Origin: a virus
Lineage: Duplodnaviria > Caudoviricetes
IMG/VR virus record: IMGVR_UViG_3300028591_000071
Strand: one strand, 5' to 3'
Length of the DNA stretch: 64,000 nt
Shown here: positions 1 to 64,000 of the stretch, in pieces
Layout: each line of letters starts with the position of its first letter
How positions within the stretch are numbered: the first letter of the stretch is position 1
Made by a program: the position numbers and the translations under genes
The notes under the pieces: generated by a model
The model's input: the letters and a program-made list of their open reading frames with translations, nothing else
Told to the model about the DNA's origin: nothing
Databases searched by the model: none

Positions 1-610
1 TTATCGTATAGTTCGTAACAGGAATGCCATTCGCATTGACCGTATTCTTTACCCCATTTGCCAACACAAGATGCGGTATTCCGTCATTGGAATGATGAAC
101 TGCGAAATCACTTATTCCTCCGCGAACAATCGCCTTCGTCCATCTTCTTTGACGCGGGAATGGCGTTGTAAACCTCTTCATCAACGAATAATCTCCATCC
201 TTAACCCTAACAAACCCGTTGTCTCCATATTCCCTCCACGGAACCCTTATAAGGTCAGCTTCGCTGAAACATCCCATTGAAAGGAAATTCTCAATGTTAT
301 TTTCGAACCGCTCGTTAAGTACAAGGAACTCATCGATGTCAAAGAACGCAATCCAATCATATTCACCACCAAAACAATTATATCCGTGCTGATAAGCCGT
401 ATATTGAGCATCCGCGAAATTATGGAGAGGAAATATTCTTGCAAACCCTTCATCAGCATAATCCCTGATAACATCTATGATTCTTTCACCGCCATAATCA
501 TTATTGTCAAAAATTATGACATTAGTGAATCCGATTGACTTGTACCACTCGGTCCACTCTCTGACATAATTGTTTTCCATCTTCGCAACGGCCAATACTG
601 CGGTTTTCAT
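1..610 (-). CDS. Glycosyltransferase family 92/2-like protein, truncated by the left window edge (absent from the ORF track)
   Basis: Manual translation from the ATG at 610 gives MKTAVLAVAKMENNYVREWTEWYKSIGFTNVIIFDNND...YDWIAFFDIDEFL. This has the GT-A N-terminal strand and a DxD motif. ATGA overlap with the upstream gene's stop. Confidence 0.8.
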   Translation of the reverse strand, partial: MKTAVLAVAKMENNYVREWTEWYKSIGFTNVIIFDNNDYGGERIIDVIRDYADEGFARIFPLHNFADAQYTAYQHGYNCFGGEYDWIAFFDIDEFLVLNERFENNIENFLSMGCFSEADLIRVPWREYGDNGFVRVKDGDYSLMKRFTTPFPRQRRWTKAIVRGGISDFAVHHSNDGIPHLVLANGVKNTVNANGIPVTNYTI

Positions 611-1518
611 AAAACTCCATATTCTTCAAGGACATAGTTAAACACCTGTCTTATTTTTCTGAACGCAAATTCTATTTTCTTCTCAAAATAATGTAGATAT
701 TTTGGAAAATTTGCCTTGATGTCGTCACCTATGTCAGTGTTATACTTCCCATATTCATTTGCAACCGCTTCTATCATCTCCGCATCAAACGACTTTATGT
801 TTTGCAACAACACCGCCTTAGCCCACAAATAGGTCTTATAGACACTCGTTTTTTTCAACGCCGCCAATAAATCTTCTGCAGAAACACGCTCTTTACCACC
901 TATAATCGCATTTATCTCCGGCGGAATTTGTGAAACATACGACTGTATTTCGTGGTAATAGCAAAAATATGACATCAATATAAACTTATATCGGTAATCG
1001 TTGACGATGGATTGGCTGTAAATAATCTTCTCTGAAATTTCGCTGAACCCATCTTCGTCAGTAGGGCCCTGTTCACTTTCTATCTTTGCGTGTGAAAGTT
1101 CGTGCGTTATTGCTGCCTCCACCTGTTCCTTCCATCTGCTTATGTCAATGCTCGATATCTCATCGTACAAAGGGGCTGACACCTCCAACGCAAGAGTGCT
1201 TCCACTAATCTCGCTTGTTGCATTTGCTTTCTGATTCGGCATTGCGTTAACGGATATTGAGAGCCTGTCGAGGCCTTTCAGATTCTTAAACTCCCAATCC
1301 ATCACTTCGCTCTTCGAACCGTTTTTAATCATAGAAATTACTTTTTCTGATATTGCATGTGCGTCATCATATTGCCCGTCATAAACGCAATGTCGCTCGA
1401 AAATAGCATCTTTGTCCTGTATTGAAATATATTCCTCGTCAATATGTGCCATTTCGTTTATTATGGACCTTTGGATTTTCCTGATATCTATCTTGTTTTG
1501 CCTATGAATCATTTCCAA
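607..1518 (-). CDS. Putative zincin-like metalloprotease (HExxH), possible internal virion protein
   Basis: ITHELSHA followed by a distal E (YHEIQSY); N-terminal SIINE motif; paralogue of 31306..32157. Confidence 0.5.
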   Translation of the reverse strand: MEMIHRQNKIDIRKIQRSIINEMAHIDEEYISIQDKDAIFERHCVYDGQYDDAHAISEKVISMIKNGSKSEVMDWEFKNLKGLDRLSISVNAMPNQKANATSEISGSTLALEVSAPLYDEISSIDISRWKEQVEAAITHELSHAKIESEQGPTDEDGFSEISEKIIYSQSIVNDYRYKFILMSYFCYYHEIQSYVSQIPPEINAIIGGKERVSAEDLLAALKKTSVYKTYLWAKAVLLQNIKSFDAEMIEAVANEYGKYNTDIGDDIKANFPKYLHYFEKKIEFAFRKIRQVFNYVLEEYGVL

Positions 1519-2510
1519 TAGCTGTAGATTCCCTTTGTTATCTCATAGTTTTCCCACTTGTACTGAGGTCTCATCGGCTGTGTCTGAGCCCATTTCCACA
1601 TTTTCTTCAGCCCTTCTTCGAGAGAAGTTTTCTGCTCATATCCAAGGAGTTCTATTGACTTATCCGGCTTCGGAACTGCGTGTTTAACCTCATGCCGGGC
1701 TTCCCTATGTTCAACCTTGTCATATCCTGTTATCTTGCACAGTAATTCTGCGGCCTCATTGATTGAATAGCCTCTTACTCCGCCAACATTGATAATTTCC
1801 TTCGATGCCTCAGGGAACACTGCAGCATTCCAAAATGCAGAGAGACAATCTTCAATATAACTAAAAGCCCTTGTCTGCTCTCCATCTCCGTAGATGAGCA
1901 TCGGCTTGTTGTTGAGAATCTGATACATCCAAATGCCAAGCACATTACGGTACTTGTCCCATATATTTTGCTTTTCACCAAAAACATTGTGCGGACGGAT
2001 GATACACCAATCAAGGCCGTGCTGTTCTCCTGCAATCTTGATGTTCATTTCACAAGCATACTTTGAAACAGCATACGGGTCAATCGGCTCAGGCCTGTCA
2101 TTCTCGTCAAACTCCTCGCCACGGCGTTCGCCCCATCCATAAACGGACATTGACGATGTATAAATAAGCCGCTTCACATCGTGGCTGATGCACTCGTTTA
2201 TCACATTATCAGTCGAAAGCATGTTGTTCCTATCGTTGAACATCCTCATAAACGGGGAAAGGCCTTCCGCCGCATACGCAGCGAAGTGATATACATATTC
2301 AAACTCGTGCTTGTCAAATATATCCTTAATTGAATCCGTGCTCAGTTCCCTTCTGTAAAAAACAACGCGTGGGTCAATGTTTTCAACATATCCTCCAAAA
2401 AGGTTATCAATTCCGACAACCTCATACTCTGGATGATTCTCCAAAATCCAATCGGCCATCCTTGAACCGAGAAGGCCAGCATTTCCTGTTATTAAAATAC
2501 TTTTTCTCAT
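1509..2510 (-). CDS. NAD-dependent nucleotide-sugar epimerase/dehydratase (extended SDR)
   Basis: ITGNAGLLG Rossmann motif, HFAA, TSSMSVYG, YAVSK (YxxxK), RPHNVFG, GDGEQTRAFSYI. Confidence 0.92.
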   Translation of the reverse strand: MRKSILITGNAGLLGSRMADWILENHPEYEVVGIDNLFGGYVENIDPRVVFYRRELSTDSIKDIFDKHEFEYVYHFAAYAAEGLSPFMRMFNDRNNMLSTDNVINECISHDVKRLIYTSSMSVYGWGERRGEEFDENDRPEPIDPYAVSKYACEMNIKIAGEQHGLDWCIIRPHNVFGEKQNIWDKYRNVLGIWMYQILNNKPMLIYGDGEQTRAFSYIEDCLSAFWNAAVFPEASKEIINVGGVRGYSINEAAELLCKITGYDKVEHREARHEVKHAVPKPDKSIELLGYEQKTSLEEGLKKMWKWAQTQPMRPQYKWENYEITKGIYSYWK

Positions 2511-3316
2511 TGTATTTGTCTGATTAATTCGTTATATCCTTCCATAAATTTATCATACTCCCCATAGTGCCTAACTACATCATCAAAGTTCCCATCACCA
2601 AAAAACTCAAACTCATCCCATTTTCCTTCAACACAATTATGCCCTCCTGTTTTACACATTACATATCCGCGATTGAATGTCCTCTTGTATATTGATGGTA
2701 GTTCTTCAGCAAATGCTCTATCGTTGAATCGTTTAAGTTCAACCTCGCCGTTTTTTATATCCTTACTTAAGGTCATCGGATTTGTCCAATAAAATGTCCC
2801 TGCAAGTATGCAATTTGTTTCGTCTGTATAAACAAGTGGCAACGAACCCCAAAACACATATGGTCTTCCATGAAATATTGTAAAAAGTTTTATTTCCGCT
2901 TCACGAACAAATTCTAAAGAATAGAAATACAACGCATAAATCCATTTTAAGAAAAATTCCCTGTTGTTTTGGAACATAACAACATCACGAACGCCCTTCG
3001 TGTGCCCAAAAAAGACCATTGTTTCCTCCATCTCGTCTATTTTGTCTATCACATTCTCTTTGAATGTTCTTGCCTCAAAAAACGGGTCGTTTTCAATCTC
3101 CTTAAAGCGTATGTCCTTACACTTAAAAACATTTATAATATTACATTTTACATCGTTAATATATTTTTTTGACATGTCAGTTGACGCTATGAAAAACTCT
3201 GCACTGTCAAACACATTGCAATATTTTGCAAGACACCCATAATGAACCTTAATGGCTATATTTGTCTCATAGTCATCAGGAATAAAAAAATGAAATACCA
3301 AATGTTTTTTTATCAT
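2507..3316 (-). CDS. Unnamed HxKG-family protein, putative glycosyltransferase-like (paralogue 1 of 4)
   Basis: FFGHTKG, WIYALYFY, GTFYWTN and RAFAEELP motifs shared with three other ORFs in the island. Confidence 0.55.
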   Translation of the reverse strand: MIKKHLVFHFFIPDDYETNIAIKVHYGCLAKYCNVFDSAEFFIASTDMSKKYINDVKCNIINVFKCKDIRFKEIENDPFFEARTFKENVIDKIDEMEETMVFFGHTKGVRDVVMFQNNREFFLKWIYALYFYSLEFVREAEIKLFTIFHGRPYVFWGSLPLVYTDETNCILAGTFYWTNPMTLSKDIKNGEVELKRFNDRAFAEELPSIYKRTFNRGYVMCKTGGHNCVEGKWDEFEFFGDGNFDDVVRHYGEYDKFMEGYNELIRQIQ

Positions 3317-3323
3317 AATATAT

Positions 3324-4100
3324 TTACACTCTACCCATTAACTCATTATATCTCTTTGTAAAAAGTTCAAAGTCGCCGAAAAATTTGACGACAATATCGA
3401 AATCAACATTGTAATATCCGCATGGATGTGTCCAAGCGTTATTGTGGCATGCAACCCTGTGAAGTGTTTCTGACTCGGTATAGATAAACGGAAGGTCTTC
3501 AACAAACGACCTGTTCGCCACCTTCGGTATCTTTACAAGGCCCGACTCAATATCATTATATAAAAGAGACGGGTTCAGCCAAAAGAATGTCCCTGGATAA
3601 TTGAATGTAGCCCTTTTGTCATAAGTCGTCCTGAGCGCCCCGTAAAATGTGGCTTGCCATGGGTGTGAATAGAAAAGCATCCTTTCTGCCTCACCAACAA
3701 ACTCAAGGTTGTAAAAATAAAGGGCGTATATCCATTTCTTTATATCCTCATACCTTTCGGGGTGGTCTTTTTTATTCGTAACACCTTTCGTGTGTCCGAA
3801 GAACACCATTCCTTCAAGTTCTCCAAGCCGGTCTATTATATGCTTCTTGAAAGTAACTGATTCGGTTAATATAGTGTTTTCCTCAATTACCATCCGTATA
3901 TCATTATTAAACCCGAGAGAAAGGATGTCGTGTTCCACTTCATTTACAAGCTCATCTGTCTTCTCCTCGAAGCATATCGAAAATATTGCAGAATCAAAGA
4001 TGTGTGCATATTCTTTCAGGAAAACGAGATGCATCCTTATCACCTCGTTCTCCTTGTACTCCTTCGGCACATAAAAATGGAACACCAATGTCTTCTTCAT
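3324..4100 (-). CDS. Unnamed HxKG-family protein (paralogue 2 of 4)
   Basis: FFGHTKG, WIYALYFYN, GTFFWLN, RSFVEDLP. Confidence 0.55.
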   Translation of the reverse strand: MKKTLVFHFYVPKEYKENEVIRMHLVFLKEYAHIFDSAIFSICFEEKTDELVNEVEHDILSLGFNNDIRMVIEENTILTESVTFKKHIIDRLGELEGMVFFGHTKGVTNKKDHPERYEDIKKWIYALYFYNLEFVGEAERMLFYSHPWQATFYGALRTTYDKRATFNYPGTFFWLNPSLLYNDIESGLVKIPKVANRSFVEDLPFIYTESETLHRVACHNNAWTHPCGYYNVDFDIVVKFFGDFELFTKRYNELMGRV

Positions 4101-5419
4101 CGTCCTATGCTATCATATTTGAAGCCGGCCCTTAACATAAGGTCCTTATAGAACGCATTCCTTCCGTCAATGAATACATCACCGCGCATTAACTCTTTAA
4201 CCTTATACATGTCAAGTTTGCATAGTTCATCCCACTCAGTAACAAGGAAAACAACATCCGCTCCTTCAACTGCTTTGTACGGGTCTGTGATATATATGAC
4301 TTCATCACCAAAAATCTTCTTTGCATTATCAATTGCAATCGGGTCATAAACGACAACCTCAACCCCCTCTTCAACGAGGTCCTTTACAAGGTTTATTGAA
4401 GGGGCTTCCCTCATGTCATCTGTTCCTGGCTTGAAAGCAAGACCAAGGACACACGCCCTCTTTGCTGATTCGTCCTTGAAAAACTCAATATATTTCTCAT
4501 AAAGTTTATCCTTCTGTATCTCGTTGACGGCATCAACGGCACCGAGGATAAGCATATTCTGACCGTTTTCCTCAGCCGTTTTCATCAATGCCTTCACATC
4601 CTTAGGGAAACAACTTCCACCATAACCGCATCCAGCCTTAAGGAATTTCGGACCAATCCTGCTGTCAAGGCCTACACATCTCATCACACTTTCTATGTTG
4701 GCCCCTACCGCTTCGCAGAGGTTTGCAATCTCATTGGTGAAACTGATTCTCGTTGCGAGCATCGCATTTGATGCATACTTCACCATTTCTGCCGAACATA
4801 TATCGGTCAGGATTATTTTATCTTCCTTCACGCCCATTACACTCTCATATAACCTACACAATTCTGTTCTCTCAAAAGAATCATTCTTTCCGCCGTCCCT
4901 CAGTCCGAGGACAACCCTATCAGGATGCAGGCAGTCATTAACAGCAACACCCTCCTTGAGAAATTCAGGATTGAAAGCAACACGAATGGCGTGATGCTCG
5001 CCGAGAACACTTTCTATGATACGCCTTACATTGTCGGTTGTACCTACGGGAACGGTTGATTTTACAACAACCACGCACTTGTGGTCATAATGGATATGCT
5101 CGACTATATTCCTCGCCGCACCGTAAACATATTCAAGGTTTGCACTTCCATCTTCCTTCTCAGGAGTTCCGACACATATGAAAATGATAGTGGATGAATC
5201 AACCGAAGAATAGTCGGTTGAGAAATGGAGCCTCTTGTTCTGTATCCCGTACTTTATCATCGGCTCAAGCAGTTCTTCATATATCGGCGATTCGCCCCTT
5301 TTTAGTTTATCAATCTTCTCCTCGTCAATGTCAATGCAGGTCACATCCGCACCTTGGTATGCCATGCATACGCCGTTTACAAGACCGACATAACCCGTTC
5401 CGATTATAGTTACATTCAT
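4097..5419 (-). CDS. ugd: UDP-glucose 6-dehydrogenase
   Basis: IGTGYVG, ICVGTP, KSTVPVGT, NPEFLKEG, GYGGSCFPKD, LAFKPGTDDMREAP, DGRN. Start moved to the ATG at 5419, downstream of the promoter. Confidence 0.95.
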   Translation of the reverse strand: MNVTIIGTGYVGLVNGVCMAYQGADVTCIDIDEEKIDKLKRGESPIYEELLEPMIKYGIQNKRLHFSTDYSSVDSSTIIFICVGTPEKEDGSANLEYVYGAARNIVEHIHYDHKCVVVVKSTVPVGTTDNVRRIIESVLGEHHAIRVAFNPEFLKEGVAVNDCLHPDRVVLGLRDGGKNDSFERTELCRLYESVMGVKEDKIILTDICSAEMVKYASNAMLATRISFTNEIANLCEAVGANIESVMRCVGLDSRIGPKFLKAGCGYGGSCFPKDVKALMKTAEENGQNMLILGAVDAVNEIQKDKLYEKYIEFFKDESAKRACVLGLAFKPGTDDMREAPSINLVKDLVEEGVEVVVYDPIAIDNAKKIFGDEVIYITDPYKAVEGADVVFLVTEWDELCKLDMYKVKELMRGDVFIDGRNAFYKDLMLRAGFKYDSIGR

Positions 5420-5437
5420 AGAAATCTGTTTTCTACA

Positions 5438-5466
5438 AATATAAGTATTTCGTGGACATTTGTCAA
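5438..5466 (-). promoter_or_regulatory. Early-type promoter TTGACA-N17-TATATT(TG)
   Basis: Exact 17-nt spacer; also fits the Bacteroidota TAnnTTTG -7 element. Confidence 0.7.
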
Positions 5467-5468
5467 AC

Positions 5469-5491
5469 AAAAATCCCCGCTATTGCGGGGA
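5469..5491 (-). terminator. Intrinsic terminator after the tail fibre gene
   Basis: TCCCCGC/GCGGGGA stem followed by a U-tract on the minus strand. Confidence 0.7.
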
Positions 5492-5501
5492 CTTAAGTTT
5501 A

Positions 5502-8500
5502 TTATATTCCAAGTTGTCCTTCAATCTTGTCGAGTCTCGATTTTAGTTTTTCAACTTCTTTCTTCAGTGCGGCGTTCTCTTCGTGCAGTTTATCCACCGC
5601 AGCGAGGGCAACGACCGAAAGTTTTTCGTAACAAACACCAAGGGTTCCATCGTCTTCGCCTGACACGAGTTCAGGATACAGTTCTCTAAGTTTCTGTGCA
5701 GATGTACCAATGTTCATCTTGCTTCCGTCAACTTCTTCATCCTTCCATTTGAAATACTTCTTAGGTAGAGTCTTAATCTTGTCAAGGTCAACTTCAACAT
5801 CGTCATAGAAGTCCTTAAGCCTTTCGTCTGATGATGCATATAGGTTCAATCCTGTCCAATAGATTCCTGAACCCGTTGCTGCACCTGCCCTGTGGGTATT
5901 TGAAGGTGACAATGTTGTAGCAGCCGTAGATGTAGCATTACAGCCAATAAGGTAATGGTTTCCTGAATTACTCGTAGTCAATGACAATGATGAACCCTCG
6001 GCTGCAGGGCCTTGGTCTCCCTTCGGTCCTTGTGGTCCTTGAACACCCGTTGCATTGGTTCCGTCGCTTCCTTTCGGTCCTTGTGGCCCTTGCTTTCCGT
6101 TAGTTCCATTTGTTCCGTTAGTACCCTTCTGCCCCTTAGGACCTTGAGGCCCCTGACTACCCTTAGGGCCTTGACGACCTTGGGCACCATCTTTGCAATC
6201 CCCTCCGGCCATGAGCTTGGCAGTATAATTGGTTCCGCTTGTTCCTATTATCTCCAATGCACCAATCATCGTCCCGTATCCCGAATAATATTGTATACAT
6301 ATAACTTTGTCTCCAATTTCATAGGTCTCGCCATTTGGGTCTATACCGAGTTCTCCCTGTGACACAAACGTTATGCTAGACACTACTCCAACCTTTGTTC
6401 CCCTTATCCCCTGTGGACCCTGAGGTCCTTGATTACCGTTTGCTCCATTTGTTCCGTTTGCGCCCGCAGGGCCCTGAGGTCCCTGAACGCCCGTGGCGTC
6501 ATTACCATTCTGCCCCTTCGGACCTTGCGGACCCTGAACACCCGTAGCATCAATTCCTTTTGGACCCTGTGGGCCTTGGTCACCTTTATTTCCTTGAGCA
6601 CCTGTCGGACCCTGTGGACCCTGAGCCCCATCGGTTCCATTAGTACCATTGGTTCCGTTTGCGCCCGCAGGACCCTGAGGCCCCTGACTACCCTTAGGAC
6701 CTTGTGGGCCTTGATAGCCACCTTCAGGAAGTGATGCCGTTACATTTACGCCACCGATAGTTGCTATGGTCTTTGGCTCCCCGAATGCAAGAGCCGCATT
6801 GCTATTCACGACAGGAATAGTTAGTTTGTTGGATGCAATGGTTGCAGCCGTTCCCGTAGTCGAAATGGTTACCGCACTTACATAACTTGAATTGACCTTC
6901 GTCAATGTGGTATTCATCGTTGCGGTATTCGATTTCAGCGTCGTTATGTCGCCCGTTGCACCCGTGAGGGTGGTGTACATCGAGGCACTGTTCTCGGCCA
7001 GCTTAGTAATCTGATTCTGCAATGAACCGCTATTTGCTTCCAACTTGGCGATTTGATTATGCATTACACCACTGTTTGCTTCGAGTTTAGTGATTTGATT
7101 CTGCAGTGAACCGCTGTTGGTTATTAATTGAGTGACCTTATTTGTTAAATCTCCTGTTGCTGACTGCAATGTCGTTATGTTGCCCGTAACCCCCGTAAGC
7201 GTCGTGTACATCGAACCGCTGTTCTCGGCCAACTTGTTGATTTGATTCTGCATTACACCGCTATTTGACGAGAGTTTCGTAACCTGATTCTGCAATGAAC
7301 CGCTATTTGTCGTCAATTGTGTAATCTGATTCTGCATCAAACCGCTGTTCGTTGTCAATTTTTCAATCTTGTTTCCGTGGTCTGAAAGGGTTGAATTGGT
7401 TGCTCCCGTATACCCGTTATAGGTCTCGGCTGTTACATATCCTGAAAGGTCAACAGTTCCGGCAAGAGGGTCCCACCTCTCTCCACTCCACGTCCAGTTC
7501 GTTCCCGCAGGTGTATTTCCACTTGCAGCTACTACATTGTAGGTATCTCCCGTTTCCGCATTGTTAGGAAGATTCGAACAAGACGCTACCGTTCCCTTAT
7601 ATTTAAATACGCTCGATAGTTTGGTATTCACTGCGCCACTCAATGACACAACGCTTGCGGAAAGCGTAAAAGCGGATGTCTTGACTGCCGAAATATCACT
7701 GTTAATCGTCGCCACCTTTCCATCAACGTAGGTCACAACATTCCCGCTGAGTGTCTTCGTGAGACTTGACGCGTATGCCTTCGCCCCATAAATGGTATTC
7801 GCATCCTTATTGTCGGTGGACTGTCCTATGACATCACTCTTGGCCTGTGTATAAGCATATCCCGAGGCGGAGCCCACAAACGACTTCGTTGCATAATTAC
7901 CCTTTATTGTAACAACCTCACCTGAAAGGGTGCTCAGATTCGAATTCGTCGTATCCAATTGAGCGTTTGTTGCATATTGTCCAAGGTTAAGGGCTTCTAT
8001 CTGCCCATAAGTGTATGCCGTGGATGCATTATATGCGCTCGTTACTGCTGCATCAATCTTTGTCTTCGTTTCCGCCGACGTCCAATATCCGCTTCTGACC
8101 GTTGCACTTATTGCGTCAGCCGTTCCCTGTGCGGTCGCTATTGATGAATTGGTTGCAGCCGTATATCCCGTATAGGTAGTCTTATCAACGAAATTCGTGT
8201 CAACATAACTCTTCGCACTCGTAATTGCCTTTGACACTGCACTTGTTATCGCATTCCCTGAAGCATTCTTCACCTCATCGTGAGTAGCATAATTTCCAAC
8301 CTTTGAATATAAGTCTGTAACCCATCCTGAAAGGGTTGTTGCAGATGACTTGAGTGTTGCCAATGTCGAATCGGTTGTTGACGAGTATGTCTTGACAAAA
8401 TCAGCAAGTCCGTCGGTATATGCCTTTGCCGATGCTACTGAAGCGTTATACGCACTTGTTACCGCAGCGTTCTTTGCTTCATCAATCTTACTCTTCGTTG

Positions 8501-8825
8501 TAGCAGAAGTCCAATAGGTTGACTTCACTGTTGCACTTATTGCAGATGCGTAGGTGAATGCACTTACTGCAGTGTCCTTAGCCGTTGCAATGGCAGAATC
8601 AGTTGTCGCAGTATATGATTCATAACCCGTCTTTGATGCGTATTTCGCCTCGTTATATGTGTCTTCGTGGAATTTTGCTATCGACCCGTCATATTTTTCT
8701 GTCGCGAGGAATGATTTTCCTGAGCCGCTAGCATAGTTTATTGCAAGTTCACCGAATTCGAGATTCGATGCCGAAGGTGTCTTATCGACTACCGCACTTT
8801 TCTTGAGATATACTTTTTGTGCCAT
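5502..8825 (-). CDS. Tail fibre protein with coiled-coil repeats, two collagen (G-X-Y) segments and a C-terminal intramolecular chaperone (peptidase S74)
   Basis: N-terminal PSASNLEFGELAIN; 14-aa NSGxxQNQITKL repeats; GPQGP repeats; C-terminal SSDERLK...GTSAQKLRELYPELV...YEKL followed by a coiled coil. Confidence 0.88.
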   Translation of the reverse strand: MAQKVYLKKSAVVDKTPSASNLEFGELAINYASGSGKSFLATEKYDGSIAKFHEDTYNEAKYASKTGYESYTATTDSAIATAKDTAVSAFTYASAISATVKSTYWTSATTKSKIDEAKNAAVTSAYNASVASAKAYTDGLADFVKTYSSTTDSTLATLKSSATTLSGWVTDLYSKVGNYATHDEVKNASGNAITSAVSKAITSAKSYVDTNFVDKTTYTGYTAATNSSIATAQGTADAISATVRSGYWTSAETKTKIDAAVTSAYNASTAYTYGQIEALNLGQYATNAQLDTTNSNLSTLSGEVVTIKGNYATKSFVGSASGYAYTQAKSDVIGQSTDNKDANTIYGAKAYASSLTKTLSGNVVTYVDGKVATINSDISAVKTSAFTLSASVVSLSGAVNTKLSSVFKYKGTVASCSNLPNNAETGDTYNVVAASGNTPAGTNWTWSGERWDPLAGTVDLSGYVTAETYNGYTGATNSTLSDHGNKIEKLTTNSGLMQNQITQLTTNSGSLQNQVTKLSSNSGVMQNQINKLAENSGSMYTTLTGVTGNITTLQSATGDLTNKVTQLITNSGSLQNQITKLEANSGVMHNQIAKLEANSGSLQNQITKLAENSASMYTTLTGATGDITTLKSNTATMNTTLTKVNSSYVSAVTISTTGTAATIASNKLTIPVVNSNAALAFGEPKTIATIGGVNVTASLPEGGYQGPQGPKGSQGPQGPAGANGTNGTNGTDGAQGPQGPTGAQGNKGDQGPQGPKGIDATGVQGPQGPKGQNGNDATGVQGPQGPAGANGTNGANGNQGPQGPQGIRGTKVGVVSSITFVSQGELGIDPNGETYEIGDKVICIQYYSGYGTMIGALEIIGTSGTNYTAKLMAGGDCKDGAQGRQGPKGSQGPQGPKGQKGTNGTNGTNGKQGPQGPKGSDGTNATGVQGPQGPKGDQGPAAEGSSLSLTTSNSGNHYLIGCNATSTAATTLSPSNTHRAGAATGSGIYWTGLNLYASSDERLKDFYDDVEVDLDKIKTLPKKYFKWKDEEVDGSKMNIGTSAQKLRELYPELVSGEDDGTLGVCYEKLSVVALAAVDKLHEENAALKKEVEKLKSRLDKIEGQLGI
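6005..6715 (-). repeat. Collagen-like G-X-Y coding repeats in two blocks separated by a ~65-aa non-collagen insert
   Basis: GPQGPKG and GTNGTNG repeats in the translation; repeated ggtcct/ggaccc in the DNA. Confidence 0.9.
6960..7370 (-). repeat. 42-bp (14-aa) imperfect tandem coding repeats
   Basis: TNSGLMQNQITQLT, NSGSLQNQVTKLSS, NSGVMQNQINKLAE and similar; a larger duplicated block ending SMYTTLTG occurs twice. Confidence 0.85.
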
Positions 8826-8875
8826 ATTATAGAATATATTCTGTTATCCTTATTGAAGGTGAATTATTATCTACA

Positions 8876-8883
8876 ATAAATAG
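8876..8883 (-). promoter_or_regulatory. Putative late promoter CTATTTAT upstream of the tail fibre gene
   Basis: Same octamer found upstream of 10 genes in the window, mostly structural. Confidence 0.65.
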
Positions 8884-8965
8884 ATATGGGCAACAAAAAA
8901 CGCGGACCGAAATCCACGTATTTTGAAAAATTATCATCTCTACAAAAAAAAACGGAAGTAACCCC

Positions 8966-9445
8966 TTACCCCCGCTTCCAAAACTTGTATGTTATGTCTT
9001 CGAACTCCAATTCCAAATCATCCCCATTAACCTTGTGGTGGACCTTGTACATCCTCTGATTCGTTGTTTCCTTGTTGAGAGGACCGAATTCTTCAATATA
9101 TGGGCCCTCCTTAAGATAGGTGAATACCGCCCCGAGTTCCGCTTCAACATCGGGCCTTCCCGAATAAAGTGCTGCCGCCAAACCCCTCTGTGCGACTATC
9201 AGGGCGAGGTCCAAAAGCCCTTCAATATCATTACCCTCACCCATAAAGCAAACACAGGTGATACCTTCATTCTTATCAATAAGGTCATTGAGTACTTCGG
9301 GAGTGAGTTCTTCGCCGACATCTTCCCTAAGCCAAGGGCTGTGACACCCTTCACAATGATTCTGACAATTACTAATGTTGATTGCAAGTGTTATTTCGTC
9401 AGGGATTTCCTCAAATGTAACAGCTGTTTCTAAATATTTTACCAT
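8966..9445 (-). CDS. nrdG: Anaerobic ribonucleotide reductase activating protein (radical SAM)
   Basis: CQNHCEGCHS (CxxxCxxC), CVCFMGEG, GPYIEEFGPLN..TTNQRMY. Confidence 0.92.
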   Translation of the reverse strand: MVKYLETAVTFEEIPDEITLAINISNCQNHCEGCHSPWLREDVGEELTPEVLNDLIDKNEGITCVCFMGEGNDIEGLLDLALIVAQRGLAAALYSGRPDVEAELGAVFTYLKEGPYIEEFGPLNKETTNQRMYKVHHKVNGDDLELEFEDITYKFWKRG

Positions 9446-9477
9446 ACGCCCTTAATATACTAAAAATTTCCAAATAA

Positions 9478-10329
9478 TTAAAACGGCAATAAGCCATGGT
9501 ATGGGATGTCGCAGTTCTGAAGCCTCGACCTCATGCCGTCCGCAAGAAAGTAATCTCTCACGGGAAAAGACAGACTCATCTGCGCCAAATAAATCTCATC
9601 AAACTTTTCAATGTTTTTCACATAAACCTCCTTATTCCTTTGGGCATAAGATTCCCACTTCTCTTTCAATGCCGTTGGGTCGATGAACTTAAGATGGAAT
9701 CCATACATCCTGCAACAATCGTCATAGTTCTTTATTTCCACTCCCTGTATCGGTCTTGCAAACCCATAGTGATTCCCCGGGGTCGGAGTGAATTCATCAA
9801 AGTCGTTAACCAATATCATAGTCGGCTTCATCCCGCCTACCCAATAATTTGCGAGGACCCCATCTACTGCGTGGACCAACTTATTCTTCTCGTCACATAT
9901 CCACCCGAGCCGTTTGTCCATTGAAGGCGGAAAAAGGTTGACCATGTTCTTATAGAAACAATTATATCCCCGCCATATGCGGTCTTCTGTCAGGGCTGCC
10001 TTTATGTCAACATCCCCGTTGTAAAAAAGAACCTCATCGAAATCGGTGAATGTCATCCATATCAATTCGTTACCGTTTCCCTGTCGTCTTTTGCATTCAT
10101 AAAATGCAGACCTCTGCAATTCACACTTCGCCCTGTCATCAAAAACACCACCCGTGTCCCATCTTCGTATCTCAACAAACGGATATTTGCTAAGCATCTC
10201 GACGGTATTGTCGGTACTCCCGTTATCATAAACGATAAATTTGTCATACCCAAAATTCTCAACATAAGGCATGACATAAGGAATGTATTTTCCCTCGTTA
10301 AACGTACAAGTATATCCTATTATTTCCAT
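9478..10329 (-). CDS. GT-A fold glycosyltransferase (family 2-like)
   Basis: TCTFNE, VYDNGSTD, WMTFTDFDE (DxD), PGNH, FHLKF. Confidence 0.8.
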   Translation of the reverse strand: MEIIGYTCTFNEGKYIPYVMPYVENFGYDKFIVYDNGSTDNTVEMLSKYPFVEIRRWDTGGVFDDRAKCELQRSAFYECKRRQGNGNELIWMTFTDFDEVLFYNGDVDIKAALTEDRIWRGYNCFYKNMVNLFPPSMDKRLGWICDEKNKLVHAVDGVLANYWVGGMKPTMILVNDFDEFTPTPGNHYGFARPIQGVEIKNYDDCCRMYGFHLKFIDPTALKEKWESYAQRNKEVYVKNIEKFDEIYLAQMSLSFPVRDYFLADGMRSRLQNCDIPYHGLLPF

Positions 10330-11192
10330 TGATTGTAAAATTTGTCCTTAAAAACCAATTTTCCCCAACAGGAATCTAAACGGCCACCATATATGTCATT
10401 TATATCGATGCTCTTCCATTTCTCAGCAAGATATATCTGCATCGGATAGGACGAAGAATATATACGCCGTATGAAGTTTTCATCCAACAAGGAATACCCG
10501 TCTATCACTATGGGCCTTTTTTTATATTCTGCGTTCTTCTCAAGCCCATAATCGTGAAAATAATACTTAAAATGAAAAACAGACATCGGACACGGCAACG
10601 CATTTTTCACATTGTCGTGTTCACACAAGGCGTAATGGTTGCCCGGAACAAAATAGAGATTGGCAAAACTGTTGACGTGAAACAAAATCGGCTTCGAATA
10701 CTGATGATTGACGACGACACCGTCATACTCATGCGGGAAATTCCCGTCTGCGATGAACTTTCTCACCGTTTCTTCATCATATCCCTTTGGCAGCATCGGC
10801 TGAATCATCACGTCATAAAAACAATTGATTTCCCGTTGAGTCAAACTATTAAGATACTCCTTGAATTTTATATCATAAAAATAATATAAAACCTCATCGA
10901 AGTCGGTAAACGTCATCCAAACATCATCTCCCGTCGAATTCGCTATTTCCCTGCTTTCTACATATGCATCTATCTCAAGCCCCCTTTTCTTAACGTCGTC
11001 AAACACCCCGTTGGTATCCCATTCCCTAATTTCAACGAACGGATACTTACTGAGCATTTCCACCGTCCTGTCCGTTGACTGATTATCCCATACCACAAAC
11101 TTGTCATATCCAAGGAACTGTACATAGGGCATCACAACGTCAATTATCTTTTCAACATTAAATGTTGTCGTATAACCAATTAATTTAATCAT
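10320..11192 (-). CDS. GT-A fold glycosyltransferase (family 2-like), tandem paralogue of 9478..10329
   Basis: VWDNQSTDRTVEMLSKYPFVEIREWDT, WMTFTDFDE, PGNH, FHFKY. Confidence 0.8.
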   Translation of the reverse strand: MIKLIGYTTTFNVEKIIDVVMPYVQFLGYDKFVVWDNQSTDRTVEMLSKYPFVEIREWDTNGVFDDVKKRGLEIDAYVESREIANSTGDDVWMTFTDFDEVLYYFYDIKFKEYLNSLTQREINCFYDVMIQPMLPKGYDEETVRKFIADGNFPHEYDGVVVNHQYSKPILFHVNSFANLYFVPGNHYALCEHDNVKNALPCPMSVFHFKYYFHDYGLEKNAEYKKRPIVIDGYSLLDENFIRRIYSSSYPMQIYLAEKWKSIDINDIYGGRLDSCWGKLVFKDKFYNQWK

Positions 11193-12022
11193 ATTTTCTT
11201 CCTTATCTCATTCAAAAATTCCTTGAACCTATCCGCATCTCCAAGAATTGCCAACACCTCATCCCACTTCTTATCGTCAGCATAGTAAAGATTGAGATTG
11301 GTTGCATCAAGAATCGCGTCATTATGGCTTGTCATACCGCACCCATAAGCATAACGCTCGAACCACATTCCCGGATACTCCTCGGCAAAATACCTACTGT
11401 CAGCTTCCACGTCCTTTACCGTACCAACCATCCTGCAGTTCTTGTATTTCGGCATGTTTATCCAATAGAAAGTGCCGCTATACTCAAGGCCACTGATATT
11501 ATTTGGCATTGCGTGGCACACATTTGTCCTATATTTCGGAAATTGGGTGAGGAATGTGCCGTAGAAGACCTCCGACGCCCTCAGGTTACCGTTAAAATAA
11601 CCTTCCACCTCATTGAGAAATTCAAAATTATAGAAATACATGCCACAGACCCACCTGAAAATGGCCTCTCCGTTAACTTGTGGGTTTTTCATGTTCATCG
11701 TTCCCTTGTTATGGGCGAAAAACACATATCCGTCAAGATTTTCATAACCTTTCAATATCTCCGTCTTGAATGTCTCAACCTCATAGAGTTCAGTGTTCTT
11801 CACTATCCTGATGTTCTTTACCCCATTATGATTTAGGGATAGAATCCACTGCAATCCGTCGGCAATCGTATCCCTGTCGGACAAATCGTCAACGGATATC
11901 GTAAACCTGATTTCATCAAACACCTTTATATACTTGCTAAGGCACATAAAATGAACCTTATTTGCCATATTTTCGGAAAAATCCTTTCCGCAATATAGAT
12001 GGTATACCAATATCTTTTTCAT
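11189..12022 (-). CDS. Unnamed HxKG-family protein (paralogue 3 of 4)
   Basis: FFAHNKG, WVCGMYFYN, GTFYWIN, RYFAEEYP; start at ATG 12022 (MKKILVYH), matching the paralogues. Confidence 0.55.
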   Translation of the reverse strand: MKKILVYHLYCGKDFSENMANKVHFMCLSKYIKVFDEIRFTISVDDLSDRDTIADGLQWILSLNHNGVKNIRIVKNTELYEVETFKTEILKGYENLDGYVFFAHNKGTMNMKNPQVNGEAIFRWVCGMYFYNFEFLNEVEGYFNGNLRASEVFYGTFLTQFPKYRTNVCHAMPNNISGLEYSGTFYWINMPKYKNCRMVGTVKDVEADSRYFAEEYPGMWFERYAYGCGMTSHNDAILDATNLNLYYADDKKWDEVLAILGDADRFKEFLNEIRKKI

Positions 12023-12029
12023 CGTAAAG

Positions 12030-12074
12030 AATATACAAAAATAGATTGAAAATAGCAACCCTATTGGATATATT
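12030..12074. promoter_or_regulatory. Overlapping divergent early-type promoters
   Basis: Minus strand: TTGCTA-N17-TATATT (12058-12030). Plus strand: TTGAAA-N17-TATATT (12046-12074). Confidence 0.65.
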
Positions 12075-12240
12075 AAAATAAAAAATCAGTCAGCAACCCA
12101 CGACTAAAGTTTGTGGGCTTGACAAGGAATGAACCTCGTCGTATGGGAGGCTGACAACTCCCTGCCGTCCAGGAACTTAAGCGTGCCGTCCAACGGCAAC
12201 GCATTCGGGGACGGGTGATTCGCCCTTGTGGCGATGTTGA
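12069..12240 (-). ncRNA. Predicted TnpB omegaRNA/reRNA (scaffold overlapping the tnpB 3' end and right end, plus ~20-nt flanking guide)
   Basis: Inferred from established TnpB biology and the right-end hairpin; the 5' boundary is a guess. Confidence 0.5.
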
Positions 12241-13444
12241 CTGCCGCGTTCCAGTCAGCGTCAAAGACGAGCCCGTCGGCACATACGTAACGGCACCCCT
12301 TGCGGAGCCCGTCCCGGTTGCCGGTCCGGCAGTCCATCTGACTGGTGTACGTTGGCGAAACCGTTTCCACGCGTTTTCCGCGCATCTGTGCCTTGTATGC
12401 CAACATGTCCCGGAATGCTCGCACCGGGACCTGCGAGAACATGTTGTTGTGGCGCTTCCGCTTGAAGCCCTCGTCGGTCTTCGCCGTCTTGGCCTTTATC
12501 TTGGACAGGTCTTCCACGACAAGCACGGAGGCGTCCGTGGAACGAAGCAGGGCGTTCGTCGCCCTGTGGAGCATGTCCATGGATAGGTTCCGTTCGCGCT
12601 TGGAGACTTTGGCGAGATGGCGCCGCGCCGACCTCGAGTTCTTTGATTTCTCCTGGAGTTTCCGCTTTAGGTGACGCACCTTTCTCCGCTCACGGAGGTA
12701 CGTCTTATCCCTGAACGCCTTGCCCTCGCTCGTGACGAAGAGCCTCTTGATGCCGAGGTCAACCCCAACGGCGTTATCGCCGGAAGTGGCGATTGTCGGC
12801 GCCTGGAACGGGATGGATAGGAACATCCTCCCGTCGCGGATGAATATCGTTGGGTCGCACGGCTCGCTGGTGGCGAGAAGTTCCACAACCTTCGGGTAAA
12901 GGACGAACGGGATTTTTACTCGTTTCCTCGCGACCTCGCTGGTGATGACAATCCCGTCGGTGTCAATGCGGGTGTAAAGCCGCTTGTCAAGCCGGAGCGA
13001 AAGCCCGCGCTTCTGCGGGACGTCGGCATTGCGGTGCTTGTTTGACCGGATAGACTTGAACGCCGGGATGACATCCTTGTAGAGGCGGATGACGCCCTGC
13101 GACGGGAGTTCCGGGTACTTTGCCCGGAGCCAGTCATAGACTTTCGAATGGACGGCCTTCATGGACAAGGGAACTTTGTTCTCCGCCAGGAACGTGGCGC
13201 AGTCGTTGTACGCTTGCGCATACAGCCCGAGCAGCCGCTCCCAGTAGGAGAAGGTTGCTTCGGTTGGCTTGAGTTCCACGTTGTAGGTTATCACATTCAT
13301 ATACTTAACATATGTTCTATATATAAATAATATATATTTTGAAAAAAGTTAAGAAATTTGTATATTTTTATTGAAAAATAATTGTTTAACAAAAGGAATT
13401 AACCGCAATTCCTCCCACGGCTGAAACCCGTGGGTTTCCTTGCG
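12089..13444 (-). mobile_element. Non-autonomous IS200/IS605-family element (tnpB only, IS1341-like)
   Basis: Subterminal hairpins CCCACGACTAAAGTTTGTGGG (12097-12117) and CCCACGGCTGAAACCCGTGGG (13414-13434); right end ...GCTGAC; coding region clearly more GC-rich than the flanks; no tnpA. The left boundary is uncertain by a few nt. Confidence 0.85.
12104..13300 (-). CDS. tnpB: RNA-guided endonuclease TnpB
   Basis: RuvC motifs VGVDLG, VVEDL and DADWNAAVNI all keep their acidic residues; YTSQ motif; degenerate zinc finger. Confidence 0.92.
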   Translation of the reverse strand: MNVITYNVELKPTEATFSYWERLLGLYAQAYNDCATFLAENKVPLSMKAVHSKVYDWLRAKYPELPSQGVIRLYKDVIPAFKSIRSNKHRNADVPQKRGLSLRLDKRLYTRIDTDGIVITSEVARKRVKIPFVLYPKVVELLATSEPCDPTIFIRDGRMFLSIPFQAPTIATSGDNAVGVDLGIKRLFVTSEGKAFRDKTYLRERRKVRHLKRKLQEKSKNSRSARRHLAKVSKRERNLSMDMLHRATNALLRSTDASVLVVEDLSKIKAKTAKTDEGFKRKRHNNMFSQVPVRAFRDMLAYKAQMRGKRVETVSPTYTSQMDCRTGNRDGLRKGCRYVCADGLVFDADWNAAVNIATRANHPSPNALPLDGTLKFLDGRELSASHTTRFIPCQAHKL

Positions 13445-13453
13445 GTGATTATC

Positions 13454-14254
13454 ATGAACAACATAGACATATTCATCTTCTCGCAAGGAATTCCCAAGGT
13501 GTACCCGAAATCCGATGAATACAAACTTGTTTCAGTCGGGGAAATCGAGGAGCCTTGTGAAATTCAAAAGATAGATGTAGGAAAATATGACGACCCGCTC
13601 CTTAAAATGGAACACGCATACAGCGAAGGAGCCCGCATCCACGCCTTATGGAAAAACTACCCGTTGAAAAAGTATGTTGGAACCGCACATTACCGGCGTT
13701 ACTTCGACTTCTTTGATAAGGTTCCCGATATGGACACAATATTCTCGACACACGATGCAATATATCAGTCATTCGACATAGGATGGCCATCAATACGGGA
13801 TAACTATGCGGGATGCCATAACATAGACGACCTTAATCTATGTGTTGAAATCATTAAAGAAAAATGGTCGGATTACGCGGGTGCAGCAGACTATGTGATG
13901 GGAAGCAAATATTTCGTTCCGTGCAACATTTTCGTCCTCACAAGGGAGATGTTCTGCAAATGGTGCGAATTCGTATTCGGCGTTTTGGATGAATATAATG
14001 AAAGGATGGGGTTCAAAACCGACCTTGACGTGTGTAATCACGTAGTAAACAATATGGATAGATATGTGGAGGGGAAAGGTGGACCGCCAAACAACAACAC
14101 GTCGTATCAAAGCCGTATACACGCCTTCCTTATGGAGCGAATATCGTCTATCTTCTTCAAACAGAACATAAAGAATCCGTATTACAGCAACATTCTGCTT
14201 ACGGAAACGCATTTTGACTTCGAAAAAACCTATTTTTACCAATATGAGAAATAA
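13454..14254 (+). CDS. DUF4422-like glycosyltransferase-associated protein
   Basis: YVGTAHYRRYF, CNIFVL...FCKWCEFVFGVL and RIHAFLMERI are typical of DUF4422 proteins in polysaccharide loci. Confidence 0.75.
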   Translation: MNNIDIFIFSQGIPKVYPKSDEYKLVSVGEIEEPCEIQKIDVGKYDDPLLKMEHAYSEGARIHALWKNYPLKKYVGTAHYRRYFDFFDKVPDMDTIFSTHDAIYQSFDIGWPSIRDNYAGCHNIDDLNLCVEIIKEKWSDYAGAADYVMGSKYFVPCNIFVLTREMFCKWCEFVFGVLDEYNERMGFKTDLDVCNHVVNNMDRYVEGKGGPPNNNTSYQSRIHAFLMERISSIFFKQNIKNPYYSNILLTETHFDFEKTYFYQYEK

Positions 14255-15479
14255 AATTACGGCAATAATAGTAGATAAAGATTATAACTATCACGATTAC
14301 AGCGGAGTAAAATACGACGACGGCAATAAGTGGTCAGAAAACACATTTGACCTTACGATTTGCGACACCGGCGTTGGAATTGCAAAGAAATTGTATGAAA
14401 AACGAGGCTTTGACTCCATAATCACAATTGGCGATACATCATTGTGGGGAGACCTACAATATATGCCATTCTTCGTCAGGAAGAAATGGGTTCACCTTGA
14501 CGAATTCAATGCAAACAACATCGTTTCGTCGATTATCGCCACTTTTAAACGGAATACGGTTAAGCGGGATGATGAACCGACACTTTTCTCGTTCTTTACC
14601 TGTACGTACAACACGGGATATGATAAATTCAAACGTCTTTATGACTCAATGTGCCGTCAAACATACCCCGAATGGGATTGGTTCATAATCGATGACAGTC
14701 CTAATGACGAAACGATAAAAATGATTGAATCGTTCAAGGACTTAAGGATAACTATCATAAAAAACGTGTCAATCCACGGAAGCATCGGGTTCAACAAACA
14801 CGTTGCGGCAATGGCTTGCGACGGAGATTATCTATTGGAAGTTGACCACGATGATGAACTGACTCCCGACTGCCTTTCAACGATACTTGCGGCAAGGGAA
14901 AAGTTTCCTAACAGCGATTTCTTCTATTCAAACTGTCTTGAACTGAAACATCCTGACGAAGTGGCGATTATGTATGGCGAAGGATGGGGTTGGGGCGAAG
15001 GCCTCACAAAAACGGAGGTCGTAAACGGCAGAGAATTCACATTTTCGGAGTCTCCGGGAATAAATCCGTTCTCAATCAGGACAATTTATGCACAACCGAA
15101 CCATATAAGGGCTTGGAAAAGGGATTTTTATCACAAAATACAGGGGCATAACCCTAATTACTCTGTCCTCGATGACCAAGAATTATTAATAAGGACGTTC
15201 CTTAACGGGGAAATGACGAAAATCGACAAGGTTCTATATATACAACACGAGGGCGACGGCGAACGCGGGGTAAGCAAAGACAATACCCAATCCGTCAGGT
15301 TCGGCGAAATACAAAGAACAACAATCCTGCTTAAGGAATTGTATGACCTTCCTATACATAACAGAATCCTTGAACTCGGGTTCAATGATATTGCTTGGGA
15401 TTACAGTCGCGGATATTCGACATTATGGAAGCCGCACACTCCCGGACAGGAAATGATGAATAACTTTTATACACCTTAA
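14244..15479 (+). CDS. Glycosyltransferase family 2 with N-terminal extension
   Basis: FTCTYNT, SMCRQTYPEWDWFIIDDS, EVDHDDEL, DDQELLIRT. Confidence 0.85.
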   Translation: MRNKITAIIVDKDYNYHDYSGVKYDDGNKWSENTFDLTICDTGVGIAKKLYEKRGFDSIITIGDTSLWGDLQYMPFFVRKKWVHLDEFNANNIVSSIIATFKRNTVKRDDEPTLFSFFTCTYNTGYDKFKRLYDSMCRQTYPEWDWFIIDDSPNDETIKMIESFKDLRITIIKNVSIHGSIGFNKHVAAMACDGDYLLEVDHDDELTPDCLSTILAAREKFPNSDFFYSNCLELKHPDEVAIMYGEGWGWGEGLTKTEVVNGREFTFSESPGINPFSIRTIYAQPNHIRAWKRDFYHKIQGHNPNYSVLDDQELLIRTFLNGEMTKIDKVLYIQHEGDGERGVSKDNTQSVRFGEIQRTTILLKELYDLPIHNRILELGFNDIAWDYSRGYSTLWKPHTPGQEMMNNFYTP

Positions 15480-15482
15480 TAA

Positions 15483-17900
15483 ATGAGACCACAAGACATA
15501 AAGATACTCGGAGTAACCGTAACATATAACAATGAGGATAAAATTCCTTACGTAATGCCGTATTATGAGCGAATCGGCATCGATAAACTCGTTGTTTATG
15601 ACAATGGAAGTTCCGACAGGACGGTGGAAATGCTCAGCAAATACCCGTTTGTTGAAATCCGTTCCTATACTACGGAAAGATATGACGAGGGGCTTATCCT
15701 TAAATTCAAAACCGAAATACAAAATGAATTCAAGGGTCAATATCATTGGTGCATATCGACTTATTTCGACGAAGTATTCTACTCCGACCGTGATTTCAGG
15801 GAAGTGCTGTATGAAAAAATGTGTGAGGGTAAGACATACTTCCTTAAAACGGGGTTGAATATCTTCAGCCGAACGTTCCCGCCATCCGACAATGGAAAAC
15901 TCATACATGAAAATGTCGGCAGGGGGTCTTTATGGACTTCTGATGACGGAATAATCGGAGTCTTCGGAAACAAAGTAGAATTGTTCAATATGAACAAAGT
16001 CTACGTAAGATATCATATGGGCGGCTGTCACGAGTGTCAAATATTCGGAGAAGATTCACCTTTCGAGGACGACATCGCCTTTTTCCATCTCAAATTCATC
16101 GACTTTGATTTCATCGTCAAATCCAACGAACTGTACAGGCAGAGAACGGAAGGAACCGATATCCTTTGTTACGATTATTTTGCAAAAAACATGGAAAAAG
16201 TGTATCAGCTGATGGAAAAGAGAGCGATTTCCATAGAAGAATACATGAACACTCCGATGCATTACCTTATGCCACAGCAGGTCGTGTTCCTAATCAATGA
16301 AGCCGACAAGGAGATGCAGAAAAAATATATAGATGCAATCAAAGAGGCGTCGGATAGCGGGCCGGTACAACAATACGGAATATTATTCTATGGCGTCTCG
16401 GATGAAAATTATGACGAGATATGGTATTACGGGAGGCATCTTGGGTTACTGATTATGAACCATAGCCATACCAATAACGGCAGGGATGCTGTCAAGGGCT
16501 TCGGTGGTATGTTTGGAACGACATTAAAGCCGGAACCTTGGATTGCCGAGATTGGTGATGTGCGTATTCTTACCCCGTCATTCTTCAGGCATTTTGAAAA
16601 ACTCCTTATCGAATCTCATAAAAAAGGCATCAGGGACGTATCCACCAACGGTATCAGGTTTATTAAGTATAATAAATTCATTGAAGGCAATCAACCGTCA
16701 ACGCTTGGATGCTATATGATTGTACGTGATGAGGAGCAAACCATTAAAAATTGTCTTGACAGCATCATCAATATCTGTGATGAGATTGTGATTGTCGACA
16801 CCGGATGCGTTGACAAGACGATGGATATAGCAAGGGCTTATGGCGATAAGATAAAGACGTATGAGTTCAAGTGGATTAACGACTTCGCCGCTGCGAGAAA
16901 CTTTGCAATGTCAAAAGTCAGCACCGATTATTCATTTACCACCGATGCCGATGAGATATTCTCGCCAAGACTCAGGGAAACTATTATAAAACTTAAGGAA
17001 CGGAATTTCAATGGGCTTGATTCCGTAGATATCTATCTCCTGAACCATAACGGAACTGACGTGCCGAACTATTATGTCGGCGGAAGGCAAATAGTGAAGA
17101 ATTATCCAAGCAACATTTGGAAATATAAGATTCATGAGAAACTTTATTTCCGCAGAAACACTTTTACGACAATCGATTTGTTCAGCGGATACATACTGCA
17201 TAAGCATAACACAACGAAGTCGTCCACTTCTAACTACAACAAATATGCGGAATGGTATTATAAAGACCTGAATATGGGTGACAGTTATGTCCTTTCCAAA
17301 GAAAACGGGGCACATTACTTCTACTACCTGTTCTATACGCTCAGATGGATGGATGAACTTCGGTCAAGGCAATATCTCAAGGAATTGTACAACAAAGACC
17401 GCATCATATCATATACCGAAGACCAAAGAGCAAACATGTATCCGTCATTTATTAGTTTTGAAGAACTTTTTGTGTTCGAACTGCTGAATAACTCTACGGA
17501 CGCATCTTATATGGCCGCCATGTCTGAACATATAAACGAAAAATTTCCTAAATACCTCCTGTTACACAGAGCATACGAGATAGACAAGAATGTGCTGTCA
17601 CAAACAAATTGGATAAACCTGTCGTTCATCTCATACAACTATGGCCTTATCGATGAATTCATAACCACTACGGAAGAATCACATAAGAGATTTCCAAACA
17701 ATTCAACGATAAAATATAACATGAATTTCATAAATAGCACCGTCAGGCCGATATACAACTCAAATCTTTTGATTTTAACCACCGATGGGTTATATGTGGA
17801 ATCTACCAAAAACTATTATTCGCATATGTTCAAAAAGGCGGAAAATAATTTCTATGGAAATTATGATTATCAGATAGACCTCGGCGATACGGGCAATTAA
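15483..17900 (+). CDS. Multidomain glycosyltransferase: N-terminal GT-A domain, second SunS-like GT2 domain and helical C-terminus
   Basis: N-terminus paralogous to 9478/10320 (VYDNGSSDRTVEMLSKYPFVEIR); second domain MIVRDEE...IVIVDTG...WINDFAAARNFA...DADE...KIHE. Confidence 0.8.
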   Translation: MRPQDIKILGVTVTYNNEDKIPYVMPYYERIGIDKLVVYDNGSSDRTVEMLSKYPFVEIRSYTTERYDEGLILKFKTEIQNEFKGQYHWCISTYFDEVFYSDRDFREVLYEKMCEGKTYFLKTGLNIFSRTFPPSDNGKLIHENVGRGSLWTSDDGIIGVFGNKVELFNMNKVYVRYHMGGCHECQIFGEDSPFEDDIAFFHLKFIDFDFIVKSNELYRQRTEGTDILCYDYFAKNMEKVYQLMEKRAISIEEYMNTPMHYLMPQQVVFLINEADKEMQKKYIDAIKEASDSGPVQQYGILFYGVSDENYDEIWYYGRHLGLLIMNHSHTNNGRDAVKGFGGMFGTTLKPEPWIAEIGDVRILTPSFFRHFEKLLIESHKKGIRDVSTNGIRFIKYNKFIEGNQPSTLGCYMIVRDEEQTIKNCLDSIINICDEIVIVDTGCVDKTMDIARAYGDKIKTYEFKWINDFAAARNFAMSKVSTDYSFTTDADEIFSPRLRETIIKLKERNFNGLDSVDIYLLNHNGTDVPNYYVGGRQIVKNYPSNIWKYKIHEKLYFRRNTFTTIDLFSGYILHKHNTTKSSTSNYNKYAEWYYKDLNMGDSYVLSKENGAHYFYYLFYTLRWMDELRSRQYLKELYNKDRIISYTEDQRANMYPSFISFEELFVFELLNNSTDASYMAAMSEHINEKFPKYLLLHRAYEIDKNVLSQTNWINLSFISYNYGLIDEFITTTEESHKRFPNNSTIKYNMNFINSTVRPIYNSNLLILTTDGLYVESTKNYYSHMFKKAENNFYGNYDYQIDLGDTGN

Positions 17901-17959
17901 CGAGAGAGCAAGCATTCCACGAATATACTGAACTAATGTTTGGAAGGGAATCTAAAATC

Positions 17960-17999
17960 AAAAAAATCGGAGGCTAAAAAGTCTCCGATTTTGTTTTTT
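17960..17999. terminator. Bidirectional terminator between convergent genes
   Basis: AATCGGAG/CTCCGATT stem flanked by A- and T-tracts. Confidence 0.65.
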
Positions 18000-18789
18000 C
18001 ATATTCATTGTCAAACTCTTCCATGCTCATTTCCGAGCGGCTGCACCATTCTTCAAGTAGTTGGTCAAACTGAGAATACGGGTCCCATCCCGTTGTGGCG
18101 GCAACATAACAGGTAGTGGCCACAAGTTCGTAACTTATCGTGTTTCCCGGAAAATTCTCAGAGAAAAACCGCCCAATCATCCTTGGCTTCTCAATATTCC
18201 TCGTCTTCATCACATCCTTCAGCGTCGATACATTGACCCAAAAGATTGAACCGAGATAATAGTACCTGTTAAACGGAAGAACCTCGTTCGGCCTCCCGTC
18301 AGTATACCTGCAGTCAGTCATAGGAAAGCCATAGAAAACCTTCGTGTTCTGAACCAACCAATAATCAATCTCCCATTCTCTTGAAAGAGCGTAATAATAA
18401 TTGGAAAATACCCATCTTGCCGTGTTTTCCGTATTGTTACTCTCCCCGCGAAGATGCGAGAAGAATACCAACTTATCGTTGTTGGATTCATTGTCGAGAA
18501 TTTCCTCCTTGAAGTTCTTCGATTCCCTCAGCGATGTGTTTTTCTCAACCACGAACTCAACATTTTCCGTGTAACCAAGCGACATGATGAAATCTACATA
18601 TTCCGATATCAGTTTTGTATTCCCTATAAGGTCTTCCTTGACGGAAAGGATGAATTTTGCCTCATCAAACACGCTCCTCCACCTTTTAATGCAAGCAAAA
18701 TGTACCTTAGCGACAAGAACCTCGCTGCATCGCTGCTGCGGGGTCCTGTCGTCACCAATATAGATGAAAAATATTAATTTTTTACGCAT
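17974..18789 (-). CDS. Unnamed HxKG-family protein (paralogue 4 of 4), translationally coupled to nrdD
   Basis: FFSHLRG, WVFSNYYY, GSIFWVN, RFFSENFPG; the ATG at 18789 overlaps the nrdD stop. Confidence 0.55.
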   Translation of the reverse strand: MRKKLIFFIYIGDDRTPQQRCSEVLVAKVHFACIKRWRSVFDEAKFILSVKEDLIGNTKLISEYVDFIMSLGYTENVEFVVEKNTSLRESKNFKEEILDNESNNDKLVFFSHLRGESNNTENTARWVFSNYYYALSREWEIDYWLVQNTKVFYGFPMTDCRYTDGRPNEVLPFNRYYYLGSIFWVNVSTLKDVMKTRNIEKPRMIGRFFSENFPGNTISYELVATTCYVAATTGWDPYSQFDQLLEEWCSRSEMSMEEFDNEYEKTKSETF

Positions 18790-20959
18790 AAAATCTCTTG
18801 TTGGCCTCAATCTGCCTTGGCTCTGCGAAAGATGAAATCCTCTTTAAATATCCGATAACCCTCGTCAGGTAATCAAGATTCGTACTTCCACAGTGAGGGC
18901 ACTTGTCAAGCGTATGCTTACTGATGAAGCCACAATCATTGCAAACCGTATTCTTAACATTGAATGTAAAATAATTGCAACCATTCTTTGCTGCAACCTT
19001 CATTAACTGACGATATTGTGTCTGAGATAGATGTTCAGCCAAATTTTCATGGCACGCTGAGCCCCCATCCAAATATTGAACAAACTCTTTTCCGTGAAGT
19101 TTCATTTTCTCTATCACGCTTATGGTCTCGTCTTCAGGGTTATAGAAGTATGAACTATAAAGATTCCTGTTAGGGCTTACCCAATAGCCATCCTTCTGGT
19201 CCCACTTGTAATTCTTTGCAGCAAGATTCTCGGCGGGAACAAATTCAGTATTGAACATGCAATCCCTCGTCTTGTCCGCCTTGTTTGCAATGTTGATTGT
19301 TTCAAGGATGTTGTTTACGAACTCCTTGTATTCGTCATTAACGCTAACCTTGATTCCAAGGAACTCTGCCGCATCGGTAATTCCGTTTACACCAACGGTA
19401 AGATATTGCTTCCTCATGTCAATGAACCCTGCACGATATACATCAAGCATATTCGCATTCAAGAAGTCCTTTATTGTCTCGTTGAACGCCGTCTGATACT
19501 TGTGCACACGCTCTGTAAGTTCCCTGACCTCATTCCTTATGAACTCATAAAGTTCGTCCTTATCATACTTAAGTCCCTGTTCGGGAATGTTCTCGCCAGC
19601 GATGAGGGTCTGTCCCTTCGTGCGGAAATACTTTATCGTGGCATCCTGAACAAGTCTCGGAAGGTTCATCGTCATGACGGACTTTGACCCCGTTGCAACG
19701 GATGCTGTTCCCATTGAATATTGGTGTGTGGTATGATTATGCTCCGCATCCTGATTGTCCTTCAGTGAATTTCTTAGTCTGCAGCAGCTACTCAATGAGT
19801 CGGGGCTATCCGAAAGATAGCAGAAGAAACTGTGACCTTCGCTCCACATCTCGGCGGTGAAGTCCGCATATTCCTTATCCATAAAATCATCAGCACCATC
19901 TGTAAGAAGAGCCATCGTTTCAACGGGGAAAGTGAATGTGTATGTAAGCCTCTCATTGTTGAACCACTTCATGAACCTCTTCTGAAGCCATGAAAGAGTT
20001 TCCCACTTAGGGGCAGTTCCATCAGGGAACCTGAAATCTCCGAATACGCCTTCAAAGTAATATTTGTCGAAATAGCCAACATTCCAGAAGACCGTCTGAT
20101 AGCCACGGTTGCCTGCCGGCATGTTCATCGAATGAACAACCTGTTGAAACGCATTGTCAATTACATCTCCAATAGTCCTCTTCTTTCTGCTTAGGTCAAC
20201 AACCTCATCAATGTGATTGATATAGTCCTCGCCATAATCCTTGCGGATGAAATAATCCATATACATAAGGAATTCAGGTGTTGCAACCGCACCCATAAAT
20301 TGAGAAGACACTGAATACACTAAGTTAATGAATTCTCCGCAGAAAGACTTAAGGTCTGTTGGAGCAATCGACTCTCCGCCGAGCCCCTTTAGTCCATTTT
20401 CAAGGAACGGATACATCGTGATTGCTACACAATATGGATATCCTGGCGTTCCGCTTTCATCATGCTTATACAGGATGTGACTTTCAAGGTCTGCAATATA
20501 TTGGTCAGCCAATTTTTTTGAATACATCTTGCGAATCTTATCACAAAGGATGTAACGATTCTGTTTGATGTTGTTTTCCTTGTAGAGTTCCTGTCCCAAT
20601 GTAACGATGTTCTTGTTGCTGACATTAGCATTGGAATCAAACTTTGAGCCGGTTGCCGCATTGGAAGCATTGATGTACTCTTTGATAAAGTCCCTCTTCT
20701 TGTTAAGGTCTTTCCTGTCGTCGTTGTTCTCAATATACGCCTTTGCAACTTTTTTGTTGATGCTCATCAGCGCATTTTCTACCTGTCTCCTGATTTCCGA
20801 ACTACTAATGTTTTCGTAAAGATAAAGACTATTGACGACATTTTCCAACATCTGTTCATCGCAATCTTCGTTCATCGCCTCGAATGCTTTACATATTCCC
20901 CTCTTAACTTTCTCACTTTCAAACTCCTCGATGGAGCCATCACTTTTTCTTACATTCAT
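18782..20959 (-). CDS. nrdD: Anaerobic (class III) ribonucleoside-triphosphate reductase with N-terminal ATP cone
   Basis: VRKSDGSIEEF ATP cone, PYCVA, SSCCRLRN, EFVPAENL, CNDC...CPHC, RVIGYL glycyl-radical loop. Confidence 0.95.
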   Translation of the reverse strand: MNVRKSDGSIEEFESEKVKRGICKAFEAMNEDCDEQMLENVVNSLYLYENISSSEIRRQVENALMSINKKVAKAYIENNDDRKDLNKKRDFIKEYINASNAATGSKFDSNANVSNKNIVTLGQELYKENNIKQNRYILCDKIRKMYSKKLADQYIADLESHILYKHDESGTPGYPYCVAITMYPFLENGLKGLGGESIAPTDLKSFCGEFINLVYSVSSQFMGAVATPEFLMYMDYFIRKDYGEDYINHIDEVVDLSRKKRTIGDVIDNAFQQVVHSMNMPAGNRGYQTVFWNVGYFDKYYFEGVFGDFRFPDGTAPKWETLSWLQKRFMKWFNNERLTYTFTFPVETMALLTDGADDFMDKEYADFTAEMWSEGHSFFCYLSDSPDSLSSCCRLRNSLKDNQDAEHNHTTHQYSMGTASVATGSKSVMTMNLPRLVQDATIKYFRTKGQTLIAGENIPEQGLKYDKDELYEFIRNEVRELTERVHKYQTAFNETIKDFLNANMLDVYRAGFIDMRKQYLTVGVNGITDAAEFLGIKVSVNDEYKEFVNNILETINIANKADKTRDCMFNTEFVPAENLAAKNYKWDQKDGYWVSPNRNLYSSYFYNPEDETISVIEKMKLHGKEFVQYLDGGSACHENLAEHLSQTQYRQLMKVAAKNGCNYFTFNVKNTVCNDCGFISKHTLDKCPHCGSTNLDYLTRVIGYLKRISSFAEPRQIEANKRFYA

Positions 20960-21028
20960 ACTAAAATTGTTTATATAATAAATAAATCTTCCCCGTCTTT
21001 TTGTTCAAAAAATAACGGGGAAAATTCA

Positions 21029-22582
21029 TTATTCAAAGTCTTTTTTTCCTGCCATATCCAAATCTTCTATCCTTCCGATATAGTTTCCGCTAACCTTCTG
21101 TTTTTCAGTAGGATACGAGGTTTTTCCATAATTTTCAGCCCGCTGCTCGTTCTGAATTGACCTTATCTTTCTCGTGCGTTCTTCCTCTTTCTTCTTCGGG
21201 GCTTCATCGGCCCAAGAAAGGTCGTCATATTCCTCTACATCATCACAGGAAATCGTACATGTTCCATTGTCAAATCTAACATTGTTGAAAATCTTTCCAG
21301 ACTTACCTGACCTGTTCTTTAGAACCGATACAACCGCCCTTCCACGGTCAATATCTCCGATACCCCTTGCAATGGATATTATAAGTTGTGCCACATGAAC
21401 TTTCTTTGCAGAGCCACTTGCCTGGTCCATCCTAACGACTTCGGGACTGTTCATGCTGTCCTTTGTTCCTTGAGTAGGAACCCATATTGCTATGTCAAGG
21501 TCATGTGCGATGTTCTCAAGTTTTCTCATTGTTGTTCCTTCGCGTGACCATTCGCTATCAGTCTGATAGCCGCCCTTCTCATGGGCAAGACACTCAAAGT
21601 AGTCAATGATAACCATATCAGGCTTAAACCCGCTGTTGATGAGCCGCTTGATAAACAATTCGATATCCGTTGCGCTCTTGGTCTCGGTCTTGAACCTCTT
21701 AAGCCTGAGGTTCTTCTTGAGCATTTCCTTATTAGCATAGTTTTCAAGAAGTTCGGCCACGCTCTCCCTCTGCTCATCGCTGAGTCGTTTGAATGTTCGT
21801 GCTTCCCTCTGTGTTATCCTTGAAAAATGCTTTCTCGTAACATCAACATCATCATCCTCGAAGTAAATCTGAAGGACTTTAAAGCCCTCATAGTTGTTCT
21901 GCTCGCACTTATACGATGACGCATATGCGGCGATTGCCGTTGTGAAAGATGTTTTTCCGAATCCGGCCGGTGCAATAATGAGACCGATTTTTCCCTTGTC
22001 AAGGCCCCCGCCGAGCACTTCATCAAGTTTATCAACACCTGTCGGTATTGACACCGTGTAATCGCTTGACAATGCCTTCTCCATCAGGTCATATATACTA
22101 TGCCCGAAATCGTCTGAAAGCCCTACCTGTGCCGCCTCGTCGAATATCCTTTGGCACTCTTCATATCTGTCAACATCGCCTTTCGCCGCTATCTCCAATA
22201 TCTTGTTGGCCGCTTTGATAAGGTTTTGCTGTTTGAAAAATCTTAGTGCAATGTCCTTGACCGTATCGCATCCTTCAAATGTGGTTTCAGATTTCAGTTT
22301 CTTTATAAGGGCTACCCATTCTTCCAACTCTATCTTAGTCCGTGAGCGTTCCCTTAACTGTATCTCAACCGTATCGTAATTTGGAACGAGACCATTTTTC
22401 ATGTAATAGTCTTTTAACGTTCCTACGAATGTTCTTAAAAGTGAATCTGTAAATGCATTCGGGTCAATGATTGAAACAAGGTCTTCAAAAAATCTGGGCT
22501 CTTCGATAAAATACTTGGCAAGTTTATACTGAAAGCCTAAATCAAGGTATCCAAGGTTACTTTTATCTACTTCTTTTCCCAT
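21029..22582 (-). CDS. DnaB/gp41-like replicative helicase
   Basis: IPTGVDKLDEVLGGGL, APAGFGKT (Walker A), IIDYFE (Walker B), VPTQ, KNRSG. Confidence 0.9.
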   Translation of the reverse strand: MGKEVDKSNLGYLDLGFQYKLAKYFIEEPRFFEDLVSIIDPNAFTDSLLRTFVGTLKDYYMKNGLVPNYDTVEIQLRERSRTKIELEEWVALIKKLKSETTFEGCDTVKDIALRFFKQQNLIKAANKILEIAAKGDVDRYEECQRIFDEAAQVGLSDDFGHSIYDLMEKALSSDYTVSIPTGVDKLDEVLGGGLDKGKIGLIIAPAGFGKTSFTTAIAAYASSYKCEQNNYEGFKVLQIYFEDDDVDVTRKHFSRITQREARTFKRLSDEQRESVAELLENYANKEMLKKNLRLKRFKTETKSATDIELFIKRLINSGFKPDMVIIDYFECLAHEKGGYQTDSEWSREGTTMRKLENIAHDLDIAIWVPTQGTKDSMNSPEVVRMDQASGSAKKVHVAQLIISIARGIGDIDRGRAVVSVLKNRSGKSGKIFNNVRFDNGTCTISCDDVEEYDDLSWADEAPKKKEEERTRKIRSIQNEQRAENYGKTSYPTEKQKVSGNYIGRIEDLDMAGKKDFE

Positions 22583-22585
22583 ACA

Positions 22586-23344
22586 TTAAAGACTCCCGAA
22601 TGCCGCTCTTGCTGAATCGTTATTCCATTCGTTGATTATTCCATCAACGGTTGTGGTGTAATCCGCACTGTTCTGATAACTGCAGGCGTAACAGATGCTC
22701 TTTATAATGCCATAAACGAGGTCGTTCTTGCCTTCAACCATCTTGTAAAGAAGATACTGCTCGAAAGAAAGACGGTCAATGTCGTCTTCGTCAAATTTGC
22801 CTCTCTTGTTGGAAAGGTCAATCTTGTCGCGGACAAACTTAGGATAGTATCCGTCCCACTCTACGGAACAGACATCCCTCTCGTCAACCCTGAAGGTGAA
22901 TTTGTAAGTCGTCTTGTTTGCCTCGACATCGTTCTCAATCAATTCTCCATCATCGAACTTTCCTTCCAAAGCCTTATACTTTCCTTCTCCCGCATAGAAA
23001 TAGTCGTTCTCGTTATTGCCACGGACAACAAGCCCTTCGCCCAAAGAAAGACGCCCCCAATTCTCCTCGTTGGAGACATATGCCTCAAGTTCCTCGATGC
23101 TGCCGAATGCCTTCGGAGCGTACCTCTCAAGGTAAATTGCGGTCTTATCCTTCAGGTCGTTGTCAATCACACTCGCACAATGGCGGATGGCTGATGTCAG
23201 TTCATATGACTGAAGGGACTTTGGGTTAAACGAATTGATTCTGAAATAACGCTGGCAAATGATGTTGCCTCCCGTGGTTAAAATGAACTCGAACCTTTCT
23301 TTATAGTCGCGCTGTTCGTTCGACTGCTTTTTAATTTCTGTCAT
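22586..23344 (-). CDS. Hypothetical phage protein, co-transcribed with the helicase
   Basis: 252-aa ORF with its own early-type promoter; 4 bp from the helicase start. Confidence 0.7.
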   Translation of the reverse strand: MTEIKKQSNEQRDYKERFEFILTTGGNIICQRYFRINSFNPKSLQSYELTSAIRHCASVIDNDLKDKTAIYLERYAPKAFGSIEELEAYVSNEENWGRLSLGEGLVVRGNNENDYFYAGEGKYKALEGKFDDGELIENDVEANKTTYKFTFRVDERDVCSVEWDGYYPKFVRDKIDLSNKRGKFDEDDIDRLSFEQYLLYKMVEGKNDLVYGIIKSICYACSYQNSADYTTTVDGIINEWNNDSARAAFGSL

Positions 23345-23408
23345 TTATATTTTATAAATAAAGTTAAACATCCCGACTTCCGGTGTCGGTTACCGTTTTT
23401 GTTTAATG

Positions 23409-23437
23409 AATATACAAAAAAATGCTTGTTTGAACAA
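23409..23437 (-). promoter_or_regulatory. Early-type promoter TTGTTC-N17-TATATT
   Basis: Exact match to the recurring motif. Confidence 0.65.
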
Positions 23438-23438
23438 A

Positions 23439-24674
23439 CTAATTTTCGTCAATACTTTCCTTATATCTCCTTATCTCCCTGTTAGCGAGGTCATTAAACT
23501 GTACAAAAAAGTTTGCAAAAGAATTCTTGTCCATCAATTGTTCTATTCCGTCCCGCTTTATCATCGAGTAAAGATTCTCGAATGAACGTCCTTCGGGGTC
23601 TATCGGGGCATACATAAGGGCCTCGATGTCTTCTTCCGCCGATTTTGTGAGTAAAGGGTGTTTCAAGTCTATGATTTTCTCGTTTATCTCGTAGAAATCG
23701 CCGTCATATTCCTTGTTTGACACGCCATTAACTATATTTTCGTGCCATTGAAGCGGTTTCTTCTTCTCGTTAACCCTTTCGTCAATCCTCTCCTGTGCCC
23801 TTTGTTTCACCTCTTCTATCGTTACGGGACGCTCCGCAATCTCGGGCATCAATTCCATCAACCTGTTTTCGGAAAGACCCTTGATGTTCCCTATGTTGTC
23901 GCTTGCATCTCCGCAAAATACTTTCTTGATAAGCACATTCTCTACGGGATATCCCTTAATCCTTTGAAAATTTGACGGCTTCAGATACTTTTTAATCATC
24001 CTGTTATAGACATTGACCGTTGGAGAGATAAGTTGCGTGAGGTCATTATCCGTGCTTACGATGACAACCCTTTCTTCGGGCTTCTTATGAAGTACATAAT
24101 ATGCAATGAAATCATCACCCTCTGTCCTGTCGTCGAAAAGGACCCTTATGTACATCTCAACGCAGTACATCATTATTATATTGCGCTCCCGCTCGAAATT
24201 TTCATCCGCTATCTCCTTTTTCCTTCTCCTCAGCTCCTGTTCAATTTTTTCCTCCTCTGTGAGTTCTTCTTCAGCCTTCTTCTTTTTCTTGTTGTATATC
24301 GCACGCTCCATTCCCTTCAGCGTCCTGTTCAACCTCTTCCAATAGTCGCTTTCCTCTCCGTCTGCTATGAGATGCTTAGCATAATTCTTATCTCTATTTG
24401 CCTTATATTCGTGATAAAGTTGGTAACGGAGTATTCCACTGTCGGTATCGTCAAACACAACATAAACATAATCATACCTTATTTCCCTCATCAATAGTTT
24501 TATCTGAAGGAAGAACTGAAATATTCCGCCGTAATGTATTCCATCCGAATTAATCTTGTCATCGGCCATGGCTTGACGCAAAAGATTATTACCATCTATT
24601 ATTAATGTATAAAACGGCTTTTCTGCTATTTCCGGATGATTATCCTTTATGATTTGTCTAACGGGCTGTCCCAT
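23439..24674 (-). CDS. 5'-3' exonuclease / flap endonuclease (T4 RNase H-like)
   Basis: LIIDGNNL, VVFD, YKANR, EGDDFIA, STDNDLTQL, GDASDNIGNIKG; start reassigned to ATG 24674. Confidence 0.92.
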   Translation of the reverse strand: MGQPVRQIIKDNHPEIAEKPFYTLIIDGNNLLRQAMADDKINSDGIHYGGIFQFFLQIKLLMREIRYDYVYVVFDDTDSGILRYQLYHEYKANRDKNYAKHLIADGEESDYWKRLNRTLKGMERAIYNKKKKKAEEELTEEEKIEQELRRRKKEIADENFERERNIIMMYCVEMYIRVLFDDRTEGDDFIAYYVLHKKPEERVVIVSTDNDLTQLISPTVNVYNRMIKKYLKPSNFQRIKGYPVENVLIKKVFCGDASDNIGNIKGLSENRLMELMPEIAERPVTIEEVKQRAQERIDERVNEKKKPLQWHENIVNGVSNKEYDGDFYEINEKIIDLKHPLLTKSAEEDIEALMYAPIDPEGRSFENLYSMIKRDGIEQLMDKNSFANFFVQFNDLANREIRRYKESIDEN

Positions 24675-24691
24675 GTTGAAATGTTTTATTG

Positions 24692-24720
24692 AATATACAA
24701 AAAAAATCCGAGAAACGCAA
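24692..24720 (-). promoter_or_regulatory. Early-type promoter TTGCGT-N17-TATATT
   Basis: Exact match to the recurring motif; lies within the track's extended N-terminus, supporting the later start. Confidence 0.65.
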
Positions 24721-24785
24721 CGTCTCTCGGATGATAATGTTCTACATTCTTCTATTATTGAGCAGCCCATGTATGTCAAATATAT

Positions 24786-27020
24786 TTATCTGTTTTTATC
24801 TATATTATTATATATCTCGTAAAACTTGTTTTTCACCTCCATTATTGCATTATTTGCACTAATTTGTTCTCTCATCATATTGGCAACGCTATCTATGGTG
24901 TTTTTTACAACCTGTTTTATCGCCAATGGTGAATTTTCATCGGCGGAACCTTTTTCGAGGCCTTCCTTGACAACATACTGTCCGTTGTTCTGCCTTGCAA
25001 TCCATTCCTTAACATCTTTTCCCGCAATTTTCCTATCTTCTTGGAAATTATCTCTTGCTGCTCCGTGTGCTGATACAAGAACATATTTCGGAAGTCCTTC
25101 CTGTGCCGTTCCGCCGCCAACAACCTTTATGTCTCCGTTGTCCCTTCCGTAACATATCCTGCACTTATAGCAGTCAACCTTCGTTGATGAGTCGTTATTT
25201 TTCTCAAGTTTGTAAATTTTTCCGTTGAATGAAACGACTTTCTTGCTTCCCGCCCTTTCACCATTGAACTCACCTACGGTACAAGGCTCGGGAACTTCGC
25301 CCTTTTTCAATTCGGCCTTGCTTGTTTCAACATACTTCATCTTTCCTCTTCCGCAAGGGCACTTATAATAATAACCCGCAAGCCGTCCTTCGTCGACAAG
25401 CGGCATGTACATCGGGGTAATGGAATCACCCGTGAGGGGACCATCATAAGTATCCGTAAGTGCATCGTAATCCTCGGGCTCCACGGCATAGAAAAACCTT
25501 GCAACTGCGGGTGAATTCTGTCCACTGACAAGTCCTTCCTGAGATACATTTAAGACGATGTTTTTCACCTTCTCATAATTCAATGCCCTGCAAGTATAAG
25601 CGGCGACAACAACTCCTGCAAGTTTGAAATCCTCTGCCCACTTATCCCATACATCAACAAGCCACTGTCCGATAAAGTCTCCGTCCTCGTTAAGGCGTAC
25701 GGTGTTGACCCTCTTTGTTTCCCTTAATACGTCAACCACTTCTTCTCCGAACTTTCCCTGAATCTCGCCAATGCTTAGTTTGCTGAGTGAATCCTTGGTA
25801 AATCTTCCTTTATATCCGTTTTTATTCAGCACCTTAAGGGCGGCATCGTAATTGAAAATATATGACCTGATGAGTTCGAGCATAAGGTTTGTCAATGTCT
25901 CGTCATTTTCCGTCTGTTGCCATATAAGACTTGTCCTAAGGTTTCTGTCAAACGTATTGTCATAGTTCTTCTCTGTTGTTCTTGCATAGCAGGCGTCTTT
26001 CAACAGGCACTCATTCCATGCGGGGCATCTAAGTGCAGCACTGAAGTTGATGATGAGCGTATCTTCGTCAATTTTCTGATTTCCGTATGAGAACACGCTC
26101 TTTCCGTCACCGAAGTTAAAGTCCATCCCATAAGTCTTCTTGACATACCTTGCGGCAACCTGTTTTAACTTACCCACCCTTGCAATGTCCACAAGGCCTT
26201 CCTTGCCATTTTTTCCGTTCCATGCGGGGTCTGTTGGCTGAACCTTTACAGGGATTCCCGCAGGGGTGTACCTGTTAACATCATACCCAAGTTTCTCGAG
26301 TTCTGCGTTTATCCACTTAATCCTCGTTCCGTCATAATAAGACTTTATGTCGGCATCTGAGATGTTTGAAAAATCGAGATTGAGTTCATTTACGGGCGTT
26401 GTCCAATCAGCATCCGCCAAATTGACGCCATATCTTGTTGAAAATGACGCAGGCTTGTTCTGCGGTCTGTATAAGAACGTAAGACCTTCCTTGTCAAGAA
26501 AGTCCCTGACCATCAACAAATGTTCCCTCTTGCTTGCGGGAAGCGTATCGAATATATTTTCGGTCTTTTTATTGATGATATTTCCGTTATCGTCCCTTGA
26601 CCTTGTTGCAATCTCCTTTCCGGCCTTGAATTCCTTGTTATGGCCATAAACCATCCTAAGCGTCGGAAGTGCGGATTTAACCCAATCCCCTATTTCCTCG
26701 TTCTTCCTGGTAAGAAGGTCTTCTATCCTTGATGCGACTCCTTTGTTATATTCCTTCTTGTCCAAATTTCCCTTAAGCGAGTCAATGTTGATGCCGTTTT
26801 CTCTCGCCTGTCTGATGATATTGTCTCCCTTGGGGTCTTCATAACCTTCGTCTCCATAACCATCGATGGAAGACTTCGCTTTCTGAGCAAGATAATCCGT
26901 CACCTGCTTGAGTTTGGACGCACCGAATTTACCGGCATTCTTTTCCATGAATATAGACTCGGAAATCTGCCTTTCGACAAACTTCTTCAACTGCTCTTCT
27001 GTTATGTAAACTTTCTTCAT
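24786..27020 (-). CDS. Large protein with a Gp88-like Cys-cluster domain and putative capsid-targeting N-terminus
   Basis: GNQKI...CPAWNECLLKDACYA, VRLNEDGDF, AYT, CPC...DCYKCRIC; N-terminus MKKVYITEEQLKKFVERQISE. Confidence 0.55.
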   Translation of the reverse strand: MKKVYITEEQLKKFVERQISESIFMEKNAGKFGASKLKQVTDYLAQKAKSSIDGYGDEGYEDPKGDNIIRQARENGINIDSLKGNLDKKEYNKGVASRIEDLLTRKNEEIGDWVKSALPTLRMVYGHNKEFKAGKEIATRSRDDNGNIINKKTENIFDTLPASKREHLLMVRDFLDKEGLTFLYRPQNKPASFSTRYGVNLADADWTTPVNELNLDFSNISDADIKSYYDGTRIKWINAELEKLGYDVNRYTPAGIPVKVQPTDPAWNGKNGKEGLVDIARVGKLKQVAARYVKKTYGMDFNFGDGKSVFSYGNQKIDEDTLIINFSAALRCPAWNECLLKDACYARTTEKNYDNTFDRNLRTSLIWQQTENDETLTNLMLELIRSYIFNYDAALKVLNKNGYKGRFTKDSLSKLSIGEIQGKFGEEVVDVLRETKRVNTVRLNEDGDFIGQWLVDVWDKWAEDFKLAGVVVAAYTCRALNYEKVKNIVLNVSQEGLVSGQNSPAVARFFYAVEPEDYDALTDTYDGPLTGDSITPMYMPLVDEGRLAGYYYKCPCGRGKMKYVETSKAELKKGEVPEPCTVGEFNGERAGSKKVVSFNGKIYKLEKNNDSSTKVDCYKCRICYGRDNGDIKVVGGGTAQEGLPKYVLVSAHGAARDNFQEDRKIAGKDVKEWIARQNNGQYVVKEGLEKGSADENSPLAIKQVVKNTIDSVANMMREQISANNAIMEVKNKFYEIYNNIDKNR

Positions 27021-27024
27021 TCTA

Positions 27025-28566
27025 CTAGTGTACAGTGATATTCAATCTTATTGCTGCCCTGTCTCTATTGTTGTTAAAATGGTTTGTGCCGTCAATTGGT
27101 GGTGTTTCCAAATAATCTCCTGGCCTACCTATCCCTTCCGTAGTTACGGTTGTTACATAATTAAATGTTTGAATAGTATTGCCGGTTAGATATCCCCCAT
27201 CAACACTCATTTCATCAAATTCAATTTCATCTTGTCCTACAGAAACTTCAAGGATATCTCCGTCAACTAAAGTTATGGTTGTGTAAGGCCCATAATTATT
27301 AACAAAGTTTCCTCTTAATTCTACCTCTTCATTTGTTCTTTTGTTTTTTACAAAAATTGTATGATGTGAATTTAGTACACCAAATTGGTAGTCGGAATAT
27401 GTAAACAAAATCAACTCATATTCAAGTCCTACCTGAGCAATTGATGTTACTATGTTGTTGTTACTATCAAATGTCACGCTGCTGGTCATTAGGTAGTAAG
27501 GGCCGCTAATTCTCTCCCATTCTACCCTGTATGGAATTTCGCTATCTGAAGTTTTATTAAATTGTCCAGAAGACTGTACGTTAGTATATCCAGATAATAG
27601 GGTTTCACGCCTATTAGCCTTAGCCGTGTTGTTATTCCCATATACAACAGCAGCAAACGTTGAAGCGGTTTCAGCGCTTAAACCATTAATTGTTTCAATT
27701 CTATCATTCCATGTTATCGCCGTTGGTATTACATCCAAATACACATAATATGAGGTTTCTTCATAAATGCATGCTTCGATATTATATTGTGACATTCCAC
27801 TGAAATTCGTATTAACAATATCCGTCGGAGATACCCAATCGTCAACATAGAAATCTGACACTTCATCTTCAATAATTTTTTTCCATATCAAACTGCCCCT
27901 TTTTAAGCAAAACCTGCCATATTCTTCTGCTACGCCACGTACCGTACATGCATAATCCGGTTGGTCCACTTCTATCGTACGGTCAGCTAGACTAATCGAA
28001 TCAACCTCGCCCATTGCTTTCACTTGCTCCATCGTGTAATCATCCGAAAAAGTTATACTACTTGTAGCATCCTGCGCTATACTATAGTCTTCATCAGGCC
28101 ATGGATTCATCCCTAAATATATATAAACATCCACGCTTGACCCACCTGTGAACGTGATAGTATATGTTGTGGTGGCACTTATATGTATTGGCACCGGGGT
28201 TTCTACACCACCCTTAATCTCTACCCCACCGAAGAGAATGTAAGGATTAAGGGCTATCGAATCCTGAACTTTTATTCCCGCATATTCCCCATTGTTTGAT
28301 GTAGGGTCGTCATATTCAGTATCCATTGCTGTGTCATCACCCGGATGCCAAGTAAATCCTTCTAATAACCCACCTTCCCTGTTTGGAACCTGATAAATCT
28401 CATCCGTATATACCGCATTGTTTATCTCGGTCCTCAACGCAGGGGAGTATGGAGTATACGCCGTTGATGATATTCCATAACTCGGAGTATAAGATGAAAA
28501 GACATACTTGTAAAGCATGTCGAGATTAATGACGCTATTTTCTATTAATGAACTATTTGCAAACAT
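27025..28566 (-). CDS. Hypothetical acidic Thr/Tyr-rich protein, probably virion-associated
   Basis: 513-aa ORF with beta-strand-like composition; CTATTTAT at 28583-28590 upstream. Confidence 0.55.
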   Translation of the reverse strand: MFANSSLIENSVINLDMLYKYVFSSYTPSYGISSTAYTPYSPALRTEINNAVYTDEIYQVPNREGGLLEGFTWHPGDDTAMDTEYDDPTSNNGEYAGIKVQDSIALNPYILFGGVEIKGGVETPVPIHISATTTYTITFTGGSSVDVYIYLGMNPWPDEDYSIAQDATSSITFSDDYTMEQVKAMGEVDSISLADRTIEVDQPDYACTVRGVAEEYGRFCLKRGSLIWKKIIEDEVSDFYVDDWVSPTDIVNTNFSGMSQYNIEACIYEETSYYVYLDVIPTAITWNDRIETINGLSAETASTFAAVVYGNNNTAKANRRETLLSGYTNVQSSGQFNKTSDSEIPYRVEWERISGPYYLMTSSVTFDSNNNIVTSIAQVGLEYELILFTYSDYQFGVLNSHHTIFVKNKRTNEEVELRGNFVNNYGPYTTITLVDGDILEVSVGQDEIEFDEMSVDGGYLTGNTIQTFNYVTTVTTEGIGRPGDYLETPPIDGTNHFNNNRDRAAIRLNITVH

Positions 28567-28612
28567 TTGAATATATTTTTTTATAAATAGTCAAATAAAG
28601 GCTTAAAAACAC

Positions 28613-28640
28613 AAAAAATCGGGGCATCTCTACCCCGATT
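28613..28640 (-). terminator. Intrinsic terminator
   Basis: AATCGGGG/CCCCGATT stem with U-tract on the minus strand. Confidence 0.65.
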
Positions 28641-28646
28641 GAACGA

Positions 28647-30008
28647 TTAATCGCTGATAATACTTAATATATCACTTGGCTCATTTACATATTTCCCAAC
28701 CTCACTATTATCTATATAATCATTAAACACCGCATCAAAATAAGATATCAGTTTTATTCCGTTGTTTTCACAAATTTCTTTTTTCTTGCGGTCCCTTTCC
28801 AAACAATATTTATACATTCGTCTTATGTCAGCCTCTGTCAGTTTCTTTGAACGGTATTTAACCTCCATAAAATGTTGCACGCCTTGGCATTCAATTCCAA
28901 CATTGTAATCTGGTAGATAAAAATCCAAAGACTGCCTTCCAAAAATTTCTTTATTGTGATATTGCCAAATGTAATTGATATTATTCTCTTTCAAAAATAA
29001 CTCCATTTTTCGTTCAAGATAAGGCATCTTGCACTTCGGACATCCTCTTCCATTTAAATGAGAACCTGGCGTCTGCCAAAATTCACCATGCTCCGGGCAT
29101 ATTATACGCACCTTTGTATGGTTATTAATATATTCAACCTTTGAATAATCATATTTTTCTCCGTATATTTTTTGAGCCTTTTCAATAAACAAATCCTTGT
29201 CTAAAAAATTCTTCGAACAAAAATGACACCCAGTACCTCTTAAATGGTTGTGTGGCGTCTGCCAAAACTCACCATGCTCTGGACATATTATACATACTTT
29301 TGTATTATTATTGACATATTCAACTTTTGAATAATCATATTTGTCACCATGAATTTTCCTCGCACGCTCCACAAAATACTCCTTATCCATGAATTGTTTT
29401 GAACATTTTGAACATCCGTGTTTTCCATCTATATGTGACGCCGGTGTTTGCCAAAATTCTCCGTGCTCAGGACAAATTATACAAACCTTTGTATTTCTGT
29501 TAACATATTGAACTTTCGAGTAGTCATATTTATCTCCATGAATTTCTATTGCCTTTTTAATAAACTCCTCTTGCCCCATGGCTGTACTACTCCCTCGTCT
29601 TTCATTATAGCACTCAGGACACCCGGCTCCGTGAAGATGATTCTTTGCTGTTTGCCAAAATTCACCATGCCTCGGACAAATAATACACATCTTTTCGTGG
29701 TTTCGTATATTTTTTGCCTTTGAATAATCATATTTATCACCGTGTATTCTCTTTGCCTTTTCAATAAAATATTCATCTCCCTTCTTTAGCCCATTAATAG
29801 TTCCAATTATTCCGCATTTTGGGCACCCATGTCCTGCATCAATGTGAGAATGTGGTGTTTGCCAAAATTCACCATGCTCCGGGCATATTATACACACCTT
29901 TGTATGATTATTAATGTATTTCACTTTTGAATAATCATATTTATCGCCATGTACCTTCTTTGCTTTTTCAATAAAAACATCTTTCGTTAACCTCATAATT
30001 TGTGGCAT
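28647..30008 (-). CDS. Putative homing endonuclease with five zinc-ribbon repeats (DUF723-like) and a C-terminal Vsr/DUF559-like nuclease domain
   Basis: 5 x G[DE]KYDYSK..Y.N...K..IICP.HGEFWQT...H..G.GC..C; C-terminal LDFYLPDYNVGIECQGVQHF...DRKKKEICENNGIKL. Confidence 0.8.
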   Translation of the reverse strand: MPQIMRLTKDVFIEKAKKVHGDKYDYSKVKYINNHTKVCIICPEHGEFWQTPHSHIDAGHGCPKCGIIGTINGLKKGDEYFIEKAKRIHGDKYDYSKAKNIRNHEKMCIICPRHGEFWQTAKNHLHGAGCPECYNERRGSSTAMGQEEFIKKAIEIHGDKYDYSKVQYVNRNTKVCIICPEHGEFWQTPASHIDGKHGCSKCSKQFMDKEYFVERARKIHGDKYDYSKVEYVNNNTKVCIICPEHGEFWQTPHNHLRGTGCHFCSKNFLDKDLFIEKAQKIYGEKYDYSKVEYINNHTKVRIICPEHGEFWQTPGSHLNGRGCPKCKMPYLERKMELFLKENNINYIWQYHNKEIFGRQSLDFYLPDYNVGIECQGVQHFMEVKYRSKKLTEADIRRMYKYCLERDRKKKEICENNGIKLISYFDAVFNDYIDNSEVGKYVNEPSDILSIISD

Positions 30009-30034
30009 TTACCAATAAATAGTGCCTAAAAAGT

Positions 30035-30060
30035 AAAAATCGGGAAATTCCCGATTTTTT
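30035..30060 (-). terminator. Terminator after the recA-like gene
   Basis: AAAAATCGGGAAATTCCCGATTTTT near-perfect palindrome. Confidence 0.7.
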
Positions 30061-31285
30061 ACTCTATTATTATGTCATCATCATCTTGTTCTTCGAACTC
30101 TATATCTGACATATCTGTTATCTTAGCAGAGCCATTTTCTTCTGCAATTTCATTTAGTTTTTTTAATAAAATTGGGGCTCTATTTTTCTTGTATTCTTCC
30201 TGTTCCTCCTTGCTTGTCCCTATTATACCTATATCAGTGCAAATGAACTCGCCTTCGTATGTAACATTAAAAGGACTTGGTAATTGATTTTTCAAAACTT
30301 TTATCTTCGTTTGTATTCCCCAATTATAATTCAGCCCCTTCGATGTTGCCGTTAGTTTTTTAACTGATGCTTTTAGCATTCCGCCAAGCAAAAGTATGAG
30401 TCTTGAGCGATATGTTATTGATTTTCCACCCTTCATCTCAAGGCTAGGTGGTCCAACCGGATTTGTTGTGCCATCAAGCCATACTTTATTTACGACAACC
30501 ATTGTGTTCGTATACGGAGAAGAAATCTTTCTTGAAGAAGGTATTGCATTATCCATTATATCCTGAAATGCAGCGGATATCGTGCCGGCGTCAAACATCG
30601 CGTTTCCAACCTTACTATTGTATGCCTTTAATCCTCCAATTGTTCCAACGGAATCCCACAAAAACACGAATCCTTGTTCTATGGTTCCATCCGCTTGAAG
30701 GTCTAAAAACTCGTTTATTGAATATACGATATCTTCAAGAACAGCCTTTGTTCTTTTCTTCCCCGTTCTTTTACCGGTTGAGTAGTCTATATCGCCATAT
30801 CGGTCTTTCAAAATGCTTTGATTAAAATAAAAAAAAGTTCCATCGTATTCAACTATCCTTTGTTCCGTTTCAATCCTTACTTCACCCGTTTCACTATCCA
30901 TAACTTCGACTTCAACATCTCCATATACAGGCTCCGCTTCCATGCCCATATCTATTGCATATTTAAAGTCAAAATTGTTTTCAGTGTCGTAGATAACAGG
31001 AATCAATCCTTGCCTTTGAGCTGCTACGATAAGATGATTTATCAATGTGGATTTTCCGACATTGGGGTGCCCACAGAGGCAACTGCAAAACCCCATAGGG
31101 AATCCAGGTAGCTTCAATGCATCCTGAAAAGCCTTTGGCATAAGGAGCCATTCAAGCGGTTTATCAGCATTACTTGCCCCTTGAATTTTTCCCTTCTCAA
31201 GTTTGACGCCGAACCCCATCTTTGCCTTGAGGTCGGCTATAGTCGCCTTTTTCTTGATAGGCGCTTTCTTTAATGGTTGTGCCAT
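30059..31285 (-). CDS. RecA/UvsX-like recombinase
   Basis: GHPNVGKST (Walker A), YDTEN, LWDSVG (Walker B), MKGG, TKIKVLKN. Confidence 0.9.
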   Translation of the reverse strand: MAQPLKKAPIKKKATIADLKAKMGFGVKLEKGKIQGASNADKPLEWLLMPKAFQDALKLPGFPMGFCSCLCGHPNVGKSTLINHLIVAAQRQGLIPVIYDTENNFDFKYAIDMGMEAEPVYGDVEVEVMDSETGEVRIETEQRIVEYDGTFFYFNQSILKDRYGDIDYSTGKRTGKKRTKAVLEDIVYSINEFLDLQADGTIEQGFVFLWDSVGTIGGLKAYNSKVGNAMFDAGTISAAFQDIMDNAIPSSRKISSPYTNTMVVVNKVWLDGTTNPVGPPSLEMKGGKSITYRSRLILLLGGMLKASVKKLTATSKGLNYNWGIQTKIKVLKNQLPSPFNVTYEGEFICTDIGIIGTSKEEQEEYKKNRAPILLKKLNEIAEENGSAKITDMSDIEFEEQDDDDIIIE

Positions 31286-31305
31286 ATTATTCAATATTTT
31301 CAAAT

Positions 31306-32157
31306 TTATTCATTTTCTTCTTTTATAAATTGCGGTGGCTGCGAGATTACGGTGTTAGGGTCAACCAACTCACCATCCCTGTCTTTCTTAGCCTTCACAA
31401 TCACCTTTCCTATCTTTGTAAGATAATCGTTAATCATCCTTTTCGTGAGGTTTTTCCACCAATTGAAATGCTTTCCGAAATTAGTCATACATATATTTTC
31501 AACTGACTGTATGAAATAAGGAGTATCGTTATTCAACTGATTGTTTATAATCATCAAATTCTTATATACAGAAGTTCCTTTTATGATTTCAAACGGGTCT
31601 TCGCTTGGATTGTCCATTATCACCCTGTAATAACTGTTTTCGTGGGCGTCTCGCTCGAACTTATTGGCATAATAAACTGAATAACCGACCACTTGTTCAA
31701 AATAGTCCCTGCTGTTAGTTAATCTGTGGGCCGCATTATATATCTTCTTTGAACTTGTCTTTGTCAATAAATTTTTACCGTGTTTGGATGTTTGGTATGC
31801 GTGCTCTATTTCGTGCTGAAGAGTGCCGCCGTAATCTATATATCTGTTTTCATCTCTCACATAAACAACCGTTGTATTTAAAGCCTTGTTGTCATCATCA
31901 TATCCGCCCGACCATTTTATCGGCAACGATTTCGCTTCTTCATTGGTATCAACGAAATATAATTTATAGTTGATATCAATAGCCTTTCCAAACAGATTGA
32001 CCCCCTTGATGCTACCCGTCTTTTTATTTCCGATGAGTGGTTTTCCCTTCTTGTCTTTGGCTATCATTGAAAATATGTTGTTGGCCGTTTTCGTAACGAG
32101 GTCGGATATTCCCAACTCCTCGTTGACTGCCTGTACTATTTGTTCAAATAAGTCCAT
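31306..32157 (-). CDS. Putative zincin-like metalloprotease (HExxH), paralogue of 607..1518
   Basis: LQHEIEHA, FERDAH, shared TSVYK; N-terminal AVNEE. Confidence 0.5.
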   Translation of the reverse strand: MDLFEQIVQAVNEELGISDLVTKTANNIFSMIAKDKKGKPLIGNKKTGSIKGVNLFGKAIDINYKLYFVDTNEEAKSLPIKWSGGYDDDNKALNTTVVYVRDENRYIDYGGTLQHEIEHAYQTSKHGKNLLTKTSSKKIYNAAHRLTNSRDYFEQVVGYSVYYANKFERDAHENSYYRVIMDNPSEDPFEIIKGTSVYKNLMIINNQLNNDTPYFIQSVENICMTNFGKHFNWWKNLTKRMINDYLTKIGKVIVKAKKDRDGELVDPNTVISQPPQFIKEENE

Positions 32158-32777
32158 TATTCATCGTCTTTTTGATACATCTTATTCCCCGTCTTCTCAT
32201 AATAACACTTCCTGCAAATGGACGCATACCTGTCGTCACCACCGATTTCAACCTGCTCGCCATCGGTAACAATCTGTCCGTCTGAGTTTATTCTTGCGTT
32301 GAAGATTGTTTTATGGTTGCAATAACAACTCGACTTTATCTCTTCAAGCGTATCAGCCACCTCAAAGAGTCTCTTTGAACCCTCGAAAAGATGCGTTTGG
32401 AAATCTGTCCTCAGACCGTAACACATAACATTTATATTAAGTGTGTCCGCGATTGCTGCGAGTTGGTCAACCTGCTCTGCGGTGAGGAACTGTGCTTCAT
32501 CGACAAGTATCCACTTTATCGGCTCCGCGCCGAGTATTTCGTTGTCCTTATACGCCCCAACAATGGAATATAAGTTATCTAACTTTGAGATGCTTATGCA
32601 CTCCCTGTCCCCAAGGGCTCTTGAATGGATTACATTTTCTCCGTCCCTGTCGTCTATCTCGCTTTTGAAGATAATGAACGGAATTGAATGTGCCTGAAAA
32701 TTATGTGCAGATGCCAACAGATGCATACTTTTGCCGGAGCCCATACACCCGTAGTAGAAAAATAATTTGCCTCTCAT
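32157..32777 (-). CDS. tdk: Thymidine kinase
   Basis: YGCMGSGKS, ILVDEAQFL, YGLRTDF, FEGS, IGGDDRYASICRKC. Confidence 0.95.
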   Translation of the reverse strand: MRGKLFFYYGCMGSGKSMHLLASAHNFQAHSIPFIIFKSEIDDRDGENVIHSRALGDRECISISKLDNLYSIVGAYKDNEILGAEPIKWILVDEAQFLTAEQVDQLAAIADTLNINVMCYGLRTDFQTHLFEGSKRLFEVADTLEEIKSSCYCNHKTIFNARINSDGQIVTDGEQVEIGGDDRYASICRKCYYEKTGNKMYQKDDE

Positions 32778-32782
32778 TTATG

Positions 32783-32820
32783 AAAAAGAAAAATATGGGC
32801 CCGCCGAATTAACGGGCCCA
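32783..32820 (-). terminator. Intrinsic terminator after the SSB gene
   Basis: TGGGCCCG/CGGGCCCA stem plus U-rich tract on the minus strand. Confidence 0.65.
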
Positions 32821-32827
32821 ATTTATT

Positions 32828-33853
32828 TTAGAACGGAAGGTCATCGTCATCAACCGTTATTGATGCTGCGAATGATTCCTTCTTCTCCTCTACTTTTGGA
32901 GTAACGGGAGCGGCTTCAACGGACTTCGCAAGATTCTTCATCTCCTCGGAAGCGTCCTTTGCTTCCTGTTCAGCTTCAGTCTTCTGAATTCCGTGAACAT
33001 TCTCATATTCCTCTTTGTCAACCCATATGTTATTCTCCTTGTCGAACCAAGGAATCCTCATCTCTGAAACGAGTTTGAGATATTCATACGGCTTGCAGGT
33101 AAATACATCCTGCCACTTCTTCTCATCGTAAATCCACTTCTTCATCTGTTCCTCATCGGTGGAAAGCGGACTGCGGTCGCTGTCATCAACAATCTGAGGG
33201 GCTGATGTGCCCTGTGCTGCGGTGATGGTTATGTTAAGGTCGCGGCCATTATAAATATCAAGGATATTTTCGGTCTGCCCCTTCTTTTCAGCATTCGCCT
33301 TCCTCAACTGATAAAGTTTGATAATCTGATTGTACGGGTCGGCCTTGTCGTTTCTGATTTTGAATTTCCAGAACTTCACGCCCTCGTCCTCCTTGCCTCG
33401 TTCGATACAGCGAACGATAACAGCCTCCCTTGCAAGATTGTCAAGCGAGATGTCCTGCCATTCCTTCTTCTGAACAGGGTCGGTGCATTTCAGTGACTCA
33501 TTGTAAGCACTCTTGTTGATTTCACAGAAAGGACACTTGTTTCCGAACTTCTCGTGGTCGATGTCAGCAGTCTTTGAAAGACAGATGTAATCCTTGAACG
33601 GCTTCTGCCCCTGCTTTACAAGTTCCTTCGGTACTTTTACATTGTGAACATGAACCTTCACGAAAGGACTTCCGGTCTTAAGGTCCATAGGAAGAAGACG
33701 GATAGTGATTGTCTTCTCGGTCTCACCCTCATCAAGACGAACATTCAGATAGTTCTTGAGGTTGAAATTGCCGTTTCTCTGCGGCTTTGACTCATTTCCA
33801 TCGAGAATCAATGATTCAGGATTAATGTTAGGTAGTTCAATTAAATTGCCCAT
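32828..33853 (-). CDS. Single-stranded DNA-binding protein (T4 gp32-like)
   Basis: TIRLLP, H...C...CPFCE zinc site, GVKFWKF, GRDL, acidic tail ending DDDDLPF. Confidence 0.85.
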   Translation of the reverse strand: MGNLIELPNINPESLILDGNESKPQRNGNFNLKNYLNVRLDEGETEKTITIRLLPMDLKTGSPFVKVHVHNVKVPKELVKQGQKPFKDYICLSKTADIDHEKFGNKCPFCEINKSAYNESLKCTDPVQKKEWQDISLDNLAREAVIVRCIERGKEDEGVKFWKFKIRNDKADPYNQIIKLYQLRKANAEKKGQTENILDIYNGRDLNITITAAQGTSAPQIVDDSDRSPLSTDEEQMKKWIYDEKKWQDVFTCKPYEYLKLVSEMRIPWFDKENNIWVDKEEYENVHGIQKTEAEQEAKDASEEMKNLAKSVEAAPVTPKVEEKKESFAASITVDDDDLPF

Positions 33854-33906
33854 AATAAATTAAAGTTTTGTTAAAAATTATTAAAACGTAAAAATGTCTT
33901 TATATG

Positions 33907-33935
33907 AATATACAAAATTCACTCGAATAAACCAA
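33907..33935 (-). promoter_or_regulatory. Early-type promoter TTGGTT-N17-TATATT
   Basis: Exact match to the recurring motif. Confidence 0.65.
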
Positions 33936-33999
33936 ATTTTAGAAACAAAACCCGCCACTTTGATTGCTCAGGGAATGGCGGGGCTTAAGTTCCTTTTTC

Positions 34000-34848
34000 T
34001 TAGTAACCCAAAATGTCGTGAAGTCCAAGTTTTCCGTCGAACTCCTTGGCGATTGAGTTGTAGTCGGTGAAATTATCGATGTCTCCCTTGGTAATCTTGT
34101 ACTGAGGGTCATCTGCACCGTTGTTGTCATCAGCATCGCTATAGTTCTCAGGAGCATAATTATTCATATACTCGTTCGGAGTCATACCATATGGCGCTGA
34201 TTTCGTTGAACGCATTGACATTCTCTGCAGTGGGGTAGGATTTCTCTTCTCAAATTCACTTTCGAGTTTTCCAAGGTACTCATTCGTGTGGGTGTCAATG
34301 TCTGATATTCTCTTTTCAAGATTATCAAGCGATGACATCAGCCTCTCGAACTTTCCTGAAAGAGCATCGACTTTCTTTTCGGTCTCTTCCTGTGAATCCG
34401 TAAGGTCATCTACATCGATTACCTCGTCATCTCCGCCCATAGCGTTAGGGTCCCCACCCATTGAAGGGTCTCCCATTGCGTTAGGGTCACCTCCCATTGT
34501 CGGGTCCATTCCGCCTTGTGCATTAGGGTCTCCGCCCATTCCGTCCATAGGTGCACCTTGTTCTACGCCCTGTGGTTGGAATCCCTCAGGTGGCGTTGCT
34601 TCGCCGCCTGCCGCATTAGGGTCTCCGCCCATGGCATTCGGGTCTCCACCCATTGCATTAGGGTCGCCCCCCATGTCGCCACCCATTCCTGGGTCGCCTC
34701 CCATCGAGGGGTCGGCGCCGCCCATGGAAGGGTCTCCGCCCTGCATCATATCGTCTTCTCCCTCTTCGGATACATCGAATGCACCCGCAGGGCTCGTATA
34801 CTCAAGAATGCAGCGTTTGAATTTCTTGATGTATTCCTTCTTGTCCAT
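34000..34848 (-). CDS. Acidic low-complexity protein (GGDPNAM repeats plus coiled coil), possible prohead core/scaffold protein
   Basis: Repeated MGGDP[NS][AM]; N-terminal ILE/VSEE; downstream of a CTATTTAT unit. Confidence 0.55.
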   Translation of the reverse strand: MDKKEYIKKFKRCILEYTSPAGAFDVSEEGEDDMMQGGDPSMGGADPSMGGDPGMGGDMGGDPNAMGGDPNAMGGDPNAAGGEATPPEGFQPQGVEQGAPMDGMGGDPNAQGGMDPTMGGDPNAMGDPSMGGDPNAMGGDDEVIDVDDLTDSQEETEKKVDALSGKFERLMSSLDNLEKRISDIDTHTNEYLGKLESEFEKRNPTPLQRMSMRSTKSAPYGMTPNEYMNNYAPENYSDADDNNGADDPQYKITKGDIDNFTDYNSIAKEFDGKLGLHDILGY

Positions 34849-34854
34849 AGCCAA

Positions 34855-35178
34855 TTAGTCGTTTAGAACCTGACGATTATCCTCGGTTAGAATTATTTTT
34901 GAAGACTCTGTTCTTTCGATAAGTCCACGGTCCTTCTTAACAACCTTAACCTCCTGAGGCATGTAGTCGTTCAAAACGGTCTCTGCTGCCATTATTTGTT
35001 CATCCGCCTTCATAGTCTTGGATTTTTTTGTTTTCTTATTAGTTGCCTTCTTTGGCTTTTCTGAAACTGCCGGCTTCTCTTCAACAACCGTCTCTTCCTT
35101 CTTTGCAACAGGTGCCGAAACAGGAAGACGATAGTTTCTGCTTACCATATAAGACTTATTTATAAACCTTAGTTTCAT
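34855..35178 (-). CDS. Hypothetical small basic protein
   Basis: 107-aa ORF; CTATTTAT at 35195-35202. Confidence 0.65.
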   Translation of the reverse strand: MKLRFINKSYMVSRNYRLPVSAPVAKKEETVVEEKPAVSEKPKKATNKKTKKSKTMKADEQIMAAETVLNDYMPQEVKVVKKDRGLIERTESSKIILTEDNRQVLND

Positions 35179-35230
35179 TTTATGTATTTTTCTTATAAAT
35201 AGTTAATATATGTAAAAACGCCGTTTTATA

Positions 35231-35821
35231 CTACGACAAGATATATGGGATGATATAATCGCGGTTCCTGAAAGAATATCTCACCTCATTTGGAAGGTTC
35301 TCTCCCGCACTTACCATCGACACATTTTCCTCCTTTGCCAAAAGAGACAGGAACATCTTCGGATTCTTCCCGACATAATCCATCTCCCGCAATGAGAGCC
35401 CATATACAACGCACGATGACGGTATATAAACATATACGAAACCGTTGGTATAATACGCTGTCGTCCCGCCTTCAGCCTCAACCTTACCTATAAAGTCGGC
35501 AATTTCCTCTTTCTTTGAAGTTATAACGCTGATAAACCGATAGTTGATTGACTTTATGAACGAATCTATCGCAATCTCCTTGAACTTCGCCATCCTCTCC
35601 TCATATACGGACCGCTTTTCCCTGTTGCCGAATGTCCAATAAACACCATCTTCAACAATCCAATCAACGATATTTGCTTCAGGAAACATTTTCTTTGTAT
35701 ATTCCCATCCGATTACCATCGTCGGTATTCCGTCTATGAGCGATGCCTTATCGCTTACAACGTTGTATAATTCGTAATCGGAAAATTTCTTCTCCGTCAG
35801 TATATTCGCAATATATCTCAT
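35231..35821 (-). CDS. Hypothetical protein
   Basis: 196-aa ORF with TTTGTATATT directly upstream. Confidence 0.65.
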   Translation of the reverse strand: MRYIANILTEKKFSDYELYNVVSDKASLIDGIPTMVIGWEYTKKMFPEANIVDWIVEDGVYWTFGNREKRSVYEERMAKFKEIAIDSFIKSINYRFISVITSKKEEIADFIGKVEAEGGTTAYYTNGFVYVYIPSSCVVYGLSLREMDYVGKNPKMFLSLLAKEENVSMVSAGENLPNEVRYSFRNRDYIIPYILS

Positions 35822-35838
35822 TGCGATGAATATACAAA

Positions 35839-36528
35839 TTATTTCTGTCCTTTCAAAGCGTTGTAGTAATTACGCATTTTTACGTCGTAATTATTCTTTT
35901 TGTAATCTGAACCGTTATATCCTTCAGCAAATTTATCAAATCTTGGTGGGGTGCTTCTTATTGCATTAAGACATGTGCCAACCTTTTTAATGTAATTACA
36001 TCCCAACAACAATTGTTGATATTCCGATTCCTTCGCCTTGTCAATCAAGTCATAAACAGAAGAACATCCCACGGTTTCAAAGTTAAATCCCATTACCTGA
36101 AACATTCCCCAACTTGCAGACCTAAGGGCTGCTTCTTTGCATTTTTCTGAACCACCGTCTATCATCATTGCCCTGTTAAGACGGTCATATTCCTTAACTC
36201 CACCTATATATCCGCCGCTTTTCGGGTTCAAGATATCCTCATTTCCTTTGAAATACTTATTCGGGTCAATTCCTTCTTTTCTAAGTTGTCCCCAAAAAAT
36301 ATGTCTTTCGAACAATATCTTCGGTTGTCCATCACTGAAAAAGCCGTCGCCACGCGATTCGACTTTTGCTACAGCCTTCAATGCTTCTACTTCGCAGCCT
36401 AAATACGCTGCGGCATTATTCCAATCCTCTTCGGTCAGGGTTTTGTTGCCGCTTCCTCCCTTTATACCGGTTAATCCTGTTGGGCCACTACCGCCCACGC
36501 TTCCATCAGGTGTAATTTTACATGCCAT
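35839..36528 (-). CDS. N-acetylmuramidase (DUF3380-type) lysin
   Basis: AVAKVESRG.GF, PKILFERHIF, SASWGMFQVMGFN, FAEGYNG..Y..N.YD.K. Confidence 0.9.
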   Translation of the reverse strand: MACKITPDGSVGGSGPTGLTGIKGGSGNKTLTEEDWNNAAAYLGCEVEALKAVAKVESRGDGFFSDGQPKILFERHIFWGQLRKEGIDPNKYFKGNEDILNPKSGGYIGGVKEYDRLNRAMMIDGGSEKCKEAALRSASWGMFQVMGFNFETVGCSSVYDLIDKAKESEYQQLLLGCNYIKKVGTCLNAIRSTPPRFDKFAEGYNGSDYKKNNYDVKMRNYYNALKGQK

Positions 36529-36543
36529 AATTCATTAGTTTTT

Positions 36544-39500
36544 TTAAAGTGTGTTTATGTATCTTCTTATTGCTTCAACATGAGCGTCAGCTATTGCATT
36601 GAGACCTTCTTCGCTTTCAATCCATCCCCTCATTATATTGTATTTTCCTTCTTCATCTTCTTTGTTCCAAACTCCTTCTCTATACCATTTTTCGCTCGTT
36701 CCACCGTTTCCGTATGGTCCTCCTGCTATGTCATAATCAGCAAACCAATTTTCGCTCAATATGCAGGCACAATTTAATTGAACCGCACCATCAGTATTGG
36801 CTATTGATAAGATATGGTTAATCTCTTCATCCGATGACTTTACTCCACCATTCATAGCACCTTTGGGTAGTAATGCATAAAGGCCCGTCCGACTCTTATC
36901 CACCATCTTTCTAACCTCTTCTCTAAGAATCTCAGCAAATTTCTTTGAATCATCACGCACCTTAACCGTTCCGTCACTATATGCCTTTCCGTCAAATACG
37001 CAATAATATTTTCCGCCACCGCCATTCCAATGCGGAACAACGGAAATTACTTTCTTAGAGCCATATTTGTCGATAAGGCCCCTTGTTTCAGCCATGCTAT
37101 ATCCATTACTTCCTGTATGGTTTCCTCCCTTATTGCACCTTTGTATGTTTTGTGCATAACTCGTCCCGTCTGAGAATTTTAATTTCTGAAGTTTAGGAAT
37201 AATATATCCATCGATTAATTTTGAAGACCATGCATGTTCCATTTTCTTTTCTGTCTTCGGCCCATGGGCCGGCGTTATACAGATAATTGGCTTTTTTTCA
37301 CTTATGTTAGTTTCAGTAAAGTCTATTCTATCACTAATCTTTTTATCCGGATTTCCTTCAATGTTTGTCGATTCCGCCATAGAATTAGTGGTATTTACCG
37401 GGCCGCAATTCTCTCCGCCATTAGCGCCATCACTTTCTCCCCTTGGCTGTGTATCCTTGTTAACAGGCAATACCCCTTCAACCATAGGAAGGGCATACTT
37501 GTTTATTCTCACGCCAACCACGTGGGTGGTCATATCACCCGCTACCATCTGATGGGTTACCTTGTAAATTAGATATGCCCCTCTCCATAATGGTATGTTG
37601 TTCAATTGGAAATACATCAAAGGAGATACCATCATGCACCCCATCATATCAAACTCGCAAGTGAAGGCATATGATGACCTAACTTTATATATGTCCTGTC
37701 CGAACGCCGTGGTTTCCCTCTCGCCGTCCCCCGCCTTTGATGCAACGTAGAGCATTGCCTGTATTGATGCGTTGGTAACCGTAGGTGTCTCGGTATTCAA
37801 TGATATGTTCTTGAAGAAGGCCTGATTCTGCTTTCCATACGAAACACCGAATGCCGGAATTGTCCTTCCGCTATCATTTAAGAAATCGTGTTGTTCGGTA
37901 ACAAGGTCGAACCCGTCATCTTCATATTCATCTGACCCAATATATTTTGACGGTGCATATGTATACATGAAGCAGAAACATGAACTATCCGTTTCCCAAT
38001 CGCTATTATACGGGAATGCCTTGAACATCTCCGCCACATGGTTTGCCGTCTGACCGCCAATCATTTGTGGGAACGTCATCAGCATACCGCCCGAATTCTG
38101 TGCAATTTCGCTTAGGAAATCGAAGACGGATTTTCCGAAATAATAGGAAACGGTTTCATCCGAATTGGTTATCTGTGACGGCATACAATATGCTATCCAC
38201 CTCTCCACATTGCTTACATTAACCAACAAAACATTACCTATGTTGTGATAATAGGTGTCCAGATATATAAACTGATTGAAATCACTGTTTGGGTTCGCCA
38301 TGCTCCAAGTGTTACGACCCTTATATGGGGCGCATAGCCACTTGTCGTACAACGTCTTCAATGTTTGATATGTTGACAATCTAATATCATCATTCCTGAA
38401 CAAATCTTCTACGGTCACGTCACTCGATGCATCCGCAGTTTCTTCATTCTTTTCATTGTCTTTGAACATATCATTTATCGCACCGACAAAGCCATTGAAT
38501 GCGGCTTCTATCCTTCCTGCGTTCGGCTTTTGCCCATCCCCGTGATAATCCACTATCGTGCAAACATCAAGGAATGTACTTAAAAGGAATTCCTGAACCC
38601 GCTCCGCGTTTCTTGCTATTGCGGATGCACCTTCTATTCTTAGCAAATCTGAATTAAAGCCGTTTGAGAAATTTTCGTGTTCATAATAACTCTTGTCCGT
38701 CAGGATATGTTCGACCTTTTCATATTCATTCCTTGCCCAATCTTCAAATTTCTTTCTCAATACGCTCCTTCGAGACGCTGTGGAACCAGTCGGTATCTTC
38801 CATTCTACAAATTTTTTGGCGTCTTCATTAACGGTTTCAACCTCCGCCACGTAAGCATTATACCCCATGAAAGTCTCGTTTCTTCCTACGGGTTTTCCTT
38901 CGTGTATAATAGGGTCTTTGTCACCATTATTACCCATTACATAATCACGCCAATAGAATGAGCCCTCCCTCAACAGCCTCGCCTTCTGTTCGACACCATT
39001 TTCCGAATTTTTGTTTATCCCACTGCCTTGATGCTCTTTTTTTGATTTAAGCGGAATCGCAGAAAGGAATAAATATGCCTTCGACAAGATGTCCTTTTGG
39101 TCTGTATATATCTTAGTACTAAAAAGGGACTTCTTCCTATCCTCATCAATAAGTGCAGGATATTTTACAAAATAATCCTCCCTTTCCTTATAGGATTTGT
39201 TTGCGATATCGACAACGCCATTTTCCTTGGAGTTCTTCACTATGGTATCGGTCTTTGCAGATGCTCCCTTTCTGTAAATAATCCCTTGTTCGAATATGAT
39301 TTCGTTCTTATCTACTGTCGTATCGATGGAACTTTCAGCAAAAATGCTGTCAATTTGATTTTCAGTAATAACCCCTTCGTAATTGGTCCCGACATCAGAT
39401 TTTATCGAATCCGACAATGCCTTAACATAATCTCTTGAGTCATATACCACGAACGTTTCCTTTTCTTCATCTTTTTTGTTCGCATTTATGAATCTCTTAT

Positions 39501-41862
39501 CGTTTGACATTTGTGCTGAACCGCCGGCATATGCAGCATTAATATCCTTGAAATCCCCGAATCCTACAGGAATGTAATTACCCGTCAAGACATATTTATT
39601 GTTTTCATCCAACAGTCTCTTCCCGCCGAAATTCCACATCTTACTCGCGCCCTGCGTCTTCACTCTCTTCAGTACCGTATCGACAAATTTTCCCCTATCC
39701 TTACATTGCCTTACGAAATTTTCAAAACGAGGGTCATTCTCTATTCCCTTAAGTCCCTTTGCAAGATTGATTGCATCGAGTTTTCCAAAATCATTGGCTG
39801 ATTCGGGACGGGGCTCATTCACCCCCATCAGATAATAATATGCCCTTGTTAAAAATGTTCCGACTATCGCGTCACAGAAATCTTCATCGGACAGATTCCT
39901 GACCTGATTGGATATCCATTGATATGGGTTTCCTATACCGTCCTTGTTGACCACGTCATAAAGGGTACCTGGAAGCATTCGGTCTACTTGTGGACTTGGT
40001 GCATCTCTCATGAAATCTATATCAGATGATGTATTTCCGGAATTTCTCTCATCAAGGAATTTGTCCACCGTTTCTTGATATATCTTTACTGCGGAAAGTA
40101 AATCAAGCACGAAGTCAACCTCTTCAAGAGATTTTCCACCAGGCATCTTCCCAGGCCACACTGATACGTTTTTGGTTACCCCGTTTTCTTCTTTTTTCTC
40201 AAATATTTCCGTATATGGCGGAAGGTATTCTTCCGAATTCACCGTATCGGTTGCGACACCGCCGCCAAATACCTTTGCTATTTCCCTCGATTCATCCTCT
40301 GTTTTCAGTTTTTCATAGATAACATCCGTATTCTTATAAAAAGAATGTATGAAAGTATCCATATGGGCAAATATGAGGTTGTATATATTCTTTATGGTCG
40401 GTGAAAATCCAAGTGCGTCCTCGATAAGTTGATTCTCAAGGTTTACATAATCATCTATTTCTTTTTTTAGTTCTTCTTCGACTTTTCTGGACTCCTCCGG
40501 CATATTCTTAAGGAAAGTCTGTATCGCTTCGGTATTCACCTCGGACAGTACATAAATATGATACGTATTTTCCTTGCACGTGGCGAGCATGTTGGACACA
40601 TATTTGAACGGCTCCGTGCCGCTTACGACACCGGCTTCGGTTTCATCTATTTCGCTGTCCTTGTCAATCACAAACTTATTGTCGGTATTCTTGGAATAGA
40701 TTAGGGCCTTCATATCCTTATACCCGTTTTTCTTCCCTATCTCCAATCGGTCGTGCTTTATCTCCCGTTCTCCGTACTTTGCAAGCGACTCGAAAACAGG
40801 AAAATGTAAAGTACCATATGCCTTATCGTATGCCTCTATTCGTGCTATATAGTCCGATATTTCCTTTCCTAAAACTTCTTTTGTTTTGGTTGTCCCGATA
40901 TATACCCTGTTCCCGCTGCTAAGCCATTCCTTAAGCGGGCAAGTATCTATCAAGTTCTTTATGGTATCAATCCTTTGGTTGGTCGACTCACTTATCTCTT
41001 CCCTTTTGGCTGCAGCCGATTCTTTCTGTGGACTTTTAGATATATCCCAAATTGCTTTGAGTATTTCAGGCAACGGCCTCATCTTCTTGGGGCTACCATC
41101 CCTGTCTGTAAAAGAAAACGTCCCGTTCCCAACCATTTCGTTCCAATATTCCTTACCATTTGCAAGATACGGGGCAACGGAGACGAACGACATCGGCATA
41201 TCAACATACACCCTGTACATCATTCCGATAAAACGTGCGTTTATGTTGAAATTTCCGCTTGACGCATCCAATTCCAACTTGATATCATCATTAACGAGAT
41301 AATATGTCACGCCCTTTCCGTAAAAGCCCTTTATCTTCAACTTGAACATTGGAGGCGGATATGTGAACAACGCCCTGTAGAGTGACCCGCCCGTGCCGTC
41401 ATTGGTTAATAAGGATTTATCTTCGGGTGCAAGAACCGAAGCGCCCCTGACATCAACAAATTTGATGTTGACCAAAGGAGTTAACCATGATTCAAAAGAT
41501 ATGTTTATAGATTCTATGCCAAGGCATTCGTGCATCTTATCGTCAGGCATTAACGGATTGATGTCGGTAAAATTGGTTGTAAGGACTCCATCCGTTCCAT
41601 GCAGGAACGATATCGTCCCTTCTGATGTCGAATAATGCAATGTCTTGTAATTGCCATCTTCCATTGCCCATCCGCAGGCCTTCCTGTTTGGAATCATCAC
41701 CTCAAGGTCAGCAGCAATGCAATAGTCCTCCAACGAGTTGAAAACAAGGTTATCGTTTGGGATATAGTTTATCTCTTCCTTGCCTTCTCTGTTGAAGAAA
41801 CTTACGTTTGTTGGGTCTATATACTTAACCCTTCCGTTTATGTCGCTTGCGTTTGATGCCAT
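36544..41862 (-). CDS. Large baseplate hub protein with a C-terminal amidase_3-like domain
   Basis: GIESINI..PLVNIKFVDVRG, F.YPPPMFKL.IKGFYGK, MMG...PLMYFQLNNIPLWRGAYLIYKVTH hub motifs; C-terminal ITPAHG..E...SVVPHWNG...CILSENWF. Confidence 0.7.
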   Translation of the reverse strand: MASNASDINGRVKYIDPTNVSFFNREGKEEINYIPNDNLVFNSLEDYCIAADLEVMIPNRKACGWAMEDGNYKTLHYSTSEGTISFLHGTDGVLTTNFTDINPLMPDDKMHECLGIESINISFESWLTPLVNIKFVDVRGASVLAPEDKSLLTNDGTGGSLYRALFTYPPPMFKLKIKGFYGKGVTYYLVNDDIKLELDASSGNFNINARFIGMMYRVYVDMPMSFVSVAPYLANGKEYWNEMVGNGTFSFTDRDGSPKKMRPLPEILKAIWDISKSPQKESAAAKREEISESTNQRIDTIKNLIDTCPLKEWLSSGNRVYIGTTKTKEVLGKEISDYIARIEAYDKAYGTLHFPVFESLAKYGEREIKHDRLEIGKKNGYKDMKALIYSKNTDNKFVIDKDSEIDETEAGVVSGTEPFKYVSNMLATCKENTYHIYVLSEVNTEAIQTFLKNMPEESRKVEEELKKEIDDYVNLENQLIEDALGFSPTIKNIYNLIFAHMDTFIHSFYKNTDVIYEKLKTEDESREIAKVFGGGVATDTVNSEEYLPPYTEIFEKKEENGVTKNVSVWPGKMPGGKSLEEVDFVLDLLSAVKIYQETVDKFLDERNSGNTSSDIDFMRDAPSPQVDRMLPGTLYDVVNKDGIGNPYQWISNQVRNLSDEDFCDAIVGTFLTRAYYYLMGVNEPRPESANDFGKLDAINLAKGLKGIENDPRFENFVRQCKDRGKFVDTVLKRVKTQGASKMWNFGGKRLLDENNKYVLTGNYIPVGFGDFKDINAAYAGGSAQMSNDKRFINANKKDEEKETFVVYDSRDYVKALSDSIKSDVGTNYEGVITENQIDSIFAESSIDTTVDKNEIIFEQGIIYRKGASAKTDTIVKNSKENGVVDIANKSYKEREDYFVKYPALIDEDRKKSLFSTKIYTDQKDILSKAYLFLSAIPLKSKKEHQGSGINKNSENGVEQKARLLREGSFYWRDYVMGNNGDKDPIIHEGKPVGRNETFMGYNAYVAEVETVNEDAKKFVEWKIPTGSTASRRSVLRKKFEDWARNEYEKVEHILTDKSYYEHENFSNGFNSDLLRIEGASAIARNAERVQEFLLSTFLDVCTIVDYHGDGQKPNAGRIEAAFNGFVGAINDMFKDNEKNEETADASSDVTVEDLFRNDDIRLSTYQTLKTLYDKWLCAPYKGRNTWSMANPNSDFNQFIYLDTYYHNIGNVLLVNVSNVERWIAYCMPSQITNSDETVSYYFGKSVFDFLSEIAQNSGGMLMTFPQMIGGQTANHVAEMFKAFPYNSDWETDSSCFCFMYTYAPSKYIGSDEYEDDGFDLVTEQHDFLNDSGRTIPAFGVSYGKQNQAFFKNISLNTETPTVTNASIQAMLYVASKAGDGERETTAFGQDIYKVRSSYAFTCEFDMMGCMMVSPLMYFQLNNIPLWRGAYLIYKVTHQMVAGDMTTHVVGVRINKYALPMVEGVLPVNKDTQPRGESDGANGGENCGPVNTTNSMAESTNIEGNPDKKISDRIDFTETNISEKKPIICITPAHGPKTEKKMEHAWSSKLIDGYIIPKLQKLKFSDGTSYAQNIQRCNKGGNHTGSNGYSMAETRGLIDKYGSKKVISVVPHWNGGGGKYYCVFDGKAYSDGTVKVRDDSKKFAEILREEVRKMVDKSRTGLYALLPKGAMNGGVKSSDEEINHILSIANTDGAVQLNCACILSENWFADYDIAGGPYGNGGTSEKWYREGVWNKEDEEGKYNIMRGWIESEEGLNAIADAHVEAIRRYINTL

Positions 41863-42179
41863 TAGCCGTAATATTTGTTGTACTTATCTATCCCGTTCTT
41901 ATATGCCGTCAACGCCGCATCCAAAGGGAACGGAATCCTTAACATCGTATTATCTTTAATGGAGAACTCCATTGAACCAACGTCAGGATTTGCCTGAAGG
42001 ATTAGCCATCCATAGTTCGGGTTTCCGTAATAATCGTTGGAAATGATATCAAGTCTCGTCCTTCCTTTTTCATATTGGACATACATATCACTGTCCTGTT
42101 TCGGTATTTCTACGAACGGGACCATCTTTATTTCTCCATCTACTCTAAACTTTGAATATCTATCGTAATCTTCAGTCAT
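41862..42179 (-). CDS. LysM-like baseplate wedge protein (gp53/tail X-like)
   Basis: RLDIISNDYYGNPNYGWLILQANP...LRIP. Confidence 0.8.
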   Translation of the reverse strand: MTEDYDRYSKFRVDGEIKMVPFVEIPKQDSDMYVQYEKGRTRLDIISNDYYGNPNYGWLILQANPDVGSMEFSIKDNTMLRIPFPLDAALTAYKNGIDKYNKYYG

Positions 42180-45100
42180 AATCGTATCCCTCCTCCTCTA
42201 CGAATTTAATGTTGCTTAATTGTGCATTATACGGGTCTGTCAAGTCGGTATATATTGAACTATTAGCATAATAATTGTATGTGAGTGCATTTTGTAGTGC
42301 ATTTACAGGTCCGTCGATATCCTGACCGCCAATAAATGTGAAATTCATGCTGATATTTGCCATCATCGGCTGTACTCCTACACCCTCCGGGTTTAAATCC
42401 CACTGCGTTCCGCCACCATTGTCATAATCAATCGTTATGCTCGTTATCACTATCTTTGAATAGTAGAAATCACCGATTCTCAATATGCAGATAGGTGGCC
42501 TTCCAAACGCAAGGTTTGCTGCCGACTGCATAAATTTGTCTTTAGTGGCGTTTTGGGCATTATCCTTACTGCTATGGCTACCAACCGTAGGTCCCTGCCT
42601 CGTACATTGCTGCAGGAAGTTAAGCCTTGCGTTAAATCCCTCAGGGGTAAGCGAATGGAACGCCGGTTCAAAGAACCTTACCTTGTCTACAATATTTTTA
42701 TATACCAAATTATCCTGAGATTGTATCTCCTTGAAATACAGGTATTCGTTTCCGTATGTGTACTGCCCCTCTATTTGCATATCCTTTGTTTCCGTCTGAA
42801 CAAATTCTGAGGTATTTTCATTTTCCTTAATCGAATTAGGACCATTAGGACTCTCCGTCACACCGCTTACTGAGTTTAACGGCTTTGCATCGTGTTTTAA
42901 CTTCACCCTGAATGTTGCAACAGCACTTCTCCCTATCTTTGCATAAATGTCGTTGACATCACGCATGTTACCGTTCACGAAGGTGTCAATCTCGGCCCCT
43001 TCTTCCCTTTTAACCATATCCGGTTCAATGGAAGGACATAGGTAAAGTATCAACGCCTTCATTGCGTTCGCCCTGTCATTCGCAAGGTCTATATTGAGTT
43101 CATGATATCCATCTTTGGAAGCGAACCCCCTGACTATAACCTCTGATATTTCAAACGAATCCGCTTCTTTTCCGAACACTTTTCCGTCTGTGAACTGCGA
43201 TTCTATCGATAATAGGTCTTTAAACGAATTCAGTTCGTTTGTCATTATGCCAAGTAAATCCTTCACGTCTTCCGTTTTCGCTTGCAAACCGCTTCCGTTG
43301 AGTTTGAATAATGATTCATTCTTATAGTTCGGCGTGAGGAGAACCTGACTTGAATACCTCCTGTCCATTTCGGTGAACGCCTCTGAACTTTCATCACCCT
43401 CATATTGGCTTATCTTATCCTTTATAAGGGAAGGTTTTGAGATATACTGTTGCGCCGAGAAATTGTTTGGGAAAAACATAACGTATGTTTTCTCTATAAA
43501 CTCCGAAGACGGCTTCAGTATCGGCGTTGAATTTTCTACTTCTTTCGGCTTGTCAACATTCTTTTCTTCTATACTCAACTCGGGTTCAAACACATTAAGT
43601 TGCCCGCAACCTGCAAAGTATCTCAATATCTCCTGTTCTCGTTCTTCCTTGTTTGTTGCGCCGTCATCTCTTCCGGTCCCTCTCCACTTGTTAAGTATTG
43701 AAGGGTGGTCTATAAGTAAAGTGAAATTAAGCGTTCCGCCTCTCTCTGTATTCGCATATGTATATACCTTTTCTCCCCTTCCGATAAACTCATTGTCTCT
43801 CCACGATGTGTTTATATTCTCCGTGAATTTTAGGTTATAAGGCGGAAACCACATTATCCTTCCTTTAAACGGACCGATTTGTTCCTCGGAAAGGTATTTG
43901 CTAGTTGCAAAATCTTTCCAAGCAAGGTTCTCAATTGAGAACATATATCTCTTCAGGGCTTCTCTGGTCTTACCGCCATGTGTGACAATTTTCCCGCTAT
44001 CATTATACGGCGTTATCTTTACAAACCCCGACGGAAGGAGAACTGAATTGTTTGATAGCCTTTTGGCTCCGTTATTCGGTCTCAATGGGCCTAATTTTGT
44101 CTGTGTTTCTTCAATGGTCATAAAATTATTACCATCAACAAACGGCCTTATTCTATCCTTCATCGTAGAATATTGATGATGTGCCGTCCAAACCCTGCAA
44201 TATGGATTATCAAACCCCGTAACCTTTCTGTCTGACAGGTCCGCCCTTAAGAGGTTCCTACCCCTTGAAATACCTTCCGATGAGTATGATGAAATAAGTT
44301 CATCATTGGCAAAATCGTCCTGATTGTCAGTATGGAACCTGTTGATTAATGATTTTATCTTATTTTCCCTGAACAGGTTGTTAACTTTGTTGATTATTGT
44401 GTCACGCTCTCCGTTGGAAACACCTATTTTCGGTGTGAATCCAGGAGAAATACTTATCGGGTTAACGGAATTAACGGGGCCTGACCCATCCACTTCCTCA
44501 TAATATGAGTATGTGGCGTTTCCTTCCCTTGCATTGCTTCTGAAAGAGCCACTTTTTAGTTTTGGGTTTATCTTATGGTCAGCATCCGACCATCTCGTCT
44601 TATCGTTTACATCATAGATGCTCTTTTCATCAGGAACCTTATAATATGATGCCGTATCTTCGTCGTTTTTGTTTAGTCCGTATGGATATGTATGACCGAA
44701 GCCACGATAACTGTCCCTAAGTTTACTCTGTATGGTGTTTTCTTCGCGATAATATTCCAAAAGTCCTTCTGAAGGGATATCTATCTTCGACTCCGTTACA
44801 TCCCCGAACAGATTGTCCACAATATAAATGTCTCCATAATTGTGTTTCTCATATGCGCCGCTGTTAACTTCCCCATAATGGCTCGTATAGCGTTCAGCCT
44901 TGCTTGAAGATTCTACTGCCTTGTTTGTTTTTCTCTTCTCTGAATACTTGTCCCTGACCTGTTCACCTATCTTCACAATATCCTTTCCAAAATCAAGCCC
45001 GTTTAAGCCGAAATGCTCGTTATGATATGTTCTCGTACCATATACCGCTTGTGTTATGGAATCGTCGCTTGCGTGTACTTGATGCGGATATTCTTCATTT

Positions 45101-45546
45101 GAATAGAAATCAGTCATAACCCAAGTGTCTGAGCCTGTGAGCATAGACTTGAACCTGGTGTTCCTTTCCCTTAAAAGACTGCCGAGGAAAGAAAACGTGT
45201 CTTCCGTCATTGATTCCTTTGCCGCATTGGTGTTCTCTTCATTCACTGAATAATAATCACCTATCATGCTTGCATTCAGTCCGGCCTGTGCTAAATCATT
45301 TCCCCTCAGCATCACGCCGTCCGTGTTTCTTATCTTCTCGTTTTCCCCTTCGGTACCATACGAATATCTGCCAATCTTGCCGGCATTATAATTCCTCATC
45401 ATATTGTCAACGAGAAAACCTCTCCTTGTGGAATATTTTCTTATCCCACCTGTCAGATTCCTCTGTATGACATAATCTCTGAAGCCATAGACCGACCTGT
45501 TTCCAAGTACAAGTCTACTTAACATATTAATAATTCCTCCGGCCAT
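42172..45546 (-). CDS. Baseplate/tail tube initiator-like protein with an inserted OmpA-like domain
   Basis: MWFPPYNLKFTE, GRGEKVYTY.NTER, PPICILRIGDFY; internal IVRGFAS...NIDLANDRA; directly after the tape measure gene. Confidence 0.65.
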   Translation of the reverse strand: MAGGIINMLSRLVLGNRSVYGFRDYVIQRNLTGGIRKYSTRRGFLVDNMMRNYNAGKIGRYSYGTEGENEKIRNTDGVMLRGNDLAQAGLNASMIGDYYSVNEENTNAAKESMTEDTFSFLGSLLRERNTRFKSMLTGSDTWVMTDFYSNEEYPHQVHASDDSITQAVYGTRTYHNEHFGLNGLDFGKDIVKIGEQVRDKYSEKRKTNKAVESSSKAERYTSHYGEVNSGAYEKHNYGDIYIVDNLFGDVTESKIDIPSEGLLEYYREENTIQSKLRDSYRGFGHTYPYGLNKNDEDTASYYKVPDEKSIYDVNDKTRWSDADHKINPKLKSGSFRSNAREGNATYSYYEEVDGSGPVNSVNPISISPGFTPKIGVSNGERDTIINKVNNLFRENKIKSLINRFHTDNQDDFANDELISSYSSEGISRGRNLLRADLSDRKVTGFDNPYCRVWTAHHQYSTMKDRIRPFVDGNNFMTIEETQTKLGPLRPNNGAKRLSNNSVLLPSGFVKITPYNDSGKIVTHGGKTREALKRYMFSIENLAWKDFATSKYLSEEQIGPFKGRIMWFPPYNLKFTENINTSWRDNEFIGRGEKVYTYANTERGGTLNFTLLIDHPSILNKWRGTGRDDGATNKEEREQEILRYFAGCGQLNVFEPELSIEEKNVDKPKEVENSTPILKPSSEFIEKTYVMFFPNNFSAQQYISKPSLIKDKISQYEGDESSEAFTEMDRRYSSQVLLTPNYKNESLFKLNGSGLQAKTEDVKDLLGIMTNELNSFKDLLSIESQFTDGKVFGKEADSFEISEVIVRGFASKDGYHELNIDLANDRANAMKALILYLCPSIEPDMVKREEGAEIDTFVNGNMRDVNDIYAKIGRSAVATFRVKLKHDAKPLNSVSGVTESPNGPNSIKENENTSEFVQTETKDMQIEGQYTYGNEYLYFKEIQSQDNLVYKNIVDKVRFFEPAFHSLTPEGFNARLNFLQQCTRQGPTVGSHSSKDNAQNATKDKFMQSAANLAFGRPPICILRIGDFYYSKIVITSITIDYDNGGGTQWDLNPEGVGVQPMMANISMNFTFIGGQDIDGPVNALQNALTYNYYANSSIYTDLTDPYNAQLSNIKFVEEEGYDYD

Positions 45547-45586
45547 CTTTTATTCTTCTTTAAAGTATTATAATGTGACTAAATTA

Positions 45587-48442
45587 TCAAGCATTTGCGG
45601 TTGGTATATTGTTTCCTAACGTTCTACTTGACTTGTAACCGCCGTACTTCTGTACATTCATTTCCTTGATGATTTCCTGTGTAAGTTTCCTTAGGAGTGC
45701 AGGGTCTTTCTTTATCTCCGCCATTATGTCAAAACTCTGTCCGTTCGGCGTTTTGAGTTCAATCTTTCCGTCAATCTTGACTTCGATTGGCCCATTGTTT
45801 GAACGTCCATTTTCATTCCCTTCTTTCTCTGCTCTCCAACGCATTTTTTCCATAACGGAAAGATGTCCGCTCTTTCCATCCTCGGGCTTTCCTCCCTTGA
45901 TGCTAATTGGAGATATGTACGCAGTGCCGATTTCAAACGTTGCAGTATTAAACCTGTTCTTCTTGGCCTCGGCCCTTCTCTCTTCTCTTTCCTGCCTCTT
46001 TTCTTTCTTTGCTTCCTTATCGGCTTCCCTCTCGTCCTTAACCGCATTGATTTGATTAACAATGTCGGTATCACCTTCCCTAAGAAGTTTCTTTCTAAGA
46101 GAATTCGACATCTTTCCTGTTTGAAGGGCTTTATCAATGTCGCTTAGTCTTCCCACACTATAGTTACCCTTCCTTTCAATTCCGAGTTTCTGAAGTTGAG
46201 AATCAACAAGTTTTTCGTTCCTCACCTTCTGTACCTTAACCACGCCTATAGCGGCTCCTGCAACTGCGCCGATGGCGGCGCCAACGGCATTTCCAACACC
46301 AGGTATAACGCTTCCTAACATCATACCCATTGCCGCGCCTTCAAGGGCCGATGAACCAGCCTTCATTGCCATATGCGCTCCGCCGCCTTCCTTTATTTTT
46401 CCACTCGCGACTAACGCATCGGTTGCAATATTACCTGCTGCACCAATTATTCCAACGCCTGCTCCCTTTGCGGCACCTGCCGCAAGTTTTGCTCCAATCT
46501 TCGCTGCGCTTTTTCCTCCAACCTTAATCGCTGTCCTTGTTGCAAGTCTTCCTGCTCCTCGTCTTCCGATACTTGCTTTCCCTGCGTCAACCGCGCCCTT
46601 CGTTACAGCGCTCTTTGCTCCTCCGAATATTTCTTTTCCTGCAGAGTTGAATACTCTTGTTCCTACCTGACTGTAAGATTTTCCTGCAGATGATATTATC
46701 TGTTTTCCGCCTTTTATGTTTGCCGCAATAGTGGATGGAGAAGAAGTTACGGGCGCTGTTGGGCCCCTTCTTATTGCTCTGAATAATCTTCCGCCACCTC
46801 TACCACGAAGCGTTCCAATCGCGCTTGTTAAACTAAAAAGCGTCGTTAAACTATTAAGTATTCCGTGGAACCAATTCTGACCGCCAAGCCATCCGGTTGC
46901 TCCCTTTTCGCCCTGTCCGGCCCCCGTGCGCTCAGAAAATCTTGCCTGTACTGTCTCTCTCTGCTTCACGAAGCCCTCCCTCATATCCTTCAGGCTTCTG
47001 ACATCCCTCGCAATATCCTTGATGTCTTCGCTTTGGCTCTTGGTTTCTCTGACGAGTAAGTCCTTATCTTCGTTTTCAAGTTCATCTATTGTCTTGAATT
47101 CACCGTTTATCGATACACCGGCTTTTCCTTCCCTTATCTCTCCTGAGTTTTCAATGAGTTTCTTTATATCCTCATTTAAGCCGGAAGCATGCGCACTACT
47201 GTTTATCTGTGACCTGATTTCCTTAACGACAATGTTCCTGTTGACATTCTCCATTACCTTATTGAAATCCTGTCCCGTTGCCTCCGCATATGCCTTGAGC
47301 CTTTGCTTATCAAATGCAGAAGTGTATGCTTCTCCCGTCTTTTTGTCATAGACTCCTATGTTGCCTATGATTTGCTCCATCCTCTTTTGGGTATCCTCAA
47401 CGCCCATCAAAGAATCGTGAAGCATCCCGAGCGGGTCGGCAGCTGCAGCAAACGGTCCGCCAAGGACCTGAAGTTTGGCAGCGTTCGTAATAGATTTTTC
47501 AATCGTGTCAAAACTATTCGCAAACGACTGAACCTGAGACATGTCCATCCTTATGGCTGCGGCTCTCTTTGCCATCTCCTCCATACCCTTCAATCCGTTC
47601 TTGAAGTTGTATGTCTGAGCCATTGCCAAACCCTGTTGGACATTCTTTGCGTATCTTTCAAGCGAGATTCCTTCCTTCGATGCCTGAGCATACATTTTGC
47701 CTATATGAGTGCTTGCATCGGAAAGGAATACTCCCATCTTTTCGAATTCAGGAAGAAGTTCGGTACCTAATCCCTGTGTGGCAAAATTAACGGCGGCTAA
47801 ATTTTCTTGGTCTTCGTTACTTAATCTTATGTTTCTTCCGGCCGCCTTTGCATAATTGCTTTGGAGTTCTAAGAGCTCTTGTGCAGAAGTATTATAATTT
47901 ATTCCTATTCTTCCCCTTGCTACGTTTTCAATGGTCTGTTTCCTGAGGGCTTCCATTCCCTTTTGAACCAAACCCACCGTTTTGGCGTACTTAGACGCTG
48001 CTGCATCTGCATTAGCCCAAGGGTCGTTTAACTTTTGTACAGCAGATATAACATTTGCTACCGAATCATATATTTTTTTAATACTTGCAGTTATTCCGTC
48101 TGCTTGTTTTCTTTGTTTTAAATAATCAGTATCCCTCTTTGCTGCTGCAAGTTCTGCTTGTTTTTCCCGTATTTCATCTTGACTTGCACCTTGTTCTTTA
48201 AGTTGTTGTAATTCTTTTTCAAGTCGTATCTCTTCTTCTATGGCTTCATTTATAAGTCTTCTATATTCCTTCTGTTTTTCCAACGGCCCAAGAGCCTCAG
48301 TATAGTCAATTGATGAACGAGAATTTCTAAATCCCGAACCTTTTTCGACATATCCTGCGGATTCAAGTGCGTCAAGAATATCGTCATCGGATATCCTTGG
48401 GTTAATATTAAATATATTTCTTAGTTTGGTTAAATCGGCCAT
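45587..48442 (-). CDS. Tape measure protein
   Basis: Long helical Ala/Gly/Lys-rich protein with a glycine-zipper segment (GAAMGMMLGSVIPGVGNAVGAAIG), downstream of chaperone genes; CTATTTAT at 48470-48477. Confidence 0.8.
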   Translation of the reverse strand: MADLTKLRNIFNINPRISDDDILDALESAGYVEKGSGFRNSRSSIDYTEALGPLEKQKEYRRLINEAIEEEIRLEKELQQLKEQGASQDEIREKQAELAAAKRDTDYLKQRKQADGITASIKKIYDSVANVISAVQKLNDPWANADAAASKYAKTVGLVQKGMEALRKQTIENVARGRIGINYNTSAQELLELQSNYAKAAGRNIRLSNEDQENLAAVNFATQGLGTELLPEFEKMGVFLSDASTHIGKMYAQASKEGISLERYAKNVQQGLAMAQTYNFKNGLKGMEEMAKRAAAIRMDMSQVQSFANSFDTIEKSITNAAKLQVLGGPFAAAADPLGMLHDSLMGVEDTQKRMEQIIGNIGVYDKKTGEAYTSAFDKQRLKAYAEATGQDFNKVMENVNRNIVVKEIRSQINSSAHASGLNEDIKKLIENSGEIREGKAGVSINGEFKTIDELENEDKDLLVRETKSQSEDIKDIARDVRSLKDMREGFVKQRETVQARFSERTGAGQGEKGATGWLGGQNWFHGILNSLTTLFSLTSAIGTLRGRGGGRLFRAIRRGPTAPVTSSPSTIAANIKGGKQIISSAGKSYSQVGTRVFNSAGKEIFGGAKSAVTKGAVDAGKASIGRRGAGRLATRTAIKVGGKSAAKIGAKLAAGAAKGAGVGIIGAAGNIATDALVASGKIKEGGGAHMAMKAGSSALEGAAMGMMLGSVIPGVGNAVGAAIGAVAGAAIGVVKVQKVRNEKLVDSQLQKLGIERKGNYSVGRLSDIDKALQTGKMSNSLRKKLLREGDTDIVNQINAVKDEREADKEAKKEKRQEREERRAEAKKNRFNTATFEIGTAYISPISIKGGKPEDGKSGHLSVMEKMRWRAEKEGNENGRSNNGPIEVKIDGKIELKTPNGQSFDIMAEIKKDPALLRKLTQEIIKEMNVQKYGGYKSSRTLGNNIPTANA

Positions 48443-48500
48443 ATAAAAACTCAATACAATTATTCAAATATAAATAGGACAGGTACAATTATTTAAGAAC

Positions 48501-48528
48501 TAAAAATGGGCGACATTTGCCGCCCATT
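48501..48528 (-). terminator. Intrinsic terminator
   Basis: AATGGGCG/CGCCCATT stem with U-tract. Confidence 0.6.
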
Positions 48529-48548
48529 AATAAGAACAAAATTTATAG

Positions 48549-48810
48549 CTAAAAAACATCGTTTTGCGACCTCCTTGCAAATTCGTTTATTGCACTTCCT
48601 TCGAGATGTTGGGTTGAGCCGCCCTTTGATTGGCTAATTTCCCTTTCCGCAGCGTCGGCTTCCATATTATGTTTTCTGATGAATGCCCTTCTCTCCTGTA
48701 TCGGAATATTCATCACCATCTCATAACTCATACCGACATGCTTTATGCAGCCCCAAATCTCTTCTATCCAGTTCTTATAATACTCAGTCGGCGAGATTGA
48801 GAAAAAGGAA
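48549..48810 (-). CDS. Tail assembly chaperone C-terminal extension (probable frameshift product, lambda gpT-like)
   Basis: Overlaps the upstream ORF in the +1 frame; no good ATG before the EEIWGCIKHVGMSY..MNIP..ERR segment; immediately upstream of the tape measure gene. Confidence 0.6.
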
Positions 48811-50070
48811 TTGGTCAAGTTGAAGAAAGGTTTCAAAGGAGCCACCTCCCAGCTCCTCGGGCCTGTTTACCTTAATCGTATAATCGATACCAGGCTCGTT
48901 ATTGGCAATATACTTTCTGAGAGCCGTGGAATCCTTGATTCTCATTGTCTTGATGAAATTTGAAATGTAGTCCCTGTCGGTGATTCCGTCAACGGCCATA
49001 ATAAGAAGGTTCAACCTGTTCGTCAACTGCTTATTGAACATCTGTTCGCTGTCATCAATCTTATCAGCCCAATCCTCAAGGGTTCTGATTGCCTTCCTGA
49101 CCTTAATCTTATCATCTGCACTGAGTTTCTTTTCAGCCTCGATGAATGTATCAAGGTTATTCACATAGGTTTCTATCGTGGTCTTCCTCAACTTCTCATC
49201 CTCCGCCGTCTTCATCTTCTCAAGGATAAGCGTATCCCTGTGGGTAGGGAATCTGAACTTAACCTCAACCCCGCTTTCAGGAAGGGTAAACGGGAACCAT
49301 CCGTTAGAATCTCCCTTAAGGTTGAACTCCTTCATCTTCAACTCTGAAAGGTCAATTATGGATTCAAACTCCTTTCCAGTTACATTATCCGTTGCCGTGA
49401 TAGGATATTCGTTTCCATAACCGTTCATCCTGAGGAAAAGGATAATCGCGTCGCGGTCACCTTCAAGAAGGTCAAGGGGGTCAATCTCCTTGCTCATCAA
49501 CTTTGCATTGATGAGATAATCAAGAATAAGATTGTCCCTGTAAAGGTTAGGTGAAACAATCATATTTTCATCATATGCGGTAAGATAAGAAACTGATACT
49601 TTCTTAATCTTGTCTTTATATCCCTCACCCTTTGACGGGAGGTTGATGATATCGAAGTTCGCTCCCGGCTGATAAGTTCCCTTCTTCGGTATATATTCCT
49701 GCTCGAGCCTCGTCTCAGTCTCGTTCACAGCCGTCTTTACCTTTTCGGCCTTCTGTTCTTCTTCGTTCATCAATTCCAACGCTGCCTTTGATATTGCATC
49801 AAGGTCATTCACCTTCGCATTCGATACCTTCTTTTTCTTCTTAAGGTCATCTATGTTCCCGCCATACTGAACATATTGGTCGATGATATCCTGCTCTGCG
49901 GTTTCAATCAACTTGATTTCCTTGTCAATATCCTCCTTGGTATATTTCCTTGTTCCATCTTCGTTGAGAGCCGCCTTAAGCCTCTTCTCAGTCTCCTTCT
50001 TCGTCTTCTCATACATATCGTATGATAATTTCAACTGTTTGAGACTTCTCTCCTCATTTACTTCTACCAT
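48784..50070 (-). CDS. Tail assembly chaperone / T4 gp26-like baseplate hub assembly protein
   Basis: INLPSKG..Y, YLTAYDENMI, LLEGDRDAIILFLR..GYG.EY, FTLPESG.EVKFRF, IMAVDG, DS.ALRKYI...EPGID. Confidence 0.75.
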   Translation of the reverse strand: MVEVNEERSLKQLKLSYDMYEKTKKETEKRLKAALNEDGTRKYTKEDIDKEIKLIETAEQDIIDQYVQYGGNIDDLKKKKKVSNAKVNDLDAISKAALELMNEEEQKAEKVKTAVNETETRLEQEYIPKKGTYQPGANFDIINLPSKGEGYKDKIKKVSVSYLTAYDENMIVSPNLYRDNLILDYLINAKLMSKEIDPLDLLEGDRDAIILFLRMNGYGNEYPITATDNVTGKEFESIIDLSELKMKEFNLKGDSNGWFPFTLPESGVEVKFRFPTHRDTLILEKMKTAEDEKLRKTTIETYVNNLDTFIEAEKKLSADDKIKVRKAIRTLEDWADKIDDSEQMFNKQLTNRLNLLIMAVDGITDRDYISNFIKTMRIKDSTALRKYIANNEPGIDYTIKVNRPEELGGGSFETFLQLDQFLFLNLAD

Positions 50071-50071
50071 A

Positions 50072-50590
50072 TTAATGTCTTTTTTTCTTATTTTTCTTTA
50101 TAATCTGTTTTTCTTCTTCTATCCCGAACCGTTCCTTAAGAAACTCCATCACCTTGTACGGATTATTCCTTATGTCGTGTTCCCATATCCTTATCAATGC
50201 ATATCCGTGAATCGCCGCCCATTCGTTCTTTATCTCATCAACCCTGTGATTCCGCTTCTGCATCGGGCTCATCTCCTCATAAACCTTTCCGTATGAGTGA
50301 TAGTAATCGCCATCAACCTCAATCAGCACATTCAAACTCGGGAGATAAAAATCATAGTAACGCTTTATATCCTTTGCATAGAACTGCTTGCTGTATTCGA
50401 CCTTCAACTTCTTAAGTATATCCCTTTCAAAAATCAATTCCAACTTCGATGTTCCATACTTCGGATGCGGCCTCTTACTCCTTGCTATGTTCTTCTTGAT
50501 AATCTCCGAGACCGCCGGCTTCTTTTTCTTCACGGTTTTCGACCTCGGTTTCTGATATGTTCCGCTTTTCTTTACAGGTTGTAATCCCAT
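50072..50590 (-). CDS. Vsr/DUF559-like endonuclease
   Basis: TSKLE, YDFYLP, LIEVDGDYYH, D..KNEWA..HGY.LIRIWE. Confidence 0.8.
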   Translation of the reverse strand: MGLQPVKKSGTYQKPRSKTVKKKKPAVSEIIKKNIARSKRPHPKYGTSKLELIFERDILKKLKVEYSKQFYAKDIKRYYDFYLPSLNVLIEVDGDYYHSYGKVYEEMSPMQKRNHRVDEIKNEWAAIHGYALIRIWEHDIRNNPYKVMEFLKERFGIEEEKQIIKKNKKKRH

Positions 50591-51161
50591 GTTTCTTGTA
50601 TTTGAAAGTGGCGTAAGAACTCAATATATCATCAGACTTGTATGTAAGCCCATTGAGCCCCAACCTTTTTACCTTTACCTTCGAGAAGGTTTCCACTCTT
50701 ATTATTCTTCCTATTGGGTCCAAGAACTCGATAGTCACCTCATTGAACTTGCCCTTCTTATTTAAGTAGTTGAATGGTGAAAAGTCCTCGGTCTCATAAA
50801 ACACGACATTGAATTCTTTTCTGTCAAAATCATATCCGACATAATGAGGATAGTAAACAGGGATATCACCAATGGTTACGATAAACATATTTGTCTTAAG
50901 TGGATTCACGCCACCATTTGGACTTCTTAGTATAACAGACTCACCCGTCATCTCATAAGGAAGTTGTTTCATTACCTGTTCCTTCGGCTCATCGTATGCC
51001 AATGTCATCGTCTCCTCAAACTTTACGGACGCAATAAAACTCGCCATCGCTTCCCTCACGGCAAGTATCTCCATTTCAGAACACCCTCTTTCCTCCATTT
51101 GTTTTATGGTGTTCTCGTACATCTTTATCGTCGAATTATAAATTGAACTGTTCTTTTCCAT
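50475..51161 (-). CDS. Divergent tail-tube-like paralogue with N-terminal extension
   Basis: NPLKTNMF...IEFLDPIG.IIR...GLTYKSDDI...ATF aligns by eye with the tube protein EPLRKNRF...LEMLDPTG.VVQ...DLNYGQDDL...ATL. Confidence 0.55.
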   Translation of the reverse strand: MEKNSSIYNSTIKMYENTIKQMEERGCSEMEILAVREAMASFIASVKFEETMTLAYDEPKEQVMKQLPYEMTGESVILRSPNGGVNPLKTNMFIVTIGDIPVYYPHYVGYDFDRKEFNVVFYETEDFSPFNYLNKKGKFNEVTIEFLDPIGRIIRVETFSKVKVKRLGLNGLTYKSDDILSSYATFKYKKHGITTCKEKRNISETEVENREEKEAGGLGDYQEEHSKE

Positions 51162-51259
51162 CTTGATATACTTTTACATATAAAAATAACCATTACGATT
51201 TATTAGTCAATAACATTTTATATCCTGCAACTATTTATATTTGAAAATTGCAATTTATC

Positions 51260-51640
51260 ATGAAAAAAACAGTTAAGCAGAATATATCTGAAATGAAAAG
51301 ATTGTCTTCAAGGATTCCTAAAACGATAAACGAGGCAATCAACTTCCAAGAGGATGATGATTTGGAGATGCAGGACGAGCCGATGGACGGCATTGACGCT
51401 GAAGAACCTATGGACGAGCCAAAGGAAGAAAGCGGAATGGATGTAATGGCATTCGTTGACGACATCCGTAAGAAATCACTTAAGGGTATGGCACAATTGG
51501 CCGACAACCCTGACGACGAGCGTTACCAACTTCTTAAGAAGATTTGGCAGATTTGCGATAAGAAACCTGAGCAGCAGACAGCATTCAACCGCCCTGAACA
51601 GCCACAAAAACCTCAGCAGCCAAACGTTGGAATGATGTAA
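51260..51640 (+). CDS. Hypothetical acidic protein, possible head/core protein
   Basis: CTATTTAT at 51231-51238; N-terminal ISE and INE motifs. Confidence 0.6.
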   Translation: MKKTVKQNISEMKRLSSRIPKTINEAINFQEDDDLEMQDEPMDGIDAEEPMDEPKEESGMDVMAFVDDIRKKSLKGMAQLADNPDDERYQLLKKIWQICDKKPEQQTAFNRPEQPQKPQQPNVGMM

Positions 51641-51701
51641 AAATTGAAAAACAACTATTTATATTTAAAGATAATAACAAGAAAAACATAATAAACTGAT
51701 T

Positions 51702-52190
51702 ATGAGCGATTTACTAAGTAAAATTCCTAATGTTTATGAGCCATTAAGGAAAAATAGATTTATATTCCGTTTCCCTGCAGACCTCGGAATACAGGAGTGG
51801 ACAGTTGAATCAGGTCGCCGTCCTTCTATCAATCAGAACGCTACCGAAATCCAGTTCCTTAATACATCAACTTGGGTTCTTGGTAGATACACATGGCAGG
51901 AAATGCAGTTGACATTCCGTGACCCTATCGGACCTTCAACCTCTCAAGCAATTATGGAGTGGGTTCGCCTTGGTTCGGAAACAGTTACGGGTCGTCAGGG
52001 TTACGCTGCAGGTTACAAACGCGATGTTGAACTCGAAATGCTTGACCCTACAGGTGCTGTTGTTCAGAAGTGGATTCTCAAGGGGTGCTTCCTTACGAAT
52101 GTCGAATTCGGTGACTTGAACTACGGTCAGGATGACCTCGCAACAATCACCGCAACGCTTCGTCCTGATTATTGCATCCTTTGCTACTAA
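51702..52190 (+). CDS. Tail tube protein (T4 gp19-like)
   Basis: YEPLRKNRF, RPSI, W..M.LTFRDPIGPS.SQAIMEW, GYAAGYKRD.ELEMLDPTG.VV.KW.L.G.F; CTATTTAT at 51655-51662. Confidence 0.9.
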   Translation: MSDLLSKIPNVYEPLRKNRFIFRFPADLGIQEWTVESGRRPSINQNATEIQFLNTSTWVLGRYTWQEMQLTFRDPIGPSTSQAIMEWVRLGSETVTGRQGYAAGYKRDVELEMLDPTGAVVQKWILKGCFLTNVEFGDLNYGQDDLATITATLRPDYCILCY

Positions 52191-52216
52191 TAAGAAAGAT
52201 ACATATTGTGTTAACG

Positions 52217-52248
52217 AAAAAAAGCAGGAGTTTAATCCTGCTTTTTTT
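52217..52248. terminator. Bidirectional terminator
   Basis: A7-GCAGGA...TCCTGC-T7 between the convergent tube and rmlD genes. Confidence 0.75.
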
Positions 52249-53206
52249 GTTCATAATTCTTTGACAACCCCCATCCGAACATATCCCAACGTTTTTGCCA
52301 TGGTATAATCTTGACATATCTTTCCTTACATAATCTCAGTGCAGTCCTCCAATCCATAAGTTCCGCGTCGAATATGAGCCGTATCCTTTTTTTGCTTAAT
52401 ATACAGGATTGCGGCCTTTTTGCCTTGTCCTCGAAATCCGAAGAATCGCATGGAAATATTCTTCTATAGTTGGCCTCATATCCAAATTCTTCTTCTATGG
52501 CCTTTGCAAAATCATATCTTGACGCAATTCCCGCATCTGTATAATGAAATGTCCTGTTGCTTATGCATTTGGCATTTTCCCAATGTAATATAAGATGCTT
52601 TACAATAAAGTCCGCGAGATTACCCGCATATGTTGGGCATCCTATTTGGTCATGGACATAGTAAAGGTTTTTTCCTTCATCTTTTGCCCTTTCAATATTG
52701 TCAATCGTCTTCGTCAGGAAATTTTCGCCGTATTCGGAATAGAGCCATGAAGTCCTTATGATAAATGCTTCAGGATAGATTGACCTGACTGCCTGTTCCC
52801 CACAATACTTTGAGACTCCATATATATTCAGCGGATTGCATTTGTCTGATTCGATATATGCAGTTGTTTTCGTTCCGTCATATACATAATCAGTTGATAT
52901 ATGTATCAGTCCTACATTTCTCTCCTTACACTCAATCGCAAGATATGTCGGGCCAACAGCATTGACCATATAAGCAATTGTCCTGTTATCTTCAGCATTG
53001 TCAGTCTTTACATAAGCAGCGCAGTTGACGACTACATTGGGCTTATATTCATCAAGCGCTTTCACTATTTCTTCTCTGTTTGTTATATCGAGTTCTCTTC
53101 TGTTAAGGAGTACGAACTGAATCTGTTTTCCCTGAACCCTGTCAAATGCATCTTCCATACATCTTCCAAGTTGTCCGCCAGCGCCTGTTACTAATACCGT
53201 CATCAT
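52232..53206 (-). CDS. rmlD: dTDP-4-dehydrorhamnose reductase
   Basis: VTGAGGQLG, NCAAY...D.AE, HISTDYVYDG, YGVSKY.GE, RTSWLY, DQIGCPT, AKRP. Confidence 0.92.
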   Translation of the reverse strand: MMTVLVTGAGGQLGRCMEDAFDRVQGKQIQFVLLNRRELDITNREEIVKALDEYKPNVVVNCAAYVKTDNAEDNRTIAYMVNAVGPTYLAIECKERNVGLIHISTDYVYDGTKTTAYIESDKCNPLNIYGVSKYCGEQAVRSIYPEAFIIRTSWLYSEYGENFLTKTIDNIERAKDEGKNLYYVHDQIGCPTYAGNLADFIVKHLILHWENAKCISNRTFHYTDAGIASRYDFAKAIEEEFGYEANYRRIFPCDSSDFEDKAKRPQSCILSKKRIRLIFDAELMDWRTALRLCKERYVKIIPWQKRWDMFGWGLSKNYEQKKQD

Positions 53207-53255
53207 AATATATCCATAATTTTAATTAAGATATAGGCAAATGTGGTAAAAGTCA

Positions 53256-53283
53256 ATAATGGCGGGTGTTTGCCCGCCATTAT
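53256..53283. terminator. Hairpin/terminator after the C1 peptidase gene
   Basis: ATAATGGCGGG...CCCGCCATTAT, 11-bp stem. Confidence 0.6.
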
Positions 53284-53909
53284 CAGTCAATTATCGTCCA
53301 CGCTTCAATCAGTTTATTGGAATCTTCGTATGGTATTGTCGTGTAACCATCCCTACAGAACTCCATTCCCCACGAGTTCCTGATTATGAACCCTTCGTCA
53401 TTATATCCAACGATTGATATTGCATGATACCCGAAAAGTCTGTCTCCCGGTCTCTTGTCCCAAAAACTACATTCGTTTGAATATACAGGGAGTGCACCAA
53501 GGCATGGGCCGTTCATCACCAATGCATAACGGAGGTCAATCATGTTGTTAACCTTTGCATAGTGCCCGATGCCCAATGTACCTGCAGATGATTTTACGCC
53601 ATGATGTCTTAAATAACCAAGTCCTTCCTTAAAGGTCATTCCATCACCATCGTTTGTCCTAATCTTATAGATGTCCATAAGGGCAACCTTATTATCCTTG
53701 TTAGAGCCATCATTAAGATTCTCCTTCCAATTCAGATATGCTGAAAGCGAACATGGTACACATATAGAAAGAGAGCCCTGATTTATAACGCCGGGCAAAT
53801 ACCTTTCATAAGTGTATTCTCCGGGCAACTCCGTATCGATTCCCGCGCTGAAGATTATTTCTGTTCCGTCGATTGTTGACGGGATGAAGCCAAAATTCCT
53901 GTTTTCCAT
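53283..53909 (-). CDS. Papain-like cysteine peptidase (C1 family)
   Basis: NQGSLSIC (Q and C), HAISIVGY (H), IRNSWG (N). Confidence 0.85.
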   Translation of the reverse strand: MENRNFGFIPSTIDGTEIIFSAGIDTELPGEYTYERYLPGVINQGSLSICVPCSLSAYLNWKENLNDGSNKDNKVALMDIYKIRTNDGDGMTFKEGLGYLRHHGVKSSAGTLGIGHYAKVNNMIDLRYALVMNGPCLGALPVYSNECSFWDKRPGDRLFGYHAISIVGYNDEGFIIRNSWGMEFCRDGYTTIPYEDSNKLIEAWTIID

Positions 53910-53922
53910 AGCGACCTGTTAT

Positions 53923-54270
53923 TTATTTCGTTATTCTCCTTTGAACGCTGTATGGCTCGCTGTTCCCAACGATTATGTAAATAACCTCATCCTTTCCGAG
54001 AGACTTGATGTACATGTACTTGTAGATGTTTATTCCCGTTTCATTATCCTTGAACGACTTTACAATCCACTTGTCCATCGTTGGGAGAGTGTCGGCAACG
54101 CATATTGAATCAATCTGCCACCTGCTTGCCTCCATTACATATGAATTCATCATCGATGTTCCATAAGTGGGTTCGGCATCATTTTTGCAAATGTTCCTCA
54201 ACCATCCGCAACTTGCCACGGACAAACATAATATTGTCGCAGCCAATAGGTTTGTGATAAACTTTTTCAT
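53923..54270 (-). CDS. Predicted lipoprotein
   Basis: MKK, hydrophobic stretch, LSVASC lipobox; CTATTTAT at 54286-54293. Confidence 0.7.
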   Translation of the reverse strand: MKKFITNLLAATILCLSVASCGWLRNICKNDAEPTYGTSMMNSYVMEASRWQIDSICVADTLPTMDKWIVKSFKDNETGINIYKYMYIKSLGKDEVIYIIVGNSEPYSVQRRITK

Positions 54271-54305
54271 GTCTTAATTTTTTCTATAAATAGTTCAGTA
54301 TGGAC

Positions 54306-54338
54306 AAAAAATAAGAGCCGACTTTTATCGGCTCTTAT
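54306..54338 (-). terminator. Terminator after the tail sheath gene
   Basis: ATAAGAGCCGA...TCGGCTCTTAT stem with U-tract. Confidence 0.7.
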
Positions 54339-54358
54339 ACTAAGTATTTAACTATCAA

Positions 54359-57178
54359 TTAGTTCTCTTCAAATGAAACACTCTCAGGATATACGACAAA
54401 ACTGATGCTGATATATTCGAGTGCAGGGGTAGGTTTGATGAGAATCTTTGCAGGAAGGATGTGTTGGTCTCTCGTTTCAGGGGTTACTTCGGTAATAACC
54501 CTATAGTCGAAGATACCACGATTTGCCTTAACATCTGCGAGGATTGGCTCAACAAGTCCTCTGAACTGCTTCTCGAGAGTATCGTCATACTGTTCGAAGA
54601 TGAGGTGCTTTGCAGCGTCGCTGATGAGCTTCTTAACACGAATCATAAGTCTCCTTACATTGACCCTGTTGAGAGGGCTCTCCCTTCTGTAAGCGGTCTT
54701 GTTACCCCAAATCTTAACACCGTCCTGTGCAAATGTCTTGACAGGGTTAATACGTGCCTCATAGAGAGTGTCTTCCTCTGCGAGGGTTGTCTTGTGGAGG
54801 GCCTTGATACACTTGACTTCACCACGCTGTGTACCTGCAGGTGCAAACCAAGGGAATGACTCGTTGTCAGTCTTAGCCATATTCCTTACAACGTCCTTCG
54901 TTATAGGGAGTTCGATATACTTCTTGTTAGCAGAATCGAAATACATAACCCAAGGGAAGTATGTCGCCGCATATGAAGTGTCAATATCCTTATCTTCAAA
55001 GGTGCTTGCAACTTCCATTACGTCCATATCCTTAGGGGCATTCATAATATAAAGTGCGTCACCACCACGTCCGTAATCAGCATCTTCAATAACATCAAGT
55101 GCCTCTTCGGTCAGAAGCGTATTCCTTTCCCAATCAATACCAGGCGTTGCGAACACATTGATGTCAACATCCTGTGGATTTGAGAATACCCTATAACCTG
55201 CAAGATATGCATAGTAGTCAGTCGTAATAGCGGTTGAAGGAAGGTCAAGATGTAACTCTTCATTTGATGAAATCCTCTTGAACAATGTGTCACCACTCTC
55301 TGCTACATGGTACTGAGATGACTTGAATTCATCAGTATTACTTCTTCCTTTTCCGTTTGCTATTCTGTTGACATCCCATCCGTCAAATCCGCCATAGAAG
55401 CATACGGTGAATTTTCTGACTGCAATATCATTGTAAATTGTGTAACTTAGTATAGGTGCATTTATGAATCTAGGCTCCTTTGTCTCACTTCCAACCTTGG
55501 TCTGTGATACTGTGGTGAAACGATAGCCATTGGCGCCATCAACATAGATATCTTCTTTTCCATATCTATTCAAAATTGCATCAAGATGGAATCCATTACT
55601 TAATCTACTGCCGTCAATGGCATAGAACTGACGTCCCTTGTAAGAAAGAATATCCCTTTCTATGCCAAAGGCCTTGCCGTTTGCTGTCACATAATCGCTG
55701 AAGCCGAAATACTGCCTCTTAGGTTTGATTTCCTTGTTGAGCAATGTATTGTAAAGGACGTTCACCTTATTTTCATCTGAACTATCTGCACTCTTTCCGT
55801 AGAAAGGAAGCGGATATCCAAGGAATCCTGCAGGGATGTGGTTGCTCAAGTCTTCGCCGTCAGCCATTTGAATAGCAATATACTTTGATTTAATTTCAAA
55901 TGCACCGTCATATGTACCAATCTTATATGCAACATATGATGCATCGCCTTCGATAAGTGAACAGTTGCTGAACCTTTCAAGAACCATTGGAGATACATCG
56001 GTATCATTAAAATCCCTGACAACGACATCAAACAAACCCTTCTCAGGTTTAATGTTCTGAATTGAAACCTTTACCTGATAGTTGGATGCGTCACCGTCTG
56101 AAATAGTGTAGAACCTGAACAGTTTTACCATTGTTGCTTCGCTTTCATCAGCGGCAACCTCGGAAACAATCCAAGGGGTGATTGCACACCTGTATGGCTC
56201 TAAATAATCATCATATGCGTTTCCATCCTGTGTTTCACCACTAGTAAAAACGTACTTATTTGATGGTTCTGGTGTGGTACCTGTCTCTGATGGGGCAGAT
56301 GCAACATATGTGTACGGTGATTGAGGAAGGTCGAACTTCTGTTCTTTATTGTATATATACCTATAAGTTACTACATCATTGGTCGATGATGATGTTGCCC
56401 CACTAAATGTATATTGCATATAACCCTTAACGGCTTCTCCTTCTAATGGTGTTATGGTTTCTTCTATAACCTTCTCCGCACCAACAAATGAATATTCAAA
56501 GATTGAGTCAATGTAAATAGGAGTGTTTCCTTCAGGGGATGTTGACAATACCTTATAAATGTAATCATTGTCAACAGGGTTCATTGATACATTGTACTTA
56601 TATTCCCCATTGACTGTCGATACATTTATCCTGAACCTTATACTATCACTGTCGATTGGAGTGCCTTCTGTTGAAAGCTCCATACACTGTGCATCATATG
56701 CCTTTGGAGTATATGGGCCAATGGTAACTTTAGTTACTTCTTCGCTGTAAGTTTCCTTAGTCACACACATTGCTTCTGGGTCATTCTCGTCAACCATATA
56801 CGTCATCCTACTCCTTAAGACGATTCCTGGTTTGTCGGTATTGGTTCTGACAACCCATGCCTTACCTGCATGGTATCCTGAGAGACCAAGTACACGAACA
56901 ACATTAAGTCTCCTTGACTCTTCAAGGTAACTCTTTGCTACATATGGAAGTTCATATTTAGGAAGTCCGTTCTTGAACTTCGCGGTTGATGTTCCGCCGA
57001 AATAATCGACGAATTCACCCCAATTTTCGATTTCGATGTTTTCAAATGCGGGTCCATACAATGTTTCTCCAGCAAGTCCAAGGCTGGTAATACCAAGACT
57101 CTTGACTGAGTAAGTTACATCTTTCTCTTCTGTGTAGATGCCAGGTGAAACATGGCCGCGTCTTGCATCACTTATCAT
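54359..57178 (-). CDS. Contractile tail sheath protein
   Basis: HVSPGIYTEE, GET..GPAF, VRVLG, YAATYFPWV, PWFAPAG..RG, LYEARINP, WGNKT, LNRVNVRRL, I.PTPALEYI; CTATTTAT at 57210-57217. Confidence 0.95.
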   Translation of the reverse strand: MISDARRGHVSPGIYTEEKDVTYSVKSLGITSLGLAGETLYGPAFENIEIENWGEFVDYFGGTSTAKFKNGLPKYELPYVAKSYLEESRRLNVVRVLGLSGYHAGKAWVVRTNTDKPGIVLRSRMTYMVDENDPEAMCVTKETYSEEVTKVTIGPYTPKAYDAQCMELSTEGTPIDSDSIRFRINVSTVNGEYKYNVSMNPVDNDYIYKVLSTSPEGNTPIYIDSIFEYSFVGAEKVIEETITPLEGEAVKGYMQYTFSGATSSSTNDVVTYRYIYNKEQKFDLPQSPYTYVASAPSETGTTPEPSNKYVFTSGETQDGNAYDDYLEPYRCAITPWIVSEVAADESEATMVKLFRFYTISDGDASNYQVKVSIQNIKPEKGLFDVVVRDFNDTDVSPMVLERFSNCSLIEGDASYVAYKIGTYDGAFEIKSKYIAIQMADGEDLSNHIPAGFLGYPLPFYGKSADSSDENKVNVLYNTLLNKEIKPKRQYFGFSDYVTANGKAFGIERDILSYKGRQFYAIDGSRLSNGFHLDAILNRYGKEDIYVDGANGYRFTTVSQTKVGSETKEPRFINAPILSYTIYNDIAVRKFTVCFYGGFDGWDVNRIANGKGRSNTDEFKSSQYHVAESGDTLFKRISSNEELHLDLPSTAITTDYYAYLAGYRVFSNPQDVDINVFATPGIDWERNTLLTEEALDVIEDADYGRGGDALYIMNAPKDMDVMEVASTFEDKDIDTSYAATYFPWVMYFDSANKKYIELPITKDVVRNMAKTDNESFPWFAPAGTQRGEVKCIKALHKTTLAEEDTLYEARINPVKTFAQDGVKIWGNKTAYRRESPLNRVNVRRLMIRVKKLISDAAKHLIFEQYDDTLEKQFRGLVEPILADVKANRGIFDYRVITEVTPETRDQHILPAKILIKPTPALEYISISFVVYPESVSFEEN

Positions 57179-57241
57179 ATCTTCAAAATGTTTTTATTCT
57201 TATTTTCTAATAAATAGCGTAAATATCCCAAAAAAACTTTT

Positions 57242-58357
57242 TTATGAATAGCTTATTGTTTTTTCGTCAACGCCTTCACTCTTTTTATATGTTGACGTAG
57301 GGTCGAATCCGTTAAAGATAACGTCGCCTCCTTCGTAATATCTTACCTTATCAACTTTTGCTACCTTTATCAAGTCTCCCTTCCTGAACCTCAATCCTTC
57401 TTCAGGCTCAACAGGGTTGTCATTGATATAGAGTTTGAAGGAACGGACATTCTCAAGGATGACATCCGACAATGCAAATTCACAATCCATAGTGAACGTA
57501 TATCTGTTATCACACGCTTCGAAATGAACGGTTATGATTATCGGGACATACGCATAATCAGACTCTTTCTTATAATCGCAAGGAAGTTCCTCAACCTCGG
57601 CGTAACTATGTTTGACAGAATCACCCTCCAATCCTAAAAATTTCATTTCAGGACGTTCTTCAACAACAAGGCTGTCCTGCGTTATGATATATGCCTTAAC
57701 GGTTATGTTGTACGACTGTGAGTAAAACTGCCTGTTGTCTATGCTGTACTCGGACTTATCTGAAATGTCATTGAGTTTCATCGGCATGAAATGTCCGTTA
57801 GGCCTTATGTAGCAATTGATTGACTTGAACTTATCGTTCATCATCTGATTGAACTCGTTGAGCAATTCATATTTGTTCGTCACAACGCTTACCGTGTAGA
57901 TGAGGTCGATTGCAAACGGCTGTTTCATTCTGTAATCGGTGTAGTATTTCCTTCCTGCACGGTCTCTTGACTCAACCCTTCTCATGAGGGCCGTCCTCTC
58001 TCCCGGAATGTTCATTGTGCTTCCGACAATCGTTCCCGCCTTCGGGTTGTTCTCCCTTGAAATGGTCTTGAAGTTGAGGAGCATGTTCTTCTTATTGTCA
58101 ACATTCTGCCATGTCTGCATATACTCCGTGAACCTCTGATTGGAGAAAAGAGAAACCGTCGGCAACTTCTGTCCGTCAAATGATATCCCAAGGTCTTCAT
58201 CAACCCATCTCTTGAACTCTTCGTCTATGTCCTTATATTCAACAGGAAGCGGTAGCGGAGTGCTGTCCTTTACAACTTCCTTCGCTAAGTTCGCCCTTCT
58301 CTCGGGGCCATATGGCCTATGGCGTAGTCTTAATAGATTCTTATATTCCCTACTCAT
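57242..58357 (-). CDS. Putative tail completion/terminator protein (gp15-like)
   Basis: Lies between the neck and sheath genes; P..IDLIY.VS...YELLNEFNQ...F motif. Confidence 0.55.
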   Translation of the reverse strand: MSREYKNLLRLRHRPYGPERRANLAKEVVKDSTPLPLPVEYKDIDEEFKRWVDEDLGISFDGQKLPTVSLFSNQRFTEYMQTWQNVDNKKNMLLNFKTISRENNPKAGTIVGSTMNIPGERTALMRRVESRDRAGRKYYTDYRMKQPFAIDLIYTVSVVTNKYELLNEFNQMMNDKFKSINCYIRPNGHFMPMKLNDISDKSEYSIDNRQFYSQSYNITVKAYIITQDSLVVEERPEMKFLGLEGDSVKHSYAEVEELPCDYKKESDYAYVPIIITVHFEACDNRYTFTMDCEFALSDVILENVRSFKLYINDNPVEPEEGLRFRKGDLIKVAKVDKVRYYEGGDVIFNGFDPTSTYKKSEGVDEKTISYS

Positions 58358-58902
58358 TATCCTGCAAATTCATTTGTATCAACGCTTGCGCATTGTATCG
58401 TTCTCGCATAAGGTTTTGTTCCGTACATCGTGAATTTGTTTGCCGTCATACCAACCCTGCCGTCATCAGTAACCGTGAAGTATTCCCTATGGTCTGATGT
58501 TATCTGAACGCCAATGTAATCACCCCTTGAAATGTCACAGCCGTATTCTTCCAATGTGGAAAGTAGGACGCTGAAAGTTAGTTTTCCTGTCTGTGCGTAC
58601 ATTCCTTTCTGAAGGGTATTGTCATATGCCTTCATCTCCGCATCGGTAATCTCATAGATAACGGGTATCTCAACAGGGGTCTTGTACCTTACGGCATTCT
58701 TGTCCGCCTCCACATATACATCATTGACCTTCGTCTTTGAAAGGTCAACCTGATAGAGGATAACAGTCTGATTCGCCTGCTGTTCCAAATACTCGGTAGC
58801 AAAAGCTACTTGGAGGTCGTAGTCTTCGGCCCCAAAAAACTTGTTGTTCCTTGTAATTGGAACTTTTTTCTTTCCGTTAGGTATTTTTACTTCAAGTGCC
58901 AT
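58357..58902 (-). CDS. Putative neck/head-closure protein (gp14-like)
   Basis: VILYQVD....NDVY.E...Y..PVEI, G.LTFSV....LEE..CDI.RGDYI. Confidence 0.65.
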   Translation of the reverse strand: MALEVKIPNGKKKVPITRNNKFFGAEDYDLQVAFATEYLEQQANQTVILYQVDLSKTKVNDVYVEADKNAVRYKTPVEIPVIYEITDAEMKAYDNTLQKGMYAQTGKLTFSVLLSTLEEYGCDISRGDYIGVQITSDHREYFTVTDDGRVGMTANKFTMYGTKPYARTIQCASVDTNEFAG

Positions 58903-59738
58903 TGTTCTTTATACTTTTCAAATAATTCGGGATACTTCTGTTTCAACATTGAACCGAGTTTTCTCTTGAATTCTTCTTTTTGAGTATCATTCAACTTCTT
59001 GTATTGGGCAACGAGTTCCTTGACGGCCTCTTCGTCTCCCTTTTTCAAGCCCTTTCTAAGTTCGTCCTTGACATTTTGCATCTCAACGCCCCTGTCCAAT
59101 ATCTTGAACCCGTTCTCTATTGCTTCCTGACTCGTTCCGAACACATCTTTAGTGACAATTTGGCCTCTCCATGGGGCATCGTGTGTGTTTTCCGCCTTCG
59201 GTATCCCTAACCGAGTAAGCATTGGAGACATATCTTGTGTGACCGCGAAAATGATATTGTTATATTGAGCGATTCCACTTATAACTTCAAACATTCCCTT
59301 ATATCCCGTAGGTGCAAAGTAAGCACAAAGGAAAAATCCGTTAATCCAAAGGCCAAACAAATAACTTCCATTTACCTCGTATCCGAAAATCGGCTGTCCC
59401 TTCTTTCCATTGCACAAGAAATGGAGCCATGTGATAAACCCGACTGCCTGCTTGCCCTCTTTGGACATCATCGCGTTATAATAATTCTTATATACCTTAT
59501 AGGCATTCGTATCACCAAATATCTTTTCAATATTCGCGTGATATCTCGGGTTTTGCTTATGCTTTTCATATACCTGTTTGGAAATCTCATACTCTTTCGC
59601 AAAGACCTCCGCAGGGACTATCATATCAGACTCCTTTATAGGCCCTGAACGGCCAACTTGACCAACGCTCAGTTCCAATAACAGACTTGATAACGATTCT
59701 GATACTATTTTTCTTATAATGTTTTCATTCAACACCAT
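58887..59738 (-). CDS. Hypothetical protein with putative capsid-targeting N-terminus
   Basis: MVLNENIIRKIVSESLSSLLLE; CTATTTAT at 59757-59764. Confidence 0.6.
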   Translation of the reverse strand: MVLNENIIRKIVSESLSSLLLELSVGQVGRSGPIKESDMIVPAEVFAKEYEISKQVYEKHKQNPRYHANIEKIFGDTNAYKVYKNYYNAMMSKEGKQAVGFITWLHFLCNGKKGQPIFGYEVNGSYLFGLWINGFFLCAYFAPTGYKGMFEVISGIAQYNNIIFAVTQDMSPMLTRLGIPKAENTHDAPWRGQIVTKDVFGTSQEAIENGFKILDRGVEMQNVKDELRKGLKKGDEEAVKELVAQYKKLNDTQKEEFKRKLGSMLKQKYPELFEKYKEQWHLK

Positions 59739-59989
59739 AATAACATGGTTTTAGATATAAATAGTTCCTTGTTTTCAATTACAATACAGGTTTAAGTACC
59801 TTGTTTTGACAATAACAGACAATATTACCAGTAATAATTAAAATAATATATAATTTATATATAAGATTTTTATTTTTATTATATAATAAGCTTTTAAATC
59901 GCGGGCGCGTCCGCGCGTGCGCATAAATACATTATTATTTTGTTTTTTGAAAGATTTTTTGTAAAATATATTAAGAAAAACTATAGTTG

Positions 59990-61999
59990 ATGCTCAGTGT
60001 AAAGAGAAAGTATGAAGCGATTGAGAAATTAAAGAGTTATATAGGGAATAATCCTTACCTATGCAGGTTAAAACGCGATGCAATTTTCTATCAAAATGTG
60101 TCGTGTATAACCGATTTTGCTGTTGAGTATATATTTGAGAACGAAAATCGGGAACCGAAGGTCGTAGGAAAGACAATGAAAATTGCCGATTGGTATGGAG
60201 AAAAACTTAAGAACGATTATAGCATAGAATTCACGCCGGAAAAGGTACAGATATTGATTTATATAGGAGAAACATCTTCAACATTCCATTGTTTTGTGAA
60301 ATGGAGGAAAAACATGGAACCGTTCGAATTGTTTATTCCCAAAAAAGCGGTGTTAGGTAATTTCCTAATTGGAGATTATCATAATGTGAAGGTTGATTTC
60401 GACAGATATGACAGACTTTCAATGTCAAAAGACCCGAACAGGAAGATAAAGCCACACCAAAAAGAGGGCGTTCAATTCCTGTTAGACCGAAAAAAGTGTA
60501 TTCTCGCCGATGATATGGGCCTTGGGAAGTCAATGGAGACAGCAATTGCGGCGATTGAAGGAAATTTCGACGCGATTGTGATAATTTGCCCCGCATCACT
60601 CAAGACGAATTGGAAAAAAGAACTACTTTGGTATGTTCCTGAGCGTGATATAACGATAATTGACACATTTAACGGAAAAACGAAGGGAGAAATGGAGAAA
60701 TTCCTTGGTTATGCCGAAGGAAGGAGCGGCTTGTCCGTCGATGAACTCAAAAAAGAGGCCGAAGAGATGGGAACTTGGCGTGATAACAGGTTTATCATCA
60801 TCAATTATGACATTCTTGACAAATTTTATGAGATTCCCGCAACAAGAAGCGCTGAAAACATAAAAAAAGCATACGAAAACAGCCCTCTGCTCCAATATAT
60901 CTCCAATAAGAAGGCGTTGTTGATAATCGACGAGGCTCACAAACTGTCAAACAAGACCTCAATCCGTTACAAGGTAATAAAAGACCTCATAAAACGCGGA
61001 AATCCAGACAGCGTTTACCTTCTTACGGGAACGCCAATCACAAATAACCCCGAAAATTTCTATTGTGTCCTCAATCTCATTGAATCGGATATAACAGGTG
61101 ATTGGCAATACTACATGGAAAGGTATGCCGCGGCCATGAAGATACCCGCAAAGGGCGAAAAAGAAAAGTGGACGAATATCTATCTTCAAAGAAGAGGAAA
61201 GAAAACATGGTTTGAATTGTCTGATGAGCAAAAAGATGAATTAAAAAGATTCATAAGGGAAAATGCGAGGATGATAACGATAACGAAGGGTGCAAGTAAC
61301 CTTGAAGAGTTGAAACTTAGGGCCTCTCACATTTATCTCAGGCGAACTAAGGAAGATATAAACGAAAGTCTTCCAAAAAAGACCGTCCATGAGGTTTTCT
61401 ATGACTTCGATATCATACAGATGATGGAATACGAGAAACTTTGGGAGGAATACGAAGCCGCACAGTTTGAACTCGACCCAACAAAGGAGGTAAATAAGGA
61501 CCTTCTCGAAGGTGCGATATACAGGAAATACTGTTCAGACCAAATGGTTCCGAATACGATTAAACTCGCCGATTCATTCGTACAAAACGGGGATAAAGTT
61601 GTTATTTCAACATGTTACGATGATGAGTTGAACGCTCTCAAAGAGTACTATGGGGAGAAATGTGTCGTCTATAACGGAAAGATGAATTCAAAACAGAAGG
61701 ACGCCGCGCAAAAAGCGTTCATGGAAGACTCTAATGTAATGGTTTTCATTGGCCAAGTTATAGCAGCCGGAGTTGGTCTTACATTGATTTCTTCCCATGT
61801 TATGATTTTTAACAACATGGATTATGTTCCTTCATCTTGTAGACAAATGGAAGATAGAATTTATAGAATAGGGCAAAAACACGATGTTGATATTTACTAT
61901 CAGATGTTCAGAAACACCCAATATGAGAAGATATGGAACACGGTCATGCGTAAGGAACTTGTAATAAATCAGGTAATCAAGAAAGAGGATGAAAAGTAA
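59990..61999 (+). CDS. SNF2-family helicase/annealing ATPase
   Basis: LADDMGLGKS, ICPASLK.NW, IINYD, IIDEAH, LTGTPITN, LRRTK, AAGVGLTL, QMEDRIYRIGQ. Confidence 0.92.
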   Translation: MLSVKRKYEAIEKLKSYIGNNPYLCRLKRDAIFYQNVSCITDFAVEYIFENENREPKVVGKTMKIADWYGEKLKNDYSIEFTPEKVQILIYIGETSSTFHCFVKWRKNMEPFELFIPKKAVLGNFLIGDYHNVKVDFDRYDRLSMSKDPNRKIKPHQKEGVQFLLDRKKCILADDMGLGKSMETAIAAIEGNFDAIVIICPASLKTNWKKELLWYVPERDITIIDTFNGKTKGEMEKFLGYAEGRSGLSVDELKKEAEEMGTWRDNRFIIINYDILDKFYEIPATRSAENIKKAYENSPLLQYISNKKALLIIDEAHKLSNKTSIRYKVIKDLIKRGNPDSVYLLTGTPITNNPENFYCVLNLIESDITGDWQYYMERYAAAMKIPAKGEKEKWTNIYLQRRGKKTWFELSDEQKDELKRFIRENARMITITKGASNLEELKLRASHIYLRRTKEDINESLPKKTVHEVFYDFDIIQMMEYEKLWEEYEAAQFELDPTKEVNKDLLEGAIYRKYCSDQMVPNTIKLADSFVQNGDKVVISTCYDDELNALKEYYGEKCVVYNGKMNSKQKDAAQKAFMEDSNVMVFIGQVIAAGVGLTLISSHVMIFNNMDYVPSSCRQMEDRIYRIGQKHDVDIYYQMFRNTQYEKIWNTVMRKELVINQVIKKEDEK

Positions 62000-62246
62000 G
62001 ACATTCAAGGAAAAAACATTTCGCCTCTATCATTCCATACGGGGTTATTTCATGCTGAAGAAATTCAAGCATGGGCATTATTATCATACAAGGCATTTTC
62101 CGAACACAAGATTTTACTATAACAAAGGAAATGAGTTCTATGAAGCGTTCTCCGTTGTTGTATGTCCTGGCGTTGCTTATCAAGACCAACGGAGAAAAGT
62201 GTTCAAAAATTGGGAAGTTTCAATATTAGGACTAAGGGAGGGCTGA
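61989..62246 (+). CDS. Hypothetical small basic protein
   Basis: Overlaps the helicase stop and fills the gap to the next gene. Confidence 0.55.
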   Translation: MKSKTFKEKTFRLYHSIRGYFMLKKFKHGHYYHTRHFPNTRFYYNKGNEFYEAFSVVVCPGVAYQDQRRKVFKNWEVSILGLREG

Positions 62247-62248
62247 CA

Positions 62249-62728
62249 ATGGAAGAGTATTTAGCATTCGTCGATGAGGTTGGTAGAACCATTGATGGAA
62301 AGTATATATATCGTTTCGACTTCACGGTTGATACGGAAACGGTTTGGGGGGAATTTTTCAATGTGGCCCCCGCCGCGATAGTACCAAATCTTCAGCCAGA
62401 CAAGAATACCCTTTCAAGAACGGCAAAAGTTGTTTTTCCAAGAAGCATGGTTATAGCAAAGAAGAACTTTTGCTTTTCAATGCAGGATTGTATAGATGGT
62501 ATAATACCGATTATATTCTCTGAGATAGACGAGAACACAGTAGAGTTGAACGATGCCCCATTTTTCCTTAATTTCGGGGAAAGGTTATCTTCAATAGAAG
62601 AAAAGTTAAAGGAAATAGGAGTTGAACTTTTTGATTATGAGATTGTTGAAAAGGGAGATGATAGTGCAATCGACGACTTAATTGACGCAATAGACGATAA
62701 TAACGAAGACGATGACATTGGATTTTAG
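62249..62728 (+). CDS. Hypothetical acidic protein (tandem paralogue A)
   Basis: Start at ATG 62249; LAFV...DG.Y.Y.F.FT...VWG...CFSM...FGE. Confidence 0.7.
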   Translation: MEEYLAFVDEVGRTIDGKYIYRFDFTVDTETVWGEFFNVAPAAIVPNLQPDKNTLSRTAKVVFPRSMVIAKKNFCFSMQDCIDGIIPIIFSEIDENTVELNDAPFFLNFGERLSSIEEKLKEIGVELFDYEIVEKGDDSAIDDLIDAIDDNNEDDDIGF

Positions 62729-62730
62729 AC

Positions 62731-63123
62731 ATGGAAGAAGAAGTATTGGCATATGTGAGGCCGAATTCAAAGAACACCGACGGGACATTCGTTTACGATT
62801 TTTTCTTCACGCAAACGCCTGAATTTGTATGGGGACCTGATTGGGATGTGAATAATCCTTCGGCAAACGGAGACATTACCCCCGAAGAATCAACATATTC
62901 ATCGGTACATAGGGTGAAGACGACGCTTCCGCTTAAGACCGCAGAAGAAACATCCTGTTATTCAATGGAATATGCCACATATAAGATTTTGGCACTTGCA
63001 TGGATTGATATAGAGAACCTTGACGAATATCCCGAACACGGGAGGATGACGCTTCATTTCGGCGACAGATTCGATGATGTTAGGGCAAAACTCAACGATT
63101 ATGGTTGGGATTTTAATAACTAA
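62731..63123 (+). CDS. Hypothetical acidic protein (tandem paralogue B)
   Basis: LAYV...DG.F.Y.F.FT...VWG...CYSM...FGD. Confidence 0.7.
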   Translation: MEEEVLAYVRPNSKNTDGTFVYDFFFTQTPEFVWGPDWDVNNPSANGDITPEESTYSSVHRVKTTLPLKTAEETSCYSMEYATYKILALAWIDIENLDEYPEHGRMTLHFGDRFDDVRAKLNDYGWDFNN

Positions 63124-63133
63124 TTTGTATATT
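63105..63133 (+). promoter_or_regulatory. Early-type promoter TTGGGA-N17-TATATT
   Basis: Exact match to the recurring motif, 6 nt before the NADAR ATG. Confidence 0.6.
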
Positions 63134-63139
63134 TAACGC

Positions 63140-63643
63140 ATGAAAGATTCAAGAAGAGATGGCATGGCCGTATATGACAAGCATGTAGCGTTTTGGGGAG
63201 GGGCATTCTCCAATTTCTATCCGTGCAAAATAAGGCTTGACGACAAGGACTATATAAGTTCCGAACAATATTTCATGGCTAAGAAAGCGGAGCATTTCAA
63301 TGACGAAGAAATGCTTCGGAACATTATGAACTCAAAGACACCGAAAGAAGCAAAAGCGTTTGGCCGTCAGGTAAGAGGATTTGATGCCGAAGAATGGTCA
63401 AATGTCTGTGAGGAGTATATGTATGAAGGCGTTTTTGCAAAGTTCACGCAGAACGAAGACCTAAAGGATTTTCTATTGAGCGACGAATTCAAAGGCAAGG
63501 GCTTCGTCGAAGGCTCGCCAATCGACGGTGTGTGGGGCGTTAAGATTCATTATGAATCACCAAACATTGATGATGAAAGTAATTGGAACGGGTTGAACCT
63601 ACTCGGAAAAGTTCTCAACAGGGTAAGAGAAGAGTTAAGTTAA
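63140..63643 (+). CDS. NADAR (YbiA-like) family protein
   Basis: FSNFY, SSEQYFMAKKA..F.D, P.EAK.FGRQV..F, AKFTQN, EGSP.D.VWG, G.NLLGKVL..VR. Confidence 0.92.
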   Translation: MKDSRRDGMAVYDKHVAFWGGAFSNFYPCKIRLDDKDYISSEQYFMAKKAEHFNDEEMLRNIMNSKTPKEAKAFGRQVRGFDAEEWSNVCEEYMYEGVFAKFTQNEDLKDFLLSDEFKGKGFVEGSPIDGVWGVKIHYESPNIDDESNWNGLNLLGKVLNRVREELS

Positions 63644-63670
63644 TGGTAGCAGATTTTGCTACCATTTTTG
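63642..63670 (+). terminator. Intrinsic terminator after NADAR
   Basis: ATGGTAGCA...TGCTACCAT followed by TTTT. Confidence 0.75.
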
Positions 63671-63735
63671 TTTATCGCCAATTTTTTGTATATTTAATCT
63701 AAAACAGCCGAGGGATTCGGCTTAACGGAACGAAT

Positions 63736-64000
63736 ATGGTAACAAAAAAATTTGAGAAAAAAGTAATTACACAAGATGTGGTCAGTTCATTTCTTGAAGG
63801 AAATGACCCACAGAAGAGGATAGTAAACCTCGAATATTCTTATCAAGACGACTACATAACAGTCTTTAGTAGGGACGAAAACGACAATAAAATAGAAGAA
63901 CAGCAGCCTTTTTACCCATTTGTATGGGCAAAGAAAGAGGCCTGCGTAAGTCTGTTCAACGGAGACAGACAAAAAGTGTTGGATGAACTTCACAAGAGCG
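63736..64000 (+). CDS. 5' end of a gene running off the window, probably family B DNA polymerase (absent from the ORF track)
   Basis: Open frame MVTKKFEKKVITQDVVSSFLEGNDPQKRIVNLEYSYQDD...FYPFVWAK, which I recall as resembling N-termini of PolB in large phages; no catalytic motifs within the window. Confidence 0.55.
   Translation, partial: MVTKKFEKKVITQDVVSSFLEGNDPQKRIVNLEYSYQDDYITVFSRDENDNKIEEQQPFYPFVWAKKEACVSLFNGDRQKVLDELHKS

What the first reader, a model, noticed from the sequence alone, without database searches (positions are those of the whole stretch)
1..18789. Self-contained phage glycan-building system wrapped around a collagen tail fibre gene
Seen: about 19 kb holding ugd, an NDP-sugar epimerase, a GT92-like gene, two tandem GT-A paralogues, a DUF4422 protein, a GT2, a double-GT protein and four HxKG paralogues. 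They flank a Ser/Thr/Asn-rich collagen tail fibre gene, and rmlD sits separately among the tail genes. Known: Ugd makes UDP-glucuronate; SunS-like GT2s glycosylate proteins; virion glycosylation occurs in giant eukaryotic viruses and some actinophages. Inference: this is a multi-step pathway for a complex glycan, much larger than a typical one- or two-gene DNA glucosylation system. There is no flippase, polymerase or evident membrane GT, which points to a cytoplasmic acceptor (virion protein or DNA) rather than host surface polysaccharide.
Basis: partly seen in the sequence, partly recalled or inferred. Interest (0 to 1): 0.88.

Follow-up and report, generated by a model that had tools for sequence, protein, structure and literature searches.

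The report
Phage sugar-adding gene island around fibre
A giant rumen phage carries a 20-kb-plus block of soluble sugar-handling enzymes (about 15 sugar-transferring modules) wrapped around a tail-fibre gene. It most likely coats the phage's own tail proteins with sugars, but no sugar has been measured, so the target is inferred.

Summary
Window 1-18810 encodes Ugd, a GalE-like SDR epimerase and 11 glycosyltransferase-type domains. The left-edge gene runs out of the window and adds more. A collagen/S74 fibre gene lies in the middle, and RmlD sits among the tail genes.

Corrections:
- nrdG, a TnpB insertion and a 303-aa orphan also lie inside the interval.
- The fibre is Ser/Thr-rich (23%) but not Asn-rich.
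- The system is not self-contained. It has no sugar-1-P nucleotidyltransferase and no RmlABC in the window.

New here:
- The four "HxKG" paralogues fold as divergent GT-A enzymes without a DxD motif. The family is almost entirely viral, about 868 cluster representatives, and is probably Pfam 38.1 DUF8361.
- HxKG lies beside the SDR in 25 of 28 viral loci.
- The C-terminal half of the 805-aa protein matches only protein or peptide glycosyltransferases in the PDB (GmaR, SunS, ThuS).
- No island protein has a membrane helix. Four relatives lack priming transferases and Wzx.
- The closest relative's only ThyA homologue is a DHFR-TS fusion.
- Fibre and island are linked in six relatives.

Best reading: cytoplasmic glycosylation of virion proteins (about 0.45). 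Host-envelope remodelling and DNA glycosylation remain open. Overlapping windows of this scan already reported the sequon and the five-module transferase.

The parts
2..610 (-). N-terminal GT92 / Glyco_tranf_2_4-like module of a multi-module glycosyltransferase that continues beyond the left edge of the window
   Evidence: PF01697 E 1.5e-10 and PF13704 E 8.7e-10. The ORF is open at the window edge. An earlier report, e1-5633869, describes the full 1298-aa five-module protein; I did not re-test that here.
607..1518 (-). 303-aa protein of unknown function with an HExxH-like motif, probably a passenger gene rather than part of the glycan system
   Evidence: No Pfam or PHROG hit. No homologue in any of the 30 related loci. 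The nearest ESM Atlas clusters are phage-only and unnamed.
1509..2510 (-). Extended SDR NDP-sugar 4-epimerase-like enzyme (GalE-like). It is the conserved partner of the HxKG genes.
   Evidence: PF01370 E 2.4e-42. Best PDB match is 4zrm, the Thermotoga UDP-hexose 4-epimerase, E 5e-49. The Ser / YxxxK catalytic residues are aligned. Identity is 57-87% in 25 of 28 viral loci that hold an HxKG gene.
2507..3316 (-). HxKG paralogue a (DUF8361-like, GT-A-like fold)
   Evidence: orthogroup a/b, support 95/96.
3324..4100 (-). HxKG paralogue b; this is the protein that was modelled
   Evidence: AF2 model pLDDT 93.3. GT-A / nucleotide-diphospho-sugar transferase fold: VIA Z 11.4 to the heparosan synthase GlcNAc-T domain; Foldseek TM 0.40-0.46. 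The profile finds 868 cluster representatives.
4097..5470 (-). UDP-glucose 6-dehydrogenase (Ugd). The true start is probably near 5420, just downstream of a TTGACA-17-TATATT site at 5466-5438.
   Evidence: Three Ugd domains. TIGR03026 scores 442 bits against a cut-off of 189.8. Promoter-like site.
5502..8825 (-). Tail fibre and proposed main glycan acceptor. Ser/Thr/Ala-rich helical repeats, 14-residue repeats, two collagen blocks (GTN/GPQ triplets) and a C-terminal Peptidase_S74 intramolecular chaperone.
   Evidence: PF01391 E 1.7e-20 and PF13884 E 2e-7. PHROG tail-fibre families. S+T 23%. Sequence. Terminator-like hairpins on both sides: 5494-5471, 8979-8948 and 8919-8900.
8876..8883 (-). 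CTATTTAT motif 50 nt upstream of the fibre start. It is shared with virion genes and absent before the glycan genes.
   Evidence: 11 matches in the window against 3.7 expected. Ten of the 11 lie 7-51 nt upstream of ORF starts such as the sheath gene and the baseplate-region genes.
8966..9445 (-). NrdG, the anaerobic RNR activase. Not a glycan gene. It is separated from nrdD by the GT block.
   Evidence: TIGR02826 E 1.3e-38. CxxxCxxC motif. nrdD and nrdG are adjacent in relative L002.
9478..10329 (-). GT-A glycosyltransferase 1 (Glyco_tranf_2_4 / GT92-like), DFD motif at residue 96
   Evidence: PF13704 E 3.3e-14. 40% identical to its neighbour.
10320..11192 (-). GT-A glycosyltransferase 2, a tandem paralogue
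   Evidence: PF13704 E 4.8e-9.
11189..12058 (-). HxKG paralogue c. The true start is probably the MKK at residue 13.
   Evidence: orthogroup c, support 97/96.
12104..13300 (-). TnpB (IS605 OrfB / Cas12f-like TNB), a recent insertion between two glycan operons
   Evidence: PF07282 E 2.6e-15 and PF01385 E 8e-11. GC 0.50. Absent at the same junction in the closest relative.
13430..14254 (+). DUF4422 protein. This is the family of the GT111 galactofuranosyltransferase domain of WbbM.
   Evidence: PF14393 E 2e-26. Weak PDB hit to WbbM 6u4b. Family function from PMC12269835.
14214..15479 (+). 421-aa GT2 with an unassigned 120-residue N-terminal region
   Evidence: PF00535 E 2e-15. Best PDB hits are the wall-teichoic-acid enzymes RmlT (rhamnosyltransferase) and TarS, E 3e-7 to 2e-6.
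15483..16280 (+). N-terminal GT-A module of the 805-aa protein, a paralogue of the two tandem GT-A genes
   Evidence: PF13704. 32% identity to 9478-10329.
16680..17900 (+). C-terminal half of the 805-aa protein: a GmaR/SunS/ThuS-type GT2 followed by a helical domain. Candidate priming protein glycosyltransferase.
   Evidence: The PDB sequence search returns only GmaR (E 3.8e-21), SunS and ThuS. Model pLDDT 88.6 with helices at 185-361. The Foldseek top six are SunS/ThuS at E 5e-15 to 5e-14; the next hit is TarS at 7e-8. Many bacterial homologues carry TPR domains.
17974..18810 (-). HxKG paralogue d
   Evidence: orthogroup d, support 100/95.
52232..53206 (-). RmlD (dTDP-4-dehydrorhamnose reductase), isolated among the tail genes
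   Evidence: TIGR01214 scores 267.8 bits against a cut-off of 224. phrog_540.

Best explanation
The region is a fast-evolving glycosylation island of a rumen jumbo myophage. It makes oligosaccharides in the host cytoplasm and attaches them to the phage's own virion surface proteins, above all the co-located collagen/S74 tail fibre.

Proposed steps:
1. Host UDP-glucose is oxidised by phage Ugd to UDP-glucuronate. The enzyme family is shown by homology; the substrate is inferred.
2. The GalE-like SDR supplies a 4-epimer sugar nucleotide. The fold and catalytic residues are shown; the substrate is unknown.
3. RmlD tops up dTDP-rhamnose from host intermediates (inferred).
4. The GmaR/SunS-type GT2 with its helical domain (C-terminal half of the 805-aa protein) recognises folded or nascent virion protein and adds the first sugar to Ser/Thr. 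This is inferred from the nearest solved relatives, all of which act on proteins or peptides.
5. The remaining soluble GT-A type enzymes extend and branch the glycan. These are two GT2_4 paralogues, the N-terminal module of the 805-aa protein, the GT2, the DUF4422/GT111-like enzyme, the four HxKG/DUF8361 enzymes and the multi-module protein at the left edge (inferred).

The enzymes appear to be transcribed separately from the fibre, which carries the motif shared by virion genes, so they could be in place before fibre protein appears. The timing is itself inferred. Rapid turnover of the transferases between relatives would give each phage a different glycan coat, which could serve as protease or antibody shielding, adhesion, or receptor-binding tuning in the rumen.
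For: 1. No island protein has a membrane segment.
2. Four relatives have no priming phosphoglycosyl transferase of either superfamily and no Wzx, while the controls ring.
3. The only PDB sequences matching residues 401-560 of the 805-aa protein are GmaR (the flagellin O-GlcNAc transferase, E 3.8e-21), SunS and ThuS (PMC9638930). The 3D model places SunS/ThuS 10^7-fold ahead of every other structure, and the alignment includes the helical domain.
4. A collagen fibre gene lies directly next to HxKG, SDR or other GT genes in six relatives: G001 (loci L001 and L004), L002, L003, L005, L007 and L030.
5. In G001 nearly all GT2, GT2_4 and HxKG matches fall within 3-27 kb of a 345-kb genome.
6. Positional orthologues of the transferases and the fibre are only 38-56% identical, while NrdD and the SDR are 81-87% identical. 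That is the pattern expected of exposed, selected surfaces.
7. The fibre has 23% Ser+Thr. S-[AG]-x-T occurs 20 times against 6.9 expected in the window's virion-type ORFs, and about 1 time against 3.5 in the enzymes.
8. The HxKG family is about 90% viral in the ESM Atlas clusters and absent from 50,697 GenBank phage records.
9. Precedents exist. Mycobacteriophage capsid and tail-tube proteins are glycosylated (Freeman 2023, as cited in PMC12619734). Giant-virus fibrils are glycosylated by virus-encoded machinery (PMC10117803, PMC9614988).
Against: - No glycan has been observed and no virion proteome exists; the phage is uncultured.
- Soluble transferases also build lipid-linked glycans. Large GT clusters in jumbo cyanophages have been read as host LPS or capsule modification (PMC7824862).
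- The sequon enrichment in this window is modest and rests on small counts. N-x-S/T and the Bacteroidota D-[ST]-[AILVMT] motif are not enriched in the fibre.
- The SunS equivalog model is far below its cut-off (48.6 against 350 bits).
- The island sits among nucleotide-metabolism genes, which also fits a DNA target.
- The window's own complete genome could not be searched.
Confidence: 0.45

Rival explanations
1. Host-envelope remodelling. The soluble phage transferases act at the inner face of the membrane on the host's own undecaprenyl-linked capsule, LPS or O-glycan intermediates. The host's priming enzyme, flippase and ligase are used. This changes the infected cell's surface so that competing phages, or the phage's own progeny, no longer adsorb. 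The linkage to the fibre gene would then reflect co-evolution of a receptor-binding protein with enzymes that mask that receptor.
For: - GT clusters with epimerases in jumbo cyanophages are interpreted this way (PMC7824862).
- The GT2, DUF4422/GT111 and GT2_4 families are typical of O-antigen and capsule loci. WbbM is one example. WcaA and TuaG are the best NCBIfam names for the 421-aa GT2.
- The glycan operons lack the virion-gene motif, and the ugd operon has a sigma-70-like site, which would fit early expression.
- A bacterial HxKG homologue heads an operon with two GT4 genes.
Against: - No priming transferase, flippase or membrane protein is present in the island or in four relatives.
- One enzyme belongs to the protein/peptide-glycosylating GmaR/SunS/ThuS group.
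- The HxKG family is almost confined to viruses, which is unexpected for enzymes working on common bacterial intermediates.
- The phage shows no sign of lysogeny in this window.
Confidence: 0.25
2. Not one pathway but a hotspot. The interval is a recombination-prone region next to the nrd genes, where independent short glycosylation modules accumulate. These include the SDR+HxKG pairs, the DUF4422-GT2-SunS-like operon and the multi-module protein. They would serve different targets (several virion proteins, possibly host molecules) rather than one long assembly line for one complex glycan.
For: - Gene content and order differ in every relative. HxKG copies number 2 to at least 6. Ugd is present only here. 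nrdD and nrdG are split here and in G001 but adjacent in L002. One operon is inverted. A TnpB and an orphan gene are inserted.
- The SDR+HxKG pair occurs alone in unrelated, cyanophage-like contigs.
- Three HxKG orthogroups are retained separately.
Against: The modules stay together and stay with the fibre in all six relatives. This reading is compatible with the best explanation as far as the target class goes.
Confidence: 0.15
3. DNA hypermodification. The enzymes decorate a hydroxylated base in phage DNA with a multi-sugar glycan to block host nucleases. Known cases are glucosyl-5hmC, arabinosyl-5hoC and the diverse DNA glycans of metavirome phages.
For: - The island is embedded among nucleotide-metabolism and replication genes: nrdD, nrdG, DnaB, an exonuclease, tdk and a recombinase.
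- GT-A-fold phage enzymes, sometimes beside an epimerase, do glycosylate DNA (bioRxiv 10.1101/2023.12.21.572611). Poly-arabinosylated DNA exists (PMC13326640).
- The jumbo Bacillus phage SP-15 encodes a Ugd. From my own knowledge, its DNA carries a glucuronate-containing hypermodified base.
Against: - The only ThyA-family gene in the 93%-complete relative is a 499-aa DHFR-TS fusion. Its best matches are true DHFR-TS and thymidylate synthases, not hydroxymethylases. The other three relatives have none.
- No hydroxymethylase, dCTPase or TET-like gene was seen among the window ORFs scanned.
- Known poly-sugar DNA transferases are mostly GT-B.
- The GmaR/SunS-type enzyme and the fibre linkage are not explained.
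- The Tet_JBP search was uninformative because its control was silent.
Confidence: 0.08
4. A glycosylated small product. The SunS-like enzyme and its partners make a glycopeptide (glycocin-like) or another soluble glycoconjugate that acts on competitors or on the host.
For: SunS and ThuS, the closest structures, glycosylate bacteriocin peptides, and SunS is itself prophage-encoded.
Against: No precursor peptide, thiol-disulfide oxidoreductase or exporter gene is present in the island. Fifteen transferase modules are far more than a glycocin needs.
Confidence: 0.04

Closest known systems
Virion O-glycosylation of mycobacteriophages by phage-encoded glycosyltransferases (Freeman et al. 2023, as cited in PMC12619734)
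   Same: Soluble phage glycosyltransferases are encoded next to virion genes and act in the cytoplasm on structural proteins.
   Different: The mycobacteriophage systems have one to a few GT genes and no sugar-nucleotide enzymes, and the glycans are shown on capsid and tail-tube C-termini. Here there are about 15 GT-type modules plus Ugd, an SDR and RmlD, the host is a Gram-negative rumen bacterium, the suspected target is a fibre, and nothing has been measured.
Autonomous glycosylation machinery of giant viruses: chlorovirus PBCV-1 multi-domain GTs and Megavirinae fibril glycosylation clusters (PMC10117803, PMC9614988, PMC4691112)
   Same: Both have clusters of soluble, often multi-domain GT-A enzymes with virus-encoded sugar-nucleotide synthesis. 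Content is clade-specific. Both decorate external fibrils or capsid.
   Different: The giant viruses are eukaryotic. There is no sequence relationship beyond the shared fold. This island belongs to a tailed bacteriophage.
GmaR (Listeria flagellin O-GlcNAc transferase) and SunS/ThuS glycocin S-glycosyltransferases
   Same: These are the only PDB sequence matches to residues 401-560 of the 805-aa protein, and the best structural matches to its C-terminal half including the helical domain. All are cytoplasmic GT2 enzymes acting on a protein or peptide.
   Different: The TIGR04195 score is far below its cut-off. The phage module is fused behind another GT-A module. Its helical domain gives no TPR Pfam hit. 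The acceptor is unknown.
'LPS / capsular polysaccharide modification' gene clusters of jumbo cyanophages such as P-SSM2 (PMC7824862)
   Same: Both are clusters of more than 10 genes with SDR epimerases and several paralogous GT families, polymorphic between related phages.
   Different: The cyanophage clusters include sugar kinases and nucleotidyltransferases and are not described as built around a fibre gene. Their function is also only inferred.
Phage DNA glycan hypermodification systems (Pyle et al. preprint 10.1101/2023.12.21.572611; Lee et al. PMC13326640)
   Same: They use phage GT-A or GT-B enzymes, sometimes with an epimerase and a sugar-nucleotide pathway, located near nucleotide-metabolism genes.
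   Different: Those systems are anchored by a ThyA-like hydroxylase or hydroxymethylase, or by a 5mYOX dioxygenase. None was found here, and the relative's ThyA is a DHFR-TS fusion.
WbbM N-terminal DUF4422 domain (GT111 galactofuranosyltransferase)
   Same: The 274-aa protein at 13430-14254 matches PF14393 at E 2e-26.
   Different: Only one member of the family is characterised. No UDP-galactopyranose mutase was looked for or seen.

Membership tests
UDP-glucose/GDP-mannose dehydrogenase family (Ugd) | N-terminal NAD-binding, central and C-terminal UDP-binding domains, each above the Pfam cut-off; NDP-sugar dehydrogenase subfamily model | tested here: met
   PF03721 208.5, PF00984 129.1 and PF03720 107.7 bits. 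TIGR03026 scores 442 against 189.8. The equivalog models TuaD and AglM are below their cut-offs, so UDP-glucose as substrate is the likely but unproven assignment.
Extended SDR NDP-sugar 4-epimerase (GalE-like) | Rossmann GxxGxxG, catalytic Ser/Thr and YxxxK | tested here: met
   TGNAGLLGS, SS(M)S and YAVSK align with 4zrm, E 5e-49.
Extended SDR NDP-sugar 4-epimerase (GalE-like) | Equivalog-level match to GalE (TIGR01179) | tested here: not met
   104 bits against a cut-off of 262. The substrate could be UDP-hexose, UDP-HexNAc, UDP-GlcA or UDP-pentose.
RmlD (dTDP-4-dehydrorhamnose reductase) | TIGR01214 above the curated cut-off | tested here: met
   267.8 against 224 bits.
GmaR/SunS/ThuS-type protein or peptide GT2 | GT2 catalytic domain closest to these enzymes rather than to polysaccharide GT2s | tested here: met
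   Only 4 PDB sequences match at E <= 1e-3: GmaR at 3.8e-21, SunS twice, and ThuS.
GmaR/SunS/ThuS-type protein or peptide GT2 | Helical (TPR-like) acceptor-binding domain after the GT2 domain | tested here: met
   The model has helices spanning residues 185-361 of the half-protein. The SunS/ThuS alignments span 351-390 columns at E 5e-15 to 5e-14, against 7e-8 for the next fold. Many bacterial homologues carry TPR Pfam domains.
GmaR/SunS/ThuS-type protein or peptide GT2 | SunS equivalog model TIGR04195 above its cut-off | tested here: not met
   48.6 against 350 bits. This is not a SunS orthologue.
GmaR/SunS/ThuS-type protein or peptide GT2 | Transfers sugar to a protein or peptide acceptor | not testable with these tools
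   Needs an enzyme assay.
GT-A fold glycosyltransferases (for the HxKG / DUF8361-like paralogues) | Nucleotide-diphospho-sugar transferase (GT-A) fold | tested here: met
   Model pLDDT 93.3. VIA Z 11.4 to the heparosan synthase GlcNAc-T domain, and 9.5 to KfiA and to hyaluronan and chondroitin synthases. Foldseek probability 1.0, TM 0.40-0.46. Sugar-1-P nucleotidyltransferases score almost as well (Z 9.3-9.7).
GT-A fold glycosyltransferases (for the HxKG / DUF8361-like paralogues) | DxD metal and diphosphate-binding motif after strand 4 | tested here: not met
   The invariant H-x-K-G follows strand 98-103 instead. No conserved DxD is present.
GT-A fold glycosyltransferases (for the HxKG / DUF8361-like paralogues) | Sequence-profile relationship to GT2 | tested here: not met
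   hhalign probability is 0.14 against the SunS-like GT2 profile. No Pfam-A hit in the local copy.
DUF4422 / GT111 | PF14393 above its cut-off | tested here: met
   93.7 against 25 bits.
Und-P-dependent surface polysaccharide assembly (Wzx/Wzy type) | Priming phosphoglycosyl transferase (PF02397 or PF00953), flippase (PF01943), membrane-embedded components | tested here: not met
   None in four relatives, with controls ringing. No hydrophobic segment in the island proteins. The window's own full genome is not held.
Phage DNA glycosylation systems | ThyA-like dCMP/dUMP hydroxymethylase or 5hoC synthase | tested here: not met
   In the relatives only. G001 has one ThyA-family gene, a DHFR-TS fusion that best matches true TS. 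G002-G004 have none. The own genome is not testable.
Phage DNA glycosylation systems | TET/JBP-type 5-methylpyrimidine dioxygenase | tested here: inconclusive
   No match, but the control genomes were also silent.
Phage virion glycosylation (mycobacteriophage type) | Glycan covalently attached to virion proteins | not testable with these tools
   Needs glycoproteomics of virions or co-expression experiments.

The most novel reading that the evidence does not exclude
The HxKG/DUF8361 proteins are a new, virus-specific, DxD-less (probably metal-independent) glycosyltransferase family. Together with a dedicated GalE-like epimerase they form a portable two-gene module found in unrelated phage lineages. 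In rumen jumbo phages this module has expanded to 4-6 specialised paralogues. With a GmaR/SunS-type priming enzyme, these paralogues build a strain-specific glycan coat on tail fibres. That would be a bacteriophage counterpart of giant-virus fibril glycosylation, and it would tune host range or survival in the gut.
Probability: 0.3. Interest if true: 0.8.

Novelty: new variant of a known kind. Interest (0 to 1): 0.62.

Why it matters
Measured glycosylation of tailed-phage particles is, as far as I know, limited to a few actinophages with one to a few transferases.

A phage with about 15 transferase modules, its own sugar-nucleotide enzymes and a protein-directed priming enzyme next to a fibre gene would show that bacteriophages can run glycosylation programmes as elaborate as those of giant viruses.

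Such a glycan coat could affect host range, resistance to rumen proteases and immune recognition of gut phages.

The work also defines an abundant, almost purely viral enzyme family (HxKG/DUF8361, about 868 cluster representatives) with a GT-A-like fold and no DxD motif. This family and its conserved epimerase partner are directly testable in vitro, even though the phage is uncultured.

Tried and rejected
- **DNA similarity.** A megablast of the 19 kb against 50,697 GenBank phage records found nothing. tblastn with two HxKG proteins also found nothing there. The nearest isolate by tail sheath is Microcystis phage Mel-JY01, at only 28% identity.
- **Own genome.** It is not held, so genome-wide absences were tested only in relatives G001-G004.
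- **HxKG as a sulfotransferase or fucosyltransferase.** I considered both because of the basic H-x-K-G motif. I rejected them because the fold is GT-A and the motif follows strand 4.
- **HxKG as a sugar-1-P nucleotidyltransferase.** This is not excluded. Z scores are 9.3-9.7 against 11.4 for the best GT. I consider it less likely because there is no N-terminal Gly-rich loop, the paralogues diverge rapidly, and the family is fused or in an operon with GT4 and methyltransferase genes.
- **Profile comparison of HxKG with GT2.** No signal.
- **Sequons in the fibre.** The Bacteroidota O-glycosylation motif and N-x-S/T are not enriched.
- **Tet_JBP search.** Uninformative, because the control was silent.
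- **Bacterial genome scan.** It used a single strict peptide pattern and returned only two loci. Rarity in bacteria therefore rests mainly on the ESM Atlas taxon shares.
- **303-aa HExxH-like ORF.** No family was found.

Full report
**What the window is.** It belongs to a large myophage. It encodes a tail sheath, baseplate hub, endolysin, DnaB-like helicase, UvsX-like recombinase, thymidine kinase and NrdD. No GenBank phage is similar at the DNA level. The best sheath match is Microcystis phage Mel-JY01 at 28% identity. Earlier reports of this scan describe it as a sheep-rumen jumbo phage. No whole genome is held for it. Its closest relatives are IMG/VR contigs of 345 kb (G001, 93% complete) and 303 kb (G002).

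**The observation.** From left to right:
- 2-610(-): the N-terminal GT92/GT2_4-like module of a gene that runs off the window.
- 607-1518(-): a 303-aa orphan.
- 1509-2510(-): an extended SDR epimerase.
- 2507-3316 and 3324-4100(-): HxKG paralogues a and b.
- 4097-5470(-): Ugd.
- 5502-8825(-): a 1107-aa fibre with collagen repeats and a C-terminal Peptidase_S74 chaperone.
- 8966-9445(-): NrdG.
- 9478-10329 and 10320-11192(-): two GT-A paralogues, 40% identical.
- 11189-12058(-): HxKG c.
- 12104-13300(-): TnpB.
- 13430-14254(+): DUF4422.
- 14214-15479(+): a 421-aa GT2.
- 15483-17900(+): an 805-aa protein with two GT domains.
- 17974-18810(-): HxKG d.
- 18782 onward: NrdD.

RmlD is at 52232-53206, above its curated cut-off. 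That makes 11 glycosyltransferase-type domains inside the interval. The earlier report on the left-edge protein adds four more; I did not re-test that.

- NrdG, TnpB and the orphan are not glycan genes.
- The fibre is Ser/Thr-rich (23%) but has ordinary Asn content (7.0%).
- The island runs past the window edge.

**The HxKG family.** The local Pfam-A copy, PHROGs and NCBIfam give no hit.
- *Size and distribution.* A profile of 20 members finds 868 representatives at E <= 1e-3 in 1.84 billion cluster representatives, 222 of them at E <= 1e-30. The nearest ESM Atlas clusters are 88-93% viral, and 10-30% of their members carry Pfam 38.1 DUF8361. GenBank phages have none.
- *Fold.* The AF2 model (pLDDT 93.3) has the GT-A / nucleotide-diphospho-sugar transferase fold. 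The best VIA Z is 11.4, to the GlcNAc-transferase domain of heparosan synthase. KfiA, chondroitin synthase and hyaluronan synthase score 9.5-9.7. Sugar-1-phosphate nucleotidyltransferases score 9.3-9.7. Foldseek gives TM 0.40-0.46.
- *Motif.* The invariant H-x-K-G sits immediately after strand 4, where GT-A enzymes carry DxD. No conserved DxD exists. There is no profile-level similarity to GT2.
- *Context.* Fusions occur with a GT4 domain and with Methyltransf_24. In an Omnitrophica genome a homologue heads an operon with two GT4 genes.

I read the family as a divergent, possibly metal-independent glycosyltransferase. A nucleotidyltransferase role is not excluded.

**A conserved HxKG-SDR pair.** In 25 of 28 viral loci recovered with the HxKG profile, a homologue of the window's SDR (57-87% identity) lies within about 2 kb. 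This includes contigs of a different, cyanophage-like kind that also encode UvdE, NifU, carbamoyltransferase and a methyltransferase. The SDR keeps its Rossmann motif, Ser and YxxxK. It is closest to the Thermotoga UDP-hexose 4-epimerase (E 5e-49), ahead of the UDP-GlcA 4-epimerase and UDP-xylose synthase. The pair is therefore a unit, and the HxKG enzymes probably use the epimerase's product.

**The protein-directed transferase.** Residues 401-560 of the 805-aa protein match only four PDB sequences at E <= 1e-3: GmaR (3.8e-21), SunS twice, and ThuS.
- GmaR's N-terminal domain transfers GlcNAc to flagellin and is followed by a TPR domain that the authors suggest may recognise flagellin (PMC9638930).
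- A model of the C-terminal half (pLDDT 88.6) shows a GT-A domain followed by helices 185-361.
- The top six Foldseek hits are SunS/ThuS (E 5e-15 to 5e-14, 351-390 aligned columns). The next hit is TarS at 7e-8.
- Many bacterial homologues carry TPR domains.
- The SunS equivalog model is far below its cut-off, so this is a relative of the group, not a SunS orthologue.

**What is missing.**
- No island protein has a membrane-like segment.
- In G001-G004 there is no Bac_transf, no WecA/MraY-type transferase and no Wzx, with controls positive.
- For the DNA rival: only G001 has a ThyA-family gene. It is a 499-aa DHFR-TS fusion whose best PDB matches are DHFR-TS and thymidylate synthases. A fused DHFR makes sense for a true thymidylate synthase, which produces dihydrofolate. 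A hydroxymethylase does not produce it; this point is my own knowledge.
- The Tet_JBP search was uninformative.
- The system is not self-sufficient. The window has no nucleotidyltransferase and no RmlA/B/C. G001 has RmlC, and G003 and G004 have an RmlA-like gene.

**Conservation and dynamics.**
- A collagen fibre gene directly adjoins HxKG, SDR or other GT genes in G001 (L001/L004), L002, L003, L005, L007 and L030. L030 is a yak-rumen contig binned as a Paludibacteraceae MAG, with six HxKG genes.
- In G001 nearly all GT2, GT2_4 and HxKG matches lie between 3 and 27 kb of 345 kb.
- NrdD and the SDR are 81-87% identical to G001. The positional orthologues of the transferases and the fibre are only 38-56% identical.
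- A tree of 27 HxKG proteins resolves three supported orthogroups shared with relatives: a/b next to the SDR (95/96), c (97/96) and d (100/95). Terminal branches are long. The paralogues are therefore old and specialised.
- Rearrangements are frequent. nrdD and nrdG are split by 9 kb here and in G001 but adjacent in L002. TnpB and the orphan are absent from relatives.

**Expression signals.** CTATTTAT occurs 11 times against 3.7 expected. Ten copies lie 7-51 nt before ORF starts, almost all of virion-type genes including the fibre (8876-8883). None precedes a glycan gene. Hairpin-plus-T terminator-like sites flank the fibre, and a TTGACA-17-TATATT site opens the ugd operon. That consensus scan is only weakly above background (61 sites found against 45.9 expected). 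The fibre appears to be regulated with virion genes and the enzymes separately.

**Acceptor clues.** S-[AG]-x-T is the motif proposed by an earlier report on an overlapping window. It occurs 20 times against 6.9 expected by within-protein shuffling in the window's virion-type ORFs (7 against 3.2 in the fibre). It occurs about once against 3.5 in the enzymes. This agrees in direction with the earlier report but is weaker. N-x-S/T and the Bacteroidota D-[ST]-[AILVMT] motif are not enriched in the fibre.

**Interpretation.** The most economical reading is cytoplasmic glycosylation of virion proteins. It would be primed by the GmaR/SunS-type enzyme and extended by the GT-A enzymes, with Ugd, the SDR and RmlD adjusting host sugar-nucleotide pools. 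I give it a confidence of about 0.45. Three rivals remain. The first is remodelling of host lipid-linked glycans, as proposed for cyanophage clusters (PMC7824862). The second is a hotspot of independent modules rather than one pathway. The third is DNA glycosylation (preprint 10.1101/2023.12.21.572611; PMC13326640; a Ugd in phage SP-15). No paper describing this island or the HxKG family turned up in the searches I ran.

**Verdict.** This is a real and unusually large phage glycosylation island. It is a new variant of a known kind of system, and it contains an undescribed virus-specific GT-A-like family and a protein-directed transferase. Its target is not demonstrated. Overlapping windows of this scan have already reported parts of it (the sequon and the five-module protein).

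Noticed in passing
window 12104-13300 (element roughly 12089-13444): A TnpB (IS605 OrfB / Cas12f-like) gene with GC about 50% is inserted between HxKG c and the DUF4422 operon. In the closest relative the two flanking genes are back to back with no TnpB, so the insertion is recent.
   Followed up: partly
window 8966-9445 and 18782-20959; L002:118-1578: nrdG and nrdD are separated by about 9 kb of glycosyltransferase genes here and in G001. They are adjacent in relative L002. The GT block has moved or been inserted between the two halves of the anaerobic RNR pair.
   Followed up: partly
window 8876, 28583, 30015, 35195, 48470, 51231, 51655, 54286, 57210, 59757: CTATTTAT lies 7-51 nt upstream of ten ORF starts, mostly virion genes (11 matches against 3.7 expected). 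It is a candidate late-gene signal of this phage clade.
   Followed up: partly
L030 (JAGCWQ010000115.1, yak rumen MAG labelled Paludibacteraceae): This 29.7-kb contig, binned into a bacterial MAG, is a fragment of a related phage: fibre end, six HxKG genes and an SDR at 87% identity. It is either a binning error or a hint that the host is a Paludibacteraceae/Bacteroidales bacterium.
   Followed up: partly
L029:994-2493 (G001:C1:77953-79452): The closest relative encodes a 499-aa bifunctional DHFR-thymidylate synthase fusion. Its best PDB matches are protozoan and plant DHFR-TS enzymes. This is an unusual architecture for a phage.
   Followed up: partly
L020:8385-10690 and similar loci L016-L028: In cyanophage-like contigs (UvdE, NifU, carbamoyltransferase nearby) the SDR and the HxKG gene are separated by a Methyltransf_24 gene. 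One database protein (P0128) fuses Methyltransf_24 to HxKG. This suggests methylated sugars in that lineage.
   Followed up: no
window 607-1518 and 31306-32157: The 303-aa HExxH-like ORF inside the glycan operon has no homologue in 30 related loci and belongs to unnamed phage-only clusters. A first-reader note calls 31306-32157 a distant paralogue. I did not test that.
   Followed up: no
window 53283-53909: A 208-aa ORF next to RmlD, between the tail genes, has a weak papain-family (Peptidase_C1) match at E 6e-6.
   Followed up: no
L001:8123-9904: In G001 a second Ser/Thr-rich (19%) 593-aa ORF lies between the collagen fibre and the HxKG/SDR genes, where this window has Ugd. It may be a second fibre component or acceptor.
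   Followed up: no

Follow-up and report, generated by a model that had tools for sequence, protein, structure and literature searches.

Introduction

To our knowledge, virion glycosylation by phage enzymes is documented mainly in mycobacteriophages and, among viruses generally, in chloroviruses and mimiviruses. Domain 2 of the PBCV-1 protein A064R is an inverting alpha-L-rhamnosyltransferase that needs no cation; it modifies the capsid glycan as part of a multi-module virion-glycan pathway (PMC9614988). The rhamnosyltransferase domain RgpF (PF05045) acts on lipid-linked polysaccharide (PMC9574508). Here we analysed a 64-kb stretch of DNA (the window) from a giant rumen phage, whose glycan gene island holds four paralogous genes for small proteins that the initial annotation had described as an unnamed enzyme family without DxD. 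We propose, with a probability of roughly 0.65 for the explanation as a whole, that the four are soluble single-domain GT-A glycosyltransferases making different linkages, probably on a virion protein. The family appears as a distant sister of RgpF.

Results

Four divergent paralogues share a set of motifs

All four ORFs were found where the initial annotation had placed them, on the minus strand and with stop-free translations:

2507..3316, minus strand: paralogue 1 (P0001), 269 aa, single-domain RgpF-like protein of predicted GT-A fold; family-profile domain E 9.6e-70
3324..4100, minus strand: paralogue 2 (P0002), 258 aa, 40% identical to P0001; domain E 4.6e-78
11189..12022, minus strand: paralogue 3 (P0003), 277 aa; domain E 1.3e-83
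17974..18789, minus strand: paralogue 4 (P0004), 271 aa; domain E 3.2e-66

A six-frame hmmsearch of the 64-kb window with the family profile gave these four copies and no others (domain E 1e-66 to 1e-83). For paralogues 3 and 4, the ATG starts at 12022 and 18789 agreed with the N-terminal consensus of the family, M-[KR]-K-x-L-[VI]-[FY], more closely than did the longer ORFs with TTG starts. The full-length identity of the other paralogues to P0001, taken as the reference, was 24-40%, and the most divergent copy was P0004, which has H-L-R-G in place of H-T-K-G. Since even the most distant pair, P0004 and P0001, gave a BLASTP E value of 3e-21, the similarity of the four proteins far exceeds anything expected by chance.

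The motifs FF.H.[KR]G, G[TS]..W.N, R.F.E..P, [KR].H..[CF][LI] and E..[TN]FK, read from the sequence in the initial annotation, were present in all four ORFs, while the spacing given there for W...Y[FY]Y had to be corrected to W-x4-Y-[FY]-Y instead of W-x3. A conserved DxD was indeed absent: DFD, DRD and DAD occur in two copies only and are not conserved, and family-wide strand 4 carries no acidic pair. When 113 diverse family members were aligned, FF.H.[KR]G was kept in 106 and G[TS]x[FYW]Wx[NDH] in 95 of them, and the polar residues H25, E81, H105, K107, N179, R200 and E204 (P0001 numbering is used for the family throughout) were invariant or nearly so.

The paralogues belong to a large family of phage proteins

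The description of the family as four-membered is true of this window only. It is in fact large, with 693 representative clusters at 50% identity (E<=1e-3), nearly all of them unnamed and viral. A sample of 400 other Bacteroidota genomes contained no member, and in the data examined the family occurred on phage contigs only, apart from one phage-like MAG contig. The term "unnamed" held for the copies of Pfam (E<=1), NCBIfam and PHROGs that we scanned, none of which gave a match to the four proteins, but probably not for Pfam 38.1, whose entry PF27674 (DUF8361) is carried by 10-30% of the members of the nearest atlas clusters. These DUF8361-bearing clusters are about 90% viral (Uroviricota), have the same length as the family and reach a feature score of 0.97-0.98, and those that are also in the structure list have TM values of 0.85-0.87, which suggests that part of the family is listed in Pfam 38.1 as DUF8361. 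Being a domain of unknown function, DUF8361 adds no functional information. Moreover, ten cluster representatives that were looked up returned no names, a literature search on DUF8361 found nothing, and neither source yielded biochemical data on the family; a search for longer homologues gave three fused forms only, with no named protein among them. The family is large and probably already a DUF, and is thus better called uncharacterised than unknown.

In a quick tree, each of the four window copies fell into a supported clade of its own that also contains orthologues from other phages. The clade of P0001 contains orthologues up to 81% identical, the separate clade of P0002 holds P0005 and P0008, that of P0003 holds the copy from locus L004 and P0150, and that of P0004 comprises 13 rows with 100% support. 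As each copy has an orthologue clade of its own in this tree, a recent local duplication was rejected. The expansion by duplication suggested in the initial annotation is therefore true paralogy, but it is old and not local to this phage. In addition, the four supported clades with orthologues elsewhere were counted in favour of distinct specificities.

The predicted fold is GT-A with a His-x-Lys site at the end of strand 4

The AlphaFold (AF2) model of P0001 (pLDDT 94.7) has the order b1-a1-b2-a2-b3-a3-b4, with strand 4 at residues 99-105, ending at H105. Comparison of the model with PDB structures gave 24 chains at Z>=8, all of them GT-A transferases or sugar nucleotidyltransferases; the top matches were PmHS2 (Z 10.9), KfiA (9.4) and hyaluronan synthase (9.4), and the Foldseek probabilities to LH3, GlcAT-P and GlfT2 were 0.95-1.0. 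As judged from this model, the four proteins have the GT-A, nucleotide-diphospho-sugar transferase fold, so that the AlphaFold and Foldseek check suggested earlier returned a sugar-transfer fold and not an unrelated one. Profile searches for a solved structure or a PDB sequence relative of the family or of single-domain RgpF gave chance matches only.

The family's invariant H-x-[KR]-G (106 of 113 sequences) occupies, at the end of strand 4, the DxD position of GT-A enzymes, and none of the 113 aligned sequences has an acidic pair in this strand. An acidic pair, D46/D47 (about 60% Asp), does end strand 2, at the nucleotide-binding place of GT-A enzymes. It could be argued from the absence of the canonical catalytic DxD that the proteins are non-catalytic, binding sugars or nucleotides and serving the glycosylation machinery or the fibre as scaffold or chaperone. 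We consider this highly improbable, because the seven (near-)invariant polar residues of the 113 members cluster, in the model, at the donor- and acceptor-binding positions of GT-A enzymes.

The same superfold also includes sugar-1-phosphate nucleotidyltransferases, here possibly for unusual sugars, and sugar-phosphate or polyol-phosphate transferases. Chains of GlmU, of the GDP-mannose pyrophosphorylase type and of IspD/TarI matched the model with Z 8-9.8 and stood at the top of the Foldseek list, and a missing DxD and a conserved Lys are found in nucleotidyltransferases as well. However, the family lacks the Gly-rich G-x-G-[TS]-R loop located after strand 1 of those enzymes: its own strand 1 (L-V-F-H-F-Y) is followed by I-P-D-D-Y-x-x-N, with no conserved Gly or Arg there family-wide. 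Such an activity is therefore unlikely, and the sequence relationships and gene fusions described below speak against it as well.

The family is probably a distant relative of RgpF

The initial annotation had likened the HxK motif to rhamnan-synthesis RgpF-like domains, and profile, model, atlas and neighbour evidence all supported this as a distant but specific relationship. An hhalign comparison of the family profile (A4) with the profile of 40 single-domain RgpF proteins (A3) gave E 9.7e-5 and a score of 37.7 over 208 columns, at a probability of 58%, where the usual bar is 90%. The alignment paired FFxHxKG with LLHDKxS, GTFYW with GTMFW and RxYAE with IRxTLE, in the same order in both families. 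By comparison, 60 column shuffles scored 14.6 +/- 2.9 (maximum 22.4), the reversed profile 12.4 and the four other GT-A sets of the island 12-20. Other searches did not reach across this distance: the Pfam PF05045 model had no match to the four proteins at E<=1, HMMER cross-searches between the family and RgpF were not significant, the A3 profile scored at most 17 bits on family members, and single RgpF sequences matched the family profile only in short stretches at motif level.

The RgpF model likewise has the GT-A fold, with the same order of helices and strands as P0001; its strand 4 spans residues 87-92, with H92-D93-K94 at the strand end. In RgpF, H92, D93, K94, G178 and E205 are invariant and W182 and R201 nearly so, and the family counterparts of the RgpF residues are H105, K107, G173, W177, R200 and E204. 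In the atlas, the structural TM to RgpF proteins was 0.60, and 29 of the 30 named clusters nearest to P0003 carry PF05045 when the DUF8361 clusters are left out. Among the 12 best BFVD neighbours of the P0001 model, 11 were also in the top 50 of the RgpF model. RgpF is the only specific sequence relationship of the family, which argues further against the nucleotidyltransferase reading. Rhamnose-donor (rml) genes were not seen in the window.

The island encodes other glycan enzymes and a collagen-like fibre

Besides the four paralogues, the island contains the following features:

1509..2510, minus strand: NAD-dependent sugar epimerase/dehydratase (SDR); PF01370 E 2e-42
4097..5470, minus strand: UDP-glucose 6-dehydrogenase (Ugd), a nucleotide-sugar donor supplier; three UDPG_MGDP_dh Pfam domains, NCBIfam TIGR03026 at 442 bits, above cut-off
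5502..8825, minus strand: Ser/Thr-rich fibre of 1107 aa with collagen repeats and a C-terminal S74 chaperone; Collagen and Peptidase_S74 Pfam matches
9478..11192, minus strand: two GT2_4/GT92-like glycosyltransferases (9478-10329 and 10320-11192), from Pfam matches
13430..17900, plus strand: operon of a DUF4422 protein, a GT2 and an 805-aa double GT2, from Pfam matches

The SDR reached no NCBIfam equivalog, and copies 81-87% identical to it are present in the islands of loci L003 and L009. The DUF4422/GT2/double-GT2 block adjoins the paralogue 3 orthologue in L004. A kinship of the four paralogues with the GT2_4/GT92, GT2, DUF4422 or double GT2 proteins of the island was rejected, as hhalign found no profile similarity.

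The synteny of the island is kept in IMG/VR phage contigs, one related contig carries six family copies in a single glycosyltransferase/methyltransferase/epimerase island, and members are fused to GT92/GT2_4, GT4/GT1 and Methyltransf_24 domains. Homologues thus lay in phage glycan islands or in fusions with glycan enzymes, so that the association with glycan loci held up in the contexts compared. The fusions, the six-copy island and the synteny were counted in favour of a role in glycan synthesis. Moreover, the number of paralogues in an island, four to six, and the fusions with GT4, GT92-like and methyltransferase partners suit stepwise transfer and not the donor activation expected of nucleotidyltransferases.

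Genomic context was compared at five loci. At three of them (this window, L003 and L010), genes for collagen plus S74 fibres flank or lie in the island, and at two loci other large neighbours take their place. Furthermore, nrdD, nrdG and replication genes (DnaB-like helicase, exonuclease) lie next to the island, and the latter, compared by megablast with 50,697 phage records, matched none of them. No flippase, polymerase, ABC exporter, GT-C or polyprenyl-phosphate transferase was found in the island, and the proteins it encodes have at most one borderline hydrophobic segment each. A membrane association of the four paralogues was rejected, their KD19 being at most 1.2 in an island without membrane proteins, and these two observations were counted in favour of action in the cytoplasm.

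Discussion

On the preferred reading, the N-terminal Rossmann half of each paralogue would bind the nucleotide sugar, and the strand-4 pair of His and Lys/Arg would touch the diphosphate, replacing or lessening the need for a DxD-bound metal. The invariant Glu204, together with Arg200, could then work at the acceptor site. Each paralogue lineage would transfer one sugar into one linkage and, together with the neighbouring GT2, GT92-like and DUF4422 enzymes, the four would assemble a complex cytoplasmically made glycan, with donors supplied by the phage Ugd and SDR. What the analysis shows is the paralogy, the fold, the placement of the motifs, the fusions, the synteny, the near-confinement to phages and a specific link to RgpF; catalysis, metal independence, donor and acceptor are our inference. 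The most likely acceptor would be a virion protein, for which the collagen-like Ser/Thr-rich fibre encoded in the island is a candidate; the adjacency of the fibre gene is circumstantial evidence in this respect.

Alternatively, the four could be glycosyltransferases whose acceptor is a host envelope glycan or lipid-linked precursor, as in seroconversion or superinfection exclusion, or the hypermodified bases of the phage DNA. A dozen transferase domains and the methyltransferases far exceed the needs of known DNA sugar modifications, which argues against DNA bases as the acceptor, even though nrdD, nrdG, the DnaB-like helicase and the exonuclease lie beside the island. For an envelope acceptor it could be said that RgpF itself acts on lipid-linked polysaccharide (PMC9574508), yet the island has none of the export, polymerisation or lipid-carrier functions listed above and its proteins hold one borderline hydrophobic segment at most. 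The presence of a fibre gene in or beside the island at three loci also points away from a non-virion acceptor, and we regard this alternative as rather unlikely.

A broader picture can tentatively be drawn, to which we give somewhat less than even odds. The family might represent a new phage-only glycosyltransferase family at the level of CAZy and make up, jointly with RgpF, a class of GT-A enzymes that have His-x-Lys and work without a DxD-bound metal. Its lineages might be single-linkage modules that can stand in for one another and that jumbo phages combine, fuse and duplicate, diversifying the glycan coat on collagen-like virion fibres.

This analysis provides a fold and a candidate active site for an almost phage-only family of about 700 clusters, of which an island carries four to six copies, and gives it a named relative in RgpF. 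We know of no structure or mechanistic study of either RgpF or the family, and testing the shared His-x-Lys would therefore also inform work on the streptococcal and lactococcal rhamnan polymerases. The annotation helps to locate glycan islands in the huge phages of gut and rumen, and the family offers small soluble enzymes for glyco-engineering.

Classical GT-A enzymes (GT2 of the SpsA type, GT45 with KfiA/PmHS2, hyaluronan and chondroitin synthases, and LH3/ColGalT1) resemble the family in the fold as a whole (165-198 residues aligned, Z 8-10.9, identity 5-10%), but they carry the strand-4 DxD that the family of the four paralogues lacks. RgpF and the family are alike in having His-x-Lys at strand 4 in place of the DxD, followed by G-T-x-[FY]-W and then by R-x-x-x-E, and the closest RgpF proteins are single-domain forms of about 240-310 aa from bacteria, phages and giant viruses. 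However, the additional RgpF motifs N-x-G-K-D-I-G-G-K and D...H..ER were not seen in the family, which, unlike RgpF, has the invariants H25, E81, W125, Y130 and N179 and a C-terminal helical tail of its own. The distributions differ as well: PF05045 turned up in 5 of 121 sampled Bacteroidota genomes, whereas the family is found on phage contigs, with the exception of the MAG contig mentioned above. Among the BFVD structural neighbours was a 638-aa entry (E 1.9e-6) that has a chlorovirus-style accession and is as long as A064R. By description, domain 2 of A064R, which spans residues 213-438, and the family are alike in being small virus-encoded transferase modules without an annotated family.

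Four paralogous genes and their family

The initial annotation had described four ORFs as paralogous members of one unnamed enzyme family, and this observation was confirmed for the following genes:

2507-3316, minus strand, first paralogue (P0001)
3324-4100, minus strand, second paralogue (P0002)
11189-12022, minus strand, third paralogue (P0003)
17974-18789, minus strand, fourth paralogue (P0004)

The four proteins could be aligned over their full length, showing 24-40% identity to P0001, and BLASTP connected the most distant pair at E 3e-21 (another pair at E 2e-29). When all six frames were scanned with the family profile, the only copies detected in the window were these four. The motifs proposed earlier were all present in the four proteins, except that one spacing was a residue off and should read W-x4-Y[FY]Y; as had been stated, no DxD is conserved in the paralogues. 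Hydrophobic segments were found in none of the four.

These proteins had no match in the local Pfam, NCBIfam or PHROGs, and a word-indexed search yielded 38 relatives, none of them named, on contigs reaching 399 kb. In an exhaustive HMMER search of 1.84 billion representatives, 693 clusters were recovered at E<=1e-3 and 217 at E<=1e-30; none of the ten clusters looked up carried a name. In the protein cluster atlas, viral (Uroviricota) sequences made up about 90% of the closest clusters, and DUF8361 of Pfam 38.1 was carried by 10-30% of the cluster members. Although uncharacterised, the family probably has a DUF entry already.

Among 401 Bacteroidota genomes, the family was present in one, a Paludibacteraceae MAG (RGIG10190), whose 29.7-kb contig JAGCWQ010000115.1 carries six copies. 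This contig also encodes an epimerase 87% identical to that of the window, collagen/S74 fibres and a 2680-aa ORF. Because of the window-like epimerase and the fibre genes we regard it as phage-derived: although binned as bacterial, the contig most probably represents a phage fragment or a prophage, which gives a hint of the host lineage. Giant ORFs adjoin family genes in two related loci, at L002:71-7912 (+), 2613 aa, and, on the MAG contig, at L010:319-8361 (-), 2680 aa; a weak CotH-kinase match in one of the two was the only match found.

Predicted fold

The AlphaFold2 model of P0001 (pLDDT 94.7, pTM 0.92) has the order b1-a1-b2-a2-b3-a3-b4, in which strand 4 spans residues 99-105 and ends at His105. 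Foldseek against the PDB gave weak but consistent matches to IspD, TarI, LH3, GlcAT-P and GlfT2. Exhaustive structural alignment placed the model in the GT-A-type superfold: all 24 chains at Z>=8 were nucleotide-diphospho-sugar transferases, led by PmHS2 (Z 10.9, 177 residues, rmsd 3.6), KfiA and hyaluronan synthase (both Z 9.4), and the CHSY3-CHPF chondroitin sulfate polymerase complex and mannosylglycerate synthase (both Z 9.2). LH3/ColGalT1 (Z 8.9), Mimivirus R699 (Z 8.6) and sugar nucleotidyltransferases (Z 8-9.8) were also matched. Since strand 4 ends at His105, H-x-[KR]-G is predicted to occupy the place of the GT-A DxD, a position assigned by the placement of secondary-structure elements and not by residue-level superposition.

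Relationship to RgpF

The HxK motif had been likened to RgpF domains. The Pfam RgpF model (PF05045) comprises 503 positions, and for some bacterial proteins (260-300 aa) the match is confined to one half of the model. We aligned 40 single-domain proteins matching the C-terminal half; among their invariants were H92-D93-K94 after a hydrophobic strand, G178-T-M-F-W182 and R201...E205. In hhalign, the 113-member family alignment matched this set at E 9.7e-5 (probability 58%, 208 columns), and all three motifs were paired with family motifs. The score was 37.7, compared with 14.6 +/- 2.9 (maximum 22.4) for 60 column shuffles, 12.4 for the reversed profile and 12-20 for the GT2_4/GT92, GT2, DUF4422 and double-GT2 sets from the same islands. 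HMMER alone left the family and the RgpF set unconnected.

The structure predicted for a single-domain RgpF protein (pLDDT 93.5) is clearly GT-A (Z up to 13.7) and has the same helix/strand order as the family. In the atlas, a family model matched RgpF proteins at TM 0.60, and with DUF8361 clusters left out, 29 of the 30 closest named clusters carried PF05045. When viral structures were ranked by similarity to the family model, 11 of the first 12 also stood within the top 50 of the RgpF model. The likeness to RgpF is supported as a remote but specific one. We place the family outside PF05045, as a probable separate and distant sister to the RgpF domain.

Three unnamed viral structural neighbours (E ~2e-6) were the BFVD entries M1IF74 (638 aa), M1HWA2 (445 aa) and A0A516L7Y9 (435 aa). 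Two of them have chlorovirus-style accessions, one equals PBCV-1 A064R in length, and two lie close to the RgpF model as well.

The phage and its glycan island

The window encodes a tail sheath, baseplate hub, UvsX-like recombinase, NrdD, DnaB-like helicase and 5'-3' exonuclease of a contractile-tailed jumbo phage, and the contig that bears these proteins measures 306 kb. The four genes neighbour those for a UDP-glucose dehydrogenase, an SDR epimerase/dehydratase, two GT2_4/GT92-like enzymes, a DUF4422 protein, a GT2 and a double GT2. Also in the island is the gene for a 1107-aa fibre that is rich in Ser/Thr and bears collagen repeats plus an S74 chaperone. None of the island's proteins appears to be embedded in a membrane. 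Other genes observed were:

607-1518, minus strand, 303-aa ORF at the island's left end, without a match in Pfam, NCBIfam or PHROGs
8966-9445, minus strand, NrdG-like activase (TIGR02826, E 1e-38, under that model's cut-off)
12104-13300, minus strand, TnpB-like gene (OrfB_IS605 and Cas12f TNB domain) separating paralogue 3 from the DUF4422-GT2 operon
18782-20959, minus strand, NrdD partner of the activase
28647-30008, minus strand, 453-aa HNH/homing endonuclease-like gene (phrog_559, E 9e-97) among replication/recombination genes

The TnpB-like element seems to have been inserted in this phage, because the orthologues of its flanking neighbours are directly adjacent (divergent, ~40 bp apart) in a related 344-kb phage contig. 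The nrdG-nrdD gap of ~9.3 kb is filled by glycosyltransferase genes and the TnpB element, and this stretch of the island may have been inserted between the two genes.

Function and history of the paralogues

The same gene set is retained in related phage loci. Some family members bear N-terminal fusions to a GT92/GT2_4, GT4/GT1 or Methyltransf_24 domain, and others are fused C-terminally to one of two additional domains of ~250 aa. These C-terminal halves form two separate groups (P0058, P0059, P0319 and P0320; P0073 and P0098), have no match in Pfam and may represent extra, unrecognised transferase modules. In the 113-member alignment, H25, E81, H105, K107, N179, R200 and E204 are invariant or nearly so, a pattern of polar conservation that argues for catalysis.

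Expansion by duplication had been proposed, and the paralogy is real. However, it is old, since in a quick tree each of the four window copies has its own supported clade, shared with orthologues on other contigs; this is consistent with different specificities. On the favoured reading, each paralogue would be a soluble glycosyltransferase forming one linkage of a glycan built in the cytoplasm. In three loci the island is bordered by collagen/S74 fibre genes, which makes a virion fibre, on this circumstantial ground, the foremost acceptor candidate.

The glycosyltransferase interpretation is supported as a predicted activity, with less novelty than first claimed: the family is uncharacterised, but its fold is already known, it is related to RgpF, if distantly, and it has probably been listed among the DUFs.

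Comparison with known systems

RgpF extends lipid-linked rhamnan (PMC9574508). Its single-domain relatives carry H-D-K where the family has H-x-[KR]-G, both at the end of strand 4. The A064R-D2 domain of the chlorovirus PBCV-1, a metal-independent rhamnosyltransferase (PMC9614988), may be an analogue of the family.
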